Below are positions 1 to 64,000 of a stretch of 64,000 nt of DNA, piece after piece. This stretch comes from Spirochaetia bacterium. Lineage in GTDB: Bacteria; Spirochaetota; Spirochaetia; UBA9216. The notes under the pieces were generated by a model. That model worked only from the letters and a program-made list of their open reading frames with translations. It had not been told where the DNA came from and did no database searches. Position numbers and translations under genes: made by a program. Position 1 is the stretch's first letter. Every line of letters starts with the position of its first letter. The stretch covers positions 1,504,001 to 1,568,000 of the forward strand of contig CAXXYH010000003.1 of NCBI GenBank assembly GCA_963677925.2. Reading direction: 5' to 3'.

Positions 1-1093
1 TTGTACAGATTATCAAAGCTACAAAGATTGTATTTACCAGAGGTGCGCTTGTCTTGAACAGCAGCGGTCCCGGGACAATTCCGTGAATCATAAATGCACC
101 GAGCAGCATCGCTGTCGGCCCATCACCCGGAATACCAAGAGTAAGCAGGGGAATCATTGCGCCTCCTATGGAAGCGTTATTTGAAGTCTCCGATGCAACT
201 ATACCATCCATTATGCCCGTTCCGAATTTCTCAGGGTACTTGGAGTTTTTCTGCACTGCAGCATAGGCTACCTGGTTCGCCAGAGAACCGCCCATACCGG
301 GCAGAAATCCGATTACAATTCCAATAACCGAAGATATCACAAAGTTCTTTGCCTGACCGAAAAACTCCCGTATTGAGAATCCGAAACCTCTGACCTTTTC
401 GGTTTTAGTCTTTACATCCGCTTTCTTATCAGCGTTGCTGACGGCCTTCATTATCTCAGTTACGGCAAATAATCCTATGACTGCCGGTAAAAGGGAAAAA
501 CCGTTAAGCAGCTGTACTTCACCGAAGGTGAATCTGGGTGTTCCATCGATAGGAGCAATACCGACCATCGCGATGGCAAGCCCCATGAATCCGGACAGCA
601 GACCAAGCAGCATATTCTTACCGGAGACTCCTGAAATCAATGTAAGCGACAGCAGGGTCAGCGCAAAGAAATCATAGGAACTCATCTTAATTGTCAGCTT
701 TGAAAGCGGAGGCGCAGCGGCAATAAGAACGATAAGGCTCACGATAGTACCGAGCGTTGAGAAAACTATACCTATTCCGAGAGCTCTGTGAGCCTGACCT
801 TTTACAGCCATCGGCGAACCGTCATACGTGGTTGCTATCGACATTGCCGAACCGGGAATATTGATAAGTATAGCTGAAATCAATCCGCCGGAAACACCGC
901 CGATGTACAGGGCAATAAGCAGAGCAAAGGCGCTGGTCACATCAATCGCAAAGGTGACGGGCAGGAACAGCGCGATTGCCATGGTTGAACTTAATCCTGG
1001 AATAGCGCCAAAGAGAATACCGACGATCACACCTACCACCATCAGGGTAATATTTAACGGTGTCATTAAACCTATAAAAGTTGAAACTAACAT
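1..1093 (-). CDS. tctA: Tripartite tricarboxylate transporter large permease TctA (partial, runs off the window start)
   Basis: Not in the ORF track. Manual translation from ATG 1093 gives MLVSTFIGLMTPLNITLMVVGVIVGILFGAIPGLSSTMAIAL...AILINIPGSAMSIATTYDG...ETSNNASIGGAMIPLLTLGIPGDGPTAMLLGA, which are typical TctA motifs. It follows tctB. Confidence 0.93.
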   Translation of the reverse strand, partial: MLVSTFIGLMTPLNITLMVVGVIVGILFGAIPGLSSTMAIALFLPVTFAIDVTSAFALLIALYIGGVSGGLISAILINIPGSAMSIATTYDGSPMAVKGQAHRALGIGIVFSTLGTIVSLIVLIAAAPPLSKLTIKMSSYDFFALTLLSLTLISGVSGKNMLLGLLSGFMGLAIAMVGIAPIDGTPRFTFGEVQLLNGFSLLPAVIGLFAVTEIMKAVSNADKKADVKTKTEKVRGFGFSIREFFGQAKNFVISSVIGIVIGFLPGMGGSLANQVAYAAVQKNSKYPEKFGTGIMDGIVASETSNNASIGGAMIPLLTLGIPGDGPTAMLLGAFMIHGIVPGPLLFKTSAPLVNTIFVALIICT

Positions 1094-1094
1094 A

Positions 1095-1646
1095 TTATCT
1101 CCCCAGGACTGCTTTAAATAATGCCCCGATTGGCAGGTTTACATATATGAATTCTTTGAAACAAAAATAAACCACAACTGCAACTATTACTGCAATTATT
1201 GCATACATTTTCACATTTCTCGAAGCCTTCGAATTCATAATGATCATATTGGAGATCAAATAAATTATCGAAGACAGAATAAAGCCGATTTGCGTCATGA
1301 GCAGTATAAATAACAATATACTGCCCAGAACAATCAGGGATTTTTGATTACCCGCAACTGTCTCTTTTGCTACTGCGCTGTTAAGTATCTCTTTTCGCAA
1401 GGCTTTATTCCTTAGCAATTCCTGTATAAAAATCAGGATTCCAAGAATTAACAGAACAGTGTAGATCAGACGCGGGGCAAATGCAGCATTGTCTACAACA
1501 TTCAGTCCTCCGGCTTGAACATAATCTGAAGTCTGGATAAGCATAAAAATGGAAACCAGAGCAATTATCAACCCGAGAGCCATCAGTTTGTAAGCGGAAA
1601 AATAAATCTCCGCCCTATAAAAAACACTGTCAATTTTACTTTTCAT
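1095..1646 (-). CDS. tctB: Tripartite tricarboxylate transporter small permease TctB
   Basis: About 4 hydrophobic segments, AAFAPR motif and C-terminal F-x-x-x-x-x-V-x-LP-x-G. Lies between tctC and tctA. Confidence 0.85.
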   Translation of the reverse strand: MKSKIDSVFYRAEIYFSAYKLMALGLIIALVSIFMLIQTSDYVQAGGLNVVDNAAFAPRLIYTVLLILGILIFIQELLRNKALRKEILNSAVAKETVAGNQKSLIVLGSILLFILLMTQIGFILSSIIYLISNMIIMNSKASRNVKMYAIIAVIVAVVVYFCFKEFIYVNLPIGALFKAVLGR

Positions 1647-1666
1647 ACCAAAAATCCCTTAATTCT

Positions 1667-2656
1667 CTATTTTAAAAACTTCTGGAAAACTTCGGCCGAA
1701 TGATCAAGCACGTCTGTAAGTTCTTTCGGAGAGTAATTAACGTCAACCATGCCAAATCGGGCCATTTCTTTCTTATAGTCGGGATTTGTCTGAATCTTCT
1801 CATGAAACAGCTTGTTGAATTTTTCAAGTACGGCAGGATCAGTTCCCTTCGGAGCAAGTAAATATATACCCTGGTCTACAAATGCGAAATCATAGCCGCT
1901 TTCCTTGAAGGTCGGAACATCCGGGAGAAAGGGATTTCTTTCTTCAGCGGTAATTGCAAGATAACGGAAGTCTCCTGACTGAAGATAACCGGTGATTGCA
2001 GCCATACCGGAAATGATAAAATCAACCTGTCCGCCGAGGAGGGCAACAGAGCGTTCTGAAGTATTTCCGGCGTCGATACAGTACATATCGATTCCGAGAG
2101 CATCTTCAATTGCCAGCATACAGAGATAAGGATAACCGGTCATTGAAATACCGCCGGTAACACTGTCAGGATTTTTTTCAATTGCGTCAAATAAATCCTT
2201 TAGAGTTTTGTAGGGGGAATCTCCACGGACAAGAATTCCGTTTGAAGAATCCAGCCCCGGGGTAAAGGCTGCATCAAATGCTTCATGACCGAAATCAAGC
2301 TGGCCCTGAGCCGCAGATATCAGGAGCCCTGTGATGCCGAATACATAGTTGTATCCGTTAGGATCCTGCTTTCGAACCTGCTCATAACCTGAAAGACCTG
2401 TAACATTGGTTACAACTACTGCTTCGCCTGTTTCCTGGGTTATGTACTTGGTAATTATTCTTGTAATGATGTCGGCTCCGCCTCCTGCTGAAGCAGGTAC
2501 AAGAATGTTAATAGGCTGTTCAGGCCAGTTTTCTGCAGCACTAACTGCTTTTTCAGTTACGGCTTCTGCAGAAGACTTTTCCGACTTCGCAGAACAGCTT
2601 ACCATCAGGGCGACACTTACTGTAAGAATCAGCAAAAATGATAATATCCTTTTCAT
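1667..2656 (-). CDS. tctC: Tripartite tricarboxylate transporter substrate-binding lipoprotein TctC/Bug
   Basis: Lipoprotein signal (LMVSC), WPEQPINILVPASAGGGADI, LLGGQVD, LPDVPTFKESG, APKGT. Confidence 0.93.
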   Translation of the reverse strand: MKRILSFLLILTVSVALMVSCSAKSEKSSAEAVTEKAVSAAENWPEQPINILVPASAGGGADIITRIITKYITQETGEAVVVTNVTGLSGYEQVRKQDPNGYNYVFGITGLLISAAQGQLDFGHEAFDAAFTPGLDSSNGILVRGDSPYKTLKDLFDAIEKNPDSVTGGISMTGYPYLCMLAIEDALGIDMYCIDAGNTSERSVALLGGQVDFIISGMAAITGYLQSGDFRYLAITAEERNPFLPDVPTFKESGYDFAFVDQGIYLLAPKGTDPAVLEKFNKLFHEKIQTNPDYKKEMARFGMVDVNYSPKELTDVLDHSAEVFQKFLK

Positions 2657-2700
2657 TAAAAACCTCCATAGTTTTTATTTTAATTTTTATTTTAATACAT

Positions 2701-3402
2701 TCACGGATGATAGACCTCGTCTATCAGTTCAAAACCTTTTTCATCAAGCAGCTTTCCAACCCATTCTCTGTTTGCGGTTCCATCTTTGGCTGCAGCCAGT
2801 TTCTTCTCGTCCTGAATCTGGAAAGCTTTTGCCTTCTCCAGGGTAACTTCTGCATCCTTTTTTGGAATCACAATTACTCCGTCAGGATCAGTCAGAATAA
2901 TATCTCCGGGATTCACACTGATTTCTCCGCATGATATAGGGACATTTATCTCACCCGGACCCTCTTTATATGGCCCTCCCGGAGTAGTTCCTGTAGCGTA
3001 AATTGGAAAATCCCAGCTGTTAACTTCATCGATATCCCGTATCGGTCCGTCCAGTATAATACCGGCAATTTTCTTTGTATAAAAGAGATAAGCAAGCATT
3101 ACCTCACCAATAAGTGAACGGGTCTGATCACCTTCATTTGAAATGACAAGCATATCACCTTCACTTACAAGATTCAGTGCTGCATGAATGAGAAGATTGT
3201 CTCCGGCCCTTGCCTTGACGGTGAATGCAGGACCTGCAGTGCATTGTCTGGACGGACTGCTCATCAGCCGGATGCGGGGATTCATGGCACAGGATCTTTC
3301 CATAACATCCGCACAATTTGAAGCAGGGATGCTGTTAAACTGTTTCACCAATTCCGGATCAGGAAGATCCCTTTTAAGATAAATTCTTTTACCAACCGGC
3401 AT
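2701..3402 (-). CDS. RraA-family protein / 4-hydroxy-4-methyl-2-oxoglutarate aldolase-like
   Basis: AGPAFTV..GDNL, IGEVM, GIILDGPIRD, VNPGDII..DPDGVIVIP motifs. Confidence 0.88.
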   Translation of the reverse strand: MPVGKRIYLKRDLPDPELVKQFNSIPASNCADVMERSCAMNPRIRLMSSPSRQCTAGPAFTVKARAGDNLLIHAALNLVSEGDMLVISNEGDQTRSLIGEVMLAYLFYTKKIAGIILDGPIRDIDEVNSWDFPIYATGTTPGGPYKEGPGEINVPISCGEISVNPGDIILTDPDGVIVIPKKDAEVTLEKAKAFQIQDEKKLAAAKDGTANREWVGKLLDEKGFELIDEVYHP

Positions 3403-3416
3403 AAGCTCTCCTTTTA

Positions 3417-4292
3417 TTACTGGTTTTTTCTCATGGAAACTAGAACTGAATGAATATCTTCATACTCATCTTTAGCCTGTTCTCCTGAAAGACATTCGGC
3501 AAGATATTCATGTTTATATTTTGACGCTTTTACCATTGCATTATCTACATCCCGATCCATCAGCATCTGAACAGAACCGTTTAATTCTTCGGCTCTTCTT
3601 TTTGCATGAACAGCTGTGCCGGTAATAAGTCTTTTTAAATGGCTTTCAAATGATATACCATCCATAGAAGCACTGAGAGAGGAAACAACTTCATCCATCA
3701 CATTATATTTATAAGCACCTTCAAGCATTTCAAGCATGAGTGCAGCTATACCTTTCATAAAAACACTGCGTATCAGCTTTATTGCCGAGGCTGATCCAGC
3801 CTGAGAACCGACACAGGTGATATTCATACCCTTTTTGGACATTGTTTCCTTGAATTTTTCAGCACCCGATCCGCTGGCTGTTATGGGAACCTTATGCCTG
3901 TTTAAAGGAAGAGAACCAAGCATAGCAGCATCTACATATAGTGCACCCGATTTCTCAACCATCTTTTCAAATGATTCTTTAACTTTGGGTGTCGAAGCAC
4001 TTACATCAATATACAGCTGACCCGGTTTTAGAAATGGAGTGATTTCATTGCATACATCCTGAGCATTCACAGCCGGTACTGCAACAAAAAGGAAATCGGT
4101 TGTATCTACCGTATCAGCCGGAGAAACAAGCAGTTTGACGCGGCTGTCCTGTGCTCTTTGCTTAATCTTCTTTCCGGCAACAGGATGCTCCAGCATTGCA
4201 TCATAAGCAACAATTCCGGATACGCCTTCATCCTTCAAACCCATAGAAATATAATATGCTGCTTCACCAAAGCCTATAAACCCAACATTCAC
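3417..4292 (-). CDS. NAD(P)-dependent oxidoreductase, 3-hydroxyisobutyrate/6-phosphogluconate dehydrogenase family (DUF1932-type C-terminus)
   Basis: GFIGFGEAA Rossmann motif, YVDAAMLG, ASAIKLIRSVFMKG, HAKRRAEEL. GTG start with GGAAGG RBS. Confidence 0.85.
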   Translation of the reverse strand: MNVGFIGFGEAAYYISMGLKDEGVSGIVAYDAMLEHPVAGKKIKQRAQDSRVKLLVSPADTVDTTDFLFVAVPAVNAQDVCNEITPFLKPGQLYIDVSASTPKVKESFEKMVEKSGALYVDAAMLGSLPLNRHKVPITASGSGAEKFKETMSKKGMNITCVGSQAGSASAIKLIRSVFMKGIAALMLEMLEGAYKYNVMDEVVSSLSASMDGISFESHLKRLITGTAVHAKRRAEELNGSVQMLMDRDVDNAMVKASKYKHEYLAECLSGEQAKDEYEDIHSVLVSMRKNQ

Positions 4293-4340
4293 TGTATAGC
4301 ACCTTCCATAGATAAACTGTCAAATTAGTATTGGGCTTAT

Positions 4341-4356
4341 TGCAAATACCGTGCCA
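4341..4356 (-). promoter_or_regulatory. Sigma-54 (-24/-12) promoter of the dehydrogenase-RraA-tctCBA operon
   Basis: The minus strand reads TGGCAC-GGTAT-TTGCA, an exact match to TGGCAC-N5-TTGCW, about 50 bp upstream of the start codon. Confidence 0.85.
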
Positions 4357-4521
4357 GTAACAATCAGGAATTTTCATGTGCTTTTATTTTATTGCTGTAT
4401 GGTGATTTATACTCTTTCAGTTATTCCAGGAGAAAAGTTTGATACAATATTTTAACAATCTATTTTTCAATTTACATTATATTTTGTATTTCATAATGAA
4501 ATTTAAAATTAAAATTTTATC

Positions 4522-4552
4522 AAAAAAAAGGGACTTCCCGACGGAAGTCCCC
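4522..4552 (-). terminator. Rho-independent terminator of the porin gene
   Basis: Minus strand: GGGACTTCC-GTCG-GGAAGTCCC followed by T8. Confidence 0.9.
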
Positions 4553-4575
4553 GCAAATCATTCTGAATGAATCGT

Positions 4576-5589
4576 TTAGTAGTCTATGTCAAAGAAGAGG
4601 TACGCACCGTTACCGGCAACTGTGCCGTTATCACCGTAAACGATAGTTGAAACATCATCACCGCTGGCCACAACAAAACCGGCACCAATACCAAGTGCAC
4701 CAAGGTTATACTTGCCGCCAAGATCTACTGACTGGAAAACAGAATCTGCTGTTGTATCAAGATCAACAATTGCATAGAGGTCTGTATTTTCAACCATTGA
4801 AGTGCTTACTTCAATAAGACAATCTTTGAAGGCAGAAGTAGCACTGGTTCCGCCTACACCTACGCTTGCATGAATTCCGGCAACATCAGCAGCAACTCCG
4901 GAACTCCAGCCGTATGCTTCTGTTCCAAGTCCATATGTAAAAACCGCAGGTACATATACTGAAACAGCATCAGAATCATAAGTATAACCGGCTTCCGCCC
5001 ATACATTACCTTCTGAAACAGAATCATATGCCGCATAGTAGCCGACCAGGAAGTTAGAACCTTCAACCGGTGAACCGGAGAAAGCAAGTCCCATCATTGT
5101 AAGGTCGAGATCCTGGTAAAATTTCACACTGTAACCGGCAACCCCAAAATCAAGTGCTACAGCTTCATCTTTTTTAGGTCCGAAGTTGAAGAGGTATGCT
5201 GAAGCTGCTCCGGTATAGTAAAATTCTTCACCGCTTCTTGAAACATAATTCCAGTTTGTGAAATATGTATCGAAGTAACCTGCAGTCATTGTGAGACTGA
5301 AAGCTTCAATTCCGAATACACCGGCGATATTGGAGCTTACCCTGAAATCATCAAGTGAAATGTTTCCATCAGTCCAGTCACCACCCTCTGCATCGAGTTC
5401 TACGGCTACTGTAGTGTTATCATCAACAGTTGCGCTGAGGTTTATTTCCGCCTTGGGAGTCTGAGAGGTCTGAGCATCAGCACCAAGGTTAGTTAAACCG
5501 AACATGAACTCTCCGCTGAGGTCAACATCAGCGAAAGCCCCCGCACTGACAACCAGAATCAATGCAAGTAAAATAGACAGTTTTTTCAT
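4576..5589 (-). CDS. Putative outer-membrane beta-barrel protein / porin
   Basis: Signal peptide MKKLSILL...AGAFA-D from ATG 5589 with AAGGAG RBS (the ORF track starts at 5625). Alternating amphipathic Gly/Tyr-rich strands and a C-terminal aromatic beta-signal (YLFFDIDY). Confidence 0.72.
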   Translation of the reverse strand: MKKLSILLALILVVSAGAFADVDLSGEFMFGLTNLGADAQTSQTPKAEINLSATVDDNTTVAVELDAEGGDWTDGNISLDDFRVSSNIAGVFGIEAFSLTMTAGYFDTYFTNWNYVSRSGEEFYYTGAASAYLFNFGPKKDEAVALDFGVAGYSVKFYQDLDLTMMGLAFSGSPVEGSNFLVGYYAAYDSVSEGNVWAEAGYTYDSDAVSVYVPAVFTYGLGTEAYGWSSGVAADVAGIHASVGVGGTSATSAFKDCLIEVSTSMVENTDLYAIVDLDTTADSVFQSVDLGGKYNLGALGIGAGFVVASGDDVSTIVYGDNGTVAGNGAYLFFDIDY

Positions 5590-5640
5590 TCTTTCTGTTC
5601 TCCTTGAAAATTTATTCCTGTACATGATCTGGTCTTTATG

Positions 5641-5680
5641 TGTGAAGTATATGGAGGATATGTGGATCGTTATTGAAGAT
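5641..5680 (-). promoter_or_regulatory. Candidate OmpR-family tandem binding boxes upstream of the porin
   Basis: Four imperfect direct repeats about one helical turn apart (+ strand TGTGAAG 5641, TATGGAG 5650, TGTGGAT 5661, ATTGAAG 5672), just downstream of an OmpR-type gene. Confidence 0.5.
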
Positions 5681-5712
5681 TTGGTGTTTACAGGATGAAG
5701 AACAATCCTGAA

Positions 5713-6417
5713 TCAATCAGTCGATGGAGTGCCGCAAAAACGGTAACCGTAACCTCTGACAGTTTCTATCCACTCACCCTTTCCAAGCTTTGCCCGTATA
5801 TTCTTAATATGGGTATCAACAATCCGGTCATAACCTTCAAAGTTATATTCAAGTGAATGATCCAGAATCTGCTCCCTTGAAACTACAACATGCTCATTCG
5901 AAACAAGATATGTCAGGATTTTCCATTCGGTAGCCGTCATTCGTGTATTCTCATTATCGACAAAAAGTTCATGCCCGGGAAAATCAATTTCTATCCGGTA
6001 GTTATTCAGCCTCCACTTTCGGCTCAACGAACCTGCTCCGGCAGAAACGAGCTTCCTGTTTGCACGCCGAAGCAGGGCATTAATTCTCAGCATCAGTTCT
6101 TTTATCGAAAACGGCTTCTCAACAAAGTCATCACCGCCTATTTCAAAACCCATAATCCGGTCTGATTCTGTATTTTTTGATGTCATAAAAATAATGGGAA
6201 CATCAGACGCCTTCCGAATCTCTTTACCCAGGTAAAATCCGTTGCCGTCAGGAAGAACGACATCAAGCAGCAGTAAGTCGACATCATTTGAGTTAAGATG
6301 TTCAAGAACTCCGGTGCAGCCGGGAAATTCAACTGTGGAGTAGTCTTCAAGATTCAGATAGGATACAACCGCCTCGCGGATAGCCTCATTATCTTCAACA
6401 ATAGCAATAGTATACAT
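5713..6417 (-). CDS. OmpR/PhoB-family response regulator
   Basis: Receiver domain (IVEDN, LLDVVLPD, KPFS) and winged helix (DRIVDTHIKNIRAKL, IETVRGYGY). ATG 6417 fits the GGAGAG RBS better than GTG 6423. Confidence 0.95.
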   Translation of the reverse strand: MYTIAIVEDNEAIREAVVSYLNLEDYSTVEFPGCTGVLEHLNSNDVDLLLLDVVLPDGNGFYLGKEIRKASDVPIIFMTSKNTESDRIMGFEIGGDDFVEKPFSIKELMLRINALLRRANRKLVSAGAGSLSRKWRLNNYRIEIDFPGHELFVDNENTRMTATEWKILTYLVSNEHVVVSREQILDHSLEYNFEGYDRIVDTHIKNIRAKLGKGEWIETVRGYGYRFCGTPSTD

Positions 6418-6461
6418 TTTCACTCTCCGATAGTTTTCTTAAATATACTTCGACTTCATAG

Positions 6462-6481
6462 ACCATCAGTTAACTGATGGT
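6462..6481. repeat. Perfect 20-bp palindrome between the divergent regulator and kinase genes
   Basis: ACCATCAGTT|AACTGATGGT. Confidence 0.8.
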
Positions 6482-6540
6482 AAATTGAATGTAAACAATG
6501 TAATAATCAAAGCGTCTAATGTCCTGTTTTTGTTGATATT

Positions 6541-8031
6541 GTGTTTTTTATGTGTATTATCAATTTTTCAGACAGATGCAGTTTGAACAACATGAAGATA
6601 TGGAATATAAAAATGATGATGAAAACGCTGCAGACTAAAATTATGCTGAGCTTTCTGGTACTTAACCTGTTTATAATTTCCTTAATAAGCTTCAGTACCA
6701 CCAGGGGCTTTATCAACATCTCCGGAGCCTGGGCTCACAGACAGTCAACAGAAGCAGCTGCACTTCTTTCAGAATATTTCTCTGAAAATGAAAACCGGAA
6801 TTTCTTCACAGATGATAGAACCGGAGAGGACACTGCTGTTAAAGACTTCTGCGATTCAAGCCTGTCTGCGATACTGGTAAAACTTGAACTCTGGGATACA
6901 GAAAAGGTAAAGGTTTTCAGCTGGGAAACAGCAGCGCGGATAAGATCGGAGCATCCGAAAGACTACAGCGGTATAATCAGCAAATTAATCAATTATGAAC
7001 TGAGCAAAAATCCTGAATCTTCTGCTATAAAAAGCATCAACCCGATAATTGTAGAGGGTAAAATTGCGGGATACTGCTCAAGCCTTTCAACACCGCTTAT
7101 TGGTTTCGGATACACAAGTTTTTTTGATAAAATTTTTACTTCATCCTTCCTTACAGGAGTCATAATTTCTCTGATTCTATCGGTAATTATATCCATTCTC
7201 CTTTCATTCCAGATCAGCCGATCATCTTCACAGCTTGCAGGACAGCTCAGCGATCTGGCCGCGGGGAGACGTGATATTGTTTTTAACTATAATAAATCTT
7301 CCAAAGAGGTAAGAGCATCTTCAGTAGCTGCCGAAAGTCTGCAATCTCAGCTTATAAAGGATGACCTGATTCAGCAGAGATGGCTTGCCGATATTACTCA
7401 TGACCTTAAATCACCTGTAACCGCCCTTCGAAGCCAGCTTGATGCAGTCACTGCGGGCAGCCTTCCAATGAATGAACACAGACTGGAGATTCTTTCCGGC
7501 GAACTTGAGAAACTGACAGATCTTATCGCCTCACTTTCAGAACTCACATTTATGAAATCTGAAACAGGCTTTCTGAAACCGGAAACCTTCCCTCTTATTC
7601 CCTTCTGCGAGGATCTGTACAACCGCTTTGCAGCAGAAGCTCTTGTAAAAAACACCAGTCTGAACTTTAACCTTGATAATGCCCCCGAAACACTCACCGC
7701 AGACAGGGAATTGATGACAAGAGTTTTCAACAACCTTATTTCAAATGCCCTCATGCACAGCGATGAGGGCTTCGCTGTCAATCTAAGAATTTACAAAGCC
7801 GTCAGTTCTGTAATAATCGAAATAGAAAACAAGGGCTGTATAGGGGAAGAGGATCTTCAGCTTATTTTTAACAGGCTGTACAGAGGCAGTAATACAAAGA
7901 AGAAAGGCAGCGGTCTCGGCTTAAACATCACTAAAACCATTGTTGAAAAACACCACGGGAAAATAACAGCATTCAACACTAATCATGGAACCGTAATTTT
8001 CAGGGTAAGTCTGCCTGATTCAGTCAATTAA
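6541..8031 (+). CDS. Membrane sensor histidine kinase (BaeS-like, HAMP-HisKA-HATPase)
   Basis: Two TM segments, H-box ADITHDLKSP, NLISNA, IFNRLYRG, GSGLGL. The true start is probably one of the ATGs at 6592-6619. Confidence 0.93.
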   Translation: MFFMCIINFSDRCSLNNMKIWNIKMMMKTLQTKIMLSFLVLNLFIISLISFSTTRGFINISGAWAHRQSTEAAALLSEYFSENENRNFFTDDRTGEDTAVKDFCDSSLSAILVKLELWDTEKVKVFSWETAARIRSEHPKDYSGIISKLINYELSKNPESSAIKSINPIIVEGKIAGYCSSLSTPLIGFGYTSFFDKIFTSSFLTGVIISLILSVIISILLSFQISRSSSQLAGQLSDLAAGRRDIVFNYNKSSKEVRASSVAAESLQSQLIKDDLIQQRWLADITHDLKSPVTALRSQLDAVTAGSLPMNEHRLEILSGELEKLTDLIASLSELTFMKSETGFLKPETFPLIPFCEDLYNRFAAEALVKNTSLNFNLDNAPETLTADRELMTRVFNNLISNALMHSDEGFAVNLRIYKAVSSVIIEIENKGCIGEEDLQLIFNRLYRGSNTKKKGSGLGLNITKTIVEKHHGKITAFNTNHGTVIFRVSLPDSVN

Positions 8032-8979
8032 ATCAGGACTTATGCTGTTTATAAATTCCTTGAGCCTGTCATAATACTTTTCACGGGAAACCATTACGCT
8101 TTTGACGTGGCGGGCTTTATCGACCAGAAAAAGCTCGGTCCTGTACTGATCTTTTCGTTTTTCATACATGGCAATCGACATTGAGGACGGAACGTAGCGG
8201 TCGCTCTTACCGTGAACAAGCAGCAGAGGAACATCTGTTTCCATAATATCCTCATCAGGCCGTACCGTATCTATATCAAAATTTGCCATAAGCCTTGTAA
8301 CAATTCTCATGCGGTAGAGCATGAAACGATGGTAGAATTTCGGAATATGATACCGCCGAAGCTGATACTCAAGCTCTTCAACCAGAGAGGAGTATGGACA
8401 GTCCGCAATTATAAAGTTCAGATTCTCGGCGATCTTCGCATACTGGAGAACAGTTGCCGCTCCCATAGACTCTCCGAAAACGCCGGCAATTTCAGTATCG
8501 GGGAAAATACTTCTCGAATAATCACGAATCGCTTTCAGATCATGCTTTTCAAAGTAGCCGTATGAAGGATATTTACCCTCACTCAGCCCGTGCGCCCGAT
8601 TGTCGTAGATAATAATATTCCAGCCTGAGCTCAGAAATGGTTTGATGTATTTAACCATACCCCAGCGGCTCCAGTTTATACCGTGACAGAAAATAATGGT
8701 TTTCTTTCCGCCCCTGCCCTGAAAACCGGGCGCAGGATAGGCATTACCGTCAAGCAGGTAGCCGAAGGGGGAATTTATACGAAACTTAATCCAGGTTTCC
8801 TCAATAGCGGCAGCCATGCTTCTGCTGTACTGCCCCCTCGAAATACCGTACTCTCTGAAATACTCATATTTTCTGCGGGATTTCAGCAGAAGCGCATGTA
8901 TAAAATAAAACATTAATGATGCATCAAGCAAAATGATAAAAAGTATTACCGCAACAAAAATCATAGAACTATAATACAC
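8020..8979 (-). CDS. Membrane-anchored alpha/beta hydrolase (YqkD-like)
   Basis: N-terminal TM, FCHGI, DNRAHGLSEG, GESMG nucleophile motif, LLVHGKSDRYVP, ARH. Confidence 0.88.
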   Translation of the reverse strand: MYYSSMIFVAVILFIILLDASLMFYFIHALLLKSRRKYEYFREYGISRGQYSRSMAAAIEETWIKFRINSPFGYLLDGNAYPAPGFQGRGGKKTIIFCHGINWSRWGMVKYIKPFLSSGWNIIIYDNRAHGLSEGKYPSYGYFEKHDLKAIRDYSRSIFPDTEIAGVFGESMGAATVLQYAKIAENLNFIIADCPYSSLVEELEYQLRRYHIPKFYHRFMLYRMRIVTRLMANFDIDTVRPDEDIMETDVPLLLVHGKSDRYVPSSMSIAMYEKRKDQYRTELFLVDKARHVKSVMVSREKYYDRLKEFINSISPDLID

Positions 8980-9043
8980 CTGTTAAGCATGCAAGTTAAC
9001 AAGAATCAGCCAAATTTTATTTGAATTCTTTACAAAGATTACT

Positions 9044-9210
9044 GAGCTTCTTGCAAAACTCGGTTAGTTTTGCAAGAAGCTTTGAAGCAAAATTTTACAT
9101 AATTATGTAAATTATTATACAATAAGCAATTGTAAAATTTTCTTCATTTACATTAAGGTAGCAATTTCAAAACTTTTATAGTTTGACTTTCTTAGTTTTG
9201 AAATTGCCTC
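9044..9210. mobile_element. MITE/REP-like non-coding element made of nested inverted repeats
   Basis: 16-bp IR 9045-9060/9066-9081, 18-bp palindrome 9094-9111 and 14-bp IR 9161-9174/9194-9207. The outer ends are related (GAGCTTCTTGCAAAACT vs GAGGCAATTTCAAAACT, 12/17 identical). Confidence 0.5.
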
Positions 9211-10246
9211 ACTGTATACTCTTAAATAGCGCATCAATATTCTCAGGCGGAATATCAGGCAGAATGGCTTCATGACTGGGCGATATTATCAGTCCTGTAG
9301 GAAACAGCTTCTTGAGTTCTGCAACCTTTTTACCTACATCATCCGCATTGCCTTTTACAAGCAGATACTGAGCATCCACCCCGCCGCAGAATGAAACCCT
9401 GTCGCCGAATTCATCCTTCAGTGAATACGGATCCATCCCCTTGGCCAGAGCCTGAATAGGATGCACGGCATCCACACCGCATTCGATCAAATCTTCAATA
9501 ATAGGTCTGATCGAACCGCAGGAATGGTGAATAACCTTCAGCCCGTAACGGTGGGCCTGCTCAACCAGCTTCCTTGTTCCGGGCAGAACAAAATCACGAA
9601 TCATATCTGCCGACAGCATCAGGCTCTCCTGACTGCCCAGATCGTTTCCTATAAGAACGGCATGCAGCTTTCCTTCTGTTGCCTTGTAAAAAATCTCATT
9701 GGCTTCAAGATAGAAATCAAGTATACGGTCTATTACCACCCTGAACATCTCGGGCTCAAGCACCATCTTCATAAGTGCTGTTTCCATTCCGAAGGCTGCG
9801 CAGGCATCCTGAAAGTGGGCGGACCATACAACTCCTAGAACTGCCTTATCTGCAGGCGCTGCTTCAACTGCAGCCGCACATTCAGCTGGATCTATATATT
9901 TTGAAGGCACAGGCCAGTCAAAATCATCTATCTTTGATGGGTCGGAATAATCTTCAAAAAAACCGGCTGCAGTCAGAGTCCGTTCATAATCATCATCCCT
10001 GTCGGTTTCAAAGTCCTTCGCAAAATCAAAGGCGGCATAGATTGCGTTGCTTGTAGGTGAATGGTAAGGCAGTTCCACCGGATAAATATCATCATTAACA
10101 GCCTTAGTCATCTCTTCAATATTACTTATTTTAAAATATTCCAGCAGCGACTGATGGGCATCAGGAACCGGAAGTCCCAGCCAGCTTGCCGGATAATCAA
10201 CCGGCTTTCTCTCTATCGTTGCATAAAATCGTTCCAAATGCGTCAT
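9209..10246 (-). CDS. Uroporphyrinogen decarboxylase/MtaA-CmuA family (putative corrinoid methyltransferase) protein
   Basis: GNDLGSQESL, HHSCGSI, DAVHPIQ, FCGGVDAQ, ISPSHEA, IPPEN. Confidence 0.85.
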   Translation of the reverse strand: MTHLERFYATIERKPVDYPASWLGLPVPDAHQSLLEYFKISNIEEMTKAVNDDIYPVELPYHSPTSNAIYAAFDFAKDFETDRDDDYERTLTAAGFFEDYSDPSKIDDFDWPVPSKYIDPAECAAAVEAAPADKAVLGVVWSAHFQDACAAFGMETALMKMVLEPEMFRVVIDRILDFYLEANEIFYKATEGKLHAVLIGNDLGSQESLMLSADMIRDFVLPGTRKLVEQAHRYGLKVIHHSCGSIRPIIEDLIECGVDAVHPIQALAKGMDPYSLKDEFGDRVSFCGGVDAQYLLVKGNADDVGKKVAELKKLFPTGLIISPSHEAILPDIPPENIDALFKSIQ

Positions 10247-10256
10247 ACTAATCTCC

Positions 10257-11423
10257 TTACAGTTCCGGAATATCGTACTCTCCGAGATTCAGAGGATAGT
10301 TACCGTATTTCCGGACCAGATCTACTACAAATTCATACCTTTCAGCACTTACGTTACTAGGTACGGAATGATCAGACTGAACAATGTATCCGCCTCCCTT
10401 GGCGGCATTCATCTTTGTAAGAACTTCCTGCTTAAGCTGATCAAGCGGAGCGGTTCCCCAGTTCAATGCGTCAATGTTTCCGCAGAAACCCATATCATGC
10501 CCGTACTGTTTTCTAAGCTCGACTACATTCAGGCCCGATTTGGCCTCAAGCGGGTTGTATGCATCAAGCCCCATTTCAATAAAATCCCTGTAAATGGCCG
10601 AGGCATTGCCGCAGCCGTGATATATAACCGGAAGATTCTTAGAGTGACAGTAATCAATTATCGCTTTCACTCCCGGTTTAAAATGCTGTCTCCAAAACTC
10701 CGGAGAAAACAGCATTCCGTTTACATATGCAACATCGCCCCAGATCACCATGCCGTCAAGCATACCGTCGGCAGCCTTAATCTGGGCCTTCGCAAGCTCA
10801 AGGGTAAACTCGTTTACCCGGCTGATAAACCTGCCCAGCTCTTCTGGGTAGAGGCCCATCCAGAGCATCATGTTCTCAGAGCCGATAATCCTCCAGCCTT
10901 CCTCATGTCCTTCACAGACCGAACCGTATACCGGAAAGTCAGGATGGAATGATTTAACAGTATCGATCCAGGGAGGACTGTTCCGTGAGACAACTTCGGA
11001 AACACCTGCAATCTGATTGTCGCCGCCCTTGAAGTATCTGCGCTCATCCCAGGGGTCATCAAATTCAAATGCCATCATTTTATCGATGGTATCGGTTTCA
11101 AAATGTTCAAAATACGGCATCTGCCTTCCGTCCCGATGCCGTATGACAGCTTCAAAACCGGTCCGTACTACCATATCTCCGTCGCTGTCCGATATGATCT
11201 CAAAATCCTTGATATGGGGATCCATATTCGGGGTTGTTGCAACCCAGTCGAGATCATAATGGTAATAGGGACTGGCATCTTTCGGGAGTCCAAGCTCCTG
11301 CTGCCACCGCTGAATAAAGGTAAGCCAGAAGAAGTCGCTTAACGGCACCCTGTCGGGCTCCTTATGCGCCAGAGCGGTATTCATCCTGTTCAGTTTTTTC
11401 AAACAGTTTTCCGTTCTTTTCAC
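10257..11423 (-). CDS. Uroporphyrinogen decarboxylase/MtaA-CmuA family protein
   Basis: EPDRVP, WGDVAY..GMLFSP, YHGCGN, YNPLE, FCGNID, GGGYIVQSDHSVP. Confidence 0.85.
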   Translation of the reverse strand: MKRTENCLKKLNRMNTALAHKEPDRVPLSDFFWLTFIQRWQQELGLPKDASPYYHYDLDWVATTPNMDPHIKDFEIISDSDGDMVVRTGFEAVIRHRDGRQMPYFEHFETDTIDKMMAFEFDDPWDERRYFKGGDNQIAGVSEVVSRNSPPWIDTVKSFHPDFPVYGSVCEGHEEGWRIIGSENMMLWMGLYPEELGRFISRVNEFTLELAKAQIKAADGMLDGMVIWGDVAYVNGMLFSPEFWRQHFKPGVKAIIDYCHSKNLPVIYHGCGNASAIYRDFIEMGLDAYNPLEAKSGLNVVELRKQYGHDMGFCGNIDALNWGTAPLDQLKQEVLTKMNAAKGGGYIVQSDHSVPSNVSAERYEFVVDLVRKYGNYPLNLGEYDIPEL

Positions 11424-11448
11424 CGCTTACCTCCGTCCGTTTACTATA

Positions 11449-11485
11449 GCTGACCGCGGCAGCTGCTTTTGCCGCCGCAGTCAGC
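11449..11485 (-). other. Intercistronic stem-loop after the binding-protein gene (probable mRNA stabiliser)
   Basis: GCTGACTGCGGCGGC-aaaagca-GCTGCCGCGGTCAGC with two G:U pairs and no U-tract. Confidence 0.65.
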
Positions 11486-11499
11486 AATGTTCGTATCTC

Positions 11500-12702
11500 C
11501 TACCACTGAGGAGGATAGAATTCTTCTACGTCGTCGATTGTGATCATGTGCTGAGGCAGGTAGCGTACAGGAGGAATGTCCTTTCCGTTGAACCAGTCAG
11601 CAGCTGTTTTTACGGCAAGGGCGCCGTCGCCTTCTGCAGTCTGATATGTAATAGCATAGAGTTTTCCGTCTTTAACGAGGTCCATACCGACCTTACTGTT
11701 ACCGGCTGCAACTACTACAACATCTTCACGTCCTGCTTTCTTGAGAGCTTCAAAGATTCCAAGAGCCTGGGCTGAATCGTCAGCTGCACAGATACCTTTA
11801 AGATCATCGCCGAATCTTGTGAGCCAGTCGGAAACAAGCTGCATAGTCTTGTCTGCCTCAAATCCTGGAGCCTGCTTGTCAAGAACCTTGATATTGGGAG
11901 CGTACTGTGAGAGTTCGGAAATTGGTCCCCAGCATCTTGAGAAGTAGGGAGATCCGCCGGGTGCATGCTGAATGTATGCAACTCCGCCTTCCTTGCCGAG
12001 CTTATCTGCCCAGAGTTTAGAAAGGATTCTGAACTGGCCGAAATCATCAGGACCTGTCCATGCAATTGCGTAATCCATTGCCTTGGCATCCGGAAGTGTA
12101 TTGAAAAGAATTAAAGGAACGCCGGCCTGATTGATTTTTCTTGCCTGCTGAGGTGCAGTTTTTGCATCAAGCGGGATAAGAAGGATCATGTCGGGTCTTT
12201 CATTGATTGACTGGTCGATCATCTGGTTCTGCACTGCAAGGTCCCAGTTAGGTGACAGTATTTTTATATCCATCTGGTATGCATCGGCAACCTTCTGAGC
12301 TCCGGTTGTACATGCGGTTGTCCAGGGATGGTCACCGTGCACGATCATGATAACCTTTTTACCAATTGCTCCGTCTTTGGGTGATTCAGGAATATTTGTT
12401 TTATTTGTAATCCATCCGGCAAATTCCATATCCCACCAGTGCAGGGGATCAGTTTCAGGAAGTGCTGCGGGATCAGCCGGTCTGGCAGGTACTTCGCGTA
12501 CTGCTCCGCCTACTTTAATAAGCGGCTGGCCGTCTGCTGCTGTAAGCGCATCAGCTGTCTTATCAAGAGCGAGTGAAGCTTCAAGATTACCGCTTCCGCC
12601 TGATGTTTTTGTTTCCTGCTGTCCTCCGGCAGTCAGGTTTCCTGCAACTGTAAAAACAAGAAGCAGGGCGCAGAAAAGAGTTAAAAGTCTTTTCATTTTC
12701 AT
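11500..12702 (-). CDS. Sugar ABC transporter substrate-binding protein (RbsB-like, CUT2)
   Basis: Signal peptide plus AGGQQE. Periplasmic binding protein type I motifs (QNQMIDQSI, AGVPLILFN, GICAADDSAQALG). Confidence 0.9.
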   Translation of the reverse strand: MKMKRLLTLFCALLLVFTVAGNLTAGGQQETKTSGGSGNLEASLALDKTADALTAADGQPLIKVGGAVREVPARPADPAALPETDPLHWWDMEFAGWITNKTNIPESPKDGAIGKKVIMIVHGDHPWTTACTTGAQKVADAYQMDIKILSPNWDLAVQNQMIDQSINERPDMILLIPLDAKTAPQQARKINQAGVPLILFNTLPDAKAMDYAIAWTGPDDFGQFRILSKLWADKLGKEGGVAYIQHAPGGSPYFSRCWGPISELSQYAPNIKVLDKQAPGFEADKTMQLVSDWLTRFGDDLKGICAADDSAQALGIFEALKKAGREDVVVVAAGNSKVGMDLVKDGKLYAITYQTAEGDGALAVKTAADWFNGKDIPPVRYLPQHMITIDDVEEFYPPQW

Positions 12703-12733
12703 CCTCCAATTTTAATGGTTATTCCAAAAGGTA

Positions 12734-13762
12734 TTAAACCTGATTTTGGACTGCTGCCAGTTCCTTCATCAGTTCAGGACGCTGGCCGATAACTTTTTCG
12801 TGTTTGTATGCAACATAGGCTTCATACAGAACAACGAAGGCAAGAATAATTCCCGCTATAAAAATCTTTACTTCATTTCCGAGACCGAAAAGGATAATTC
12901 CATTATAAAGAACATCTAGCATCAGGATTGCTACGAAGGTCTTGAATACTCCGCCTTTTCCGCCGGACATTGAAGTTCCTCCGATTATTGTAGCGGATAG
13001 AACATACATAAGTGAGGAAGTTCCCATATTAAGGGTTGCTGCGGCACTTTCCATTGCGAAAAGAACTCCGCCTATACCGGCCATAACACCGGAGATCACA
13101 AAGGCTGCTATTGTATATTTATCAGTATCGATACCGGCAAGCCAGGCAGTCTGGCTGTTTCCGCCGACCATGTAGAAGTTACGTCCCGTTCTGGTCTTCC
13201 GCATGAAAATTGATGCTCCGGCAACAAGTAATAAAGTTATAATAACCCTGGGTGTTGCAAGGGGAAAAATCATCTTAGCCAGCCAGTCAGACACCGCAAA
13301 GGCATCGTCTGTAGAAAGACTAACCGAGTTTCCCCCTGTAAAGGTATAAATTGCGCCCTGCAGCACAGTCATCATTCCAAGGGTTACAATAAACGAACTG
13401 ATTTTAGCCTTTGACACAAGCAGTCCGTTTATCAGTCCGATTAGACCTCCTGCTATAATTGCCGCAGGAACTGAACCGCCGTATCCCAGGTATTCCTTGA
13501 GACCAAGCCCCAGGATTCCGGTGAATGTAACAATTGTACCAATTGAAAGATCAAGCTGACCGACAATAAGGATTACCGTAAAGCCGATTGCAACAACTGC
13601 GTTCATAGACATAGTCCGCATTATCGTGGTCAGGTTGAACACGTTGAAGAAACGCGGAGCAAAGAGAGCCATGATAATGAACACTATTCCGAACAGAATG
13701 TATATTCTGTTTTTATCTACTATAGTTAAAATTGAATTCTTCTTGTTTTTAAGCATCGTCAC
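12734..13762 (-). CDS. Sugar ABC transporter permease (RbsC-like)
   Basis: GQLDLSIG, FIVTLG, TGRNFYMVGGN, ATIIGGTSMSGGKG. Confidence 0.93.
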   Translation of the reverse strand: MTMLKNKKNSILTIVDKNRIYILFGIVFIIMALFAPRFFNVFNLTTIMRTMSMNAVVAIGFTVILIVGQLDLSIGTIVTFTGILGLGLKEYLGYGGSVPAAIIAGGLIGLINGLLVSKAKISSFIVTLGMMTVLQGAIYTFTGGNSVSLSTDDAFAVSDWLAKMIFPLATPRVIITLLLVAGASIFMRKTRTGRNFYMVGGNSQTAWLAGIDTDKYTIAAFVISGVMAGIGGVLFAMESAAATLNMGTSSLMYVLSATIIGGTSMSGGKGGVFKTFVAILMLDVLYNGIILFGLGNEVKIFIAGIILAFVVLYEAYVAYKHEKVIGQRPELMKELAAVQNQV

Positions 13763-14810
13763 GCCCCAGAGATCTCAGAGATTTAGCATTTATACCGACT
13801 ACGATTATGAATATCGCTCCGCGGATCATGTCCTGAGAGAAGGTTCCGACACCGAGCAGTGTCATGATATTATTCATAAGTCCGATTATAAGCACACCGC
13901 CGAGCACTCCGATTATTGAACCGCGTCCGCCGGCAAGGGTCATTCCGCCGATAACTATTGCGGTTACAGCCTTAAAATCGTAGCCTTCACCGTTGTAGTA
14001 GGCACCGACCCTGGAAAGCGAAGTTATTGTCAGCCCGCCGAGTGTGGCTGTAAGTGCACAGATAATAAAGCTTAGTCCGATAACTCTTTCAACATTAACA
14101 CCTGAAAACTTTGCTGCCTTTCTTGAGGCTCCGGTCATCTTAAGCTGCTGGCCGTACTTTGTTTTCTTCATTATAAAGTTCATTACAATCACAAGGATCA
14201 CTAGAAAGACTACAGGCAGTGCTATCTTGTTGAAGAAGCGCAGACGGTAGATGTTGTCAAACAGCTCACTGGCACGCTGAGTTTTTGCGATCATATCCGG
14301 ATAGATCTGTTTGTTGACCCATACCAGCCTTATAACACCAAGTGTTACATAGTTAACAGCCAGGGTCCAGATTATCGGATTTGCCTTGAACTTTCCTACT
14401 GCAACTGCATTTATAAGACCAATAACTATGCCGGTTGCAAAGGCGGCAATCAGGGCAGGTACAAAGCCGAACTGAAGCATCTGAACGGCAACGATACCGG
14501 TCAGCGCCATGGTTGTCGGAACCGACAGGTCGGCATAGTGGCCGGAATAAGTGATAAAGGCCATTCCGACAGCTACGATTCCAAGCATTGAAACCGCATC
14601 AATAATGTTGAGCATATTCTGCGGAGTCATGAAGTTGTTGATGACTCCCAGAAGCTGCAGAATGATTCCGAGAATCAGGAACATTGCCGCAACTGCATAA
14701 ATGCCTATGCCGTGAAAAATCTTTCCTATAATGCTGTAACTTGTTGCCCTTCTGTCTGCGGGCTGCGTTACCTTCTGTTTTTCCTTTTCCATCACCTGTG
14801 TCTCACTCAT
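13749..14810 (-). CDS. Sugar ABC transporter permease (RbsC-like), second subunit
   Basis: ADLSV, AAKFSGVNV, AIVIGGMTLAGGRGS. Confidence 0.93.
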   Translation of the reverse strand: MSETQVMEKEKQKVTQPADRRATSYSIIGKIFHGIGIYAVAAMFLILGIILQLLGVINNFMTPQNMLNIIDAVSMLGIVAVGMAFITYSGHYADLSVPTTMALTGIVAVQMLQFGFVPALIAAFATGIVIGLINAVAVGKFKANPIIWTLAVNYVTLGVIRLVWVNKQIYPDMIAKTQRASELFDNIYRLRFFNKIALPVVFLVILVIVMNFIMKKTKYGQQLKMTGASRKAAKFSGVNVERVIGLSFIICALTATLGGLTITSLSRVGAYYNGEGYDFKAVTAIVIGGMTLAGGRGSIIGVLGGVLIIGLMNNIMTLLGVGTFSQDMIRGAIFIIVVGINAKSLRSLGRDDA

Positions 14811-16315
14811 TATATTCCCTCACCATTAGCCGCGAGGAGAACGCTTTCCTCTGTACAGGCAGCCTGATCCATTTCGTGAATGATATGTCCCTGCCTCATA
14901 ATCAGAACCCTGTTTGAAAGAGAGACAAGCTCAGGCAGGTCTGAAGATATAAGCAGTACGGTAGTACCGTTGGCTGCCAGTTTTTCGATAGACTCATGGA
15001 TTGTCATCTTTGCACCGATATCAACACCGCGGGTCGGCTCATCCAGAATGAGGACCTTCGGATCGAGGGCTATCCATTTGGCAAGAAGCACCTTCTGCTG
15101 ATTTCCTCCGGAGAGGTTGCCGGTAATTCTTGATGCATCAGGCGGATAAATAAGCAGTTCCTTTATAAGCTCCTGCATCCGCTCAAGTCCCTCATTCTCA
15201 TGGTAGATTCCGGCCCTGGTAAGCTTGGGGACTATGCCGGCAAGGATGTTCTCCTTGATATCAAGTCTTAATGCAAGGCCTTCGGTTTTGCGGTTCTCGG
15301 TAAGATAGGTTATTCCCTCATCAAGGGCCTGAGCCATCGTTTTGGGATTGATTTCTTTACCGTCTATAAACACCTTCCCTTCATGGCGGTCATCAAGCCC
15401 TACAAGAACCCTTGCAATCTCGCTTCGTCCGGCACCCGAAAGTCCGCAGATACCGAGGATCTCACCCTTCTTTGCTGTAAAGGATACATTATGGAAGAAA
15501 CCGTGCCGGGAAAGGTTCTCAACCTTCAGCCGTTCCTCATCTGTTGCATGGCTTTCATGAGAGTAGAACTCCTTAACAGAGTGTCCGACCATCATCTGAA
15601 CCAGTTCTTCACTGCTTACAGTATCTATATCACGGGTATCAATCTTTTTACCGTCCCGCATTACAGTTACCCTGTCGGCCACCTCAAAAATCTCAGGCAG
15701 GTGGTGCGAAATATAGATGATTGCAAGTCCGCGATTTTTCAGCTTTTTAATGATGTCAAAAAGCCGTTCAACCTCTTCACGCGAAAGAGCTGATGTAGGT
15801 TCATCCATTACCAGGATACAGGGATTGTTTCCAAGCGCCTTGCCTATCTCGACAAGCTGACTCTCATGCTGACTTATTTCTTCGATTTCAAGATCAGGAT
15901 CAAGATGTTCAAGACCAACCTGTTTCAAACAGCGCTTAGTCTCTTTATAGATTTTTTCCTTATCAAGAAAGAGTCCCTTCTTCGGAAGTCTGCCGACCAG
16001 AACATTTTCTGAAATACTCAGAGGCAATGCCAGGCTGAGTTCCTGGTAAATCATTTCTATTCCGTTTTTTTTAGACTGCACCGGTGAGTGCAGAGTCGTC
16101 TCTTTTGAGCCTATGAATATACTGCCGGTGTAATCATTAAAAGAACCGGCTATTATCTTCATAAGCGTTGATTTTCCTGCTCCGTTTTCACCGATAAGGG
16201 CATGAACCTCTCCGGCACGGACATCAAAATCAACATTGTCTACAGCAAGTGTTCCGGGAAAACTCTTGCTGACCCCCTTCATCTGAAGGGCTATTCCAAA
16301 ATTCTCACTACTCAC
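14810..16315 (-). CDS. Sugar ABC transporter ATP-binding protein (RbsA/MglA-like)
   Basis: GENGAGKSTL, MDEPTSAL, LSGGNQQKV, DEPTRGVDIGAK. Confidence 0.96.
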   Translation of the reverse strand: MSSENFGIALQMKGVSKSFPGTLAVDNVDFDVRAGEVHALIGENGAGKSTLMKIIAGSFNDYTGSIFIGSKETTLHSPVQSKKNGIEMIYQELSLALPLSISENVLVGRLPKKGLFLDKEKIYKETKRCLKQVGLEHLDPDLEIEEISQHESQLVEIGKALGNNPCILVMDEPTSALSREEVERLFDIIKKLKNRGLAIIYISHHLPEIFEVADRVTVMRDGKKIDTRDIDTVSSEELVQMMVGHSVKEFYSHESHATDEERLKVENLSRHGFFHNVSFTAKKGEILGICGLSGAGRSEIARVLVGLDDRHEGKVFIDGKEINPKTMAQALDEGITYLTENRKTEGLALRLDIKENILAGIVPKLTRAGIYHENEGLERMQELIKELLIYPPDASRITGNLSGGNQQKVLLAKWIALDPKVLILDEPTRGVDIGAKMTIHESIEKLAANGTTVLLISSDLPELVSLSNRVLIMRQGHIIHEMDQAACTEESVLLAANGEGI

Positions 16316-16345
16316 ATCAAACCCTCATTCCTGTTTAATGCACCC

Positions 16346-16666
16346 TCAGTCAAGATGGTACATTTCTTCCATGTCCGCCCACCATTCGCCATCCTTTCTT
16401 GTTTCAAGCGGGCTCTGCAGCGGTTTCATTATTGCCCACCATTCCTGGGTCTTTGAATCATCCGCCATCTTCTGCATGTCAGCCTCAAAATCTTCGCCGA
16501 CATATTCAAAATAAGCAAAAAGCAGTTCATCTTTAAAAAAGATGGTATAGTTCTTAATATTGCATTCAGTTATTTTGCTGTTTATCTCGGGCCATGCGTT
16601 TGCATGGTACTGCTTATACTTCTCGTAATTCTCTTTTTTAAGGCCGATAACCTGTCCGAATCTCAT
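16346..16666 (-). CDS. rhaM: L-rhamnose mutarotase (RhaM/DUF718) family; possibly L-fucose mutarotase
   Basis: Y..YHANAWPEI, IKNYTIF, LFAYFEY, TQEWW, WWADMEE. Confidence 0.85.
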   Translation of the reverse strand: MRFGQVIGLKKENYEKYKQYHANAWPEINSKITECNIKNYTIFFKDELLFAYFEYVGEDFEADMQKMADDSKTQEWWAIMKPLQSPLETRKDGEWWADMEEMYHLD

Positions 16667-16689
16667 AACACTGTCTCCGTATTAATCCT

Positions 16690-16717
16690 ATCCTAACACG
16701 GAATTTCAGGCTGTCAA
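16690..16717 (-). promoter_or_regulatory. Sigma-70 promoter of the rhaM-ABC-UroD operon
   Basis: TTGACA-16-TAGGAT with a TG extended -10. Confidence 0.6.
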
Positions 16718-16873
16718 GTTTTTTTGTTAAAATTTTATGCAATATAGCAATATTTTTATCTTGTTTTTACCTTATTTTAGCAAAGATATGTATTTTTAGG
16801 CCGTATTTATCAAATAATTGGCTATTTATAGCGTATTATTGCTAAAATTTTGATAAAATTATTTTAAAAAAGA

Positions 16874-16901
16874 TTGACAGAAACCCAAAGGATGATAAAA
16901 T
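16874..16901 (+). promoter_or_regulatory. Sigma-70 promoter of the LacI regulator
   Basis: TTGACA-16-TAAAAT with a TG extended -10. Confidence 0.65.
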
Positions 16902-16930
16902 ACTGCTAAATTGATTTGCTGGATGAATAA

Positions 16931-17962
16931 ATGAAACCTAAATTGCGTGATGTTGCAGAAAAAGCCGGAGTGTCCCTGACCGCGGCCTCGATGGCTCTCT
17001 CAGAGACAGGCAGAATATCAGATGAGACAAGAGCCAAGGTGTTTGCAGCCGCAGAAAAGCTCGGCTACAAGCGTAAAGAAAAAATCAACAGGATATCCGA
17101 CTTCGATCACGTCTGCGTACTGATAAACGGAGACTACGAATGGGCTTTTATATTCAAATTCATCAGACCCATAATAGAATCCATCGAAAGTGATTTGAAA
17201 GCAGTAGGTCTGAACCTGATTCTCATACCCATATATCACCGAGAAACACCCCAGCAGATGTTTGACAAGATAAAGTCGTCCGGCTCAGGAGCAGTAATTT
17301 CGCTTCACTTCGGAAACGATGAGCTTTTCGCCCGTCTGGAAACAGCCGGGATGATGGTAATAACGGTGATGAATTCTGAGTTTCACGATAAATACTACTC
17401 AATTTGTGTAGATGACTTTCAGGGAGCATACGAAGCAGGAAATCATCTGATAAGACTCGGACATCGCAAGATTGCATATGTCGGCATACAGAGAATTGAT
17501 CTTCCAGCACTTTCAAACGACCGCTTTATCGGATTCAAAAAATCGATGGACGTAAACAGAATTGAACTCCCGCCGGAGTATATATTCGAGTTTGAAACCG
17601 GCCACATGGATAAGCTCCGCAAGGATCTCTATCCTGTTTTCAACCCCGAAAACAAGGTAAAACCAACAGCTGTTTTCTGTCTTGATGATGATCTGGCCTT
17701 ACGGGTAATCCTTGCACTCAAAGAACTTACGCTCTCAATCCCAGAAGATGTATCAATTATCGCCCCCGGTGATGTTCTTGATTACAACATGCCATACATT
17801 CCGCCAATTACCACTATGAAGATAGACACTGCTTATATGGGCAAAATAATTGTGCAGATGCTTATAAACAGGATTGAGAACACTCCCAACAACCAGCATG
17901 GACTCAAAGTTCAGCAGCACCTGGTGGAAAGGGGCTCCTGCCGAAGTATTTCTCAGCAGTAG
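16931..17962 (+). CDS. LacI-family transcriptional regulator
   Basis: LRDVAEKAGVSLTAASMAL HTH and a sugar-binding domain (LGHRKIA, PTAVFC, IPEDVSII). Confidence 0.93.
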   Translation: MKPKLRDVAEKAGVSLTAASMALSETGRISDETRAKVFAAAEKLGYKRKEKINRISDFDHVCVLINGDYEWAFIFKFIRPIIESIESDLKAVGLNLILIPIYHRETPQQMFDKIKSSGSGAVISLHFGNDELFARLETAGMMVITVMNSEFHDKYYSICVDDFQGAYEAGNHLIRLGHRKIAYVGIQRIDLPALSNDRFIGFKKSMDVNRIELPPEYIFEFETGHMDKLRKDLYPVFNPENKVKPTAVFCLDDDLALRVILALKELTLSIPEDVSIIAPGDVLDYNMPYIPPITTMKIDTAYMGKIIVQMLINRIENTPNNQHGLKVQQHLVERGSCRSISQQ

Positions 17963-19254
17963 TCCTGAACAACCCGGGAGGCTATAGTCTCCCAGTCCCA
18001 CAGCCTTTCAGGATGGTATTTCACCGTTGAAATATCCTTCATGATAAGCTCAACACTGCACTTCCCTTCTGTTCTGTCCAGAAACTCCCTTATTTCAGCT
18101 TCTGCCCGCCTGGGGTCCCAGCTGCTTTCGGCAAGGATTGCAGGGTTGGGCTTCCGGCTCATCACGTAGCGATCACCGAAATTTTCAACAGCCCGTTCCG
18201 TATCGGACCAGGGGGAGACTGAAACCTTCCTGAGGTTCGGAATGCGCCGCAGTATTTCAGCCTTGCCGTCAAGAGGTTCACAGCATCCGTAGTAGGTATA
18301 CTTCCAGCGCTTAAGCCAGCGCATATCATGTTCAATTGCGAAATCCCAGTGCATGGACGGGGAAACTTCACTGAATATCTGGGCGTTCGAACAGCCCCAC
18401 ATGTTATGCGGCTTAACGTATGCTGGATCATAATCATCTCCCGGCATATCACTGATGTAGCCGTAACCGCCGGAGCCTATTCTTGTATTGCCGCAGTCAA
18501 GGGAGAGCAGGTTCTGCTGCACAAACTGATCCAGTTCAGCCATCCACGCATCCACCATCCGATCTACAAAGGCGTGAACCATATCAGGCCTCATGGCCAG
18601 ATCCATCATAGCCTCCGAAACGCCCCACCAGCGAATTAAATAATCCCAGGGAGTAAACCAGATATGGCTCTGACCGACCTTCTGCACAGGAATTATTCCG
18701 TCAAAGATTTCAGTCATTGCATTAAAGCTGTACTCAGTTGCCTTTTTAAAATGTGTGACCACCGGCATTCTTATCTTCTGCAGGTCATCCATGTCTTTTA
18801 TCTGGATTTCAAAATGCCTTGAATAGATATCATTTTCTTCATCGGTTTTTGCGACATCGACTTTTTCGATAATTCCGAAGTCGGTACTGTGAATAACCAG
18901 GGGGCATTCGATGCGGGGATTTACTATCATGTCTCCGGGCATGTGATTCCACTGGTAAATAATTCTTCGAAGTCTTGTTTCAAGCTCCTGTGCCCAGGGA
19001 TGCCTGGTTTTCAGCGTAAGTTCATCATCGACATTCATCTCATGCCATGGAATCTCATTTATCCAGACAAGAGGGCGGGGATTTTTCAGATCATTCAGCC
19101 GGGTCCAAAGTTGTGCCCTATGGGAATTAACCGGGTCATCGGCAATTTCTGCAATTCGGCTGCCAAGCCTTTTTAGAACATCAATCTCATCTCTATCAAG
19201 AATAATTTCCTCTTCTACCGGAATCTCCGGCCTGTGGCTTGGATCATGCAGCAT
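17953..19254 (-). CDS. Divergent UroD/methyltransferase-like TIM-barrel protein
   Basis: GVSEAMMDL..RPD.VH, SEVSPSM, YYGCCEPLD, IPNLRKVSVSPW, SRKPNPA. Confidence 0.6.
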   Translation of the reverse strand: MLHDPSHRPEIPVEEEIILDRDEIDVLKRLGSRIAEIADDPVNSHRAQLWTRLNDLKNPRPLVWINEIPWHEMNVDDELTLKTRHPWAQELETRLRRIIYQWNHMPGDMIVNPRIECPLVIHSTDFGIIEKVDVAKTDEENDIYSRHFEIQIKDMDDLQKIRMPVVTHFKKATEYSFNAMTEIFDGIIPVQKVGQSHIWFTPWDYLIRWWGVSEAMMDLAMRPDMVHAFVDRMVDAWMAELDQFVQQNLLSLDCGNTRIGSGGYGYISDMPGDDYDPAYVKPHNMWGCSNAQIFSEVSPSMHWDFAIEHDMRWLKRWKYTYYGCCEPLDGKAEILRRIPNLRKVSVSPWSDTERAVENFGDRYVMSRKPNPAILAESSWDPRRAEAEIREFLDRTEGKCSVELIMKDISTVKYHPERLWDWETIASRVVQDYC

Positions 19255-19417
19255 ATCAGACCTCCCCTGTTAAAAACTACCCCCTTCATTATAGCAGCGT
19301 GAACTGCCGAATCGTCAAGGAAGATCTTTCAGGGGAGGTTTAACTGAACACTGCTGATATTTACAGTACTGCTGCAGGTGACTGAAGCGGACAGGTCAAG
19401 CCAGTATGCAATAAAGC

Positions 19418-20596
19418 TTAACCGGCAACTCCTGATTGTTTTCTTCTGTTTTCAAAACCTGCCAGAAAAAAAGCTGAGGCAAGACCTACTATCAGCATTA
19501 CGACTGAAGCATAGAGAAATATATTACTGATTGCAGTATTTATCATAATTCTTCCGTTTACCATTGTCCCCAGAGCGCCTCCAACAAACATGTTAAAGGA
19601 AGCCAGAGACATTGCCGTCCCGCGCATTGAGGGAAGTTTCATCTGTGCAGTTGAAACCAGCGTTGTCTGCAGGAAAATGAAAGCAATACCGAAACTGAAC
19701 AGTCCAAGACAGAGCATTAAAACACCGGAAAACCTTGATAAAATATACAGCCCTGCAAAACCGAGAATTCCGGCTGCTGCAAGAAAACCGTGTTTTAACA
19801 ACTTCCGCATTTTCGGTGCAATTCTTCCGCCGAATACTGTACCCACCCCGAAGCAGGATAAAATCAATCCTACCTGGAGAACAGATAATCCGGTAGCCTG
19901 CTGGAGCAGCTTACCTGAATAGGTAAAACTTCCAAAAACTGCAAAGCCGACAAAGAAAATGGTAACAACAAGCCGCATAAACCTGGCGTTCGACAGCGGC
20001 GTCTTATAGGCAGTTACAAAATTAAGCCTGTCCACTACTCCGCTGTCTTTTTCAAGCATCCTGGTCATTATCACAGCCGCCGCCAGCTCTCCGATACCGT
20101 AGACAATATAAACAAGTCTCCATGAGCCGAAATACGAAAGAATACCGCCAATGGCTGTAGCTGTAGCGCCGCCGAGAAACATCATCCCCATAACCTTCCC
20201 GAGTGCACCCTGCCGTTGCTTATCATCAAAAGACTGACCGACCAGGGCCATTGTTACAGGAAATATTCCCGCTCCGAAAGCTCCGTTGAAAGCTCTGAAG
20301 ACCATCAGACTCTGCAGATTAAATGCAAACCCACCCAGAATACTGAATACAGCGGTACCGAAGGCTGCGATACGGATAATCCGGACTTTTCCGAACCTGT
20401 CTGAAAGCGGACCGAAAATCAATGTAAAAAGTCCGAACGATAGCATATATGCAGTTACAGAGTATGCGGCATGCTGGACTGTAAGGTTCAAATCTTCGGA
20501 TATTTTCAGCAACAAAGGTGCCGCTGCATAATTATCTCCGTTAGTCATAAATGCCATAAGACCGAGAATCATCAGCATTGAGTTCTTCTTATTCAT
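19418..20596 (-). CDS. MFS transporter (drug/H+ antiporter-like)
   Basis: About 12 TMs, motif A GPLSDRFGKV, FRAFNGAFGA. Confidence 0.9.
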   Translation of the reverse strand: MNKKNSMLMILGLMAFMTNGDNYAAAPLLLKISEDLNLTVQHAAYSVTAYMLSFGLFTLIFGPLSDRFGKVRIIRIAAFGTAVFSILGGFAFNLQSLMVFRAFNGAFGAGIFPVTMALVGQSFDDKQRQGALGKVMGMMFLGGATATAIGGILSYFGSWRLVYIVYGIGELAAAVIMTRMLEKDSGVVDRLNFVTAYKTPLSNARFMRLVVTIFFVGFAVFGSFTYSGKLLQQATGLSVLQVGLILSCFGVGTVFGGRIAPKMRKLLKHGFLAAAGILGFAGLYILSRFSGVLMLCLGLFSFGIAFIFLQTTLVSTAQMKLPSMRGTAMSLASFNMFVGGALGTMVNGRIMINTAISNIFLYASVVMLIVGLASAFFLAGFENRRKQSGVAG

Positions 20597-20966
20597 CAGT
20601 TTTCCCTATTATTTCACCAATCTCACTGCTGACACGCTTAATAATTTCATCGGTAATTTCTGTTTTACCTTTTTCCACTCCGTAATCAGTCATAACAAAC
20701 TGTGTATAGGGCAGGTTTTTATTTTCAAATATTTTCTTTCCGCACCCTACCTTGCATCCGTCCATAATAAAATTCCCGTCTGACTCTTTTGCAGAGATCA
20801 GAAATCCTGAAAGATCCGCACCGACTGCAGCCAGACAGGTTCCGGCAGCAACCCCTTCTGACTTCAGCGCTCTAAAAACCTGATCAGCAAGATACCCGGT
20901 ATTGGCTGCACCTGAACATGAGTATATGAGCCTGACCTTTTTATCATCACCGCAACAGCATGACAT
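20589..20966 (-). CDS. DGC-domain putative zinc-binding protein
   Basis: CCC N-terminus, YSCSGAANTG, CLA, IMDGCKVGCGKK. Confidence 0.85.
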   Translation of the reverse strand: MSCCCGDDKKVRLIYSCSGAANTGYLADQVFRALKSEGVAAGTCLAAVGADLSGFLISAKESDGNFIMDGCKVGCGKKIFENKNLPYTQFVMTDYGVEKGKTEITDEIIKRVSSEIGEIIGKTDE

Positions 20967-20979
20967 TTGATACTCCTTT

Positions 20980-21027
20980 TTTGTTTAAAAGTTTCTTTAT
21001 TAAGAAACTTTTAAACAAAGATGTCAA
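20980..21027 (-). promoter_or_regulatory. Promoter with an 18-4-18 perfect inverted-repeat operator upstream of DGC-MFS
   Basis: TTTGTTTAAAAGTTTCTT-tatt-AAGAAACTTTTAAACAAA (20980-21019), with a minus-strand TTGACA at 21027-21022. Confidence 0.75.
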
Positions 21028-21071
21028 GTATCTATCCTGATGCAACCTGGCTATTTTAAGTATTCATTAAC

Positions 21072-21101
21072 TTGCCAACTTTTAAAAATGAGTGCTATAC
21101 T
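21072..21101 (+). promoter_or_regulatory. Sigma-70 promoter giving a probable leaderless LacI transcript
   Basis: TTGCCA-18-TGcTATACT. ATG 21108 lies 7 nt downstream and there is no SD. Confidence 0.65.
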
Positions 21102-21107
21102 CGGGCC

Positions 21108-22094
21108 ATGGCTATCACAGTAAAAGAAGTTGCAGTTCATGCAGGTGTTTCAACAGCTACGGTATCAAGAGTCCTGAATAACGACCCCGGTATAAAACCG
21201 TCCACAAGGGAAAAAGTCCTGAAAGCGATCAAAGACACCGGCTACAGAATGAACCGTGCGGCAAGAAGCCTGAAAACTTCCAGGACAGGAACTGTAGGCC
21301 TGCTTGTACCGGAACTTGTAAACGACTTTTTTATGACTGTGGCAAAGGGCGTTGAAGATGAGCTTCGGGCCTACGGCTACGGGGTAATTCTCTGCAATGC
21401 AAATGAAAACACAGATGACGAGAAAGACCGGATTGAACTTCTTATAGAGCAGTGTGTAGATGGTGTGATTATCATTCCGGTCGGTTCCAAAGGAAATCAT
21501 TTTAATCTTTTAAGCAGGACGGAAACCCCGGTTGTACTTGTCGACAGACTGGTAGAGGATTTCTCAAGTGACGCAGTACTGGCAGATAACATAAGCGGAG
21601 CGTTTTCGGCAGTAGAAAAACTGATAGCAGACGGCTGCAGGCGCTTCGGTTTTATCGGCGGGAGCCTTGATCTCTCAAACTTCCGTGAACGGTATGAAGG
21701 CTTTCAGAAGGCCCTTGATGCCCACGGAATTAAACCTGAGCCTGAAATTATCAAGTTCGGAGATGTTCACATAGAATCCGGCTACAGATTCATGAAAGAG
21801 CTGATGGAAGCCCCTTCCCCGCCTGAAAATGTATTTATAGCCAACTACTTTCTTCATGTAGGAGCGGCAAAATTTCTGTTCGAACACAAAAATGAACTCC
21901 CCTGTGATATCAGGATCGCCGGTTTTGACGATATGGCCCTCTCTTCAATACTCGGATTTTCAAGTGTAACGGTTTCACAGCCTATGCTTGAGATGGGAAA
22001 GACAGCAGCGAATCTGCTTATGAGACGGATAAAGAAGGAAACAGAAGAATGCTGCTCGATAATAAGACTTGAAACCAGCCTCATTGAGCATTGA
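21108..22094 (+). CDS. LacI-family transcriptional regulator (probable fucI repressor)
   Basis: MAITVKEVAVHAGVSTATVSRVLN and hinge NRAARSLK. The ORF-track TTG 21072 is the -35 box. Confidence 0.95.
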   Translation: MAITVKEVAVHAGVSTATVSRVLNNDPGIKPSTREKVLKAIKDTGYRMNRAARSLKTSRTGTVGLLVPELVNDFFMTVAKGVEDELRAYGYGVILCNANENTDDEKDRIELLIEQCVDGVIIIPVGSKGNHFNLLSRTETPVVLVDRLVEDFSSDAVLADNISGAFSAVEKLIADGCRRFGFIGGSLDLSNFRERYEGFQKALDAHGIKPEPEIIKFGDVHIESGYRFMKELMEAPSPPENVFIANYFLHVGAAKFLFEHKNELPCDIRIAGFDDMALSSILGFSSVTVSQPMLEMGKTAANLLMRRIKKETEECCSIIRLETSLIEH

Positions 22095-22168
22095 TTTTCA
22101 ACCCATCCTGAATAATACTTAAATTTACAGACAGATTTTTCTTGATTTTTATTTTAAATCGGTGGATA

Positions 22169-22192
22169 ATAAATGTAATCGATTACATTTAT
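22169..22192. promoter_or_regulatory. LacI-type operator upstream of fucI
   Basis: Perfect 24-bp palindrome ATAAATGTAATCGATTACATTTAT with a central CG, overlapping the end of TTGATT-17-GATAAT (22142-22170). Confidence 0.85.
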
Positions 22193-22228
22193 ACTCTTGA
22201 TTATCGACAGTTTAAGGAGTTTTTTCTG

Positions 22229-24034
22229 ATGAGTACAGGAAAGGAATTCAAAAACAGACTAAAAGGCGAAATGCCTAAAATCGGCATACGTCCTGTTATT
22301 GACGGAAGGATGAGGGGTGTACGCGAATCACTCGAAGTCCAGACTATGAACATGGCTGCATCAGCCGCAAAATTAATTACTGAAAATCTCAGGCATCCCA
22401 ACGGACTTCCTGTTGAATGCGTTATTTCTGATACAACCATAGGCGGAGTTGCAGAAGCTGCTCAGTGCGCTGAGAAATTCGCCAGAGAAGGTGTAGGTGT
22501 TTCACTTACAGTAACCCCCTGCTGGTGCTATGGGACCGAGGTAATGGATGCCGATCCCAACCTGCCGAAAGCTGTATGGGGATTTAACGGTACAGAACGC
22601 CCGGGTGCGGTTTATCTTGCCGCAGCTCTTGCCGGTTATGCCCAGAAGGGACTGCCAGCATTCGGTATCTACGGACGTGATGTTCAGGACTCCGACGATA
22701 CATCAATTCCCGAAGACGTAAAAGGCAAACTGCTCTCATTCTCAAAGGCCGGACTGGCTGTAGCCTACATGAAGGGTAAATCATACCTTTCAATCGGCGG
22801 AACCTCTATGGGTATTGCAGGATCAATTGTAGACCAGGATTTTTTCCAGGAATATCTTGGAATGCGGACCGAAGTAGTCGACATGAGCGAAGTTGCCCGC
22901 CGTGTCGAAGAGGATATCTACGACAAAGATGAGTTTAAAATAGCTCTTGAATGGGTAAAAAAGAACTGTAAAGAGCAGGAAGACACTGTTAATCCTCCAG
23001 AGTGGAGACGCTCCCCCGAACAGCGCCAGAGCGACTGGGAATATGTAACCAAGATGGTTATGATAGGCCGCGACCTCATGGTAGGCAATCCCAAGCTTGC
23101 AGAGATGGGATATGGAGAAGAGGCCATGGGCCGCAATGCAATAGCAGGCGGATTTCAGGGCCAGAGGTCATGGACCGACCACTACCCCAACGGCGACTTC
23201 ATGGAAACCATGCTCAATACATCATTCGACTGGAACGGAATACGTGAAGCCTTCGTTTTCGCCACCGAAAATGATGCACTTAACGCTGTCCCCATGCTTT
23301 TCGGTCATCTTCTTACCGACACTGCACAGATCTTCAGCGATGTAAGAACTTACTGGAGCCCTGAAGCAATCGAAAGAGTAACAGGATGGAAACCTGAAGG
23401 TAAGGCTGCTGACGGCCTTATTCACCTGATAAACTCAGGCTCAACAACCCTTGACGGAACAGGCGAACAGACGGGTAAAGACGGCAAGCCTGTAATGAAA
23501 CCCTTCTGGGACATCACTGAAGATGAGGTTAAGAAATGTCTTGAGGCAACAGAGTTCTGCGTCGGCGACGGCGGATACTTCAGAGGCGGCGGCTATTCAA
23601 CTGACTTCCTCACTAAAGGTGATATGCCTATTACTATGAGCCGTGTGAATATCATCAAGGGACTGGGCCCTGTTCTTCAGCTTGCAGAAGGCTGGACTGT
23701 AACAATTCCCGAGAAGGCGCATGACACACTCGATGTCAGAACAAATCCGACCTGGCCTACAACCTGGTTTGCTCCAAGAGTTACAGGAAAGGACGGGGCT
23801 TTCAAGGATGTATATTCTGTAATGGCAAACTGGGGTGCAAACCACGGCGCCATAAGCTATGGACATATCGGCGATAAACTGATAACACTATGTTCTATGC
23901 TTAGGATTCCTGTATGCATGCATAACGTTGAAGATGAAAGAATCTTCAGGCCTGCAGTATGGAATTCATTCGGTATGGACAAAGAAGGTGCAGACTACAG
24001 AGCCTGCGGAAACTTCGGACCAATATATAAATAA
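22229..24034 (+). CDS. fucI: L-fucose isomerase (D-arabinose isomerase)
   Basis: [65 protein letters not shown] 22229 has an AAGGAG RBS. Confidence 0.97.
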
Positions 24035-24084
24035 ACTCCATAAGGATTTTATTATTAGGACGACTTGATTCAATTGAATCTGTA

Positions 24085-24124
24085 AGGGGCTGACCGGAAT
24101 TCATTTCCGGCCGGTTCTTTTTTT
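24085..24124 (+). terminator. Rho-independent terminator after fucI
   Basis: GGGGCTGACCGGAA-ttcat-TTCCGGCCGGTTC followed by T7. Confidence 0.75.
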
Positions 24125-24181
24125 CTAAATACTCTTATTTTTTACATCTTAACAACTTTTTTAAATACAACATAAAATTGC

Positions 24182-25537
24182 CTATTTTTTATTTTCTCTT
24201 GACACTTCCCGGAGAGTATCTTCCAGCCGATTTAAAACTTCATCAATCTGTTCTCTGGTTATTATAAGCGGCGGCTCAAATCTTATTGTATTGGCGCTTA
24301 TCAATGTCCCTGCAACTAGAACCTTCCGTTTAAAAAGCCCGGACGCTACATGATATCCTGTTTCCGAGTCAACAAAATGCTGTCCGATCAGAAGCCCCTT
24401 ACCAGTTACCTTAGAATAAATTCCGGGATATCTTTCCCCTAAGTCTCTAATCTTCCCGATAAAATAATTGCCGTTTTCTTCAGCCTTTTTAGGTAAGTCT
24501 TCCCTTAAGGTAATTTCAATCGCTTTTATTGCAGCAGCACAGGCCATCGGATTTCCACCGGTTGTTGTAGTATGAATAAACGGATTCGGATCTTCAAGAG
24601 CCTTCCAGATTTCTGCATTACTCATAAAACTTCCGATAGGCATTACCCCGCCTCCAAGTGATTTTGCTGTACACAGTATATCTGGAACAACATTCCAGTG
24701 TTCAACCGCCCACATTGTACCGGTTCGGCCCATACCGGTTTGAACCTCATCACATATCATCAGAATTTCATATCTGCTGCAGATTTCCCTGACTCTTGGC
24801 CAGTACTCTTCAGGCGGGACTATAGCCCCGGCCTCGCCCTGAATAGGTTCAGCTATAAATGCAGCTACTTCAATTCCTACAGTAGCTAAGATCTCAAGCT
24901 GTTTTGCAAGTGCATCGGCATCTCCGAAAGGTACAAAATAATTCTGAGTTCCAAAAGGCTGCATTTCATAGCGATAATCTTTTTTTCCCATAACAGCCAA
25001 AGAACCGGCGGTTTTACCGTGAAAAGCCTTTGTTGTGCTTATCAGAGCGTGTTTTCCAGTATACAACCTTGCAAGTTTTAAAGCACCTTCGACTGCTTCA
25101 GTTCCTGAGTTTACAAAAAAAGCATGATCAATATTTCCGGGTGTAACCTTCGCTAGCAAACCAGCTAATGCTCCACGCAGCGGATCCATCAGCTCCTGGG
25201 TTGGAATACCTGATCTTGCAGCCTGCGATTTAACAGCATCTACAACCTCAGGATGAGACCATCCCAAATCAAGAGCACCATAACCGCCAAGACAGTCAAT
25301 GTATTCTTTTCCGAAGATGTCATAATAATAAATTCCATTACCCTTCCATTCGGTTCCTGCATAATCTCCAGATTCAGTTACCGATTTGCGATACTCGACC
25401 CAACCCTTATTAAAATGATTCACAAAATTATCTACTGTTTCTTCTGCTACCCATCGTGCCGTTTCTGTATCGACCTCCTGACTTGTAATGATATCAGACC
25501 ATTTTTGGGCATATGCCACGGGATCGTTATATCTCAT
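24182..25537 (-). CDS. patA: Putrescine aminotransferase (class III PLP)
   Basis: EYRKSVTESGDY...EW N-terminal signature, IDCLGGYG, EPIQGEAG, DEVQTGMGRTG, AKSLGGG, HTTTTGGNP. Confidence 0.92.
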   Translation of the reverse strand: MRYNDPVAYAQKWSDIITSQEVDTETARWVAEETVDNFVNHFNKGWVEYRKSVTESGDYAGTEWKGNGIYYYDIFGKEYIDCLGGYGALDLGWSHPEVVDAVKSQAARSGIPTQELMDPLRGALAGLLAKVTPGNIDHAFFVNSGTEAVEGALKLARLYTGKHALISTTKAFHGKTAGSLAVMGKKDYRYEMQPFGTQNYFVPFGDADALAKQLEILATVGIEVAAFIAEPIQGEAGAIVPPEEYWPRVREICSRYEILMICDEVQTGMGRTGTMWAVEHWNVVPDILCTAKSLGGGVMPIGSFMSNAEIWKALEDPNPFIHTTTTGGNPMACAAAIKAIEITLREDLPKKAEENGNYFIGKIRDLGERYPGIYSKVTGKGLLIGQHFVDSETGYHVASGLFKRKVLVAGTLISANTIRFEPPLIITREQIDEVLNRLEDTLREVSRENKK

Positions 25538-26454
25538 TTCTGTTTCCCTTCTAATTGAATATTATTTTTGTTGTTGTAAATTGCTCCAAACACTTCATAT
25601 ATAATTTTTAATGCAGCCCAGGAGGTAATGTCTGAACTGTCCATAGGTGGTGAAACTTCTACAATATCAAGCACCTTTACCGGAAGGCTTGCAAGCAGAC
25701 TCTTTATTAATTGCAGAAGCTCTCGTGATGTGAGTCCTCCCGCTTCGGGTGTACCGGTTCCTGGGGCATAGGCGGGGTCAAGAACATCAATATCGATTGA
25801 AACATAAACCGCATCATAAGCCTCATATCTTGAGACCAAATCTTCCGCAGTTGCAGAGATCCCCTTATTCCATATATCTTCAGCGGTGATAATATTAATT
25901 TTTTGATGCTCGGCAAGGTACTCAAGTTCTTCTTTTTCCCAGGATCTTATCCCGACCAGAGACAGTCCCTCATCACTCATAGCGTAATGCTCAAGGGCTC
26001 TCCGCTGCGTACATGCATGAGACCACCTGTGTCCGCAGTATTCATCAAGAATATCACTATGTGAATCCAAATGAATTATACCGGCCTTTTTACCGGAGTA
26101 CTCATCAAGAAAAGCCTGCTCCAGAGGTATTGTTACTGAATGATCACCTCCCAGAAACAGGCAGAACTTACCGCAGCCAATTAATTGTCCGGATTCGGTT
26201 CGTATAGTCTCCCATAATCTTTCCCAGTCAAGATCGACTTGAAAATCACCTGCATCAAAGACATGAAAATCTTTCAGCTCTGTTCCGTTCTCTGTAAAGG
26301 GAGGCAGGATTTTTGAAAGCTGCCGGATACGTTCAGGGGCCTGCCAAGCTCCCTTACCGGCACTGGCAGCATTGTCCCATGGCACAGCCTTTAACAGGAC
26401 ATCTGCGTTTTCTATAACCGGAGTATTCAACTCTGTCCATGGCTTATTCAACAT
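25534..26454 (-). CDS. speB: Agmatinase / ureohydrolase family
   Basis: GGDHS, HLDSHSD, SIDIDVLDPAYAPGTGTPEAGG, VEVSP. Confidence 0.85.
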   Translation of the reverse strand: MLNKPWTELNTPVIENADVLLKAVPWDNAASAGKGAWQAPERIRQLSKILPPFTENGTELKDFHVFDAGDFQVDLDWERLWETIRTESGQLIGCGKFCLFLGGDHSVTIPLEQAFLDEYSGKKAGIIHLDSHSDILDEYCGHRWSHACTQRRALEHYAMSDEGLSLVGIRSWEKEELEYLAEHQKINIITAEDIWNKGISATAEDLVSRYEAYDAVYVSIDIDVLDPAYAPGTGTPEAGGLTSRELLQLIKSLLASLPVKVLDIVEVSPPMDSSDITSWAALKIIYEVFGAIYNNKNNIQLEGKQK

Positions 26455-26463
26455 AAATTGTTC

Positions 26464-26949
26464 CTATTTGAGCATATATGCATTGTAGCAAATCTCTCCG
26501 GTCTGCTTTATTCCCATGACAGCAAATGCAATGACCCCGTTAAGCCACTTATATTTTTCAGCTCCTGTCTGAAAAAACAGATGCTGTCGAAAATAATAAT
26601 TTCCAGGGTCTACAAACTCGCCTCGGTCAAGAGCTTCATCCTGCTCTTTACTATTAATGTATCTGCCGTTGGTTGAGATAGCAATATTCGCCCCATCATC
26701 GGTCTTTAGCAGATATCTTGTATCCATCACATCAACTCCGTCTTTATCCATAAAATTCCAGTCTGCACCGAAGTTTAAAATTTCGCCCCTCATCTTTTCA
26801 CCTTCAAAATATCCGCCGACCACCGGATAGATATTGAGGTCCGCCGTCCCGATATCTCCAATTGGAATTATCGGGGCACAGTCGGCTTCAAGGTAAAAGA
26901 GCTTTTCAACTTTTAGCTCCGGTATCTTAAGAGGATTCGATTTATCCAT
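26464..26949 (-). CDS. DUF3237-family beta-barrel protein
   Basis: PVVGGYFEG, GADW, TRYLLKTDDGA, YYFR...FQTGAEKYKWLN. Confidence 0.85.
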   Translation of the reverse strand: MDKSNPLKIPELKVEKLFYLEADCAPIIPIGDIGTADLNIYPVVGGYFEGEKMRGEILNFGADWNFMDKDGVDVMDTRYLLKTDDGANIAISTNGRYINSKEQDEALDRGEFVDPGNYYFRQHLFFQTGAEKYKWLNGVIAFAVMGIKQTGEICYNAYMLK

Positions 26950-26964
26950 TCTTTTACCTCTTAA

Positions 26965-28371
26965 TTATTCGATGCCTTCCAGCGAATATTCTTCACCGTT
27001 TCTCTTCTTTGCAAGAGCCCCTTCAACCAGCTCAAACTTCTTACTCTTAAGCGGATAGAAAAGAAGAAACACCAGAGATGCCGCATGCAGGACGAGTGGA
27101 AAAACAGTAATCAACATAGTCATTCCGGATAAGGCCTTCTCGGATTGTTCCATCGCATTAGGGACATATTCAAAAACCTCCAGGACCAGACCTATCAGCC
27201 ACATGGCAACTGCGCCGCCCATCTTCAGAATAAAAGAAGTATAAGAAACTAAAATACCATCGTGCCTGGTTCCTGTTTTAAGTTCGGAGAGATCTCCAAT
27301 TTCATAGGCGAATGTATAACCATAGGTCCACAGTGAGAATACAGAAAAGCTCCAGAAAGTAAAATAAAGCAGAAATACCCAGAACTGAGTCATATCAAGA
27401 ACATAGGGTATGGTGAAAAGAAGGAGTCCTGTGATTATTACAGAAAAAACATAAATATTATGATTGGAGAATTTATTCCTAACAAGATGTGCACCGAAAA
27501 TCCAAATTAAATTGAACACTGCAGCAATTGTAAAGACACCGCCAATCTGCGCATCATTGAATCCTGCCTTGTAAATCATCACATAGGGCATAGAGCTTTG
27601 CACGACAACCTGACTTATTGCAAGGATAAAACTGAAAGCAAGAAGATATCGATAGGGCTTAAGCTTTATAACATCCTTCAGCGATTTAATTGGATTTTCT
27701 GACGGGATAACAGCATTCTTATCCTCCCTGCCCCTGGTCGCATTCCAGGCAATAAATCCCAGAATAAAACCTACGATTGCTACTACAATCACCGAAAGCT
27801 GCCAGCCCTTCGCTCCGGATGCTGTTTTTTCAGCAAAAAAGCCGATCGCAGGCCACATAAAAGTATTCAAAAACACCATTGTGACGACAAGAAAGAAAGT
27901 TGCAAAATACCTTAGTGAAGTTCTTTCCTGCGGGTCAGCTGTAATATCAGTGGCAAGGGTATTATAAGGAATGTCGTACATTGTCAAACCGAGCCAGAAC
28001 ACCATTGCCATAAATGTGTAATAAAAGTTCTTCATTCCCTGGCTGAATTCAACAACAGTAAAAAGTAATACTGCAGATACAGCAACAATAAAAAGGCCTA
28101 TGATCATATAAGGACGTTTTCTACCGTACTTTGATTTAGAACGATCTGAAAGATAACCCACAGCAGGATCTGAAATCCCATCCCATAATACTGCAATGAA
28201 CGAGATGGTTCCTGCATAAATAGGTGAAATACCTGCAACATCTGTAAGAAATAGCATAAAGAAGATATAGAACAGGTTATACAGCAGAACACTTATCCCG
28301 CCGTAACCGGCTCCATAACCGAACTTGAACCAGAAACCAAGTTTTTTTACACCAACACCGGTATCACTCAT
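26965..28371 (-). CDS. MFS transporter, glycoside-pentoside-hexuronide (MelB-like) family
   Basis: WDGISDPAVGYLSDRSKSKYGRKRPY, DIPYNTL..IT.DPQER. Confidence 0.9.
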   Translation of the reverse strand: MSDTGVGVKKLGFWFKFGYGAGYGGISVLLYNLFYIFFMLFLTDVAGISPIYAGTISFIAVLWDGISDPAVGYLSDRSKSKYGRKRPYMIIGLFIVAVSAVLLFTVVEFSQGMKNFYYTFMAMVFWLGLTMYDIPYNTLATDITADPQERTSLRYFATFFLVVTMVFLNTFMWPAIGFFAEKTASGAKGWQLSVIVVAIVGFILGFIAWNATRGREDKNAVIPSENPIKSLKDVIKLKPYRYLLAFSFILAISQVVVQSSMPYVMIYKAGFNDAQIGGVFTIAAVFNLIWIFGAHLVRNKFSNHNIYVFSVIITGLLLFTIPYVLDMTQFWVFLLYFTFWSFSVFSLWTYGYTFAYEIGDLSELKTGTRHDGILVSYTSFILKMGGAVAMWLIGLVLEVFEYVPNAMEQSEKALSGMTMLITVFPLVLHAASLVFLLFYPLKSKKFELVEGALAKKRNGEEYSLEGIE

Positions 28372-28406
28372 GATACTCTCTCCTTCTTATATAATATGAA
28401 AGTAAG

Positions 28407-30035
28407 CTAAAGCTTTCTATATACCACCTCTCCATTCATCACAGTCAGTTTTACCTCGGTAGAAGGTATTTCTTTATGGGATACTTCAAGAAGATTCTTC
28501 GACAGAACTATAAGATCTGCAAGCTTTCCTTCTTCTAAAGTTCCCAGTTCACTATCCATATTCTCAACGTAGGCTGAGCCTGACGTATATCCTTTTAATA
28601 CATCAGCGACAGAAATCCTCTCTTTAAGATTAAATACTTTTTCAGTGGTATCATTAGACTGCTTTCTTTCAACAGCAGCGTAGATATTATGGAAGGGATT
28701 CATGTCGGCAATGGGTGAGTCAGTTCCAAAGGCGTATTTTGCGCCGGTTTTTATTATTGATTTCAGCGCCCATGCTCTTTTTACACGATCTTCCCCCACA
28801 ATTTCAGCAAAACTGTCACTGCTTAAGACTGCATGACAGGGCATCATCGAAGCAGTTACTCCAAGAGCTTTGAATCTGGGAATATCGGAATCCTGAATAT
28901 TTTCAATATGCTCAATGGAATGTCTAAGGTCTTTTGAGCCATTCACTTTTTTCACTTCTTCGAATATATCAAGACATAATCTCACAGCTCCATCACCAAT
29001 GGCATGCACCCTTACGCTGAAACCATTCTTATCAGCATCAACAATTTGAGCTCTCAGAACATCCTCTTCTATAACCAGTCCCCCATTGTTTGCAGGTTGA
29101 TCAGAATATGGTTGAACCATGTAGGCAGTATGAGTTTCAACAACGCCGTCGGCCAGCTGCTTCAATCCGCAGAATTTTAGTTTTTCAGATGTAAAACATT
29201 TTTTAAGCTCCCATGATTCGTCAAGATCATTTTTTAATTCAGAGAAAAACATTATCCTTGTATTTAAGCGATTCTCATCATCCAGGCTTTGAAAAATATT
29301 ATAGGCATTTTGCTTCGCCACTCCTCTGGGAAAAACATCAGCAATGGTGGTTATTCCGAATTGATTTGCCCTCTTCAAGAATTTTTCAATAACAGTTTTC
29401 AGCCTTTCATCAGAAATACTTAATGCAGGTGTGGTAACCAGCATTACAGCCTCAGGCTCGAAAAGTAATCCGCTGACCTCACCGTTTTCAAGGCGTTCAA
29501 TCCCTTTTATTTCTGAATCACCTGCAGATAAGCTAATTCCAGCTAACTCCAGTGCGATATTGTTAACCCATGCAGAATGCATATCAAAACTTTGGAGGCA
29601 TATAGGTCTGTCGGTATTAATTTTATTAAGAGTATTCTTGCTTGGAAGCTTGTGTTCAGGCCACATCCAGTGATTCCAGCCCACTCCGTAGATCCAGGGA
29701 TTATCCGGATGTTCAGAAGCAAAAGCTTCAACCCGACGAACACATTCATCTTCACTAGAGCAATCAAATAATGAAATGCAATAAGATTCATCAGACAACA
29801 AACTGCTGTCTGAAAGATGGAAGTGTGCATCATTAAATCCAGGCATTATTAGTTCATCAGTATAAGTGAGGACTTCTGTCATCGGCCCGATATAGTTTTT
29901 AATTTCGGCGTCTGTTCCTACTGCGATTATTCTATCAGCTTTTACAGCAACCCCGCCGCTTATAACCTTGTCGCTCAGGCCCGTAAATATAGCATTGCTT
30001 TTTATTACCAGATCGGCTTCTGTTCGGCTCTCCAT
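28407..30035 (-). CDS. Metal-dependent amidohydrolase (YtcJ/Amidohydro_3 type)
   Basis: PGFNDAHFH, HSAWVN, LKQLADG, VHAIGDGA, IEHIE, GTDSP, GTLEEGKLADL. Confidence 0.9.
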   Translation of the reverse strand: MESRTEADLVIKSNAIFTGLSDKVISGGVAVKADRIIAVGTDAEIKNYIGPMTEVLTYTDELIMPGFNDAHFHLSDSSLLSDESYCISLFDCSSEDECVRRVEAFASEHPDNPWIYGVGWNHWMWPEHKLPSKNTLNKINTDRPICLQSFDMHSAWVNNIALELAGISLSAGDSEIKGIERLENGEVSGLLFEPEAVMLVTTPALSISDERLKTVIEKFLKRANQFGITTIADVFPRGVAKQNAYNIFQSLDDENRLNTRIMFFSELKNDLDESWELKKCFTSEKLKFCGLKQLADGVVETHTAYMVQPYSDQPANNGGLVIEEDVLRAQIVDADKNGFSVRVHAIGDGAVRLCLDIFEEVKKVNGSKDLRHSIEHIENIQDSDIPRFKALGVTASMMPCHAVLSSDSFAEIVGEDRVKRAWALKSIIKTGAKYAFGTDSPIADMNPFHNIYAAVERKQSNDTTEKVFNLKERISVADVLKGYTSGSAYVENMDSELGTLEEGKLADLIVLSKNLLEVSHKEIPSTEVKLTVMNGEVVYRKL

Positions 30036-30161
30036 GGTAAAAATGGTAACCCGATTAATAGAATAGCGAAATTATCCGATTTAGTTCTTTTATGGTACCC
30101 GGCTTGATAGATAAGGTACACTTCCGGGCACCTTTTTCATAATTCCAGAGATGCTTATCAA

Positions 30162-30923
30162 TTATTTAAAGTTATAACCGATTAACTGAGTACGTCTTGT
30201 CACTTCAAGTTTTTTATAAATATTTTTGAGATGTTTTTTAACTGTATGTTCGCTTATAAAGAGACTGTCCGCTATATCCGCATTTGAAAAACCTTTTATT
30301 ACAAGGAACAGAACTTCAATTTCACGACGTGTAAGCCGGTATCCCTTTTCGAGCTGATATTTATCTGGCAAAACGGAACTGTTATCAGCTTTTATTTTTT
30401 TATCTTCGATATATAAGCGATGGGCCAGATGTTCCTTTAATTGATTTAATACAAATAAATCCTTCTGCGAGAAATCTTCACTATCTTTGGGACGGTATAA
30501 ACAAATGATTCCAAGCAAATCATTTTCCAGAGCCAGGCAAAGCTGCATTGCAAAATGGATTCCCTTGCTTTCGTAGAATTCTTTATAAAACAGGGAATTT
30601 TCTCTTTCGACACATGATATAAGATTTGTCTCAATAAAGGCCATATTCTTTGCAGCAAGATAAATCCATCTTGTATAATCAAGCTGTTCATATTCATCAT
30701 ATTCATATACATCTTCAGTTTCCGGAATATTAAAATATACCATATCTGAAAAAAGGTGTTTTCCGTCTCCTGATGCAAGACCGAAGGTTGCTGAATCATA
30801 AGGAATAATTAATTGAATCAGACCAAGAAATATTTCACGCATTTCTTTCAGGTCTTCTATTGTATGGATTTTATAGATTAGATCATTTAAAAACAGCCAT
30901 TCATTTTCCTGCAAATAAGACAT
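30162..30923 (-). CDS. LuxR-family regulator with an N-terminal GAF-like sensor
   Basis: LTRREIEVL..VIKGFSNADIADSLFISEHTVKKHLKNIYKKL. No receiver Asp motif. Confidence 0.9.
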   Translation of the reverse strand: MSYLQENEWLFLNDLIYKIHTIEDLKEMREIFLGLIQLIIPYDSATFGLASGDGKHLFSDMVYFNIPETEDVYEYDEYEQLDYTRWIYLAAKNMAFIETNLISCVERENSLFYKEFYESKGIHFAMQLCLALENDLLGIICLYRPKDSEDFSQKDLFVLNQLKEHLAHRLYIEDKKIKADNSSVLPDKYQLEKGYRLTRREIEVLFLVIKGFSNADIADSLFISEHTVKKHLKNIYKKLEVTRRTQLIGYNFK

Positions 30924-31032
30924 CCACGCACCACCTGTGGGTATAGATTATACAACACAGAATCAGAATTGGAAAGTTGAGGATTTTTTCATTCATTGCA
31001 GATTGTAAAGCTGCAGGTAGGGAATTGTTTTT

Positions 31033-31065
31033 TTTGGGAGGCCTGAAAGTAATAAGATTTAGTGA
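31033..31065 (+). pseudogene. mazE: 3' remnant of a mazE-like antitoxin
   Basis: Reads F-G-R-P-E-S-N-K-I-*(TAG, probably ex-TGG)-TGA, resembling the MazE C-terminus (WGxPxGxExW). Overlaps the mazF GTG start. Confidence 0.5.
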
Positions 31066-31270
31066 ACAGCTAATATATTCCACAAGAAGATGATTTAATC
31101 TGCTTGAATTTTACTCCCAAATCAGGGCATGAACAGGCAGGAAAAAGACCTGCAATAGTTTTATCGCTACTCGAATATAATAAGAGAACAAGTTTCTTTA
31201 TTGCCTGCTCAATACGAGTAAAACAGAAGATCATTAATTTGAAGGAAAACTTGATGGAGAGATAATTTCT
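31062..31270 (+). pseudogene. mazF: Degenerate mazF/PemK-type toxin
   Basis: GTG-N-S-*-YIPQEDDLICLNFTPKSGHEQAGKRPAIVLSLLEYNKRTSFFIACSI, then a frameshift into TSK..*FEGKLDG. Truncated at the GxxExxY stop. Confidence 0.8.
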
Positions 31271-31275
31271 AAACC

Positions 31276-31689
31276 TCACACAACAAAGCGTTTCCAGATT
31301 AAACGTTCACCCTGGAAATTAACAAGATATCCCAACCTGAAGCCAGAGATATGCAGATAATTAAGAAGCTGCGCTTCATGAATTGTCCCCAGTGCTTTTA
31401 CTGATTTTAGTTCTATTATGACCTTGCATTCAACAACCAGATCTGCGAAAAACTCACCGACCTGATTACCCTTATAGCTGACATTAAACGGAGCATTATA
31501 ACTAACACTAAGCCCCTGTGATCGAATTTCAAAATATAGCGCTTTGCGATAACAGCTTTCGAGCAGCCCACACCCCAATTCATTGTGCACACTGATACAT
31601 GCACCAATAATTTTATTTGATAAATCTTTTATAGCGTTTCTACACTGACAGTTTTCAAAGAAAACTGTCAAATCTTTTGTCAACGACAA
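31276..31689 (-). CDS. GxxExxY protein (PD-(D/E)XK nuclease-like)
   Basis: IIGACISVHNELGCGLLESCY, ADLVVE.KVIIELKSV, EAQLLNYL, GYLVNF. Confidence 0.93.
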   Translation of the reverse strand: MSLTKDLTVFFENCQCRNAIKDLSNKIIGACISVHNELGCGLLESCYRKALYFEIRSQGLSVSYNAPFNVSYKGNQVGEFFADLVVECKVIIELKSVKALGTIHEAQLLNYLHISGFRLGYLVNFQGERLIWKRFVV

Positions 31690-31881
31690 AAGATTCAGCC
31701 TCTCTGTTTTTATTCAAAACAGGCAGTCTCAGGATAATACAATCTTTCTCTTCATTCCTTCAGCTTCGCATCCGGTGCTACTATTTTGAGTTAGACTATG
31801 TGGCTTAACGTAGTCCGTGCACCGCGACCTCGCTTACCTCCAAAATCCGTGTTACCACGGCGATCTTTCTATATCCGTGGC

Positions 31882-31915
31882 AAAAAAAACCGGCAAAGAT
31901 TAAATCCTTACCGGT
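31882..31915 (-). terminator. Rho-independent terminator of the TRAP/UroD operon
   Basis: Minus strand ACCGGTAAGGAT-tta-ATCTTTGCCGGT followed by a T-run. Confidence 0.8.
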
Positions 31916-31940
31916 CTTATAACTTACTATCTCTTATTTT

Positions 31941-33104
31941 CTACAAATCTATCGGATAGGTTCCGTATTTTTCAACAGTCTCTACCATTGCCATCAGTGA
32001 GTCTGCAGTTATCGGGTACATAATGGTATTGGAACTTGAAAGAATATATCCGCCTCCCGGTGCACCGTCACGCAGGCACTGCTTTGTCTCTTCGATAATT
32101 TCATCCCGGGTACCGAAAGGAAGGGTTCTTCCGCAGTCGACATTACCCATGATGAGAATTTTATCACCATACAGCTTTTTGATTTCAGGAAGCTTCATTC
32201 CGGCATAGGGTTCGCAGCTCTGGAAGGCATCGATATTCATTCCAAAAAACATGTCTGCAATCGGCATTATGTTTCCGTCGCTGTGCTTCATTACCTTAAC
32301 ACCGTGAGCATGACAGTAATCGGCAATCGCATTTACCTGCGGTACCATAAACTCCTCAATATAATAGGGAGGCATTATCGGTCCTGAGTTCATGGCCCAG
32401 TCTACTGCAATTAGCACACCGTCAACCCCGCATTCAACAAAACCCTTTGCAGCCTCCAGACCGTATGCGGTGTAAGCATCAATCAGTCTTTTGTTAAGCT
32501 CCGGGTTGGTCAGAGCAATGGTCATAAACTCTGTATACCAGCTTCTACCTGAAGGAATTAGGTTCGGTATCTTTGCCATATGGAAAAGATCCTCACCCTT
32601 CTCTCTTGAACGGCGGGTGGTATCAAAACAGCTCTCATGGATTTTAGCAGCTGATTTTTCCAGGGCTTCGATATGCTCTTCAATAGCCTTCTCCCCGCCC
32701 TGCTTCTCGTAGGAATCTACTTCCATTACTATCTGCTTATCCTGCTCGTAGGTAAACTTACGCCAGTGCCCGGTAGCCTGATCAACCTCGGTCCATCCGG
32801 TTTCAGAAATCTCTGTAATCTTCATGACTTCGTCAACAGGCGGATCAAGCTCTGTAGTGAAAAGGTCGTGACCAATCTTCTTTACAACATCTGTATTATC
32901 CTGGGCAAACCTTTCAACAAACTCTTCACGACAGCCCCTGGCTACAAGTTCGGCTGCAAGCATATACATTGAACCTTCGCCGGTTATGGCATCACGTCCA
33001 AGAATTTCGCTGGAAGCATGGGGCATGATATGCATTTCACCCATAGGGACCCTGTCAGCTTCCTTATGTTCATAAGCAGTTAATACTCTTTCTTTAGATG
33101 TCAT
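31941..33104 (-). CDS. Uroporphyrinogen decarboxylase/MtaA-CmuA family protein
   Basis: MTSKERV...EADRVP, KHSDGNI, MGNVDC..LPFGT, APGGGYILSSSNTI. Confidence 0.85.
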   Translation of the reverse strand: MTSKERVLTAYEHKEADRVPMGEMHIMPHASSEILGRDAITGEGSMYMLAAELVARGCREEFVERFAQDNTDVVKKIGHDLFTTELDPPVDEVMKITEISETGWTEVDQATGHWRKFTYEQDKQIVMEVDSYEKQGGEKAIEEHIEALEKSAAKIHESCFDTTRRSREKGEDLFHMAKIPNLIPSGRSWYTEFMTIALTNPELNKRLIDAYTAYGLEAAKGFVECGVDGVLIAVDWAMNSGPIMPPYYIEEFMVPQVNAIADYCHAHGVKVMKHSDGNIMPIADMFFGMNIDAFQSCEPYAGMKLPEIKKLYGDKILIMGNVDCGRTLPFGTRDEIIEETKQCLRDGAPGGGYILSSSNTIMYPITADSLMAMVETVEKYGTYPIDL

Positions 33105-33112
33105 TTCTTCTC

Positions 33113-34138
33113 CTATGAAAACTTAATCAGAGCTTTCACAATGGTTTTATCTTTGTGAATATCGTCAAAGGCCTTCATGGCATCTTCAACCGGATATACT
33201 CTGCTGACCAGTTTTTTAAGCTTATTGTTAATCTTTCCCTGGTTTATGATCTCTGCAGCTGCACGGAAATGATTATATGGATGAATTCTTACACCCTTAA
33301 GTTCTATTTCACGAAGCACTACCGATACTACATCGACCTTGAAACCCTGGTTTGGTATTCCTATAAGAACTATGGTACCGCCTGATGCACAGGCTTTAGT
33401 CATATTATCCCAGCCCGGCTGAGTTCCTGATACTTCAAAAACCCGCTTAAAACCCTTTCCACCGGAAAGTTCCATAACCCTTTTATCGTAATCAGAATCA
33501 AGCGCATTCAGGCATGTAAAGCCCAGCTCTTCTGCAAAGGCAATACGCTTTTCATCGACATCAGTCAGAATAATCCGCCCTGCTCCGTTAAACTCGGCGG
33601 TTACAGCCAGGATAAGCCCTATTGTTCCGGCTCCGATAATAAAAACATCTTCGCCTGCCTGAAGACCGCTTCTTCTTATGTCATGAACAGCTACTGCAAG
33701 AGGTTCCAGCAGCGCGGTTACCTCAGGATCTGCATCAGCCTTAAGCTTTACGAGTCTTTCGGCACTTATTTTTATATATTCAGAAAAGCATCCGTCCTTA
33801 TGAACTCCGTATATGGAAAGTTCCTTACAGAGGTTCTCATGTCCGCTCATGCAGTATTCACAGTATCCGCATGAAGTTAACGGATGTCCCGATACACGGT
33901 CACCTATCTGGAAACCGCTTACTGTTTTACTTTTAATATCAGCAAGCTCGCCGTAGAACTCGTGACCAAGAACCATCGGCGGTTTTGCTGTAGGATGCTT
34001 CCCTTCAAGGATATGCACATCGGAGCCGCATATACCCACATATTTTACTTTTATAAGAGCTTCACCCTCGTTCAGCTCCGGAACTGCTGCATCTTCAATT
34101 TTCAGCTCATTAAATGCAGTCATTCTTGCAAGTTTCAT
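33113..34138 (-). CDS. Zn-dependent polyol/sugar-acid dehydrogenase (MDR family)
   Basis: GICGSD, LGHEF, CGYCEYC..G.ENLC, LEPLAVAVH, IGAGTIG. Confidence 0.9.
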   Translation of the reverse strand: MKLARMTAFNELKIEDAAVPELNEGEALIKVKYVGICGSDVHILEGKHPTAKPPMVLGHEFYGELADIKSKTVSGFQIGDRVSGHPLTSCGYCEYCMSGHENLCKELSIYGVHKDGCFSEYIKISAERLVKLKADADPEVTALLEPLAVAVHDIRRSGLQAGEDVFIIGAGTIGLILAVTAEFNGAGRIILTDVDEKRIAFAEELGFTCLNALDSDYDKRVMELSGGKGFKRVFEVSGTQPGWDNMTKACASGGTIVLIGIPNQGFKVDVVSVVLREIELKGVRIHPYNHFRAAAEIINQGKINNKLKKLVSRVYPVEDAMKAFDDIHKDKTIVKALIKFS

Positions 34139-34150
34139 TAATTACTCCAT

Positions 34151-35185
34151 CTAAGTTTTACGGAGAACAGGTCCTGTTGTCTTTCGTACTACAAGCTGAA
34201 CATCCAACTCTGTACTCAAAGGAACATCATTTCCTTCAATTAGGTTAACCAGGATTTCAACACCCTTACGTCCCTTATCATGGGTAGCCTGATTTATGGT
34301 AGTCAGCGGAGGATTCATGACTTTGGCCATTGCGATATCATCAAAGCCTACTACAGAAATATCATCAGGTATTTTAAGCCCCTTCTCCTGAATTACATTC
34401 ATTACACCAAAGGCCATAAAGTCTCCGGCTACAAACACAGCAGTCGGCTCAACTTCTTCAAGAAGCTGCTTCATTATCACCGTCCCGCTGTCAATATTAT
34501 TGGCACCAGTTCTTATATATTCTTCTTTCACCTCAAGACCGTTATTATTCATAGCATCTCTGTATCCCTGAAGTCGGTCTGCACTGCTTGAAAGAACCTT
34601 AGGACCGTTTATAAAACAAATCTTCTCATGTCCAAGAGAGATCAGATGCTCTACTGCAATCATGGCACCCTTGTAATTGTTTACACAGACATGGGGTACA
34701 TTTGTATTACCCGGCATCCTGGAAGTGAGAACAGTTGGTATTCCTGTTTCTTTAATATTATCAAGAATATCCATGTGATTCAGACCTGGACTGATAACAA
34801 GAAGGCCGTCAATCCGGTTCTGGTAGATTACATCCAGATAGTTATCATTGTGACAGTATAATAGAAGAATATAGTATCCTTTACTGTCAGCCTCTTTAAA
34901 AATACCGCGTATAATCTCTTCATAGAAAGGATTCATAAAAACATAATCAATGTCATGCGGAATAAAAACACCGATAGTGTCGTTCCGATGACTCGACATC
35001 GCCTTCGCTGTAGCGTTCGGTTGATAATTATATTTCTTCACTGTTTCGAGAATTCTCTCCCTTGTTTCAGGTAGAATATCACTCTTGTTATTAAGAGCCC
35101 TTGAGACAGTAGTCTTTGAAACACCAAGCTCTTTAGCTATATCAGCGATTGTATATTGTTTTCTTTTCTTAGGGTTGTGAACCAT
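34151..35185 (-). CDS. LacI-family transcriptional regulator
   Basis: TIADIAKELGVSKTTVSRALN, YQPNATAKAM, IPDDISVVGFDD, PPLTTI. ATG 35185 preferred as start. Confidence 0.95.
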   Translation of the reverse strand: MVHNPKKRKQYTIADIAKELGVSKTTVSRALNNKSDILPETRERILETVKKYNYQPNATAKAMSSHRNDTIGVFIPHDIDYVFMNPFYEEIIRGIFKEADSKGYYILLLYCHNDNYLDVIYQNRIDGLLVISPGLNHMDILDNIKETGIPTVLTSRMPGNTNVPHVCVNNYKGAMIAVEHLISLGHEKICFINGPKVLSSSADRLQGYRDAMNNNGLEVKEEYIRTGANNIDSGTVIMKQLLEEVEPTAVFVAGDFMAFGVMNVIQEKGLKIPDDISVVGFDDIAMAKVMNPPLTTINQATHDKGRKGVEILVNLIEGNDVPLSTELDVQLVVRKTTGPVLRKT

Positions 35186-35234
35186 TTCTGCTTCCTTTCT
35201 CAAATTCCGATGATCAGATTAACATTTCAAAGAA

Positions 35235-35263
35235 ACCCTAACTCCGACCGGTTAATCTGTCAA
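35235..35263 (-). promoter_or_regulatory. Internal sigma-70 promoter for lacI and the downstream genes
   Basis: TTGACA-17-TAGGGT, with the -35 overlapping the upstream stop codon. The spacer contains AACCGGT. Confidence 0.55.
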
Positions 35264-36297
35264 TCATTTCTTTCAGGGATAATTAAGGTCTTGTAGCCCT
35301 CCTTCCTGATAACCGCATCAAAGGCTTCACACCATTGTCCAATTGGATATTTCTTACCAATCAGCGGCTTCAGATCAACCTTTCCATTTTTCATGAGCTC
35401 CAGAGCCGTCTCCCATGAGGTCGGTTCGGAAGCATAGCTGTTTGTTATATTGATCTCTTTCATAAGAGCAAGATCCATATCAAATCCGGGAACTGTTCCA
35501 TATAGTCCCAGCTGGCCGAATAAGCCGGTCTTCTTAAGAACTTTCAGGCAGGTGTCTGCTGATGCAGCAGCTCCGGCACATTCAAAAGCTGCGTCAAATC
35601 CATATCCCGAGGTTATCTGAATAGCCCGTTCTGCAGGATTTTCCTCATCAACAACAATCACTTCTAAGGCGCCGCACTGCTTTGCAAGCTTAAGCCGTTC
35701 GCGGTCAAAGGAAGTGCCGCCTACTGTAACAGAGGCTCCGCAGGCTATTGCTACCTGCATTGCAAGCTGACCTATAATGCCGGGTCCGGAAATATAAACC
35801 ATATCGCCGGCCTTTATATTGCTACGCTCAATTACACCGCGTACAACACAGGCTAAAGGCTCTGTAAGCGCGGCTTCATCCAGTGAAACATTCTCCGGGA
35901 TTTTATAAGCGAGCCCGGCCGGAACGACGATATACTCAGTAAAAGCTCCGTTAACTCCCGAACCAATCGAAAGTCTTCTGTTGCACAGCATTCTAAGTCC
36001 TGCTCTGCAGTATCTGCATTTCCCGCATGTAACAACGGCAGTGACAGAAACCACCCGGTCTCCCTTTCGGAAACCGGATACCTCTTCGCCAATCTCCTCT
36101 ATAATACCGCTGTATTCATGCCCCATGACAACTGGAGGATTACTTGGATACTCATTCTGCATAATATGAATATCCGATCCGCAGATACCCGTCGCATGAA
36201 CCCGGATTTTTATATCATCAGCTCCGGCAGAAGGCTCGGGAACATCAATTAATTCCAGAGTAGTGCTCTCTGCCGACTTTTTAATTAAAGCTCTCAT
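35260..36297 (-). CDS. Zn-dependent polyol dehydrogenase (sorbitol/iditol dehydrogenase-like)
   Basis: GICGSD, MGHEY, CGKCRYC..G..MLC, TEPLAC, GPGIIG. Confidence 0.9.
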   Translation of the reverse strand: MRALIKKSAESTTLELIDVPEPSAGADDIKIRVHATGICGSDIHIMQNEYPSNPPVVMGHEYSGIIEEIGEEVSGFRKGDRVVSVTAVVTCGKCRYCRAGLRMLCNRRLSIGSGVNGAFTEYIVVPAGLAYKIPENVSLDEAALTEPLACVVRGVIERSNIKAGDMVYISGPGIIGQLAMQVAIACGASVTVGGTSFDRERLKLAKQCGALEVIVVDEENPAERAIQITSGYGFDAAFECAGAAASADTCLKVLKKTGLFGQLGLYGTVPGFDMDLALMKEINITNSYASEPTSWETALELMKNGKVDLKPLIGKKYPIGQWCEAFDAVIRKEGYKTLIIPERND

Positions 36298-36319
36298 AAC
36301 TCAGACCTTATCCCGTACC

Positions 36320-37615
36320 TCAGCCTGCAAGCAGGTTGGGGACAAACATTACTATCTGCGGAACATAAATAAACAGAAACAGCATACCAATCAGTACTAT
36401 TAGAAATGGAACGGCATCTTTTATATACGCCCCAAGTTTCACATCCGCGATAGACGTTGTAACGAACATCATAGTACCGAAGGGCGGAGTAAAGCCCGCT
36501 ATAGTAAGGTTGATACACATGATAATTCCGAAGTGAATAAGGTTAATACCTGCAGCGCTTACAGCGGGAACCAGAAGCGGTGCAAGGAGAACCATCGCCG
36601 CACCGCCCTCAAAGAAGCATCCGATTGCTATAAGCATAATAGTTATTACAAACAGCAGCATATTGGGATTGGTTATGTTCTGTATAAGCGCCTCAGAAAT
36701 TGTGATTGGAATCCTTTCCCATGTAAGGTAACTTCCGAACATATTAGCGGCAGCGATAATAAAAAGAACCCCGGCAGTAGCCTCAAGTGATTCCATCAGA
36801 ATCGGCCATACATGTTTTATTTTCAAATCCTTATAAACAAAAACACCTATCAGCACGGCATAAACTACAGATATGGCTCCGGCCTCGGTTGGAGTAAACA
36901 TCCCCATCCTGAGTCCCATTAGAATTCCGAAAGGAAGAAAAAGCGCCCATATTGATTCCTTAAACTGCCTGAATATCTCCTTACCGGAGGCCTTCTTGTC
37001 TCTTGAGGGTTTATAACCCCTTTTCTTTGATACAAAGGATACGGTGATCATCAATGCTATACAGAGCAGGGCTCCGGGTACATATCCGGCAAAGAACATC
37101 TTGGCAATCGAAACATCGGCGGCTACAGCATAAAGAATCAGGATGATACCGGGTGGAATTATCGGGGTTATACAGGAAGAAGCAGCAGTTACAACAGTTG
37201 AGAACGGCCGGCTGTAACCAAGTTTTTCCATTTCAGGAACAAGAATCTTGGTCTCCATGGCAGCATCGGCATTAGCAGAACCTGATAGTCCGCCCATCAG
37301 TGTACTGAGTAGAACATTAACCTGCCCCAGGCCGCCTCTCTGGTGACCTACCAGTACTTCGGCAAAACCCATAAGTCTCTTTGTAATACCGGCATAGTTG
37401 AAAACAACTCCGGCACATGCAAAGAAGGGAATTGCAAGATACGGGAATGATTCCATAGAAGCAATAATTCTCTGAACCGATATTGCTATCGGCATAGTGG
37501 TGTTTATAAAAAGGTAGTAAACCAGCGATGATGCAATCATTGCAAAAGCAACCGGTATACGCAGAAAAAATAATAAAAAAAGTATAACAATCGGCAGATA
37601 GGGCAGAAAATCCAT
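36320..37615 (-). CDS. dctM: TRAP transporter large permease DctM
   Basis: LAIPFF, GGLSGSANADAA, PIIPPGI, FTPTEAG, TPPFG. Confidence 0.95.
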   Translation of the reverse strand: MDFLPYLPIVILFLLFFLRIPVAFAMIASSLVYYLFINTTMPIAISVQRIIASMESFPYLAIPFFACAGVVFNYAGITKRLMGFAEVLVGHQRGGLGQVNVLLSTLMGGLSGSANADAAMETKILVPEMEKLGYSRPFSTVVTAASSCITPIIPPGIILILYAVAADVSIAKMFFAGYVPGALLCIALMITVSFVSKKRGYKPSRDKKASGKEIFRQFKESIWALFLPFGILMGLRMGMFTPTEAGAISVVYAVLIGVFVYKDLKIKHVWPILMESLEATAGVLFIIAAANMFGSYLTWERIPITISEALIQNITNPNMLLFVITIMLIAIGCFFEGGAAMVLLAPLLVPAVSAAGINLIHFGIIMCINLTIAGFTPPFGTMMFVTTSIADVKLGAYIKDAVPFLIVLIGMLFLFIYVPQIVMFVPNLLAG

Positions 37616-37616
37616 A

Positions 37617-38117
37617 TTATTCTACTTCCTCGGAAATCAGTTTTTCGCCAAAATCAATAACCTCTTTTCCTGAAACGGTTTTAATCAGAAAAACAAGTGA
37701 ATGATAAGACATAATCAGAAATGAAATTGTTGCAGATATATCAATAAACGTATAAGGAATGCGCAACGCTGCAGTCGGTCTTATCCAGGCCCCTATTGAG
37801 AGCTTAAGACTCAGCCATGCAAGAAGCACATTCAGCAGAGTCAAAACGGTAAAGTTAAATATCCGGACTATCTTATGAGCGTTCTCCGGAAGCCTGTCAA
37901 CGACAACATCAATTGTAATAAGAGCGTGATTCCTGTAAAGAACTGCAACACCGAAAAATACGCAGTATGTAAAACCGATGAATGCTATCTCCTCGGTATA
38001 ATTAAATGAATGACCCAGAAAGTATCTGGAAAAGACATTGATAATTACCATAAGAAGCATTACAGAAAAGGCTATTGCGCCAATAAGTTTTTCAAAGTTT
38101 TTAAACAGCCAGGGCAT
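37617..38117 (-). CDS. dctQ: TRAP transporter small permease DctQ
   Basis: 4 TMs, NVFSRY....F.YTEE, TAALRIP. Confidence 0.92.
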   Translation of the reverse strand: MPWLFKNFEKLIGAIAFSVMLLMVIINVFSRYFLGHSFNYTEEIAFIGFTYCVFFGVAVLYRNHALITIDVVVDRLPENAHKIVRIFNFTVLTLLNVLLAWLSLKLSIGAWIRPTAALRIPYTFIDISATISFLIMSYHSLVFLIKTVSGKEVIDFGEKLISEEVE

Positions 38118-38139
38118 TATATTATTTCCTTGTTTAAAC

Positions 38140-38162
38140 CCGGGAAGCAGAACGCTTCCCGG
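38140..38162 (-). other. Stem-loop after dctP (stabiliser or attenuator)
   Basis: CCGGGAAGC-5nt-GCTTCCCGG. Confidence 0.65.
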
Positions 38163-38174
38163 AAAATTAGTCTA

Positions 38175-39164
38175 CTATTCGATTACGGCTCTTATGTCAG
38201 CATAGAGGTTGGGAGTCCATTCAGGAAAGTTTGCACTTACACCCTTGGCAGCTTCGAGAAAGCCTGACTTATCAACGTCGTTGAACTGTACACCCTCAGC
38301 TTCGAGTTTTGCTTCAAACTCTTTCTCAAGAGCTCTAACCAGCTCAATTCTCTTTGCAGGATATTCACTTCCAATCTTATCAATTGCAGCTTTTCCGTCA
38401 GCAGAGAGTGACTGGTAAACCTGCTCAGACATTACAATTGCAGTAGGTGCAATGAGGTGTTCGGTTCTGCTGACGAATTTTCTCGGCTCATAAAGCTTTG
38501 CAGAATACAGCAGTGAGACAGGAGACTCAGCTCCGTCGGCAACACCCTGTGAAAGTGCAGTATACACTTCTGACCATGCCGTGTTTGTCGGATTTCCGCC
38601 GAGAGTAAGTGCAACCTGGTTCCACATCTTTGTTGCAGCACATCTGATTTTCATATCTTTTGTATCTTCTCTTTTATAAACAGGCCTGTCTGAAATAAGG
38701 TTTCTTGTTCCGAAGTATACCAGAGTTACAATTCTAAGCCCTTTTGCATGAAGCTCAGCTTCCATCTTCTGGCCGATTTCTGATTTCCATACAGTTGCAA
38801 TATCTTCAGGTTTATTCATAAGATAGGGATGCATGAAGATTGAGTAATCAGCTACGTAGTCTGAAAGGTGGCTGGGGTCACAATCCTGAAGGATAGGAGC
38901 GCCCTGTGAAATAGCTTCAATCATGTCGGTTGTTTTACCGAGCGATTCAGTTGGATAAATTTCAACGTTAAGTGTACCGTTTGAAGTTTCTGCTATATCG
39001 TTGCAGAACTCAGACCAGTATCCATAGTTTGGATCCATTGCAGACAGTACAGAGTTAAACTTGAGTGTTACGACCTCATTTTTTCCGCCTTCCTGATCAC
39101 CTGATGCAAATACACCGGCAACAAGAACAACAGTTAGAATCAACAGAAAAATAATTTTTTTCAT
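38175..39164 (-). CDS. dctP: TRAP substrate-binding protein DctP (sugar-acid type)
   Basis: EIYPTESLG, YFGTRNL, MKIRC (carboxylate-binding Arg), WSEVYTALSQGVADGAE. Confidence 0.93.
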   Translation of the reverse strand: MKKIIFLLILTVVLVAGVFASGDQEGGKNEVVTLKFNSVLSAMDPNYGYWSEFCNDIAETSNGTLNVEIYPTESLGKTTDMIEAISQGAPILQDCDPSHLSDYVADYSIFMHPYLMNKPEDIATVWKSEIGQKMEAELHAKGLRIVTLVYFGTRNLISDRPVYKREDTKDMKIRCAATKMWNQVALTLGGNPTNTAWSEVYTALSQGVADGAESPVSLLYSAKLYEPRKFVSRTEHLIAPTAIVMSEQVYQSLSADGKAAIDKIGSEYPAKRIELVRALEKEFEAKLEAEGVQFNDVDKSGFLEAAKGVSANFPEWTPNLYADIRAVIE

Positions 39165-39196
39165 TCTCTCCTCCTAATTTTGTTTTCTGTTTATTT

Positions 39197-39244
39197 TTCC
39201 ACGGAACCGGTTCCGGTATCGGTTACGGAACCGGTTCCGTGGAA
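39197..39244. promoter_or_regulatory. Twin LacI-type operators forming a 19-10-19 inverted repeat
   Basis: CGGAACCGGTTCCG at 39202-39215 and 39226-39239, just downstream of the minus-strand TTGACA-17-TAATGT promoter (39276-39248). Confidence 0.85.
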
Positions 39245-39450
39245 GTTACATTAAAGCATAAAATATCAGCTGTCAACTTTTTTCTAAGGTAATTTGTATT
39301 ATTTTTTAACGATTTTATAAAATATGGCTGTAAAAAGCTGCATCCTTATATAGATTCGCACTTTTTTTTTATTTGTTTGATTTTGTCATGTATTAATATT
39401 AATATTTGAATATATAACAAAAAGGACCAGTAAACTACACGGAGGAAACT

Positions 39451-39954
39451 ATGCGCAACCATGGAAAACTTTTAAAAATGTTAACGATGTTTGTGGTTCT
39501 TTTACTTACAGCCACAGCAACATTCGCCTCTAACGGCGACACCATAAACATCGGAGGAACTGTCCCTTTAATTCTTAACCTGACAGTCACCCCTGACGCT
39601 GCCGCGGACAATCTTCCGCTTACCACAACCGGTGCAGATACAGCAACAACCGAAGCCCTTGCCTCAGTTACCATTTCTACAAACAATACTGCGGGATGGG
39701 AACTGTGGATATTCTCGGTCAACGGCGGTTCAATCGACAATGATGACACTGACAGTATTAACTACACCCTGACTTATGCCGGAACAGGCGGTGTGGCAAC
39801 CACAGCTCCATCAACAGCCGGAGTCCTTTTCGGACAGGCCGCAGCCGCAACAACAGACACCGCTCAGGCTCTGAACATCACCTATACCCAGTCCGCCAGT
39901 CATCCTGCCGGTTACTACTCTGATCAGCTCACTATTGTACTGAGGGCTAAATAG
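39451..39954 (+). CDS. Putative major pilin, spore-coat-U/Csu-like chaperone-usher subunit
   Basis: Signal peptide, an alternating N-terminal extension (DTINIGGTV) and C-terminal PAGYYSDQLTIVLRAK. Strong GGAGG RBS. Confidence 0.75.
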   Translation: MRNHGKLLKMLTMFVVLLLTATATFASNGDTINIGGTVPLILNLTVTPDAAADNLPLTTTGADTATTEALASVTISTNNTAGWELWIFSVNGGSIDNDDTDSINYTLTYAGTGGVATTAPSTAGVLFGQAAAATTDTAQALNITYTQSASHPAGYYSDQLTIVLRAK

Positions 39955-39958
39955 ACTA

Positions 39959-40702
39959 ATGCAGCTGAAAAAGATCATCCTGCCTCTTCTGCTAATAGCT
40001 GTCGCTTTTCAGCTGCAGGCCTTTAATTTTGAGCCAATCTCTCAGGACTTCACACCTTACGGACGCGGAGCAAACCGCGTTTTCAGGGTTGTCAATACCG
40101 GTAATGATAAAATTGCAGTATCCGTAAGTATTCATCCCAGATCGATTGAATATGACGGAACAGAAGTCCAGGGTGAAGAAACTGACAAGTTCATCATCTA
40201 CCCGCGCCAGATGATACTAGAAGCCGGAGAATCAAGAAGTATAAGGGTTAAATGGACCGGTGAACAGGAACTTTCCGAAGAACAGACTTTCAGAATCATA
40301 GCCGAGCAGGTTCCGGTAGCGTTCACAGAATCAACCCCTGTTGACGGAGGCAGAATCGAGCTTACTTACCGCTACGAGGGCAATGTTTATATTGTTCCCG
40401 ATACTGCAGTCGATGATATAGTTGTTGACTCTGTAAAACGCGTAACAAGGGACGAAAGAACTCTTCTGGCTGTCGAACTGACAAATCTGGGAACAAGACA
40501 TTCACTTCTAAGGGAGGCTGAGCTGACACTCAAACGGGATGAAAATGATCCATCGCCCCTGAAGCTGACAGACGAAAAAATGCAGGGACTGACCGGGGAA
40601 AACATGCTCGCAGGGATACAGAGGGTTTTTTATATCCCTGTACCCGATGGACTATGGGACGGACCTCTTTACGGAACAATAAAATATAAACCTACATACT
40701 AA
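39959..40702 (+). CDS. Periplasmic pilus assembly chaperone (PapD/CsuC-like)
   Basis: Signal peptide, FRVVNTG, FIIYPRQMILEAGESRSIRVKW, EQTFRIIAEQVP, VELTNLGTRH, NMLAG. Confidence 0.88.
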   Translation: MQLKKIILPLLLIAVAFQLQAFNFEPISQDFTPYGRGANRVFRVVNTGNDKIAVSVSIHPRSIEYDGTEVQGEETDKFIIYPRQMILEAGESRSIRVKWTGEQELSEEQTFRIIAEQVPVAFTESTPVDGGRIELTYRYEGNVYIVPDTAVDDIVVDSVKRVTRDERTLLAVELTNLGTRHSLLREAELTLKRDENDPSPLKLTDEKMQGLTGENMLAGIQRVFYIPVPDGLWDGPLYGTIKYKPTY

Positions 40703-40716
40703 AGACAGCGGAATTT

Positions 40717-43101
40717 ATGAAAAAAGGGAATAAATCCGGAAAAGCATTAATTTTCCCTCTTTACCTTGTATTCATCATACTTTTCCCCTGTCCTTTTCTC
40801 GGTGCGCAGGATGCAGACACTGTACCTGTACCGCTCTTTATTGACGATATATATGCCGGCGAGATTTCAGCCGCTATACTGCCCGATGAATCTGTTCAGC
40901 TCAGGCCTTCTGAACTGATAGCATATCTTAGAGATCTGCTTTCAGATGAAACCATACAAACCGCAGAAATGATCTTTCCGGCGGAAGGCTGGCTCAACCT
41001 CACCGATATGGGAGGACTTGGCGTAAGAATAGTTTTCAAATTTGAAGATCTAACCCTTCATGTTTACATACCAGCACATCTTCGCCGTGAGAATGTCATA
41101 TCTCTTACGGGAAAAGAAGAAACTCCCGCAGGTAAAGAAATAACAAAACAGGATTTCAGCGCCTTTTTCAATCTCGGGCTATGGAGCCGTATTATCTATG
41201 AAACCATAACATTCGACTACTCTGTAACTCCCGAGCTTGGAATGAATATTTATGACTGGATAGCTGAAGCCCGGGGAGGAGTAAGGAGCGGCTCGGAACC
41301 TTTTTTTCTTGATTATGCCAGGGTTATTCATGACTTCAGAGCCTTATCCTACACTCTGGAGATCGGCGATGTTTCCTGGCCTGTAACAGGGTTAACAGGC
41401 ATTTCAAATATAACCGGGGCCTCATTCCGGCGGAATATCCGTATGGATCCTGATTATGACGACAGCCTGCCCTACACTAAAGAGATCTTTCTTCGTGAAC
41501 CTTCAAGGGTTGAGATATACCTTAACGATATAAAAATAAAGGAAGCTGATTATCAGAGCGGAACCTACATCTTCAATGATTTCCAGCTGTCCCGCGGTAT
41601 TAACAGGATATCCATAAAATGGCAGGACAGTGAAGGTCCGCATACAGAGGAAATGATCATTCCATATGAAAACAGTCTTCTGAAAGCCGGAGAACTTGAT
41701 ATGGGTATCTCGGCAGGAATTCCTGACCGGAACATCGTTCTTCCGGTGGTTTCTTCCTATCAGTATGCCGGACTGACCGACAGCCTGACCATGGGACTGA
41801 CGGAGGGATATAATTCGGACAACTCAGAAATCAGTATTGCAGCGGACTTTCTGTATTCTAGTAACTTCGGTACATTCAGGCTGTACCCGGAATGGGGTAT
41901 GATCTTCGGCGGAGGAATGAAAACTGCAGTGGAGCTTGGATACCAGTATCTGAATACCGGAAATGATTACTACTGGAATTTCGGAACAACAACAGGTTAC
42001 CGTTCCGACGCCATTCTGTATGCGCCTGAGACAGTTTCCTCGTTCTACTCTGATAATTATACAACACTACTGTTCCCGGGAGGCTTCAGCCTTACTCCGA
42101 GGTTTTTCTGGGAATACCGGATTGAAGAAGAAAAAAATATATTTAAACTCAGAGGCTCTTTCAAGAAAAGTATACGAGGCGGAAGTTCAATTTCTGCGAC
42201 TGTAGGGGTAGAATGGGATGACGGTCCGGCGTTTTCCGGTACCGTAAGCTTTTCTTCATCATTTCCTGAAGTTAACCAGAACCTCTACCTTCTGGAGAAT
42301 CTTGAAACACAGAAACTATCAGCCTACTGGAATAAATACGCATCGGATGCAGCAAGCGACTATACGCTGAATGTTTCAGCTGAGATACCTATCGAACTTG
42401 ATGAAAGACTTTCTCTGGGAGCCAGAGCCGGATATATACACAGTCTGTTCAACGGTTATGTATCGCATGATTTTGATACTATCATCGCGGCCGAAGAGAC
42501 CAGCAACTCAACTTCAATCTCTGCAGAGAGCGGAATAGTTTACACAGGCGGATACCTTGCTCTCACCGCACCGGTTCGGGATTCATTCATTATCATTGCA
42601 CCATCGGAGCAGTTCAGAGACAATATCCTTGATGTAAACCCCGGCACATCATCAAATATCACCGTAAGTACTTCACCCGGTGTTCTCTCCGGAGTTAATT
42701 CCTATTCCGTCAATAAGATAAATATTGAGGCCCAGGAGCTGATCCCCGGAATGGATGACAGAAATATGATGTATCATTTCACTCCTTCTTATAAATCGGC
42801 TGCAGTCATCTACCCTGAGATAGTCATAAGAGTTTACACAGGAGGCTATATCACAGATGAGGAAGGTACAGTGCTGGGGATGAAGCCAGGGCTTTTAACA
42901 GCAGAAACGTCAGAAGGAGAGCCTGTGACTGTTGAATTCTTTACCGACAAGAAGGGCTATTTCGAGGCTTATAATCTTGAACCCGGAAGGTATATACTTA
43001 AACTGGCCGGATTTGAGAATACACAAACAATTGAGATTAAAGAATCTGAAACCGGATACTATGATTCCGGAACTATTGTAATTAAGGGCAAGGGCAGATG
43101 A
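40717..43101 (+). CDS. Outer-membrane fimbrial usher (CsuD/PapC-like)
   Basis: 794 aa. N-domain VPLFIDD..FKFEDLTLHVYIP, plug PSRVEIYLND..GTY..GINRI..LLKAG, GLTDSLTMG, C-terminal FFTDKKGYF..LEPGRY. Confidence 0.85.
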   Translation: MKKGNKSGKALIFPLYLVFIILFPCPFLGAQDADTVPVPLFIDDIYAGEISAAILPDESVQLRPSELIAYLRDLLSDETIQTAEMIFPAEGWLNLTDMGGLGVRIVFKFEDLTLHVYIPAHLRRENVISLTGKEETPAGKEITKQDFSAFFNLGLWSRIIYETITFDYSVTPELGMNIYDWIAEARGGVRSGSEPFFLDYARVIHDFRALSYTLEIGDVSWPVTGLTGISNITGASFRRNIRMDPDYDDSLPYTKEIFLREPSRVEIYLNDIKIKEADYQSGTYIFNDFQLSRGINRISIKWQDSEGPHTEEMIIPYENSLLKAGELDMGISAGIPDRNIVLPVVSSYQYAGLTDSLTMGLTEGYNSDNSEISIAADFLYSSNFGTFRLYPEWGMIFGGGMKTAVELGYQYLNTGNDYYWNFGTTTGYRSDAILYAPETVSSFYSDNYTTLLFPGGFSLTPRFFWEYRIEEEKNIFKLRGSFKKSIRGGSSISATVGVEWDDGPAFSGTVSFSSSFPEVNQNLYLLENLETQKLSAYWNKYASDAASDYTLNVSAEIPIELDERLSLGARAGYIHSLFNGYVSHDFDTIIAAEETSNSTSISAESGIVYTGGYLALTAPVRDSFIIIAPSEQFRDNILDVNPGTSSNITVSTSPGVLSGVNSYSVNKINIEAQELIPGMDDRNMMYHFTPSYKSAAVIYPEIVIRVYTGGYITDEEGTVLGMKPGLLTAETSEGEPVTVEFFTDKKGYFEAYNLEPGRYILKLAGFENTQTIEIKESETGYYDSGTIVIKGKGR

Positions 43102-44048
43102 TAAAAAGAAGAAGCCTTTCAGTTTTTATTTTTCTGATAACCATAACGGCAGGGACCCCGGCCGCTGATATATTCGGGTTCAATGCACCTCCGGGAGGTG
43201 TATATTTAAACTGTTCATTTGAGCAGAATTCCGAAGTTAAGGTGGATATCACCGTTGAGCATGAGGGCGTCGGCATCAGCTCCTGGTTTATTGCTGCTGA
43301 TGAAGGAGCATCATCATCCTATGAACCAAGGCAGCTGGTTTCAGGGGGCAATACCCTTAATTATCAGATCTATAAGTCTGCGTCTCCATCCACAGAAATA
43401 ATCAAAGCGCCTCCCGAGGTACTGGCACTTTCGAATGTTGTCACTTCGGCCGATTTCTCCTCCGCGGCGGCAACTACTGAAACTCAGACATTCAGCATCT
43501 ATTTTTATGCATCTTCGGGGCAGTTTATTCCGGCCGGAACATATACTGATACAATAACCCTCTATCTTTACGAGGGCGACTATTCCAACGCCGGAACGCA
43601 TGTGCCGGTCGACAGCGTCAGCATTACCGTGAACGGGCGAATGGCCAGACTGATTGATATCTACAGTATACGTGAACCAGGAATCAGGTTCATGGATCTT
43701 ACAATAAGCCAGAGCAATAAGCTTATTGCAACAGTAAACGAACGAAGCAACTCGGCTACCGGATATACGGTTTCGGTTACAAGCTATAACCTTGAAAATG
43801 ATTCAGGCGGAGCGACCGCTCCCTTTTTCCTTCACAGCAGCGGAACCGGAAGCCTGGGATACAGCCTGACCTACGACGGAACACTGGTAGGCGGATGGTC
43901 ATCCGGCTCCGCTTTCATTACCGATTCAAATGCAACAACCCTTCCTGAATGGCTGTCAAAAGAACTTAGAATAAGCTACTCAGGAAGCCCTGTCCTGCCG
44001 GCAGGTGATTACGAAGATATTCTGACACTGACAATCAGTGCAAAATAA
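43098..44048 (+). CDS. Two-domain spore-coat-U-type pilus tip adhesin (CsuE-like)
   Basis: Signal peptide, PRQL..GGNTLNYQIYK, GQFIPAGTYTDTITL, and a second domain ending PAGDYEDILTLTISAK. Confidence 0.8.
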   Translation: MIKRRSLSVFIFLITITAGTPAADIFGFNAPPGGVYLNCSFEQNSEVKVDITVEHEGVGISSWFIAADEGASSSYEPRQLVSGGNTLNYQIYKSASPSTEIIKAPPEVLALSNVVTSADFSSAAATTETQTFSIYFYASSGQFIPAGTYTDTITLYLYEGDYSNAGTHVPVDSVSITVNGRMARLIDIYSIREPGIRFMDLTISQSNKLIATVNERSNSATGYTVSVTSYNLENDSGGATAPFFLHSSGTGSLGYSLTYDGTLVGGWSSGSAFITDSNATTLPEWLSKELRISYSGSPVLPAGDYEDILTLTISAK

Positions 44049-44071
44049 AATCTGTTGCAAAGCAGGAAATA

Positions 44072-45055
44072 TTAGCTGGTTTTTATTCTTTCATAAAAAC
44101 CTTTGCCATAAGTTCTGGCTTCATCAAGTATTTGTGAATTGTATTCGAAAGTTTCTTCTCTTGTTTTTCCCTGGACAATATGATTCCCAAGAATGAAACT
44201 GCCGTAAGGAGCATAGGTATCAAGAGCCTTCCTTACTTCTGCCCGTCTCTGCTCTTCAGTTGCATTAACGGAAGCCGCTTCACTGTGAGTATCAAATCCT
44301 CCAATAAAACTGTATCTATCACCGTATTTTTTTATTAAAGAGACTATGTCATTCTGGGGCTGACAGGAACTCCAGGCAACAGCACCCTCTTCAAGAAAAT
44401 CTTCTATATGAATCTCAGCCTTTCCACAACAGTGATTAATAGGTTTTGCACCAATGGCTTTAATAGCGTCATTTACTCTTTTATGTTCAGGTTTTATAAA
44501 TTCCCTATACATATCCGGTGATAAAAATGGTGCCGATTTATATGCAACATCATCATATATAACAATAAAATCAGGCTTGTAGTGCTCGGCTACTATGTTA
44601 ATGAATTTTATTCGATATTCAGTATGGGCATTCAGCAGCTCATGACAGGCTTCCGGATTATCCATCATGCTAAAAATCATTGATTCATAACCCATAAGAT
44701 CTAGAAGACGCTCAAAAGTACCGTTACCCATAGCGTATTCAACAATCTGTTCTTCTCTATTCAGATTTGCCAGTTCCTTTTCTGCCTTTTCTGCCCAGTT
44801 AATAGCATCAAGATCAGGGAAAGTTACCTGCTCCCTCCATTTAGTAATATCTGTCAAAACATAATCGGAACTAGGAGTAGCACCTTCAGGCAGATGCTCC
44901 CACATTACTCCGAAGCCATCTGGTCCTCCTCCGGCAGGACCTTTCTCAAAGGAATCCATCAACCCAACATTGTAGCGAACAGGTTTAGAATAGATGGGTA
45001 CATCTTCCGGAATTCCATGGGACAGGGCTTTTAAGTAATTTTCTTTTTGTGTCAT
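44072..45055 (-). CDS. UroD/MtaA-CmuA family protein (aryl/alkyl O-demethylase methyltransferase-like)
   Basis: DGFGVMW, LTDITKWRE.V.FPDLD, GTFERL, YDDVAY..PFLSP, HCCGK, FIGGFD. ATG 45055 has a GGAGG RBS. Confidence 0.82.
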   Translation of the reverse strand: MTQKENYLKALSHGIPEDVPIYSKPVRYNVGLMDSFEKGPAGGGPDGFGVMWEHLPEGATPSSDYVLTDITKWREQVTFPDLDAINWAEKAEKELANLNREEQIVEYAMGNGTFERLLDLMGYESMIFSMMDNPEACHELLNAHTEYRIKFINIVAEHYKPDFIVIYDDVAYKSAPFLSPDMYREFIKPEHKRVNDAIKAIGAKPINHCCGKAEIHIEDFLEEGAVAWSSCQPQNDIVSLIKKYGDRYSFIGGFDTHSEAASVNATEEQRRAEVRKALDTYAPYGSFILGNHIVQGKTREETFEYNSQILDEARTYGKGFYERIKTS

Positions 45056-45086
45056 TTTATCCTCCGTTATAATTGGGCAAGCATAC

Positions 45087-45130
45087 AAAAAGTATATTGG
45101 ACATGCATCTATACATATCCAATATATTTT
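45087..45130 (-). terminator. Intercistronic terminator-like hairpin between the transporter and UroD genes
   Basis: Minus strand TATATTGGATATGTAT-ag-ATGCATGTCCAATATA then CTTTTT. Confidence 0.55.
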
Positions 45131-45152
45131 GAGGGTTCGTTTATAAGGATTA

Positions 45153-46469
45153 TCAGACTATACCCAGTAAACCTAAAGTAGCCCATACAACTGTTATTAA
45201 TGCAATTACCCATGTAGCTACAATCATCTGATTCGGCAGAGCCTGGCGGACTTTTTCATTTCCACAAGCAGCAATAGTTAAGGCACCACCAGTACTAAAT
45301 GGTGAAAGCGCGGTTGTCAATCCGCCGAAAAAGATACAGGTATAAAGCATGCCAGGATCGTATCCCAAAGTAGAAGCAATACCAGGAACCAGCGGATACA
45401 TCAGCGGCATAACCGTAGAAATGGAACTTGAGAAAAAGCTCAGGAATGCAGAGAAGAACACTATAGATCCCGGAACAAGAAACCTTGGGATGGAACTTGA
45501 AAGGGCAACTGTTATTGCTTCTACAAGACCAGCTTCTGCTGTAACTTTTATCAGCATGTATACCCCAACAATCATGATAATGGTATTTATTGGGACCCTC
45601 TTAAGAACAGCTCGCTCAGGAGCCAGTTTCATAAGGGCACAAATAACTGAACCGAAAATCATAACAACCTGAGGCTGAAACAACTGATACATCACTGCAA
45701 TGACAGGATTTCTTGGCATCCAGGCATACAGAACGCTGGGAATAACCATGCAGAAGAAAGCGATAATAACAACAATAAAAGTTTTCTTCTGAACCGGGGT
45801 AAAGGCCGGGGGATTTGCGACTTCAATTTTTTTATTTTTATAGCTCTTAAATACAAAGTAAAAGATAATTATCAGTACACCGGCAATTATTGCGGTATTG
45901 GCCCACACACGATATGCAAGTCCCATTGTTTCCATGTTTATCTGAGCTGCGTCCATACCGGAATCAACATAATTGTCTTTCATCAGATTAAGGCCTACAA
46001 TTCCGCCGAATCCGTTAAATGGGTTTGAACAACCCATAATATTACCAAAACCTATGGCTATAACTGTTAATACCGGATGAACTCCTGCGGCAATTGCGAT
46101 AACAAAAACAAATGGTCCGATAATTACACCTGTTGAAGCACCTGCACCCAATCCTCCTACTATAGCAGCTGTAATTGCTATGGCGAATGGAATAATTTTT
46201 GCATTTCCACCAAGGGCATGGAGCAGTTTTTGACCGAGAACATCCATAGTCCCGTTTTCCATTCCATAAGAGAAAAATATCCCTATTGCAATAAGATAAA
46301 AAACGATAGTTGTGGGCCAGAACCTCATTATACTCATTGCACTAAGATCAAGAATAAGTGTCCCGATAATAAATGCAAAAGCCATAGCAAAAATGCCGGT
46401 ATTAAGATTCAACTTCCAGCCCAGTAAAATTGCTGCGACAATAGCAACTATACAAATAGCAAGATTCAT
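45153..46469 (-). CDS. SLC13/MatC-like dicarboxylate carrier
   Basis: Very hydrophobic. NTGIFA..FAFIIG, ENGTMD.L, TALSPFSTGGAL. Confidence 0.8.
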   Translation of the reverse strand: MNLAICIVAIVAAILLGWKLNLNTGIFAMAFAFIIGTLILDLSAMSIMRFWPTTIVFYLIAIGIFFSYGMENGTMDVLGQKLLHALGGNAKIIPFAIAITAAIVGGLGAGASTGVIIGPFVFVIAIAAGVHPVLTVIAIGFGNIMGCSNPFNGFGGIVGLNLMKDNYVDSGMDAAQINMETMGLAYRVWANTAIIAGVLIIIFYFVFKSYKNKKIEVANPPAFTPVQKKTFIVVIIAFFCMVIPSVLYAWMPRNPVIAVMYQLFQPQVVMIFGSVICALMKLAPERAVLKRVPINTIIMIVGVYMLIKVTAEAGLVEAITVALSSSIPRFLVPGSIVFFSAFLSFFSSSISTVMPLMYPLVPGIASTLGYDPGMLYTCIFFGGLTTALSPFSTGGALTIAACGNEKVRQALPNQMIVATWVIALITVVWATLGLLGIV

Positions 46470-46809
46470 TCTGAAACATCTCCTTTTTTGGTAGTTTTAA
46501 AAAAAACTATTTTTTTTCTTCTTCTAAGATGTAATCAGACTAACATTGGTTTTTTTTATACAACAAACAGTTTTTTCTGCTGAAGCAAAACATTGTGATA
46601 AGTGCACAATTTTAAAAATTTAATTTATATGATTAATACAAACAATAGTGATTTTCTTATAAATTATTACTAAATTTTTATAAATAGAAAATAAATATTG
46701 TAGTTATTTTTTTTAATTATGTTTTTATTGTTAAGATATTTGAGTAATTAATTTAATATTTAAAAGCAGCAAAAATGCTCAAGGCGTTTTATAGTCTGTA
46801 AAATTTTCT

Positions 46810-46841
46810 AAAAAAAAGCTGCCTGAATAAAACAGGCAGCT
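46810..46841 (-). terminator. Second tandem terminator after the betaine ABC operon
   Basis: AGCTGCCTG/CAGGCAGCT stem with an adjacent A-run (U-tract on the minus strand). Confidence 0.75.
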
Positions 46842-46863
46842 GAATTTTAATTGAATTACTTGT

Positions 46864-46902
46864 AAAAAAAGCCGACCGGATTCAGTTAATCCAGTCGGCT
46901 TT
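46864..46902 (-). terminator. Rho-independent terminator after the betaine ABC operon
   Basis: AGCCGACTGGATT/AATCCGGTCGGCT stem with a T-run on the minus strand. Confidence 0.85.
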
Positions 46903-46925
46903 ACTATCAATATTTTAAAAACATG

Positions 46926-47777
46926 TTATTCGTCTTTCTTCTTTCCGGCAAATGAATGTGTAATCCTGTCAATTACGATGGCAAGAAAAACTATCGACAG
47001 GCCGGCTTCAAAACCGCGGCCTACTTCGATCCTGTTGATAGCAAGCAGAACTTCCATTCCAAGTCCCTTTGCGCCGATCATTGAACCGATAACAACCATG
47101 GCAAGAGCCATCATTGTAGTCTGGTTGATACCGACCATTATCTGAGGCTTGGCAAGCGGAAGCTGTACATCAAACAGAACCTGTCGGCTTGTAGCGCCGA
47201 AAGCCTTCGAAGCCTCAACAGCCTCTTTATCTACAGTTCTTATTCCGACATTTGTCAGCCTGATTACAGGAGGAGCGGCATAAATAATGGTCGCAAAGGT
47301 AGCAGGCACTTTCCCCATACCGAAAAACATAAGCGCAGGTATCAGATATACAAAACTCGGCATAGTCTGCATACCGTCAAGCAGTGGTTTAAGAATAGTC
47401 TCTGCCCTGTCGTTTCTGGCCATCAGTATTCCTGTCGGGATTCCAATAAGCAGAGACAGTACAACCGATGCCATCACAAGACTCAGAGTCTTCATGGCAA
47501 GCTCCCAGTAACCGAAAATGCCTATCAGCATCATTAGAACCATAAATCCTAGTCCGCTTTTCAGCCTTCCCATCAGTTTCCAGCCTGCAAAACCCACAAG
47601 CAGGATAATGACGAACCAGGGAATATATAGAAAAACTGTCTCAAATGCCATTACAACATGAAGCATTATGGATCCTATAACATCAAAAAATCCATCAAGA
47701 TGCTTTAAAAGCCATGACATTGCCGCGTCTATCCAGTCTGCAAGTGAAATAAAAGGTATATCAGGAAATTCAATCAT
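46926..47777 (-). CDS. proW: Glycine betaine/proline ABC transporter permease
   Basis: LDGMQTMPSFVYLIP, IRLTNVGIR, QLPLA.P.IMVGINQT.MMALAMVVI. ATG 47777 preferred as start. Confidence 0.93.
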   Translation of the reverse strand: MIEFPDIPFISLADWIDAAMSWLLKHLDGFFDVIGSIMLHVVMAFETVFLYIPWFVIILLVGFAGWKLMGRLKSGLGFMVLMMLIGIFGYWELAMKTLSLVMASVVLSLLIGIPTGILMARNDRAETILKPLLDGMQTMPSFVYLIPALMFFGMGKVPATFATIIYAAPPVIRLTNVGIRTVDKEAVEASKAFGATSRQVLFDVQLPLAKPQIMVGINQTTMMALAMVVIGSMIGAKGLGMEVLLAINRIEVGRGFEAGLSIVFLAIVIDRITHSFAGKKKDE

Positions 47778-48999
47778 GTTCACCCTCCGCCGGACTGATG
47801 CTTTCAAAAATACTGTCTGTAGTCACCAGGCCCTTAAGTTTATTATCCTCATCAACAACAGGTATAGGGTATTTGTTCTCGGTGACTATTGAAAAAAGAT
47901 CTTCAAGAATGGTGTCTTCAGTTACTGAAGGAACCTGCTGTAGTGTTGCATAAAAAAGCTTCTCAACACCGGCATCTTTGTCACTGAGCTTCAGAAGTTT
48001 ATCTTCATGAGCTACGCCCATCAGCTTTTTACCCTTGTCTACGACAAAAGCAGCCTTTCTGTTATTGTCTCGAAGAATTTTGAGAGCAGTCTTCGGTCCT
48101 TCCCACCCATACAGAAGTACCTGCGGGTCGGTCATAATACTTCCTGCAGTAAGAACCTTGGCAGGTGATGCATCCTTGACGAATTCCCTGACATAGTCAT
48201 TAGCAGGGTGTGTAACGATATTCTCTGGAATATCCTCCTGAACCACCTCACCGTTACGCATTATTGCTATGCGGTCTCCAAGCTTCAAAGCCTCATGAAG
48301 GTCATGCGTAACAAAAACGATGGTCTTCTTAAGTTTGTCCTGAAGCTCAACCAGTTCATCCTGCATCTGCCTTCTGATAAGCGGATCAAGTCCGCTGAAA
48401 GGCTCATCCATCAAAAGAATTTCGGGATCATTTGCAAGCGCACGGGCAAGTCCTACTCTCTGCTGCATTCCGCCGCTGAGTGAGCCGGGATAATAATCTT
48501 CCCAGCCCTTGAGGCCTACGGTCTCAAGCGTCCGCATAGCCTTGGCATATCGCTCGCCCTTGGGGACTCCTCTGACCTTCAGTCCGTATGCTGCATTATC
48601 AAGCACGGTCAAATGAGGCAGAAGACCATAATGCTGGAAAACCATTCCGAAAGTCTTTCTTCTAAACTCAAGCAGATTTTCACTGCTCATCTTGGTAATA
48701 TCACTGCCATTAATTACGATTGAACCTGAAGTTGGATTAACAAGACGAATAAGATTTCTGATAAGTGTTGATTTGCCGCTTCCAGAGAGCCCCATAAGAA
48801 TATAAAACTCTCCCTTTCTAATATTCAGGTTGATATTCCGCATGCCAATAATGCATCCGGTTTTCTTCTGAACTTCCTCTTTACTAAGATCTCTGTATTT
48901 CTTTCCGAGAACCCTCTTGGGATCACGTCCGAAAACCTTCCAGATATCTTTTATAACAATCTGGGGCGCTTCATGCGCCCCGTCAATATTTTCAGACAT
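47770..48999 (-). CDS. proV: Glycine betaine/proline ABC transporter ATPase with CBS domains
   Basis: MGLSGSGKSTL, LSGGMQQRVGLARALA, MDEPFSGLDPLIR, C-terminal CBS-like region. Confidence 0.95.
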   Translation of the reverse strand: MSENIDGAHEAPQIVIKDIWKVFGRDPKRVLGKKYRDLSKEEVQKKTGCIIGMRNINLNIRKGEFYILMGLSGSGKSTLIRNLIRLVNPTSGSIVINGSDITKMSSENLLEFRRKTFGMVFQHYGLLPHLTVLDNAAYGLKVRGVPKGERYAKAMRTLETVGLKGWEDYYPGSLSGGMQQRVGLARALANDPEILLMDEPFSGLDPLIRRQMQDELVELQDKLKKTIVFVTHDLHEALKLGDRIAIMRNGEVVQEDIPENIVTHPANDYVREFVKDASPAKVLTAGSIMTDPQVLLYGWEGPKTALKILRDNNRKAAFVVDKGKKLMGVAHEDKLLKLSDKDAGVEKLFYATLQQVPSVTEDTILEDLFSIVTENKYPIPVVDEDNKLKGLVTTDSIFESISPAEGEHD

Positions 49000-49002
49000 C
49001 GA

Positions 49003-49953
49003 TTATTCTCCGAGAGCAGCCTTCACCTTGTCTGCTACATCAGCTGAAACCCACTTGGTCCAAACATCTTCCTTGTTTTTAAGGAACCATTCTGCAGCCT
49101 GAGTTGAATCCCAGTCATTTTCATCCATTTTTGCAAGGAACTCATTGTTGTCAGCTACGGTAGTTGAATACTTTTTCAGCATTTCAACAACATCCGGAGC
49201 TTTTTCAGTCATACTTTTGTTCACGAGAATGTTGACATCGGCAGCTTCATATTCAGACCCGGGAAGTCTAACCATATCAAACTTGCCGAGAAGCGCAGTT
49301 GGAGCCCAGTAGTAACCGCAAACTGCTTCACCTTTCTGGTAGGCTCCTGCGATAACACCGATAAGAGCGGCATTTGAACCTGCTACACCAAGATTGAAAG
49401 TGTCTTCAAGATTATTGTCATTGAAGATTTTCTCTGAAATTTCCATCTGTGACCAGCCGGCAACACCTCCGTACACAATGCCTTTCTTTGGATCTTCAGG
49501 ATCCTTGAAAAGATCAGCATATTTCGGCAGATCAGCTACAGACTTAAGTCCAGGTGCAAGAGCGTCGGAACCTTCAACCACGTATCTGGGAACCCACCAG
49601 CCCTGAGGACCGTCAGGCATATTCTTTCCGAGGTCGATTATATCACCAGCTTCAATATACTTGTCGTATGCTTCCTTCCAGTTTGAGTGCCAGGATTCCA
49701 TGTCAACATCAACATCACCCTGAGCCAGACCGTTTGCAATAGGCAGAGTGTCGCCGGGAATAAACTCGGCCTTGTATCCTTCCATACCGTTTTCAATAAT
49801 GAAGGCTACAATCCGGTTATGAACCTGAACACTATCCCAGGATACATCACCGAATACGATTGTTGTTGCATCAGCATCCTGCTGCCCCCCTGCTGTTACG
49901 GCCATTGGAAGGGCAACGCAAAGCATGATTAGTAAAAACACTAATTTTCTCAT
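49003..49953 (-). CDS. proX: Glycine betaine ABC transporter substrate-binding protein
   Basis: SWDS..VHN, DVDMESW, GWWVPRY, YYWAPT aromatic-cage motifs. Confidence 0.9.
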   Translation of the reverse strand: MRKLVFLLIMLCVALPMAVTAGGQQDADATTIVFGDVSWDSVQVHNRIVAFIIENGMEGYKAEFIPGDTLPIANGLAQGDVDVDMESWHSNWKEAYDKYIEAGDIIDLGKNMPDGPQGWWVPRYVVEGSDALAPGLKSVADLPKYADLFKDPEDPKKGIVYGGVAGWSQMEISEKIFNDNNLEDTFNLGVAGSNAALIGVIAGAYQKGEAVCGYYWAPTALLGKFDMVRLPGSEYEAADVNILVNKSMTEKAPDVVEMLKKYSTTVADNNEFLAKMDENDWDSTQAAEWFLKNKEDVWTKWVSADVADKVKAALGE

Positions 49954-50230
49954 AAATACTCCTTTATTTTTTTATTAGTATTCTAATTATTTACAAATGT
50001 ATAAAACCGGTATTTTACCCGATGTTAACAGCTATAAATATTTAATTTTTTTCAGTGTAGTTATTTAATATAGTTAATAAGTAAAGCAATGATGTAACAA
50101 TACTATACAATTTATAACTTTTACTTTCAACACTAAATAATAGTTTTATTACTATTTCAGCCTTCACTTGAAGAAATGCAGATTGAGCATTAAAATTAAA
50201 TAAGAAGCTTTTAAATAGAAGAGGAGCACC

Positions 50231-51133
50231 ATGAAGATACTTAATTTTGGTTCACTGAACCTTGATCAGGTTTTCTCAGTTGATCACATCGTTAAACCCG
50301 GCGAAACAACAGCAAGTACTGAATATAAACAGTTTACAGGCGGCAAAGGTCTGAACCAGTCAATTGCCCTTGCAAAAGCCGGAACAGAAGACCTCTGGCA
50401 CGCCGGAGCCACGGGGAAAGACGGAATGGAGCTTGTTCACAGCCTCAATGAAATGCATATCTCCACCGAATATATAAAAATATCAGAGACACCTGCCGGC
50501 AGGGCTATTATTCAGGTAGACAAGACAGGTCAGAACTCTATAGTACTGCTTGGAGGAGCAAACAGAAGTATTGAGCCTTCGTTTGTTGATTCCGTCCTGG
50601 CTAATTTCTCCCAGGGCGATGTAATTGTACTGCAGAATGAAATAAGCAGTCTCGATTATATAATTGAAAAGGCAGCCAATCTGGGAATGAGAATAGTCCT
50701 GAACCCTTCACCGATTGATGACAACCTTAAAAAATGCCGTTTTGATCTTGTTTCGCTATTTCTTATCAATGAAACCGAGGGGTATGAACTTACCGGCGAA
50801 AAAGAGTCCGGAAAAATACTGGAAAAAATGAGCAGCAGGTATCCGGATTCTGCAACTGTTCTGACACTCGGAGGCGACGGAGTGTGCTTTAAAAAGGGCG
50901 ATGAAGAAATAAGACTTAATGCCTTTGATGTTAAAGCTGTTGATACAACAGCCGCCGGGGACACTTTCACAGGATTCTTTGTGGCCGGGTACTTCAGGGG
51001 AACCCCCGTAAAGGAAGTTCTTGAAACTGCATCTTTGGCAGCAGCTATTTCCGTTTCCAGAAACGGGGCCTGCGGTTCTATTCCTTCCGTTGCTGAGGTC
51101 GAAAGCATGAAGGGTAAAATTAAAACCAGGTAA
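50231..51133 (+). CDS. rbsK: Ribokinase (PfkB family)
   Basis: GSLNLD, GGKGLNQSIALA, GQNSIVL..GAN, LQNE, NPSP, DTTAAGDTF. Confidence 0.88.
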   Translation: MKILNFGSLNLDQVFSVDHIVKPGETTASTEYKQFTGGKGLNQSIALAKAGTEDLWHAGATGKDGMELVHSLNEMHISTEYIKISETPAGRAIIQVDKTGQNSIVLLGGANRSIEPSFVDSVLANFSQGDVIVLQNEISSLDYIIEKAANLGMRIVLNPSPIDDNLKKCRFDLVSLFLINETEGYELTGEKESGKILEKMSSRYPDSATVLTLGGDGVCFKKGDEEIRLNAFDVKAVDTTAAGDTFTGFFVAGYFRGTPVKEVLETASLAAAISVSRNGACGSIPSVAEVESMKGKIKTR

Positions 51134-51151
51134 TTGAATCAACCTGATAAT

Positions 51152-51189
51152 AGAAAAGGCCTGAAGATTTTAACCCTCAGGCCTTTTTT
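51152..51189. terminator. Bidirectional terminator between rbsK and the aminopeptidase
   Basis: AAAAGGCCTGA...TCAGGCCTTTTTT. Confidence 0.85.
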
Positions 51190-51209
51190 CAGCATCATTT
51201 GAAAAGCTG

Positions 51210-52439
51210 TTATATCAAAAACTTTCCGTCTTTTATAAGCCCGGTTCTTTTTCCGTCTCTGCCTACCGCAGTTACATCAACATCAGAACCGCCGATCATC
51301 ATATCTTCGTGAACCCCGGCTACATTCATTCCCATATCGAGCAGTTCATCCTTTGAGAAATTGCCTGGATTTTTCAAAGCCTTGGGAAATCCGGCGCCAA
51401 GTGCTATATGGCAGGCAGCATTCTCGTCATAAAGTCCATTATAAAAAACTATTCCCGGTTCAGCAAAGGGTGAGCATGGATCAACAAGAGCCAGTTCGCC
51501 AAGATACTTTGCACGTTCATCACGTTTAAAAAGATTTTCAAGAGATTCCTTACCCTTATCTGCTCCGAAATCAACAACCTGCCCGTCCTTAAACTCGAAC
51601 CAGGCGTTGACAGGTATATCACCCAGGTTCTGATGCATCACAAGCGGCCTGGTTAATGCGACCCTGCCGTCTACCCTTCTGCAATCAGGAACTGTGAAAA
51701 TTTCATCTGTCGGAATATTCGCAAGCCAGGATTCACCGGTACTAGATTTACCGATTCCGCCCAGCCATTTAACATCAGGATTAATACCAATCCTAAGTTC
51801 AGTACCAGGCCCTTTAAATTCTATATAGTCAGGAGAAAGCTGTTCAAGGTATTCTATTCGCTTAAGATCAACAGCGGCCTTATTTTTCCACCATTGAACA
51901 GGATCATCTTCATCAAGTCGCATGATCTTGATTATATGCTTCCAGTATTCAGCAACAGCGTCTTCCGGAGAAAGATCTGGAAAAGCCTTTATTGAGATGT
52001 CAACTGAGGGCATAAAGGTCAGAACCCATGGAAATGCACCCGCGAGACTCATCTCACGTTTGTAGGCAATAGCATCCTGACGGTCTCTGAAATATTCTGC
52101 CGAGACATCTCCGGAAAGGCCTGCATACGCATCGGTTTCACAATAACTTAGATAATGCACCGATTTCCACCCGGGGCCACAGGTTTCACGCATCCTTTTA
52201 TCGAAATATTCAGGATAATCCAGCTTCCTGTTCCCTGTTCGAATAGCTGCAGCATGTACAAAGTCATCAATATAAACAAGATCTACAAAGGAGGCTCCGG
52301 CTTCATAGGCTCTTTGAACAAGAACCTTGGCAGCGTCCCGGCAGTCATGGTTCAGCTGAAGAAAAAGCTTGTCGCCTTTTTTAAAGCTCACTCCGAAGAG
52401 CATTAAATCTGCTATCTTTTTGTAATATTCAGTATTCAT
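51210..52439 (-). CDS. Aminopeptidase, M29 family (AmpS/PepS-like)
   Basis: ANIPTDEIFTVP, LGELALV, LYDENAACHIALG, VHEDMMIG. Confidence 0.92.
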   Translation of the reverse strand: MNTEYYKKIADLMLFGVSFKKGDKLFLQLNHDCRDAAKVLVQRAYEAGASFVDLVYIDDFVHAAAIRTGNRKLDYPEYFDKRMRETCGPGWKSVHYLSYCETDAYAGLSGDVSAEYFRDRQDAIAYKREMSLAGAFPWVLTFMPSVDISIKAFPDLSPEDAVAEYWKHIIKIMRLDEDDPVQWWKNKAAVDLKRIEYLEQLSPDYIEFKGPGTELRIGINPDVKWLGGIGKSSTGESWLANIPTDEIFTVPDCRRVDGRVALTRPLVMHQNLGDIPVNAWFEFKDGQVVDFGADKGKESLENLFKRDERAKYLGELALVDPCSPFAEPGIVFYNGLYDENAACHIALGAGFPKALKNPGNFSKDELLDMGMNVAGVHEDMMIGGSDVDVTAVGRDGKRTGLIKDGKFLI

Positions 52440-52441
52440 TT

Positions 52442-52879
52442 TTATTTCACTTCCGCCGTTATACCTATCACTTCTTCAAGGATTTCGACAGCATCTTTTA
52501 TATATTTTGGACAGGTCTTTTTAATAACCTCTTTTTCCATTACTTCCATGGCATCCCTTCTGACAGAGAGATCATAACCAATCAGATCAGTACATTTAAG
52601 TGATGAATTTCTTTCAAGAAATTTATCCTTGAAGCGCTGCCACATTTCTTCTGCAGTGTCTTCATGGCCTACATTCTCCTTGTAATGAAAAATGACACAT
52701 CCGGCGCCGCTTACTGCCCCGCATTTTGAATGAGGAAGCCCCGGGAATTCACCGCATGAATGAATATACCTGTCTTCTTTAGGGCTGAGAATCTCATCCT
52801 TCTCAAAGGCACTGAAAACAGCCTTATCACAGTCGATACCTTTATTAAATGTTTCAATTGCTAATTCAGTTCTGTCCAT
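52442..52879 (-). CDS. C-GCAxxG-C-C family putative redox-active protein
   Basis: F..GIDC..AV, CGAVSG, SLKC.DL.GYDL, TCPKYI..AVEIL. Confidence 0.8.
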   Translation of the reverse strand: MDRTELAIETFNKGIDCDKAVFSAFEKDEILSPKEDRYIHSCGEFPGLPHSKCGAVSGAGCVIFHYKENVGHEDTAEEMWQRFKDKFLERNSSLKCTDLIGYDLSVRRDAMEVMEKEVIKKTCPKYIKDAVEILEEVIGITAEVK

Positions 52880-52957
52880 GGCTTCTCCAAATAGATGTAA
52901 ATTTAACGAAATTATAACCCGGCTCTTATCATTTGTGAAGAAAAACTATTGCAGTAA

Positions 52958-54340
52958 TCAAAGCATAAATTCTATTGTAAAAACAGCGCCGCCGTCATTA
53001 CGGTATTCAAGGTTGCCGCCCAGCTGTTCTGCAAGCATCCTGATAAGCATTAGTCCGAATCCGGTAGAATCCCCGGATTCTCCATCCGGAAGGCCCCGGC
53101 CGTTATCCCTTACGACAAGGCATGCAGTTTCATCTTTACTGCGGCTTACTGAAATTTCTATTATTTTCTCCCCTGACATATTCTTAAAGGCATATTTCAT
53201 GCAGTTTGTAACAAGTTCATTTATTATGATTCCAAGATGAAAAAGTTTACCGGGAGAAAGCTGAAAATCATCTATATGAGTCCGGATATCAACATCCCGG
53301 CTCTGATAAAAGACTTCAGTAATATCACCAATAAGATTGCTAAGATACACCGCAGACGAGGTCTCACGGAATTCTTCCGACTCAAAGAGACTTTCGTATA
53401 AAACCCGCAGGCTGCCTACTCTGCCTGCGGCATCCATAAGGGCAGTTTTCTCACCTTCATTAGCAGCTTCATCGCCCTGAAGCCTTAAAAGGCTTTCCAC
53501 CCAGGCCATATTATTTTTAATGCGGTGATGAACCTCACGAAGAATGAGGTCCTTTTCTTTTAACAGCGTCTCAATTTTGACCTCAGCCGCCTTACGGTCG
53601 GTTATATCTTCGATCTTTGCCATAATTCCGGTTATATTTCCATCGATTCTGATAGGGTTCAGACTGTATTCAAGGTAATGCTCACTTCCCCATTTACTTT
53701 GGTAGAGCATTGAATTTGACACAGGATCTTTAGTCTCTATCGTACGCCTGAGATCGCCGGAAAAGCCAGAGCTGACAAGCAGGGGAAAAGTAAGCAGATT
53801 AATTTTTTTAGTTTCTTCAATTGAAGGAGATCCGAGAAGTTCAAGCATTTTTTTATTGATTTCAATAATCTTTCCGTCAAGATTCGAGTAGACTATACCG
53901 GAAACAGAATGATCAAAAAGACTTCTGTACATCTGCTCGCTTTCTGCGAGCGCCTTCTCGGTTCTCCTGCTCTCGGTAATATCCTGAAGAACACCTACAA
54001 CCCTGTTTTGTTCCGGATCGAAATCGGCTACCGAGTGGATTACGGCAATACGGCCGTCATTCGGTCTCTTAATACTGAACTCAATATCATAGGTATCCGA
54101 GGCTCCGCTGACCAGATTTCTCATTTCGTCCTGAAGACTCTTCCTGTCTTCGGGAACAGAGATACTGCGAATCATTTCAAGTGAGAAATCCTCACCGGAA
54201 ATTCCGTATATATTCTGAGCTTCCTTTGATGCTGTAAATCTGGCGGAGGCCACATGGTAGACCCATGAGCCAACCCTGGCAAGCCGTTGTACCTTCTCAA
54301 AATAATCCGATGATCTCTCAAAGCGGTGATCATTATCCAT
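52958..54340 (-). CDS. Cytoplasmic PAS-PAS histidine kinase (HisKA_2 type), orphan
   Basis: ARVGSW, PAS/PAC (GVLQDITE, EDITDRK), EVHHRIKNN, INELVTNCMKYAF, DNGRG, GFGL. ATG 54340 preferred as start. Confidence 0.92.
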   Translation of the reverse strand: MDNDHRFERSSDYFEKVQRLARVGSWVYHVASARFTASKEAQNIYGISGEDFSLEMIRSISVPEDRKSLQDEMRNLVSGASDTYDIEFSIKRPNDGRIAVIHSVADFDPEQNRVVGVLQDITESRRTEKALAESEQMYRSLFDHSVSGIVYSNLDGKIIEINKKMLELLGSPSIEETKKINLLTFPLLVSSGFSGDLRRTIETKDPVSNSMLYQSKWGSEHYLEYSLNPIRIDGNITGIMAKIEDITDRKAAEVKIETLLKEKDLILREVHHRIKNNMAWVESLLRLQGDEAANEGEKTALMDAAGRVGSLRVLYESLFESEEFRETSSAVYLSNLIGDITEVFYQSRDVDIRTHIDDFQLSPGKLFHLGIIINELVTNCMKYAFKNMSGEKIIEISVSRSKDETACLVVRDNGRGLPDGESGDSTGFGLMLIRMLAEQLGGNLEYRNDGGAVFTIEFML

Positions 54341-54396
54341 CAGGGTTCCCTGTATCAATTATAATCCACATGGAATCTAAAAACAATAAGAGCCTC

Positions 54397-57300
54397 TTAA
54401 TAGTAATAATTCAGATACCGGACGATATTATACAGGAAGGGTATTCCATAATAATATCCGGGAACCTTATCATAAGCCCAATAGACAAATCTGTTCTGCC
54501 TTACAACTGTGTAATAATTCGAATAATCCGGATCATCAGCATAGAAATACGTTCCGTTTGTGCCTGACGAGTTGGAATTATACAAAGACCAGCGATGTGC
54601 AATACTGTAGGGATATCCTGTAGTTGAAGTAAACATAAGAGCGTCATAATCCTCAGTGTAAAGATAGCTGTCATACAGAGGTTTATAATACATATACCGG
54701 TGCCATATATAATCATATGCGGAAGAATAAGGCTTTATGTTGGCATACTGGGTATCACCCTTGGAGTACGCGTAGTCAAGATCAGTAGGAGCGACCCCGG
54801 AACCTATTGAGTTAAGGCCCAGACTTGTCCAGTTGTTTACAAGAGTCTGAAAGAAACGCCAGCCGTAGTAGTGCATTCCCATTACTCCGTGACCGCTGTA
54901 GGCAACATTTTTTGCCCTTGTTGTACTTGCATAGAGATTGGCAGCTGACGGAGTTATTATTATCGGGTCGCCGTAGATTACAGTTTCATCTACACCGTCA
55001 TCCTTAAAGGTAGCTGGAACCTCATCTTCGGGAATCATTGTCACAGTAAACTCAGTCCATGTGTACGAACCGTTCATAAAGACGTAGCTCGGGTTTGCTG
55101 ACACCCAGTCGGTTGTTATCCTGCTCTTAAGCAGGCTTGCAAGATCTGTATCATCAGGATCATCATCGTCGTATATAATAGTCATATCCGAGCTGTACCC
55201 CAGTGAGTAACTGCTGTAATTTGTGTAGCCTATTTCAGGGTTGTAAACACGGATAAACAGATAATACGGAACTCCCTCGGTATAATAGTCGCTGTAGCTG
55301 GCAGTACTTACTGTACTCCCCTTTGTATATTTTGTTCCGGTCGGACTTGTTGCATAGTAAACATAATATGTATTGCTGCTTGATGTATCATTTCCATACT
55401 CTTCATAGTGAGTTCTGATATAACCGTTTTTAGTGTAGCCCTTGTAGGAATTATTCATCACCGGTGTTCCGTAGAAGATTGCATCACTTACCTCGGTATA
55501 GTGTGCAGCCTCCTGGGTGACGGAATTTCTTGAGTAAACCCCGGCATAATCAGAGAACTGAACAATAACCTTCTTTGAACCGTAACCGCTGTATCCGCTG
55601 GCAGTACTCAGGCTCCAGGACATGCTGGAGGAGGCTGAATACCATCCTGACCAGGAGGAACCGCCGTCATTGCTGATACGCATATAGTTTGCGCCTGAGT
55701 ATGAACTGTTCAGCGTAGCCGAGGTACTGGATGCCACTGTGCTTCCGCTGTTTATACTGAATGAAGAAACCGTCGGCTCGGCGGTATCAAGGACTATGGA
55801 ATCATAGCGGCTGATAGACACATTGCCTGCGTAATCAATAAGTTCGCAGTAGACATACTTTGTACCGTCTGTAAGCGTTACATTACCGTTCGTAAAATTC
55901 CAGCTGCTCAGTGTTGAATTGTAGACATAGGTAAGGGTGCTTCCTCCGGAGTTCCAGAACCGCATGTATCTGATATCATTTCCGGTGTAGGTTTGAGAAT
56001 TGGAACCGCTGCCTGTAATGGCTATATCAACATACTGACTTACTGTATACGAAGTACTGTTGACGGCATTTGTGGACCTATTGCTCAATAAAATTGAACT
56101 TAGGGTCGGAGCAGTCGTATCTATTTCAAGAGCCCATGTCGCAGAGTTAGACCAGTTTCCTGCAGTATCGCTTTCCTGAACATAAAAGGTATACACACCT
56201 TCGGAGTTGGATGTGTTTATTGCTATTGATGTAGTATAGGTCCAGCTTGATTCATCAAAGCTCCACCGGTAGCTGCCGTTTCCGCCTCCGCCGGATGACC
56301 AGCGAAAATACGGGGTTGTATCATTTGAAAGGTGGTAGCCGTTGCTTGTTACGCTGTATCCGGTGCTGTAGGTGTACATTACAGGTGCGCCCGGAGCTGT
56401 TGCATCTATCTGAACCGTACTTGAGGCCACCTTGCCAACCCATGAGGTGTCGCTGATGTTGTATTCTTCAACTTCGATCGTATACACATCATCATCCAGA
56501 GGGCTTCCTCCATCATAGGTTGAAAAGTCGATCATCAGAGTCGTTACATCATCAGCCAGTGTTGTCCAGCCGGTCACTTCCGCGCTGGAACTGTCAAGAA
56601 GCCTGTACCGGTAACGTTCCGTTGCAGGATTTCCAAGTCCGGTTGACCAGTTCCATGTAACCTGCCTGGCGGTACCGTAGCTGTTTCGCAGATACTCTCC
56701 CTCCCGGTTGAGTGCGGGTTCAGAGGTAAAGTCGGTGTCTATCCAGATTGCCCGGCTGCCCGATGCCGACCAGTTTCCTGCGGCATCTCTTTCCTGTACA
56801 TACATTGTATATTCATATTCGTCGCTCAGAGCTGACGATGGATAGCCGGGATAATTCGTACCGGAGGGCTCAAAGCTGAGCGATGTTGTTTCCGTCCAGT
56901 CCACAATTACTGACGAGCTGCCGTAATATGCACCGCCGTCGCTTTCCCAGTACCTGCCGACTCTCTCAAGGCGGTATCGGAATGTACCGTTTCCATTGCC
57001 GGTTCCGTACCATGACCATGTGGGAGCAACATTAGGAGTATGCGAGATCCCTGATATTACTGGGGAGGAAGGAGGAGTTGTATCCCATTCAAAGCTGACA
57101 TATCCATCAGCGCTGTTGCCTGCCATATCGGTTACAGTCAGTTTCATTTCATACTGTCCGTCTTCGGATCCATCATCAGCAGCGGATACTGTCGGTATCA
57201 GCTGATCTGCGTTTGTTATTTCAAGTTTATCCGGAGAATCGGGGTCATCCTTATTCTCAACCCATAGGTAGGAAGCTATTCCGCTTCCTGCGGAACCCGG

Positions 57301-60288
57301 ATCATCAGGGTCGTCAGCGGTTTTCTGATCATAGGCCCGGCCGTCACCGGTATCGTTGTCATTATAGTATTTGATTGTAAAGGATGAATTCTTTGGTGAG
57401 ATATCCTGCAGTTTTTCAATTACAGGAGGAAGGGTATCGATCCAGAACTCAACCATCACGCTGCCGCTTCTGTTTGCCCTGTTTCCGGCATTGTCCCATG
57501 CTGTAACATAGAAATACACAGGACCGTCATTATCACCAAGGTTGGCAGGAGTCGGTGCTGAAATATAGGGAATATCCGAACGCATATAGTTTTTATTCTC
57601 GTAGCTTGCAGTATTATCCCAATCTACTTCGTCATCATCCCAGTGCGGATACCATCCGCCGACGCCATAGGCTACACCGGGATCCGTATTCGGATCGAGG
57701 GTCTGATAGTAAGGAATAGTGGTGTAAAAATCAGCTCCGTCTGCAGCAGCCCACACTATGTAGGGTATAGCTGATGAGGTATATGCCATTACAGCTGATG
57801 CTGATGTATTGAGCACAGTGTCATCCTGATTATAGGCTGTCAGGGTTCCGACATCGGCCGGATCAACTGTATCCCATACAAAATCAACTATGTTATAGCT
57901 TGAGTTTCCGGCATTATCGGTTGCGGTTACCTTTATCTCGTAGCTGCCGTCTTCACTTCCGTCCGAGGCTCCGGCCTTGATATAGGGCTGCTCAACGCTG
58001 CTGTCCCCGGTAGTTCCGGCACTGTCTGAATAAAAGGTCAGCGTCCCCGGACCGCTGAGCTGTTCCCATAGGTATGAAGCAATTCCGCTAGGAACCTGGT
58101 AGGCTTCAGAATCTACCGGGTGGGTATCTGTGATAGTTACTGTCTGCCGGATTATCGAGTTTGTTTCAAGGTAATCTGTATCTGAAAAAGATACAGAGGG
58201 CTCAGTGTAGTCAAGGATGACAACAGCGTAAACATCATTGGCACCTTCGTCCTGAAGTCCCGACAGATTACCAACATAATCCTTAACTTCAGCATAAACG
58301 TAGTACTGCCCTTCACCTGATGACAGAGCTACCTCGGGTTTAAGAGAGGACCAGGCCTCCCATGAGCCGGAATCGGAGGAAGGCATATTCAGAGCACTGG
58401 CGGCTTCCACCGACAGCCACATGTACTGAAGCCCGGACTGCAAGTCCTCGGCATCTATTACAACATTAACGGTTTCTCCGGAGTTGTTTGAGTACCCAGT
58501 ACCGTTATCGATCTGCAGACCGTTCAAAACAGGTGCAGTTGTATCAAGGCTGACTTTAAGTCTGCCCGGGGTTTCCGATTCATTATTGGCATAATCGACG
58601 AAGCGGTAGTAAATGTAGTGATCGCCGTCATTCGCCTGCAGTTCCCATCCTGCGGAAGCATATGCGGTATTGTAGCTCATGTAGTCTATACCGCCGCCCG
58701 TAGTTCCTCCCTCGGAGTACAGTTTCCAGGCGGCATCGCCTTCAAAAGTCGGGAAACCGGCGCCTATATTGTCGCCCCAGATCTTCACCGCACGGACACC
58801 GTTATAATCATCCTCGGCCTTAATCTCAAGATCAAAGGTAGCGGATGCTGTAGCATTGACCGAAGGTGAATCAAGATTCAGCACTATCACGCCCTCAGGC
58901 GCGGTATTATCCTCAAAGGCTCCGTTTGCAAAGCTGTAGGTGTAATCTGAACCTATTGCATTTCCTGCCACATCGGAAACAGTTCCGCTTATAAAGACAT
59001 TGTATTCAGTGCTCTGCTCCAGAGTATAGGATTCACCGCCCAGTTCGAATTCGGTAAACTCAATTCCGGACTTGTCGTCAATGTATTCATAAACCGAGGT
59101 TGAGATCTTCTGGATGCCCTTGGTAACATAGACAGTAGTGCTGTCTATTGTTGTTGTATCCATCTCTTCAGAGAAAACTACTTTAACATAGGCCTTTGTT
59201 CTGTTTCCGGTTGAATCAGGAACAGGGTTTGAAAGATCAAAGTCCACCTGAGGAGGTGTGAAATCATAAACAATGGAACTGGAAGTTTCCCCGGACTCAT
59301 TAAGAGCCGTGTCACGAACCTGCAGATAGAGGGTTTCAGTTTCATTTGTATTCACAGAAAGAGAGTAATCACTGATGCTCGTACTGCCGCCGTCCAGTGT
59401 CAGCCAGTCGCTCCAGCTGCCGCCTTCGGTTCTAATCCGGTAGTCGCCCATGCCGCTTCCTGTCTCTTCATCAACCCCCAGAATATCTATCGATATTTCA
59501 CTGTTGCGGGTTCCGGCTTTTCCGCCTTCAAGCGAGAACTGTGCAATTTCGGGCATGGTTGTATCAAGACCAATTGAATCGGAACCGTAGCCTGAAGATT
59601 CAAGCCCGGAACCGTCTTTCAGTTTCACATATACGGTCTTCTGGCCGTCGCCTTCTGGAAAGGTTATATCAAATGATGAGCTCCAGGTGATCCATCCTGA
59701 ATCAGAGAAGTTTCCGTTTGTTGAAATATTCATCTGGGCTATTCCGAAGTTATCAGTCGCATCAACCTCAACCGTAGCCGTAAGCTGGTTTGTCCAGGAA
59801 TCTCCGTTATTTATTGTGACTCCGGAAATAGCAGGCCTTACTGTGTCGCCCTCTATTCCCGTGGTAAAAGACCAAGTATAGACCTCGGATATAAGATTAC
59901 CGTCCAAATCCTTGATTCCGTTAATAGTGACTTCGTATTCTGTGCCGACTTCCAGTTCCGAATTTGGAATGAATGTAATGGTATCATTCTCAACTTTACG
60001 TGAACCGCTTATTGCGTTGCCGCCTGCATCTGTTACATAAAAACTTGCAGAAACTACTGTGCTGGAATCAATATACTTCGAGAAGGTCACAGATATCGTA
60101 CTCAGGTTAATAGGGACATCCTCAGTATCACGTTCCGGGTAGATTGAAACAACTTCCGGAGGGGAAATGGCCTTGTCCACATCCTCTTCAATATAGGCAA
60201 GCAGGGGATTTTTACAGCTGATAAAAACTGCGGATGCAGCAAGCAGCAGTACAGAAACAACTATCTTTATCATTGTAATTCTTTTCAC
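54397..60288 (-). CDS. Giant (~1960 aa) surface lipoprotein with tandem Ig-like (Big_5/SbsA-like) domains; putative adhesin
   Basis: Spirochaetal lipobox AVFIS-C. Big_5-like repeats (ISVTFS..ID..YTWSFTT; VVFSEEMD). Recurrent D-x-x-G-N and D-T-x-x-P motifs. Ser/Thr/Tyr-rich. GTG 60288 has a GAGGAG RBS. Confidence 0.85.
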   Translation of the reverse strand: MKRITMIKIVVSVLLLAASAVFISCKNPLLAYIEEDVDKAISPPEVVSIYPERDTEDVPINLSTISVTFSKYIDSSTVVSASFYVTDAGGNAISGSRKVENDTITFIPNSELEVGTEYEVTINGIKDLDGNLISEVYTWSFTTGIEGDTVRPAISGVTINNGDSWTNQLTATVEVDATDNFGIAQMNISTNGNFSDSGWITWSSSFDITFPEGDGQKTVYVKLKDGSGLESSGYGSDSIGLDTTMPEIAQFSLEGGKAGTRNSEISIDILGVDEETGSGMGDYRIRTEGGSWSDWLTLDGGSTSISDYSLSVNTNETETLYLQVRDTALNESGETSSSIVYDFTPPQVDFDLSNPVPDSTGNRTKAYVKVVFSEEMDTTTIDSTTVYVTKGIQKISTSVYEYIDDKSGIEFTEFELGGESYTLEQSTEYNVFISGTVSDVAGNAIGSDYTYSFANGAFEDNTAPEGVIVLNLDSPSVNATASATFDLEIKAEDDYNGVRAVKIWGDNIGAGFPTFEGDAAWKLYSEGGTTGGGIDYMSYNTAYASAGWELQANDGDHYIYYRFVDYANNESETPGRLKVSLDTTAPVLNGLQIDNGTGYSNNSGETVNVVIDAEDLQSGLQYMWLSVEAASALNMPSSDSGSWEAWSSLKPEVALSSGEGQYYVYAEVKDYVGNLSGLQDEGANDVYAVVILDYTEPSVSFSDTDYLETNSIIRQTVTITDTHPVDSEAYQVPSGIASYLWEQLSGPGTLTFYSDSAGTTGDSSVEQPYIKAGASDGSEDGSYEIKVTATDNAGNSSYNIVDFVWDTVDPADVGTLTAYNQDDTVLNTSASAVMAYTSSAIPYIVWAAADGADFYTTIPYYQTLDPNTDPGVAYGVGGWYPHWDDDEVDWDNTASYENKNYMRSDIPYISAPTPANLGDNDGPVYFYVTAWDNAGNRANRSGSVMVEFWIDTLPPVIEKLQDISPKNSSFTIKYYNDNDTGDGRAYDQKTADDPDDPGSAGSGIASYLWVENKDDPDSPDKLEITNADQLIPTVSAADDGSEDGQYEMKLTVTDMAGNSADGYVSFEWDTTPPSSPVISGISHTPNVAPTWSWYGTGNGNGTFRYRLERVGRYWESDGGAYYGSSSVIVDWTETTSLSFEPSGTNYPGYPSSALSDEYEYTMYVQERDAAGNWSASGSRAIWIDTDFTSEPALNREGEYLRNSYGTARQVTWNWSTGLGNPATERYRYRLLDSSSAEVTGWTTLADDVTTLMIDFSTYDGGSPLDDDVYTIEVEEYNISDTSWVGKVASSTVQIDATAPGAPVMYTYSTGYSVTSNGYHLSNDTTPYFRWSSGGGGNGSYRWSFDESSWTYTTSIAINTSNSEGVYTFYVQESDTAGNWSNSATWALEIDTTAPTLSSILLSNRSTNAVNSTSYTVSQYVDIAITGSGSNSQTYTGNDIRYMRFWNSGGSTLTYVYNSTLSSWNFTNGNVTLTDGTKYVYCELIDYAGNVSISRYDSIVLDTAEPTVSSFSINSGSTVASSTSATLNSSYSGANYMRISNDGGSSWSGWYSASSSMSWSLSTASGYSGYGSKKVIVQFSDYAGVYSRNSVTQEAAHYTEVSDAIFYGTPVMNNSYKGYTKNGYIRTHYEEYGNDTSSSNTYYVYYATSPTGTKYTKGSTVSTASYSDYYTEGVPYYLFIRVYNPEIGYTNYSSYSLGYSSDMTIIYDDDDPDDTDLASLLKSRITTDWVSANPSYVFMNGSYTWTEFTVTMIPEDEVPATFKDDGVDETVIYGDPIIITPSAANLYASTTRAKNVAYSGHGVMGMHYYGWRFFQTLVNNWTSLGLNSIGSGVAPTDLDYAYSKGDTQYANIKPYSSAYDYIWHRYMYYKPLYDSYLYTEDYDALMFTSTTGYPYSIAHRWSLYNSNSSGTNGTYFYADDPDYSNYYTVVRQNRFVYWAYDKVPGYYYGIPFLYNIVRYLNYYY

Positions 60289-60292
60289 CTGC

Positions 60293-62392
60293 CTACTCCT
60301 CTTCTTCATCCCAGAATGTCCGCCCCTTATCCAGCGCCGCCGAAGCCCTGACTATCGAGCTGTTTGTATTTCCGATATAGGTATAATTCTCTGCAAGTGC
60401 GGCGTTAACCGAAGTAAGTTCGGCAAAGTCCGCCTGGGCTTCATCAAACTGCTCCAGTTCAAACTTGGTCCTTGCAAGTCCGGCCAGAACAAGAGAGCTT
60501 TCCGGTTTCAGGTTCTTTGCCTGCTCGTACATCGAAAGAGCCTTGTCATAGTCGCCTTTCAGAAAGTAAATATTCCCCAGGTTGAAGGGAGGATTGTATG
60601 CATTCCGGTCAAGCCGGATGGCAGCCTGAAGCTGCTCTTCCGCCTTATCAAAGAGTCCGTATTTTCCATACAGAACCCCCAGGCTGTTGCGAACAGCAGC
60701 AGAATCACGGCGGCTTATACGGTCCTTGTAATATTCGACCTTGCTTCTGATTTCCTGGGAGACAAAGGCATCCAGGCTCTGGTTATAGTTTTCAATGATG
60801 TTTTCTGCAGAAGGATAGATAAGGCCGATGCTGCTGCCTGTAAATCCAACCGGTTCAAACTCCTGCCATGCAACATGAATAGGAAAAAAGCCGGCGGAAT
60901 TCTTCTTTACTGCGTCGCGCCACTGCTTTGCTGCGGTATCGTAGGCCTTCAGAAAGCCCTGCTGAATAAGAGTTATTTCAAGCGGAACCCAGGCTTTGCC
61001 ATCCATGTATATGAAGTTGTCTGTATTGGCAAATTCCTTTTGAGCATCCTCCTCGGTCAGGTCAAGCGAGAAGGCCATGAAGATATGGCCCGGAATCGTA
61101 ATAAATGCCGTCTCAATTCCAACCGATTCCAGCAATGCCGCCATAAGAATGGACAGGTCATCACAGTCTCCGGCTCTGTAGGTGAGTGACTGGGAAGGGA
61201 ACTGCAGATAATCCAGAAACAGGGAATCCTGCGAGGCTTCAATATACGAAGACTGTGGATCAATTACATAGTTCATGCCGTAAATACGGAGGGCTTCAAA
61301 AACACCTATGGCGATGCGGAAGTTCAGGTTCAGCGGATTTTCACCAAGATCACGAATAAGCCCTGCTGTATTCTTAGAAAAGATAAGCACAGTAGGGTCT
61401 CTGGGAGTAACAAATGAGGCAGCCTTACGATCATCATCCCAGGTCATACTGTTGCGGTCAAGAATTCTTATAGTGTGAGGCTTCACATACGTAAAACGCT
61501 CCCCCAGATAGGTGTATTCAACCCTTATTTCAGCAGAAACCTTCGAGCTTTCAGTAAGATTGAGGATACGGTTTGTAAAAAGCGCATGAAGATCGACTTC
61601 AACAGCTTCATTTCTGGCAAGGGAATCTATACTTCTGCAGAGCATGGGCTGCTCCATGTACTCGCCTACATCGAGGTAAACATCAACATTGGTGATGGAA
61701 CTGGTTTCATTATTCTGCAGAACCATGGTTCCAAGTGAGTTGTTCTCATAATAGCTGTAAAAAACAGGAAAGACAGGGTCTGTTCTGAGTTCTGAAACAC
61801 CCAGCTTCTGACGTCCCGATTCAGGATTAAACCTTATTACACCGCCCAGCCAGGCGCTGACTCCCTGATAAAGATCAGTAAACTCATTAGCAGCCGAGTC
61901 CCAGCCGAGGTGATAGCGGTAGACACCGCCGAAGGTTGTAGCAAAGGTAGGAGAAACATCCCATACTATAGAAGCTTTGCCTCCGAAGTAGGGGTTGAAT
62001 GCGGAATTTCCGTCCTGGTAATAGGCATATGTGCCGCCGACATCCGGACCGGCCTGAAGACTGATAACGTCTGCAATCCTCAGGTCCATCCCGATACCGG
62101 TACCAACCGACCCGAGGGTCAGTATCTGAGCCTGACTCGGTTCCAGCGCAATGCTTGAGTTCCCTTCCAGGTACATGAATGAAACATTCGGAAAGATATA
62201 CTGGCCGGTAATACCAACTGAGCCTCCGATAAGATAGGCGGCATCATCGACAAAAAGGGAACTGCGTTCCCCTACCGGTATCTCAACTGACGGCTTGATG
62301 TGCAGGGAAAAGTCTTCAACCGACTGAGCGGATACAGTCAAAACGGCGGCAGCAAACAGAGTTATTATGCAAACGGTTTTTCTTTTCAACAT
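60293..62392 (-). CDS. Multidomain exported protein: beta-barrel-like N-terminus, Ig-like domain, transglutaminase-like domain, C-terminal TPRs
   Basis: Signal peptide. Amphipathic strands ending VSAWLGGVIRF. YLQFP.QSL..RAGDCDDLS, PGHIFMAF, WVPLEIT. TPRs NSLGVLY.., FNLGNIYF..GDYDKAL. ATG 62392 has a CAGGAG RBS. Confidence 0.82.
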   Translation of the reverse strand: MLKRKTVCIITLFAAAVLTVSAQSVEDFSLHIKPSVEIPVGERSSLFVDDAAYLIGGSVGITGQYIFPNVSFMYLEGNSSIALEPSQAQILTLGSVGTGIGMDLRIADVISLQAGPDVGGTYAYYQDGNSAFNPYFGGKASIVWDVSPTFATTFGGVYRYHLGWDSAANEFTDLYQGVSAWLGGVIRFNPESGRQKLGVSELRTDPVFPVFYSYYENNSLGTMVLQNNETSSITNVDVYLDVGEYMEQPMLCRSIDSLARNEAVEVDLHALFTNRILNLTESSKVSAEIRVEYTYLGERFTYVKPHTIRILDRNSMTWDDDRKAASFVTPRDPTVLIFSKNTAGLIRDLGENPLNLNFRIAIGVFEALRIYGMNYVIDPQSSYIEASQDSLFLDYLQFPSQSLTYRAGDCDDLSILMAALLESVGIETAFITIPGHIFMAFSLDLTEEDAQKEFANTDNFIYMDGKAWVPLEITLIQQGFLKAYDTAAKQWRDAVKKNSAGFFPIHVAWQEFEPVGFTGSSIGLIYPSAENIIENYNQSLDAFVSQEIRSKVEYYKDRISRRDSAAVRNSLGVLYGKYGLFDKAEEQLQAAIRLDRNAYNPPFNLGNIYFLKGDYDKALSMYEQAKNLKPESSLVLAGLARTKFELEQFDEAQADFAELTSVNAALAENYTYIGNTNSSIVRASAALDKGRTFWDEEEE

Positions 62393-62420
62393 TTCAGTTC
62401 TCCTGATAAAGCTGTACACG

Positions 62421-62451
62421 TTTACATAATTTACATTCAGTTTACATTATA
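62421..62451 (-). promoter_or_regulatory. -10 box plus three ATGTAAA direct repeats upstream of the transglutaminase/adhesin operon
   Basis: TTTACAT at 62421, 62430 and 62441. TATAAT on the minus strand at 62451-62446. Confidence 0.55.
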
Positions 62452-62569
62452 AATATATTACAATTTTACTAGTTTATAAACAAAAAGATCAAATTACTGG
62501 TATTAATTTCAATACCAGAGCCTCAATTTCCGGCAGATTCATTTTATCGGCCGTTGGCCGAATTTACCC

Positions 62570-62598
62570 TTGCCAATACGCTTCTTTCCCCGTATTAT
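62570..62598 (+). promoter_or_regulatory. Sigma-70 promoter of etfBA
   Basis: TTGCCA-17-TATTAT. Confidence 0.6.
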
Positions 62599-62656
62599 GT
62601 TAGCTGTAAATTTTGAACATTAAGTTTAAAAACTTCGTAGATACCAGGAGGTAAAA

Positions 62657-63538
62657 ATGGGTTTAAACCTCGTCGTTCTTGTAAAGCAAGTTCCTGACAC
62701 ACAGAACATTACCGGCGATGCGATGAAAGAGGACGGAACAGTCAACAGACAGGCTCTTCCGGCTATTTTCAACCCCGAAGATCTTCACGCCCTTGAAGCT
62801 GCCCTTTGCGTAAAGGACCAGTATCCGGATGCAAAAGTGAATGTTATCACAATGGGCCCGCCGCCTGCAGTGCAGGTACTTAAGGAATCACTCTTCAGGG
62901 GTGCCGATTTTACAGCATTAATTACTGACAGAAAATTCGCGGGAGCAGATACTCTGGCAACCTCATACGCATTGAAATGTGCTATCGAGAAGCTTGGAAA
63001 GTATGACATTGTTTTCTGCGGAAGACAGGCTATTGACGGAGACACAGCCCAGGTTGGTCCCCAGACCGCTGAAAAACTTGGAATCAATCAGATTACATGT
63101 GTTTCAGAGATCGATGAAGTAAATACTTCAAAGAATGAGATTACAGCTACCAGATCAATCGAAGGCGGTTATGAGGTGGTTAAGGCAAAACTGCCTATTC
63201 TTCTTACCTTCACAGATGAGGGTTATGTTCCAAGACCGCCGTCCGCAATCAAAATGCTTGCCTATAAGAATGCATCTGTTGATGTATCTGCAGAAGCTTT
63301 TGATGAAAGCTATCTCGATGGTGAAAAAGCCGGTTCTGCTGCAAACATAATGGAACAGTGGGACATTGAATCAATCAAAGCTGATGTTGACTGGTGCGGT
63401 CTTTCAGGTTCACCGACAAAGGTAAAAAAGATTCAGTCCGTTATCCTCACAGCTGGTGAGATAAGGATGGTTGATAATACAGCCGGCGGTATTGCCGAAA
63501 TGGTCCATGAACTTATTGCCGACCATACCATAGGATAA
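62657..63538 (+). CDS. etfB: Electron transfer flavoprotein beta subunit
   Basis: VLVKQVPDT, NPEDLHALE, TMGPP, FAGADTLATS, CGRQAIDGDTAQVGP, GLSGSPTKV. Confidence 0.96.
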   Translation: MGLNLVVLVKQVPDTQNITGDAMKEDGTVNRQALPAIFNPEDLHALEAALCVKDQYPDAKVNVITMGPPPAVQVLKESLFRGADFTALITDRKFAGADTLATSYALKCAIEKLGKYDIVFCGRQAIDGDTAQVGPQTAEKLGINQITCVSEIDEVNTSKNEITATRSIEGGYEVVKAKLPILLTFTDEGYVPRPPSAIKMLAYKNASVDVSAEAFDESYLDGEKAGSAANIMEQWDIESIKADVDWCGLSGSPTKVKKIQSVILTAGEIRMVDNTAGGIAEMVHELIADHTIG

Positions 63539-63548
63539 GGAGAGACAA

Positions 63549-64000
63549 TTGAGTACCAAAAACACTGTAATGGTCTTTATTCAGCAGGATGACGGCAAGG
63601 TTGCCGATGTCAGCATCGAGCTGGTATGCAAGGCAAAAGAACTGGCTGAACAGCTTGGAGCCAAGGTTTCAGCCGTACTTGCAGGACACAATGTTGAAGC
63701 TGAGGCCAAAAGAGTTATTACATACGGCGTTGATGAACTTTTTCTTCTTGATGATGAACGCCTTAAAAACTATACACCAATCCCCTACACAAAGGTTATC
63801 AAGGGTATAATCGAGAAATACGAACCGCAGATTGTTCTTTACGGGGCAACCACCACCGGACGAGATCTCGGCCCAAGAATTGCATCAAACCTCAAGGTAG
63901 GTCTTACAGCCGACTGTACCGATCTTCAGATTGGCGATCACAAGATCAAGGATGAATATTTCGACAACATCCTTTATCAGATTCGCCCTGCATTCGGCGG
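63549..64000 (+). CDS. etfA: Electron transfer flavoprotein alpha subunit (partial)
   Basis: Manual translation from TTG 63549 (AGGAG RBS): VMVFIQQDDGKVADVSIEL...GATTTGRDLGPRIAS.LKVGLTADCTDL...QIRPAFG. Confidence 0.95.
   Translation, partial: MSTKNTVMVFIQQDDGKVADVSIELVCKAKELAEQLGAKVSAVLAGHNVEAEAKRVITYGVDELFLLDDERLKNYTPIPYTKVIKGIIEKYEPQIVLYGATTTGRDLGPRIASNLKVGLTADCTDLQIGDHKIKDEYFDNILYQIRPAFG

Follow-up and report, generated by a model that had tools for sequence, protein, structure and literature searches.

The locus described here combines genes for a CUT2 ABC importer, a RhaM-family mutarotase and an L-fucose isomerase with genes for three proteins of the uroporphyrinogen decarboxylase (URO-D) fold. 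Within the window, i.e., the whole stretch of 64,000 nucleotides that was analyzed, it comprises the following features:

9209..10246, minus strand: UroD_A, URO-D-fold enzyme and last gene of its operon (345 aa; PF01208, 79.8 bits)
10257..11423, minus strand: UroD_B, second URO-D-fold enzyme (388 aa; PF01208, 74.6 bits)
11500..12702, minus strand: substrate-binding protein (SBP) of the CUT2 ABC importer (Peripla_BP_4, 128.1 bits, residues 119-374)
12734-13762 and 13749-14810, minus strand: two CUT2 permease genes (BPD_transp_2, 114.4 and 122 bits)
14810..16315, minus strand: double-cassette ABC ATPase (ABC_tran, 180.9 bits, two stretches)
16346..16666, minus strand: RhaM-family 6-deoxyhexose mutarotase, first gene of the operon (PF05336, 108.4 bits)
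16667..16930: divergent control region, a 264-base spacer with promoter-like consensus matches
16931..17962, plus strand: LacI-family regulator 1 (LacI and Peripla_BP_3)
17953..19254, minus strand: P0003, third and highly divergent protein, with a probable URO-D fold (433 aa; assigned on fold evidence, no Pfam match)
19418..20596, minus strand: MFS_1 transporter, upstream of P0003 (PF07690, 158.8 bits)
20589..20966, minus strand: DGC-domain protein, first gene of the DGC-MFS-P0003 unit (PF08859, 83.5 bits)
20980..21019: palindrome of 40 bases between the DGC gene and LacI-2, a candidate operator
21072..22094, plus strand: LacI-family regulator 2 (LacI and Peripla_BP_1)
22142..24034, plus strand: L-fucose isomerase FucI (NF008220, TIGR01089)

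Open reading frames together with Pfam and NCBIfam scans placed all genes from UroD_A to RhaM on the minus strand, and because the gaps or overlaps between them amount to only -14 to 76 bases, they are regarded as a single operon running from rhaM to UroD_A. Its content (rhaM, the CUT2 ABC transporter, UroD_B and UroD_A, under a divergent LacI) and the gene positions agree with the preliminary description of this DNA, which had also rightly listed a third UroD-like gene, a second LacI and fucI, but had overlooked the MFS_1 and DGC-domain genes. The latter two form, together with P0003, a separate minus-strand unit that is divergent from LacI-2 and fucI. Scans of the locus span and of the sequence just outside it detected no glycosidase, kinase, aldolase or heme gene, as had been stated earlier. 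A gene encoding an alpha/beta-hydrolase (8020-8979, minus strand) comes after UroD_A. The arrangement is not a matter of chance, since the order rhaM-ABC-SBP-UroD_B-UroD_A was found again in other Spirochaetia genomes (L010, L013, L045, and L048).

The SBP has a signal peptide and is extended at its N terminus by approximately 115 residues, and its closest solved relatives are SBPs of CUT2 sugar or polyol systems (4RS3 and 5HKO, E ~1e-25). The best NCBIfam model for the permeases is AraH-like and remains under its cut-off, as does the RhaM match to TIGR02625 (49.3 bits, cut-off 99.6), while the DGC-domain protein has no NCBIfam match. Of the promoter-like sites in the region, the two best lie in the spacer between rhaM and LacI-1, one per direction (16874-16901 on the plus strand, 11/12, and 16717-16690 on the minus strand, 10/12); these are consensus matches only, and the total of 33 such sites is not above that in shuffled sequences (27.1, sd 5.5). 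The palindrome, as read from the sequence, has 18-base arms and a 4-base spacer. Homologs of LacI-1 with 39-100% identity adjoin UroD_A in L010, L011, L013, L046-L049, and L051, and an MFS_1 gene also adjoins P0003 in L010. With 1083.7 bits for NF008220 and 1066.9 bits for TIGR01089, FucI scores above the respective cut-offs of 775 and 850. Translation probably starts about 40 codons downstream of the first codon given here, because the NF008220 model begins at residue 41. Adjacency of FucI to these genes was seen only in this genome and in 2 of the 67 loci of P0003.

Each of the three enzymes belongs to a large, highly conserved family without a functional name, and none of them is HemE. HemE shares the TIM-barrel fold, and also the Pfam family of UroD_A and UroD_B, but assignment of these two as HemE was rejected: the NCBIfam scan gave UroD_A no hemE match and UroD_B one of 26.1 bits, where the cut-off is 303, and a heme-pathway context is lacking at the locus. 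Moreover, the locus enzymes carry a cysteine-containing metal-type motif, which HemE is not known to have. The best NCBIfam match of UroD_A is of the MtaA/CmuA type (46.9 bits, cut-off 244), and its AlphaFold2 (AF2) model (pLDDT 91.8) has MtaA 4AY8 as top PDB fold match (E 8.5e-14, TM 0.71). The HxC motif of UroD_A (H241-S-C243-G) aligns with that of MtaA and is invariant in 50 of 50 sequences of the UroD_A family, as are D259, H262, and H325-E326. All URO-D paralogs of the genome that were scanned score higher with the MtaA/CmuA model than with hemE, and none reaches the curated cut-off of either. UroD_A is a candidate substrate:corrinoid methyltransferase (MT I).

UroD_B forms a clade of its own in the tree, displays an HGCG and a later DHS motif, and has 5700 homologs at E<=1e-20, among the best 120 of which (66-100% identity) no functional name occurs. 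In our own annotation pass it adjoins UroD_A in 5 of 14 Spirochaetia loci, and it probably represents a second specificity. The earlier designation of P0003 as UroD-like holds with respect to its predicted fold, but not as a family match, since neither Pfam nor NCBIfam yields one, even at E 10. Three lines of evidence support a URO-D fold: the Atlas neighbors point to URO-D, hhalign comparison with the UroD_A profile gives a probability of 72% (E 3.3e-5), and the best 25 PDB matches of the AF2 model (pLDDT 82.8) are all UroD or MtaA. At the position where the HxC motif would be, P0003 has a conserved YYGCCE and lacks the HxC histidine. Its 6567 homologs at E<=0.001 include top ones that are 64-80% identical across phyla.

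Gene neighborhoods in other genomes link UroD_A to 6-deoxyhexoses. In Spirochaetia it ends a monosaccharide-type CUT2 importer operon with RhaM in 9 of 14 loci, and RhaM homologs adjoin it in 7 of 14. Among 17 UroD_A loci outside this class, of whose open reading frames a subset of 116 was scanned, 11 carry at least one gene for GH29, GH95, RhaT, RhaM, or a rhamnosidase-like protein (GH29 in 7, RhaT in 4, GH95 in 3, and RhaM, adjoining UroD_A in L016, L022, and L027, in 3). RhaT-family permeases and RhaM, with which UroD_A is paired in Bacteroidota (4/17 and 3/17, respectively), act on free 6-deoxyhexoses. The conservation analysis proposed earlier thus found gene order kept within Spirochaetia, and UroD_A beside fucosidases, RhaM, and RhaT elsewhere. 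In 67 metagenome loci, the neighbors of P0003 include GH29-like (24), URO-D-like (14), RhaM (9), and RhaT (7) proteins. Three of the 17 loci also contain RACo, which in L016 directly follows UroD_A-RhaM. In a Bacteroidales locus (L023), 16 kb hold RACo, a corrinoid protein, FTHFS, MTHFR, UroD_A, RhaT, GH95, and GH29, besides a methyl-THF:corrinoid methyltransferase (249.9 bits, cut-off 259).

The genome itself encodes a corrinoid protein, an MtaA-like methyltransferase, CobW, and a RACo/AcsV-type activase in one cassette, 226 kb from the locus. A genome search for corrinoid and activator genes had been set beforehand as a test that could refute the proposed function, and both were present. The cassette recurs in UroD_A-bearing G137, G091 (in which our own pass did not detect the corrinoid protein), G280, and the Bacteroidales genome G461. 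To our knowledge, the only role known for RACo is the reductive activation of corrinoid proteins. Among 301 Bacteroidales genomes, RACo occurs in 11 of the 16 with UroD_A versus 8 of the 285 without it (one-sided Fisher p 7.6e-12, related genomes not being independent). It is absent from the other 5 UroD_A-bearing Bacteroidales genomes, as well as from the genome of L021; each of these 5 has a stand-alone corrinoid protein (217-239 aa), and at a distance of 1-3 kb from it a MetH-type activation domain that likewise stands alone. Of 143 Bacteroidales genomes that lack UroD_A, 18 have the latter protein as well. Among 301 Spirochaetia genomes, RACo is present in 16/16 with UroD_A, 41/42 with P0003, and 130/301 overall, an association that discriminates little because, according to family tallies, RACo is nearly universal in the families carrying these genes. 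A stand-alone pterin-binding methyltransferase was not found in the genome, the only matches being DHPS and a split MetH, and in five related UroD_A-bearing genomes such matches are MetH-sized only.

A complex model of UroD_A with the corrinoid protein of the genome scored 0.74, compared to 0.01 for the best of three controls, thereby passing a mark that 58 of 80 solved complexes and, among mismatched pairs, 2 of 110 had attained; these counts hold only roughly because our own alignments were used. Contact agreement between runs was at least 93% and partner pLDDT at least 85. The predicted interface consists of family-invariant stretches of UroD_A (90-92, 154-155, and 293) and the B12-binding loops of the corrinoid protein (102-103 and 178-180). 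The prediction may have passed in part because the model has memorized other complexes of methyltransferases with corrinoid proteins.

On the basis of the conserved contexts, RACo co-occurrence, the genome's cassette, and the complex model, the locus is best read as serving corrinoid-dependent O-demethylation of methylated 6-deoxyhexoses, which is considered probable, though well short of assured. These same observations support the earlier proposal that methylated deoxysugars are demethylated onto a corrinoid protein encoded elsewhere. We infer the methylated substrate, its sugar and position, the acceptor, and the link to FucI; no sequence feature directly marks the substrate as methylated. 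The CUT2 ABC system would import an O-methylated 6-deoxy-L-hexose (methyl-fucose and/or methyl-rhamnose), of which RhaM would equilibrate the anomers. UroD_A would act as a zinc-type URO-D-fold methyltransferase of the MT I kind, handing the O-methyl group over to the distant corrinoid protein in its Co(I) state; UroD_B and P0003 would probably have the same role with other regio- or sugar specificities, the metal, the direction of methyl transfer and these two roles likewise being presumed. Freed fucose would enter FucI, and a second methyltransferase would pass the methyl group on, to tetrahydrofolate in the Bacteroidales of L023, and in this genome possibly via the MtaA-like enzyme. We know of no demonstration that cob(I)alamin cleaves a sugar methyl ether, and a literature search found no description of such anaerobic demethylation of methylated sugars. 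If true, the proposal would imply anaerobic use of methylated sugars by means of a B12 carrier protein in an anaerobic spirochete.

Several known systems resemble the proposed one in part. The methylcobamide:coenzyme M methyltransferases MtaA, MtbA, and MtsA (4AY7, 4AY8) provide the best fold match, the best NCBIfam models, and the aligned HxC, but the scores of 38-79 bits stay below the cut-offs (235-244), the C-terminal half alone aligns, and a His-Glu or Asp-His pair takes the place of the last cysteine of MtaA, which we take to be a zinc ligand. These enzymes move methyl from corrinoid to thiol, whereas transfer here would proceed from substrate to corrinoid. A functional analogue is the methanol:corrinoid methyltransferase MtaB, in which zinc polarizes an aliphatic C-O bond and the methyl moves to Co(I). 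Cleaving a sugar methyl ether would call for the same chemistry, although MtaB belongs to an unrelated protein family and uses free methanol. The aryl O-demethylases OdmABCD/Vdm of Acetobacterium dehalogenans and relatives consist of MT I, corrinoid protein, MT II, and activating enzyme, and according to the available part of the source their MT I is likewise of the URO-D superfamily (PMC10418091). Shared features are a separate corrinoid carrier of approximately 210 aa, an ATP-dependent activase of the RACo type, and an MT II that methylates THF. L023 has the complete set of four parts, and this genome has the set except for a pterin-type MT II. In contrast to that system, the substrate here would be an aliphatic sugar methyl ether rather than a phenyl methyl ether, the locus enzymes form families of their own (in a tree without OdmB and VdmB), and the Spirochaetia enzymes are linked to a mutarotase and to sugar importers, at a great distance from the cassette that encodes the carrier. 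Aerobic demethylation of 6-O-methyl-D-galactose by a cytochrome P450 releases formaldehyde, and unlike that route the present system, if true, would be oxygen-free and methyl-conserving. In the marine bacteria concerned, as far as the consulted text of PMC6292453 states, removal of the sugar O-methyl group similarly permits catabolism and the genes lie within glycan-utilization loci, but the enzyme is oxygen-dependent, of another class, and acts on another sugar. The cassette also resembles type 1 mlp clusters in its MtaA-like protein, corrinoid protein, and Ram/RACE-type activase and in having no THF methyltransferase, although those clusters contain at least Mlp2 and Mlp3, compared to one MtaA-like gene plus CobW here (PMC10418091, as available). 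Kountz and Balskus propose methyl-sulfur or methyl-selenide metabolism for them, and 'sugar' and 'carbohydrate' are absent from the main text of that paper, in the form available (PMC10418091).

An unlikely but serious alternative is that the URO-D-fold proteins perform metal-dependent, non-methyl chemistry on 6-deoxyhexoses (isomerization, epimerization, dehydration, or decarboxylation) and that corrinoid co-occurrence reflects a shared lifestyle. Most loci indeed show only sugar uptake, RhaM, and glycosidases, and no corrinoid protein, RACo, or methyl-THF methyltransferase was found within 10 kb of UroD_A in 9 further Spirochaetia loci (L043-L051) or within 8 kb of P0003 in the 67 metagenome loci. 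The unmet methyltransferase cut-offs, the sugar epimerase TIM barrels among weaker fold matches of UroD_A and P0003, and the 13 URO-D matches in the genome versus one corrinoid protein cassette point the same way. Against this stand the operon-like position of RACo after UroD_A-RhaM in L016 and its company with a THF methyl branch in L023, the Bacteroidales association, the passing complex model, and top fold and family matches that are methyltransferases; furthermore, UroD_A is no replacement for canonical FucI, since 4 of 5 genomes from other phyla that carry UroD_A also possess the latter.

It is rather improbable that these are corrinoid methyltransferases with another donor, such as a methoxylated aromatic aglycone set free by cleavage of rhamnosides or fucosides, pectin methanol or methyl esters, or another methylated sugar or cyclitol. 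Rhamnosidase-like genes in L015 and L016 would suit an aglycone, since that family includes enzymes active on flavonoid rhamnosides, and in the complete genome G559 the gene for the corrinoid protein is the last of an operon that also encodes a pectinesterase, GH127, GH2, and an esterase; paralogs elsewhere in the present genome lie in xylose and inositol-type loci. OdmB and VdmB, known O-demethylases of the URO-D superfamily, act on phenyl methyl ethers, according to the accessible part of PMC10418091. However, the monosaccharide-type importer operons ended by UroD_A and its pairing with RhaT and RhaM in Bacteroidota argue for free 6-deoxyhexoses, and the surroundings of UroD_A in the loci examined revealed neither a transporter for aromatic compounds nor a gene for their catabolism. 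That an ordinary locus for fucose/rhamnose uptake simply carries the three genes along, as decaying or regulatory passengers without catalysis, is hardly credible, given that all three are intact, their families are 64-88% identical across phyla with invariant motifs, and the gene order is conserved.

The genome from which the window derives comprises 5.04 Mb in 4 contigs. The three URO-D-fold proteins considered here are encoded in two neighboring minus-strand gene groups, of which the first is a tight operon with intergenic gaps or overlaps ranging from -14 to 76 bases, as judged from the ORF calls. The features of the region are as follows:

16666-9209, minus strand: operon encoding, in this order, RhaM, a double ABC ATPase, 2 BPD_transp_2 permeases, a Peripla_BP_4 binding protein, UroD_B and UroD_A (Pfam/NCBIfam)
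10257-11423, minus strand: UroD_B, 388 aa, PF01208 (URO-D)
9209-10246, minus strand: UroD_A, 345 aa, PF01208 (URO-D), last gene of the operon
16931-17962: LacI regulator (LacI-1), divergent from the operon
17953-19254, minus strand: P0003, 433 aa, in a second minus-strand unit
19418-20596, minus strand: MFS_1 transporter, same unit
20589-20966, minus strand: DGC-domain gene, same unit
20980-21019: palindrome of 40 bases, between the DGC-MFS_1-P0003 unit and the LacI-2 and FucI genes
21072-22094: second LacI regulator (LacI-2)
22142-24034: fucose isomerase FucI, 1083.7 bits (cut-off 775)
54397-62419, minus strand: two very long ORFs of 1970 aa and 708 aa

This arrangement agrees with the preliminary description, to which the DGC-domain and MFS_1 genes were added; around the third UroD-like gene that description had correctly recognized the URO-D gene and had seen the unit to which it belongs only in part. 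The 264-base divergent spacer between the operon and LacI-1 holds the 2 best promoter-like sites of the region, facing outward, in a promoter and terminator scan in which the totals of both types of site were no higher than in shuffles. FucI surpasses both equivalog scores (NF008220, the model scored in the list; TIGR01089, 1066.9 bits with a cut-off of 850), and the operon-encoded RhaM is a member of the PF05336 family (L-rhamnose mutarotase RhaM/YiiL family), which it matched at 108.4 bits, with 49.3 bits for TIGR02625, below the equivalog score of 99.6; L-rhamnose is a candidate substrate. An alpha/beta-hydrolase gene adjoins or is near UroD_A in four loci (window 8020-8979, L010 11098-12057, L044 8911-9855 and L027 8601-9509), and possibly encodes an esterase that acts on the sugar in an acylated state.

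UroD_A and UroD_B matched PF01208 with 79.8 and 74.6 bits, respectively (cut-off 23.9), the alignment covering the C-terminal half only, and P0003 had no Pfam or NCBIfam match. The Atlas clusters nearest to P0003 carry the label of URO-D-domain proteins (score 0.99), its family profile aligned with that of UroD_A at an hhalign probability of 72% (E 3.3e-5), and the top 25 PDB matches of its AF2 model (pLDDT 82.8) were UroD or MtaA in 25 of 25 cases. Since these three results agree, P0003 is regarded as a divergent URO-D barrel, which bears out the earlier guess that had been made from the sequence. The model of UroD_A (pLDDT 91.8) found MtaA of Methanosarcina mazei as its best PDB match (4AY8, E 8.5e-14, TM 0.71), followed by HemE structures and then by MetE and BHMT; a search of PDB sequences with the UroD_A family profile, which is too narrow for this use, yielded marginal matches only (E 0.05-0.07).

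The hemE equivalog TIGR01464, with a cut-off of 302.95 bits, was not matched by UroD_A or P0003 and gave 26.1 bits for UroD_B, and the other URO-D paralogs of this genome reached 67.5 bits at most, so that, judged by these scores, none of UroD_A, UroD_B and P0003 is HemE. The MtaA/CmuA models were likewise left below their cut-offs (235.4 bits for TIGR01463 and 244 for NF004889), with 43.0 and 46.9 bits for UroD_A, and 37.7 and 41.5 bits for UroD_B. Among the 13 PF01208 matches in the genome, the strongest (183 bits, full length) is the neighbor of a corrinoid protein and scored 67.5 bits on hemE versus 142.8 bits on MtaA/CmuA. For 12 of the 12 paralogs with any NCBIfam match the best model was of the MtaA/CmuA type, all under the curated cut-offs; the paralog of locus L007 had no NCBIfam match at the 1e-10 threshold. 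The genome of Bacteroides thetaiotaomicron, used as a control, likewise gave a match to PF01208. Because the best PF01208 protein scanned reached 67.5 bits against a hemE cut-off of 303, the genome may be devoid of a canonical uroporphyrinogen decarboxylase.

The zinc ligands of MtaA, which we take from the literature on structure 4AY7, are His-x-Cys and a C-terminal Cys. In a phmmer alignment to 4AY7, the H-x-C-G-N stretch of MtaA corresponded to HHSCG in UroD_A and YHGCG in UroD_B, and where MtaA has its C-terminal Cys, UroD_A has Glu326 preceded by His325, and UroD_B has Asp-His. Residues H241, C243, D259, H262, H325 and E326 were invariant across 50 sequences of the UroD_A family, and the pattern HxCG ... 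NP[VI]Q ... xH[NES] is common to most of the sugar-locus paralogs of the genome. We infer that these residues form a metal site of the type used for alkyl transfer, in a variant His/Cys/His(Glu) version.

All three families are large. Homologs of UroD_A numbered 3285 at E<=0.001, the best 120 being 66-98% identical and approximately 342 aa long, with Spirochaetaceae, Monoglobales, Clostridia and Mahella as named sources. For UroD_B, 5700 homologs were found at E<=1e-20 (top 120 66-100% identical), and for P0003 6567 of 8000 scored candidates were homologs, the top matches being 64-80% identical and originating from Spirochaetes, Vallitalea, Ruminiclostridium, Holophagae, Hydrogenedentes and Planctomycetota. 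None of the sources of homologs provided a functional name for any of the three families. In a quick maximum-likelihood tree of 39 rows, UroD_A, UroD_B and P0003 formed three separate clades, all well supported and distinct from the MtaA-like proteins that are encoded in corrinoid cassettes.

Conservation of the neighborhood was assessed in UroD_A loci (21 obtained from a scan of species-representative genomes), using ORFs called by a simple longest-ORF rule; neighboring ORFs were compared with the window proteins by BLAST and 116 ORFs were scanned against Pfam. The 14 Spirochaetia loci consisted of the window, L010, L011, L013, L014 and nine loci from a class sample (L043-L051). UroD_A closes a CUT2 ABC operon in 9 of these 14, RhaM occurs in 7, and UroD_B adjoins UroD_A in 5 according to the longest-ORF calls, a sixth adjacency in L011 probably being masked by a longer ORF on the opposite strand, since the UroD_B homolog P0245 is located on a contig equal in length to that of L011. 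Homologs of LacI-1 were found beside UroD_A in 8 of the 13 Spirochaetia loci other than the window. Outside this class, 17 UroD_A loci were from Bacteroidales, Prolixibacteraceae, Roseivirgaceae, Lentisphaeria and Victivallales, and contained GH29 fucosidases (7 loci), RhaT-family permeases (4), GH95 (3), RhaM (3) and rhamnosidase-like genes (2); at least one of these was present in 11 of 17, the other six being mostly short contigs. An AraC regulator of approximately 280 aa often follows UroD_A. For P0003, a metagenome scan kept 80 loci, of which 67 carried an ortholog of more than 50% identity, and within four genes on each side of it the neighbors were GH29-like (24), URO-D-like (14, with UroD_A and UroD_B as best matches), CUT2 ABC components (13), RhaM (9) and RhaT (7). 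On the basis of the UroD_A and P0003 neighborhoods, all three families are assigned to the metabolism of sugars of the fucose or rhamnose type that are liberated from glycans.

Two alternative roles were considered and rejected. The first was that UroD_A substitutes for a missing fucose isomerase, which is countered by the presence of FucI in 4 of 5 genomes from other phyla that carry UroD_A; beside these genes, FucI was found solely in the window and in 2 of the 67 P0003 loci. The second was that UroD_B is an obligatory second methyltransferase of UroD_A, a role dismissed because UroD_B was not found at E<=1e-40 in G196 or in G301 (the genome of the Bacteroidales cluster L023), gave a partial match only (46%) in G137, and adjoins UroD_A in only 5 of 14 Spirochaetia loci. 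Elsewhere in the genome of the window are a single GH29 gene and eight matches to the class II aldolase family.

A link of UroD_A to corrinoid-dependent methyl transfer, the preferred reading, emerged from other genomes. RACo, the corrinoid reductive activase, is encoded in 3 of the 17 non-Spirochaetia UroD_A loci. In L016, UroD_A, RhaM and RACo are separated by gaps of 2-33 bases and are followed by a 356-aa ORF, a sugar MFS transporter and a rhamnosidase-like gene; the 356-aa ORF had an hhalign probability of 4% to the UroD_A profile, with an aligned GIHHCG stretch, and fell on a long branch within the MtaA-like clade of the quick tree. Locus L023, on a Bacteroidales contig of 1.95 Mb, contains in order RACo, a 222-aa corrinoid protein, AraC, a formate transporter, FTHFS, a methyl-THF:corrinoid methyltransferase (249.9 bits, cut-off 259) and MTHFR, followed by a GHL6-like protein, UroD_A, RhaT, GH95, GH29, an amidohydrolase and a sulfatase. 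By annotation, this locus is a complete O-demethylase set with a methyl-THF-to-formate route inside a fucoside-utilization cluster. The demethylase components are thus encoded together in L023 and partly so in L015 and L016.

Among 301 Bacteroidales genomes, UroD_A (58-83% identity) was detected in 16, RACo in 19 and both in 11, which corresponds to RACo in 11 of 16 UroD_A-bearing versus 8 of 285 other genomes (one-sided Fisher p 7.6e-12, for related genomes that are not independent and MAGs that are incomplete). All 5 UroD_A-bearing Bacteroidales without RACo encode a stand-alone B12-binding ORF of 217-239 aa and, at 1-3 kb from it, a stand-alone MetH-type activation domain (ORF of 229-350 aa); in a subsample of 151 Bacteroidales genomes, such an activation-domain protein was found in 7 of 8 UroD_A-bearing versus 18 of 143 other genomes. 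In 301 Spirochaetia genomes, RACo was present in 16 of 16 with UroD_A (E<=1e-60), in 41 of 42 with P0003, the sole exception being 55% complete, and in 130 of 301 overall; family tallies showed RACo to be nearly universal in the families concerned, and the association in this class therefore discriminates little. For P0003 the comparison was uninformative in Bacteroidales, where it was found in 1 of 301 genomes. Corrinoid genes were found near the operon in none of the nine further Spirochaetia loci (L043-L051) and near P0003 in none of the 67 loci, and RACo was not found in the genome of L021, which has UroD_A. One of the RACo-less Bacteroidales genomes, G559, is a single contig of 4.12 Mb, in which the region L148 123-11114 has an operon for a SASA esterase, GH127, a pectinesterase and GH2 with a corrinoid protein as last gene, a MetH-type activation domain being encoded 2 kb away; this places a B12 carrier within a pectin-type glycan locus.

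In the genome of the window, a corrinoid cassette (L001) is located approximately 226 kb from the operon, and the demethylase components are therefore not encoded together. Its features are:

L001 3885-13395 (contig C3): DUF1847, GntR-type regulator, MalK-like ATPase, RACo, CobW, MtaA-like protein, corrinoid protein and PocR/AraC regulator
L001 6900-8726: RACo, 608 aa, Fer2 and RACo domains, AcsV-like with a score of 412.6 bits (cut-off 800, not reached), sole copy in the genome
L001 11208-11843: corrinoid protein, 211 aa, B12-binding_2 and B12-binding domains, 190.8 bits on the cognate-corrinoid model (cut-off 215)
L001, within the cassette: MtaA-like protein, 449 aa

The corrinoid protein and activator sought in the genome on the suggestion of the preliminary description are hence both present. 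No other stand-alone corrinoid protein of the genome matches the two B12 domains as well as the 211-aa one; a 308-aa ORF at C3:476147-476638 has a match to each domain, that to B12-binding_2 being weak. The cassette also occurs in the UroD_A-bearing genomes G137, G091 (in which the corrinoid protein was undetected) and G280, and in the Bacteroidales genome G461. A methyl-corrinoid:tetrahydrofolate methyltransferase (MT II) was not found in the genome of the window, where Pterin_bind was restricted to DHPS and a split MetH, and in five related genomes Pterin_bind matches were MetH-sized only; the MtaA-like enzyme is the obvious candidate for onward methyl transfer. The split methionine synthase (L055 3662-7188, contig C4) consists of a homocysteine-binding protein of 360 aa and a second protein of 815 aa with the pterin, B12 and activation parts, their stop and start overlapping; ORFs of 820-831 aa in related genomes point to a native split in this lineage.

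When UroD_A was modelled in complex with the 211-aa corrinoid protein, the score was 0.74, and the best of 3 controls scored 0.01. Of 80 solved complexes 58 attained that mark, as did 2 of 110 mismatched pairs, counts that, with our own alignments, hold only roughly. Contact agreement between runs was at least 93% and partner pLDDT at least 85. In the modelled interface, the barrel mouth of UroD_A, with the invariant stretches 90-92, 154-155 and 293, faces the cap helix and the B12-binding loops of the carrier (residues 57-64, 102-103 and 178-180). The model supports binding of UroD_A to the corrinoid protein, and may draw on other solved methyltransferase-corrinoid protein complexes.

In the proposed mechanism, a methylated 6-deoxy-L-hexose would be imported and its anomers equilibrated by RhaM, after which the metal site of UroD_A would bind the ether oxygen, in the way that zinc binds the methanol oxygen in MtaB. 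The Co(I) of the carrier would take the methyl group, and the freed sugar would proceed to FucI; a second methyltransferase would regenerate Co(I) and RACo would repair oxidized Co(II). UroD_B and P0003 could represent sister activities for other positions or sugars. That the substrate carries a methyl group is deduced from the gene company of these enzymes. The preliminary description had interpreted the locus as a demethylation pathway for methylated deoxysugars, a reading that is now backed by independent comparative and modelling evidence, short of proof, and that we consider reasonably probable.

Plant pectin (RG-II) and the polysaccharides of algae and microbes commonly contain O-methylated sugars, including 2-O-methyl-fucose, 2-O-methyl-xylose, 3-O-methyl-rhamnose and 6-O-methyl-galactose, in which the methyl group blocks normal catabolism. 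The aryl O-demethylases of acetogens have the same architecture as proposed here. Their MT I enzymes OdmB and VdmB are members of the URO-D superfamily (PMC10418091), and the mlp clusters described in the same paper resemble L001, which differs in having a single MtaA-like gene with the corrinoid protein, CobW and RACo. The sole sugar demethylase encountered in the literature searched was the 6-O-methyl-galactose P450, which depends on oxygen (PMC6292453). No paper on corrinoid- or URO-D-dependent sugar demethylation was found in the full-text literature searched, whose coverage largely excludes subscription journals. The carbohydrate methyl ether substrates, the three enzyme families and their wiring into sugar importers and glycan loci in at least four phyla would be new. 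If the demethylation reading is true, three very large unnamed families with thousands of homologs each would gain a function, carbohydrates would join aryl ethers, amines, thiols and methanol as substrates of corrinoid methyltransferases, and in Bacteroidales, Spirochaetia, Victivallales and Clostridia the breakdown of glycans would be tied to C1 metabolism and to the need for B12.

A broader and distinctly more doubtful reading is that UroD_A, UroD_B and P0003 are part of a large, so far unrecognized radiation of URO-D-fold, metal-dependent corrinoid methyltransferases with which anaerobes demethylate many O-methylated sugars and cyclitols, including methyl-fucose and methyl-rhamnose here and methyl-xylose and methyl-inositols at the paralogs of the same genome that adjoin xylAB and inositol-type genes, all feeding one shared cassette of corrinoid protein and activase. 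Guts and sediments would then hold a hidden pool of methylotrophic substrates in the form of glycan methyl ethers (pectin RG-II, algal and microbial exopolysaccharides), the methyl group being conserved via THF to formate and ATP, as L023 suggests.

Several further URO-D paralogs are encoded in the same genome. Those at L003 9262-10524, L004 9037-10275, L005 8994-10259 and L006 10013-11263 share 29-53% mutual identity and are located in sugar- or inositol-type loci with GFO/IDH/MocA oxidoreductases, xylose-isomerase-like TIM barrels and ROK or LacI regulators. CUT2 sugar ABC genes directly adjoin the paralogs of L004, L005 and L006, none being adjacent in L003, which also has IolB- and IolD-like genes; these four enzymes possibly act on methylated cyclitols or keto-sugars. 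At L007 9062-14526, a 423-aa paralog is encoded beside AraC, the xylulokinase XylB (559 bits) and the xylose isomerase XylA (669 bits), as would suit a locus that parallels the fucose locus but serves methyl-xylose. In the window itself, a fourth URO-D paralog (31941-33104, 387 aa), with KHSDG instead of HxC, heads a minus-strand run at 31941-39164 with 2 Zn-dependent alcohol dehydrogenases, LacI and a TRAP transporter (DctPQM), and resembles a locus for a polyol or sugar acid that has a URO-D-fold enzyme of its own. A fifth paralog (44072-45088, 338 aa, NHCCG motif) adjoins a MatC/CitMHS-type carboxylate transporter in the region 44072-46469. Between these sugar loci, the plus-strand set at 39451-44048, comprising a small protein, a PapD-like chaperone, a 794-aa protein without Pfam match and an SCPU-domain protein, looks like a fibre system of the chaperone-usher type.

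Follow-up and report, generated by a model that had tools for sequence, protein, structure and literature searches.

A spirochaete gene pair for a predicted barrel-anchored transglutaminase-like/TPR protein and a large lipoprotein carrying a helical N-terminal tag

In the LapG–LapA(–LapD) system of Pseudomonas and Legionella, LapG is the periplasmic protease that frees the giant adhesin LapA. In the Bacteroidota, a subset of lipoproteins is marked by an export signal, a short acidic motif of a few residues that lies directly after the lipidated cysteine and is not known to be tied to a neighbouring dedicated gene. Two further systems are described in the available part of PMC7857515: Slam, with N-terminal TPRs, a C-terminal 14-stranded DUF560 barrel and, in that part, no enzyme domain, and the complexes of RcsF with OmpA, OmpC or OmpF, which are assembled by BAM and in which the N-terminal segment of the lipoprotein is associated with a small or a porin barrel of the outer membrane. 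Here, we describe a gene pair from a Spirochaetia bacterium that shares features with LapG–LapA and with Slam. The two genes make up a cassette that belongs to a large family of spirochaetes, with the pairing repeated across free-living members of the group. A literature search found no description of the pair or system in print, in line with an initial reading of the DNA (the sequence-only reading), which called it undescribed.

The window is a 64,000-nt stretch (GCA_963677925.2 CAXXYH010000003.1:1504001-1568000), and all coordinates are positions in it; every feature given below lies on the minus strand. The ORF listing places gene 1 in 60293..62419 and gene 2 in 54397..60309. The likeliest start of gene 1 is ATG 62392, with AGGAG 6 nt upstream, giving a 699-residue, predicted outer-membrane-anchored transglutaminase-like/TPR protein (60293..62392; defined from ORF and start, homologues and model) that stops at TAG 60293–60295. 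Gene 2 starts at GTG 60288, 4 nt past this stop, and encodes a lipoprotein of 1963 residues (54397..60288; ORF, start and orthologues); the GAGGAG ahead of its GTG sits within the final codons of gene 1, to which gene 2 is translationally coupled. This arrangement, two genes 4 bp apart with the second ribosome-binding site inside the first gene, is as the sequence-only reading had it. Other possible starts of gene 2 are ATG 60273 and ATG 60309, the latter overlapping gene 1. Upstream of gene 1, a consensus scan gave two overlapping, weak promoter-like hexamer pairs (62452..62492), each with 9/12 matches. The pair is surrounded by housekeeping genes with no relation to it (ETF, a PAS histidine kinase, an M29 peptidase and an OpuA-type ABC transporter), and no T1SS or LapD-like gene is among the neighbours of the pair, which bears out for this neighbourhood the absence remarked on at the outset.

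Gene 1 has over 1700 homologues, each some 700 residues long, and the AlphaFold model of the full-length protein has a pLDDT of 90 and a pTM of 0.77. A signal peptide (residues 1–23, ...TVSAQ; 62324..62392), modelled as a helix at 2–23, is followed by an OmpA/NspA-like β-barrel (residues 25–190; 61823..62320; model, VIA and Foldseek), the eight strands of which fall at residues 28–187 of the model. The barrel matches NspA (VIA Z 18.6; Foldseek TM 0.77), OmpA (Z 16.8), OmpW (Z 16.5) and PagL (Z 16.1), and with eight antiparallel predicted transmembrane strands after a signal peptide the modelled protein is of the OmpA/NspA/OmpW type. An Ig-like β-sandwich (residues 197–317; 61442..61804; models and VIA), which VIA matches to β-sandwich domains, those of the TG2 and factor XIII C-terminal barrels among them, leads into a WDDDRK motif (318–323) in which W318, D319–D321 and K323 are invariant in A1. 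The transglutaminase-fold catalytic domain comes next (residues 321–511; 60860..61432; VIA, Pfam and NCBIfam), and beyond it a long linker helix (529–561) and three TPRs (565–687) together occupy 60332..60808 (Pfam, model and VIA). The TPRs are recognized by Pfam TPR_1 (E 8e-14) and match the peptide-binding TPRs of Sti1/Hop, CHIP, PP5 and Sgt2 with VIA Z of 15–16; Asn569, Asn604 and Asn607 are invariant in this region of the family alignment. Family comparison also reveals a conserved acidic C-terminal tail (...FWDEEEE; 60296..60331): a Trp and then a terminal acidic run end the protein in 20 of 22 family members, with W694 conserved to 90% or more in A1. The signal peptide, barrel, Ig-like region and TPRs proposed from the DNA were thus all recovered, and the structure prediction suggested as a check does contain the barrel.

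The motifs GDCDD, PGH and WVPLE correspond to residues 408–412, 434–436 and 468–472. The codons of Cys410 (61163..61165), His436 (61085..61087) and Glu472 (60977..60979) were checked, and all three residues are invariant in two alignments of the family (54/54 and 22/22 members). The Cys–His–acid set thought to be intact is present on a transglutaminase fold; its presumed third residue is Glu472, in a place that Asp usually takes in the superfamily. In the model Cys410 opens helix 410–423, and the predicted papain-like α/β core with its nucleophile Cys at a helix start fits the transglutaminase-like superfamily. The VIA matches listed for the core (residues 317–510) are transglutaminase-fold proteins only, including two proteases, LapG (Z 9.1 over 140 aligned residues) and PeiP (8.1), together with PDB 3kd4 (10.8), TglA (9.1), 3isr (9.0) and PNGase (8.8). 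TG2 and TG3 match at E about 1e-4 in Foldseek, and Pfam PF01841 (Transglut_core) matches residues 408–480 at E 2e-4, its 21.9 bits lying under the gathering cut-off of 23. Conservation within the protein is highest in the transglutaminase-like domain, where mean pairwise identity is 0.50 versus 0.26 for the barrel. As far as sequence conservation can tell, the invariant triad and the conserved enzyme domain argue for catalysis as the core function.

Gene 2 begins with a signal peptide and lipobox (VFIS-C; 60214..60288) ending ...AASAVFIS ahead of Cys25, and is accordingly a predicted lipoprotein. An Ig-like region extends over about residues 46–1600 (55489..60153); Pfam searches with the whole protein and with overlapping 280-aa pieces gave Big_5 twice, Big_13, PKD-like, Big_3_2 and Y_Y_Y. 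A BLAST of the protein against itself at E 1e-3 picked up no repeated sequence, which makes the Ig-like domains divergent and not copies in tandem. The expected lipoprotein of about 1960 residues with many Ig-like domains is thus present. Its Tyr-rich C-terminal region (about residues 1601–1963; 54400..55488) has no family match, with no Pfam match at E 0.05 in the last ~360 residues, and is kept in the orthologues, whose alignments reach residue 1962. For this region the protein atlas offered weak leads only. The orthologues of gene 2 (1766–2000 aa) come after orthologues of gene 1.

Directly after the predicted lipidated Cys, gene 2 carries an acidic amphipathic helix, KNPLLAYIEEDVDKAISPPE (60154..60213), that is common to the partners of the gene 1 family. 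This tag is about 14–17 residues long with the consensus C-x-N-P-L-L-D-x-I-x-E-E-V, and Cys is the sole invariant column among 22 partners. It occurs on partners that differ widely in fold and, tag aside, are unrelated (Big_5, Big_13, β-helix, FG-GAP, LVIVD, Flg_new, Big_2 and β-propellers). When the 363 lipobox candidates of this genome were scored with a tag profile derived from 20 partners of other genomes, gene 2 ranked first (11.9 bits) and the partner of a second gene 1 paralogue second (10.5), the next best candidate reaching 7.8, while the partner of the third paralogue is absent from the best 40 of the 363 scores. By this ranking, the tag is specific to cassettes of the gene 1 family. 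The sequence-only reading had taken the partner to be an adhesin; what the pairs share, as their alignment indicates, is the short helical tag and not an adhesin body.

The pairing recurs well beyond this locus. All three copies of the gene 1 family in this genome adjoin large lipoprotein genes (within two genes), and in a sample of 22 copies on 20 stretches from nine related genomes a lipobox gene is never more than two genes away, and for 20 copies it is directly adjacent and on the same strand; the related genomes are not independent, so these counts overstate the statistics. Within the gene 1 clade (20 rows; SH-aLRT 97) the partner has at least 1600 residues in 16, and the other four are shorter or cut frames beginning with the same tag. 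In an independent set of 74 additional loci, 65 could be assessed (57 barrel-type and eight without a barrel), and each of these was searched for a same-strand lipobox Cys with a tag of at least 3 bits between -200 and +700 nt of the stop codon. Such a tagged lipoprotein lies just downstream of 44/57 barrel-type members versus 0/8 members without a barrel; the expected chance of any lipobox in that interval is ~0.03. Non-adjacent lipobox candidates in the same loci reach 3 bits in four of 147 cases, two of these being further cassette partners and a third possibly another. Among the 13 barrel-type loci that fail the automatic test, eight have a lipoprotein nearby by eye, and in the other five there is none nearby or the locus was not judgeable by eye. 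Judged from these gene orders, the pairing recurs across paralogues and families well beyond chance, with counts inflated by the kinship of the genomes. Of the refuting outcomes named with the sequence-only reading, none that computation could address came about.

The explanation that we tentatively prefer, at somewhat below an even chance, is that a tethered periplasmic enzyme docks on the tag of its cognate lipoprotein and processes it, probably by cleavage in the manner of LapG and LapA. Gene 1 would sit in the outer membrane through its small eight-stranded barrel, and since small barrels usually have this topology, we infer that the Ig-like domain, the Cys-His-Glu enzyme and the peptide-binding TPR module are held under the membrane on the periplasmic side. 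Once lipidated and moved to the outer membrane, gene 2 would offer its tag helix at the same membrane face, where the gene 1 protein may bind it, whether in the TPR groove or by the neighbouring helix; the cysteine enzyme would then act on the adjacent tether. By analogy with the removal of the LapA retention module by LapG, the likeliest reaction would be a cut that separates the protein from its lipid anchor, deciding whether the Ig-repeat protein remains anchored or is released. Export of the partner by gene 1 itself, one of the functions first proposed, is unlikely because an eight-stranded barrel is an anchor and not an export pore. Some evidence speaks against cleavage: the hydrophobic-striped tag helix would fit docking better than a protease site, the partner alignment shows neither a LapG-type Thr-Ala-Ala-Gly site nor an invariant scissile residue in the tag, and a single gene 1 copy for each cargo points to a stoichiometric partner more than to an enzyme with turnover. 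The Transglut_core score under its cut-off, the lack of any LapG-family (PF06035) match in the genome, Glu in place of Asp in the triad, the barrel-type loci that fail the tag test and the low-ranking partner of the third paralogue also count against the preferred explanation.

An alternative that we hold to be possible and on the whole doubtful is a sorting or assembly adaptor. Gene 1 would then read the tag and hold the lipoprotein or hand it over at the outer membrane, acting as an escort to a translocon in the manner of Slam or forming a stable barrel–lipoprotein anchoring complex, with the Cys site secondary or regulatory. An amphipathic helical tag is suited to docking, the TPRs resemble peptide-binding TPRs and have invariant Asn residues, there is one gene 1 paralogue for each cargo or small cargo set, and the bodies of the partners are of a kind usual in surface proteins. 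A weak TPR_Slam match on gene 1 (E 0.0037) lies under the cut-off. In the available part of PMC7857515, Slam genes likewise adjoin their lipoprotein substrates, and in spirochaetes none has been found. Against such an adaptor stand the invariant triad in the most conserved domain, which argue for catalysis, a barrel of eight strands without a polypeptide channel, and the neighbourhood of the pair, which contains no translocon gene. Less probable still is covalent cross-linking, in which a bond with gene 1, with a different envelope protein or with peptidoglycan would fix the giant lipoprotein in place. The fold does match the true transglutaminases TG2 and TG3, including the β-sandwich ahead of the core, and the one-to-one gene ratio fits a single-turnover reaction; however, no invariant Gln or Lys occurs in the tag among the aligned partners, and most of the matched bacterial solved structures of this fold are named hydrolases or putative proteases. 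It is very improbable that the genes are unrelated neighbours, or serve phage defence, with a pairing of no direct biochemical meaning, since both the adjacency and the tag turn up in paralogues and families much more often than chance would give, PADLOC has no match to the two proteins, and the NCBIfam antiphage_ProA match to gene 1 residues 229–506 (E 5.8e-15) scores 53.8 bits versus a cut-off of 1500 and covers only positions 12–291 of 1903.

A broader proposal, that tag-directed handling of lipoproteins is peculiar to the Spirochaetota, with a helical address read by a dedicated enzyme-carrying outer-membrane factor for each cargo, seems to us rather unlikely as it stands. If it holds, the cassette would be all or part of the means that these bacteria use to display, fix or shed their large surface lipoproteins, a job without known machinery in spirochaetes, which lack Slam according to the available part of PMC7857515. 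On this proposal the acidic C-terminal tail of gene 1 (W-x-E-E-E) may also serve as a built-in switch, by vying with the acidic tag for the groove of the TPRs.

Among known proteins, the putative protease BDI_1141 (PDB 3kd4) is the best structural match of the gene 1 core, and TG2, TG3 and factor XIII have the β-sandwich-plus-core arrangement in common with gene 1; sequence identity is 7–16%, and a membrane barrel, TPRs and a lipoprotein partner are absent from all of them. Of the curated models, ProA (NCBIfam NF058533) alone significantly matches the sequence of the Ig-plus-enzyme module; with a match confined to its N-terminal region and far under the cut-off, gene 1 is not assigned to anti-phage ProA, on which a literature search found no paper. 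LapG is the best PDB sequence match of the middle part of gene 1, with the GDC[DE]D stretch aligned (phmmer, E 0.12, 4u65_E). The LapG entries encountered in the PDB were 4fgo and 4u65. LapG–LapA and the present pair are alike in having a transglutaminase-fold cysteine enzyme that acts, here presumably, in the periplasm at the N-terminal end of a giant repeat envelope protein. They differ in that gene 1 fuses its own barrel, Ig domain and TPRs to the enzyme, no LapD, LapE or T1SS gene neighbours the pair, and each cargo has one enzyme gene and is a lipoprotein rather than a T1SS substrate. Gene 1 falls outside the LapG/BTLCP family, as Pfam PF06035 (Peptidase_C93) has no match in it or in the whole genome (a search whose control did match in Caulobacter), no Thr-Ala-Ala-Gly site occurs in the tag or the first 136 residues of the partner, and the partner is not of the T1SS type. 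The RcsF complexes, as described in the available part of PMC7857515, have no dedicated enzyme, helical tag or gene-by-gene pairing. Slam, in the same part of that source, is likewise an outer-membrane protein with TPRs and a barrel, encoded beside its lipoprotein clients and with paralogues of differing client specificity. Gene 1 also stands beside a lipoprotein gene, yet its barrel is N-terminal with eight strands, its cysteine enzyme lies between barrel and TPRs, and it has no PF04575 (SlipAM) match, so it is not a Slam; the genome search for SlipAM gave no match, but its control was also without a match anywhere. Unlike the few residues of the Bacteroidota export signal, the tag described here is a helix of some 14–17 residues that, in the profile ranking of this genome, occurs only beside members of the gene 1 family.

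The two genes lie head to tail on the minus strand of the window. Gene 1 (60293-62392) runs from an ATG at 62392, with AGGAG placed 6 nt upstream, to a TAG at 60293-60295 and encodes a protein of 699 residues; gene 2 (54397-60288; 1963 residues) opens with a GTG at 60288, four bases after that stop codon, with an ATG at 60273 and another at 60309 as alternative starts. Reading of the frames bears out the coordinates and the 4 bp spacing of the sequence-only reading, as well as its placement of the second ribosome-binding site inside gene 1, since a GAGGAG lies within the last codons of that gene. The flanking genes scanned with Pfam encode ETF subunits, a PAS/HisKA_2 histidine kinase, a C_GCAxxG protein, an M29 peptidase, a PfkB kinase and an OpuA-type ABC transporter, with no secretion gene among them. 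The histidine kinase gene (52958-54358, also minus strand) starts 39 nt past gene 2; no clear terminator separates the two, and they may be co-transcribed. In the other genomes examined the kinase gene is not kept beside the cassette. Genes for an M29 aminopeptidase and a C_GCAxxG_C_C protein lie near the cassette in the window (51210-52879, minus strand) and in three close relatives (loci L007, L008 and L009), downstream in the former and upstream in the latter, which looks like local synteny and rearrangement rather than a functional link.

A model of gene 1 built from an alignment of 54 homologues (pLDDT 90, pTM 0.77) comprises a signal peptide (residues 1-23), an eight-stranded barrel (28-187), a beta-sandwich (197-317), an alpha/beta core (321-511), a long helix (529-561) and three TPRs (565-687). 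The barrel, which had been proposed from the sequence, matches NspA (Z 18.6, rmsd 2.4 over 150 residues), OmpA (16.8), OmpW (16.5) and PagL (16.1), and Foldseek likewise matches it to NspA (TM 0.77). The sandwich and the three repeats correspond to the Ig-like and TPR regions read earlier. When the middle part was folded by itself from an alignment of 22 sequences (pLDDT 91.5), all the matches that VIA-align listed for its core were transglutaminase-fold proteins, namely 3kd4 (Z 10.8), TglA (9.1), LapG (9.1), 3isr (9.0), PNGase (8.8) and PeiP (8.1), values that are moderate yet mutually consistent, and Foldseek returned TG2 and TG3 at E about 1e-4. The sequence evidence for this fold is weaker than the structural evidence: the Pfam family Transglut_core reaches 21.9 bits, short of its cut-off of 23, a PDB sequence search with the middle part gives weak matches to a transglutaminase-like protein (E 0.11) and to LapG (E 0.12, aligned across the GDC[DE]D stretch), and the full-length profile finds only TPR proteins among the 60 PDB rows listed. 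The Cys-His-acid set that had been judged apparently intact is conserved, Cys410, His436 and Glu472 (the putative third member) being invariant in all 54 homologues and in all 22 sequences of a second set, which includes paralogues of 26-35% identity. Among the same 54 sequences W318, D319-D321 and K323 of the motif WDDDRK (318-323) and the TPR residues Asn569, Asn604 and Asn607 are also invariant. Of the domains, the enzyme is the best conserved within the 22 (mean pairwise identity 0.50) and the barrel the least (0.26).

In small barrels of even strand number both ends lie in the periplasm, and the Ig, enzyme and TPR parts of gene 1 should therefore be suspended beneath the outer membrane. 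The family also carries a C-terminal tail consisting of a Trp and an acidic run (20/22 members; FWDEEEE in gene 1, 60296-60331, minus strand; same place in loci L007-L025). It directly follows the TPR domain, the structural matches of which include the acidic C-terminal peptide binders Hop/Sti1, CHIP and PP5, and the conserved tail might act as a switch by occupying the TPR groove, or might join molecules head to tail.

The signal peptide of gene 2 ends in a ...VFIS|C lipobox (Cys25), and Ig-type Pfam families (Big_5 twice, Big_13, PKD-like, Big_3_2 and Y_Y_Y) cover residues 1-1600. The sequence-only reading of a lipoprotein with many Ig-like repeats thus stands as to the lipoprotein signal and the Ig-type domains but not as to repetition of sequence, since self-BLAST at E 1e-3 detects no internal repeats. 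The last ~360 residues are rich in Tyr and match no Pfam family; for this region the protein atlas offers only leads, DUF4960 (0.95) and fn3-bearing clusters (0.92), with low shared-feature counts.

Barrel-type homologues of gene 1 are mostly encoded near lipoproteins of varied body. All three family copies in this genome adjoin large lipoprotein genes: besides gene 2, a 719-residue lipoprotein lies immediately upstream of the second copy, and lipoproteins of 1257 and 1447 residues follow the third. In nine related genomes, the 20 best-scoring places with flanking sequence, picked by score and contig room independently of their neighbours, hold 22 family genes, every one of which has a lipobox gene no more than two genes away (17 directly downstream, three directly upstream and two convergent with one intervening gene). 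An independent count began from the 80 best loci of a pattern scan; six on contigs already used were removed, nine of the remaining 74 were excluded because a contig end was too close, and 65 were assessed. The region from -200 to +700 nt around the stop codon held a same-strand lipobox Cys with a tag (the motif described below) scoring 3 bits or more for 44/57 barrel-type members against 0/8 barrel-less members (Fisher p 4e-5, a value that is too small because the relatives are not independent). The chance that a lipobox candidate of any kind falls in such a region is estimated at about 0.03. Inspection by eye of the 13 remaining barrel-type members revealed a lipoprotein nearby in eight, which had a weaker tag, a lipobox missed by the filter, a partner ~1 kb further away or a divergent gene; the other five lacked one or could not be judged. 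As a control, 4/147 non-adjacent lipobox candidates from the same loci reach 3 bits, of which two are additional partners within a cassette and a third may be one. The two genes also seem to be inherited together: a rapidly built maximum-likelihood tree covering 96 enzyme modules puts gene 1 in a clade of 20 rows (SH-aLRT 97), 16 of which have a partner of at least 1600 residues. Alignments of orthologous partners to gene 2 extend along the whole of their length, with 31-50% identity. The other four rows have shorter frames (631-1104 residues) that open with the same tag; two of these frames reach the end of their contig and one meets a stretch of N.

Beyond their first residues the partners have almost nothing in common, their bodies comprising Big_5, Big_13, PKD, beta-helix, FG-GAP, LVIVD, Flg_new, fn3, Big_2 and beta-propellers. 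Directly after the lipidated Cys, they share a tag, C-x-N-P-L-L-D-x-I-x-E-E-V, with hydrophobic residues at +5, +6, +9, +13 and +16/17 and acidic residues in between, a pattern predicted to form an amphipathic helix capped by Asn-Pro. The tag (I-E-E-E-V-like) is acidic, as is the tail of gene 1. A profile made from 20 partners of other genomes only was run on the 363 lipobox candidates of this genome. It placed gene 2 at the top with 11.9 bits, followed by the second paralogue's partner with 10.5, and no other candidate exceeded 7.8; the third paralogue's partner does not appear in the list of the 40 best scores. Because the profile places these two partners at the top, the tag is, as judged from sequence, a property of these cassettes and no general lipoprotein feature. 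A later consensus of 46 partners is partly circular, since these were chosen by the profile itself. One family gene may precede two or three tandem lipoprotein genes with near-identical tags (L025:4285-9010, minus strand; L090:8461-11233), so the ratio of enzyme to cargo is not always one to one.

The family is large. Of 8000 candidates scored, 1760 qualify as homologues with E no higher than 0.001. Most of the 120 listed are ~700 residues long, and those with a source label are all labelled as spirochaetes except one partial protein labelled Bacteroidales. A profile of the Ig and enzyme parts finds 4759 representatives at E up to 1e-3 in a library clustered at 50% identity. The pattern scan, with one genome per species, gave at least 573 relatives, the best 80 of which come from metagenome-assembled genomes. 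The labels of these are Spirochaet-, Treponemataceae or Sediminispirochaeta, with the exception of one Planctomycetota and of a few that read only 'bacterium'. Strong matches (E below 1e-40), often in several copies, occur in 22 of 41 genomes (this one and 40 relatives). Five long relatives were examined (P0205, P0207, P0220 and P0176 among them), none of which is fused to a tagged partner. In three, an acidic, proline-rich linker leads from the TPRs to an additional C-terminal domain of ~170 residues; a fourth carries several barrel-like segments in tandem ahead of the enzyme module, and the fifth has extra N-terminal TPRs. In the barrel-less relatives the same Ig, enzyme and TPR module follows an N-terminal WD40 propeller (L058:3361-6453, L067, L070 and L082), a long TPR array (L081:5216-8509 and L061) or a low-complexity stretch; L054 and L056 are further barrel-less loci. 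In the third cassette of this genome a gene for a 698-residue WD40 propeller protein with a signal-like N-terminus (G000:C4:2023934-2026030; L106:10935-13031, minus strand) lies immediately upstream of the family gene, and the fusion of such a propeller to the same module elsewhere hints at a functional link.

As a description of the two genes, the sequence-only reading is confirmed as a whole; its interpretation is partly supported, namely as to the barrel, the conservation of the triad residues and the gene pairing. We propose that gene 1, through its barrel, and gene 2, through its lipid, would come together on the periplasmic side of the outer membrane, where the tag would be the element recognised by gene 1, a likely role because it is the sole feature common to the clients. 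Since the triad is invariant, a reaction would be expected to follow recognition, and we tentatively favour cleavage of the partner's tether, by analogy with the cutting of LapA by LapG, at somewhat less than an even chance. The tag, however, resembles a docking helix, no LapG-type site is seen in the first 136 residues of the partner and the genes occur as one enzyme per cargo. A close rival is a non-proteolytic role as an adaptor or in assembly, resembling that of Slam, which we regard as possible. Cross-linking of the partner by the transglutaminase-like domain ranks after the adaptor role and seems improbable. Export of the partner through gene 1, which had also been suggested, is rejected as unlikely, as the barrel has only eight strands.

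The cassette is real, widespread and apparently undescribed; a literature search for it turned up no description. At its core lies a newly recognised element, a helical tag on lipoproteins that is putatively read by a membrane-anchored transglutaminase-like/TPR protein, and the cassette bears on the question of how the numerous large envelope lipoproteins of spirochaetes are placed, held or released. It offers as handles a large family of uncharacterised proteins (1791 clusters at 50% identity, E up to 1e-30), a short defined tag that predicts clients from sequence alone and an invariant Cys as a target for mutation. The family has so far been found in environmental spirochaetes, so any bearing that it has on pathogens is indirect.

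Among known systems, no Pfam or NCBIfam model searched covers the barrel, Ig or enzyme parts of gene 1 above its cut-off, and the only significant curated sequence match is that of residues 229-506 to the first 290 of 1903 positions of the NCBIfam model 'anti-phage protein ProA' (E 5.8e-15). PADLOC reports nothing for either protein, and the literature search found no paper on an anti-phage ProA. Slam, as outlined in a review (PMC7857515), consists of N-terminal TPRs and a 14-stranded C-terminal barrel with no enzyme; on that outline gene 1, with its enzyme domain, is not a Slam, although the genes of both adjoin those of lipoprotein clients. PF04575 (Slam) has no match in this genome, which carries little weight because the control matched nowhere either. 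The same review, in its remarks on spirochaetes, knows of no Slam homologue there and expects a new system, and a preprint proposes that an LptD homologue flips lipoproteins in Borrelia (10.1101/2022.12.21.521298). Gene 1 falls outside the LapG family, PF06035 finding nothing in gene 1 or in this genome, and no LapD or T1SS gene lies near it in the Pfam scan of the flanking genes, as the sequence-only reading had stated. If the favoured cleavage is true, the principle known from LapG, in which a transglutaminase-like enzyme of the periplasm controls a giant envelope protein, would extend to lipoproteins and to an enzyme fused to its own membrane anchor.
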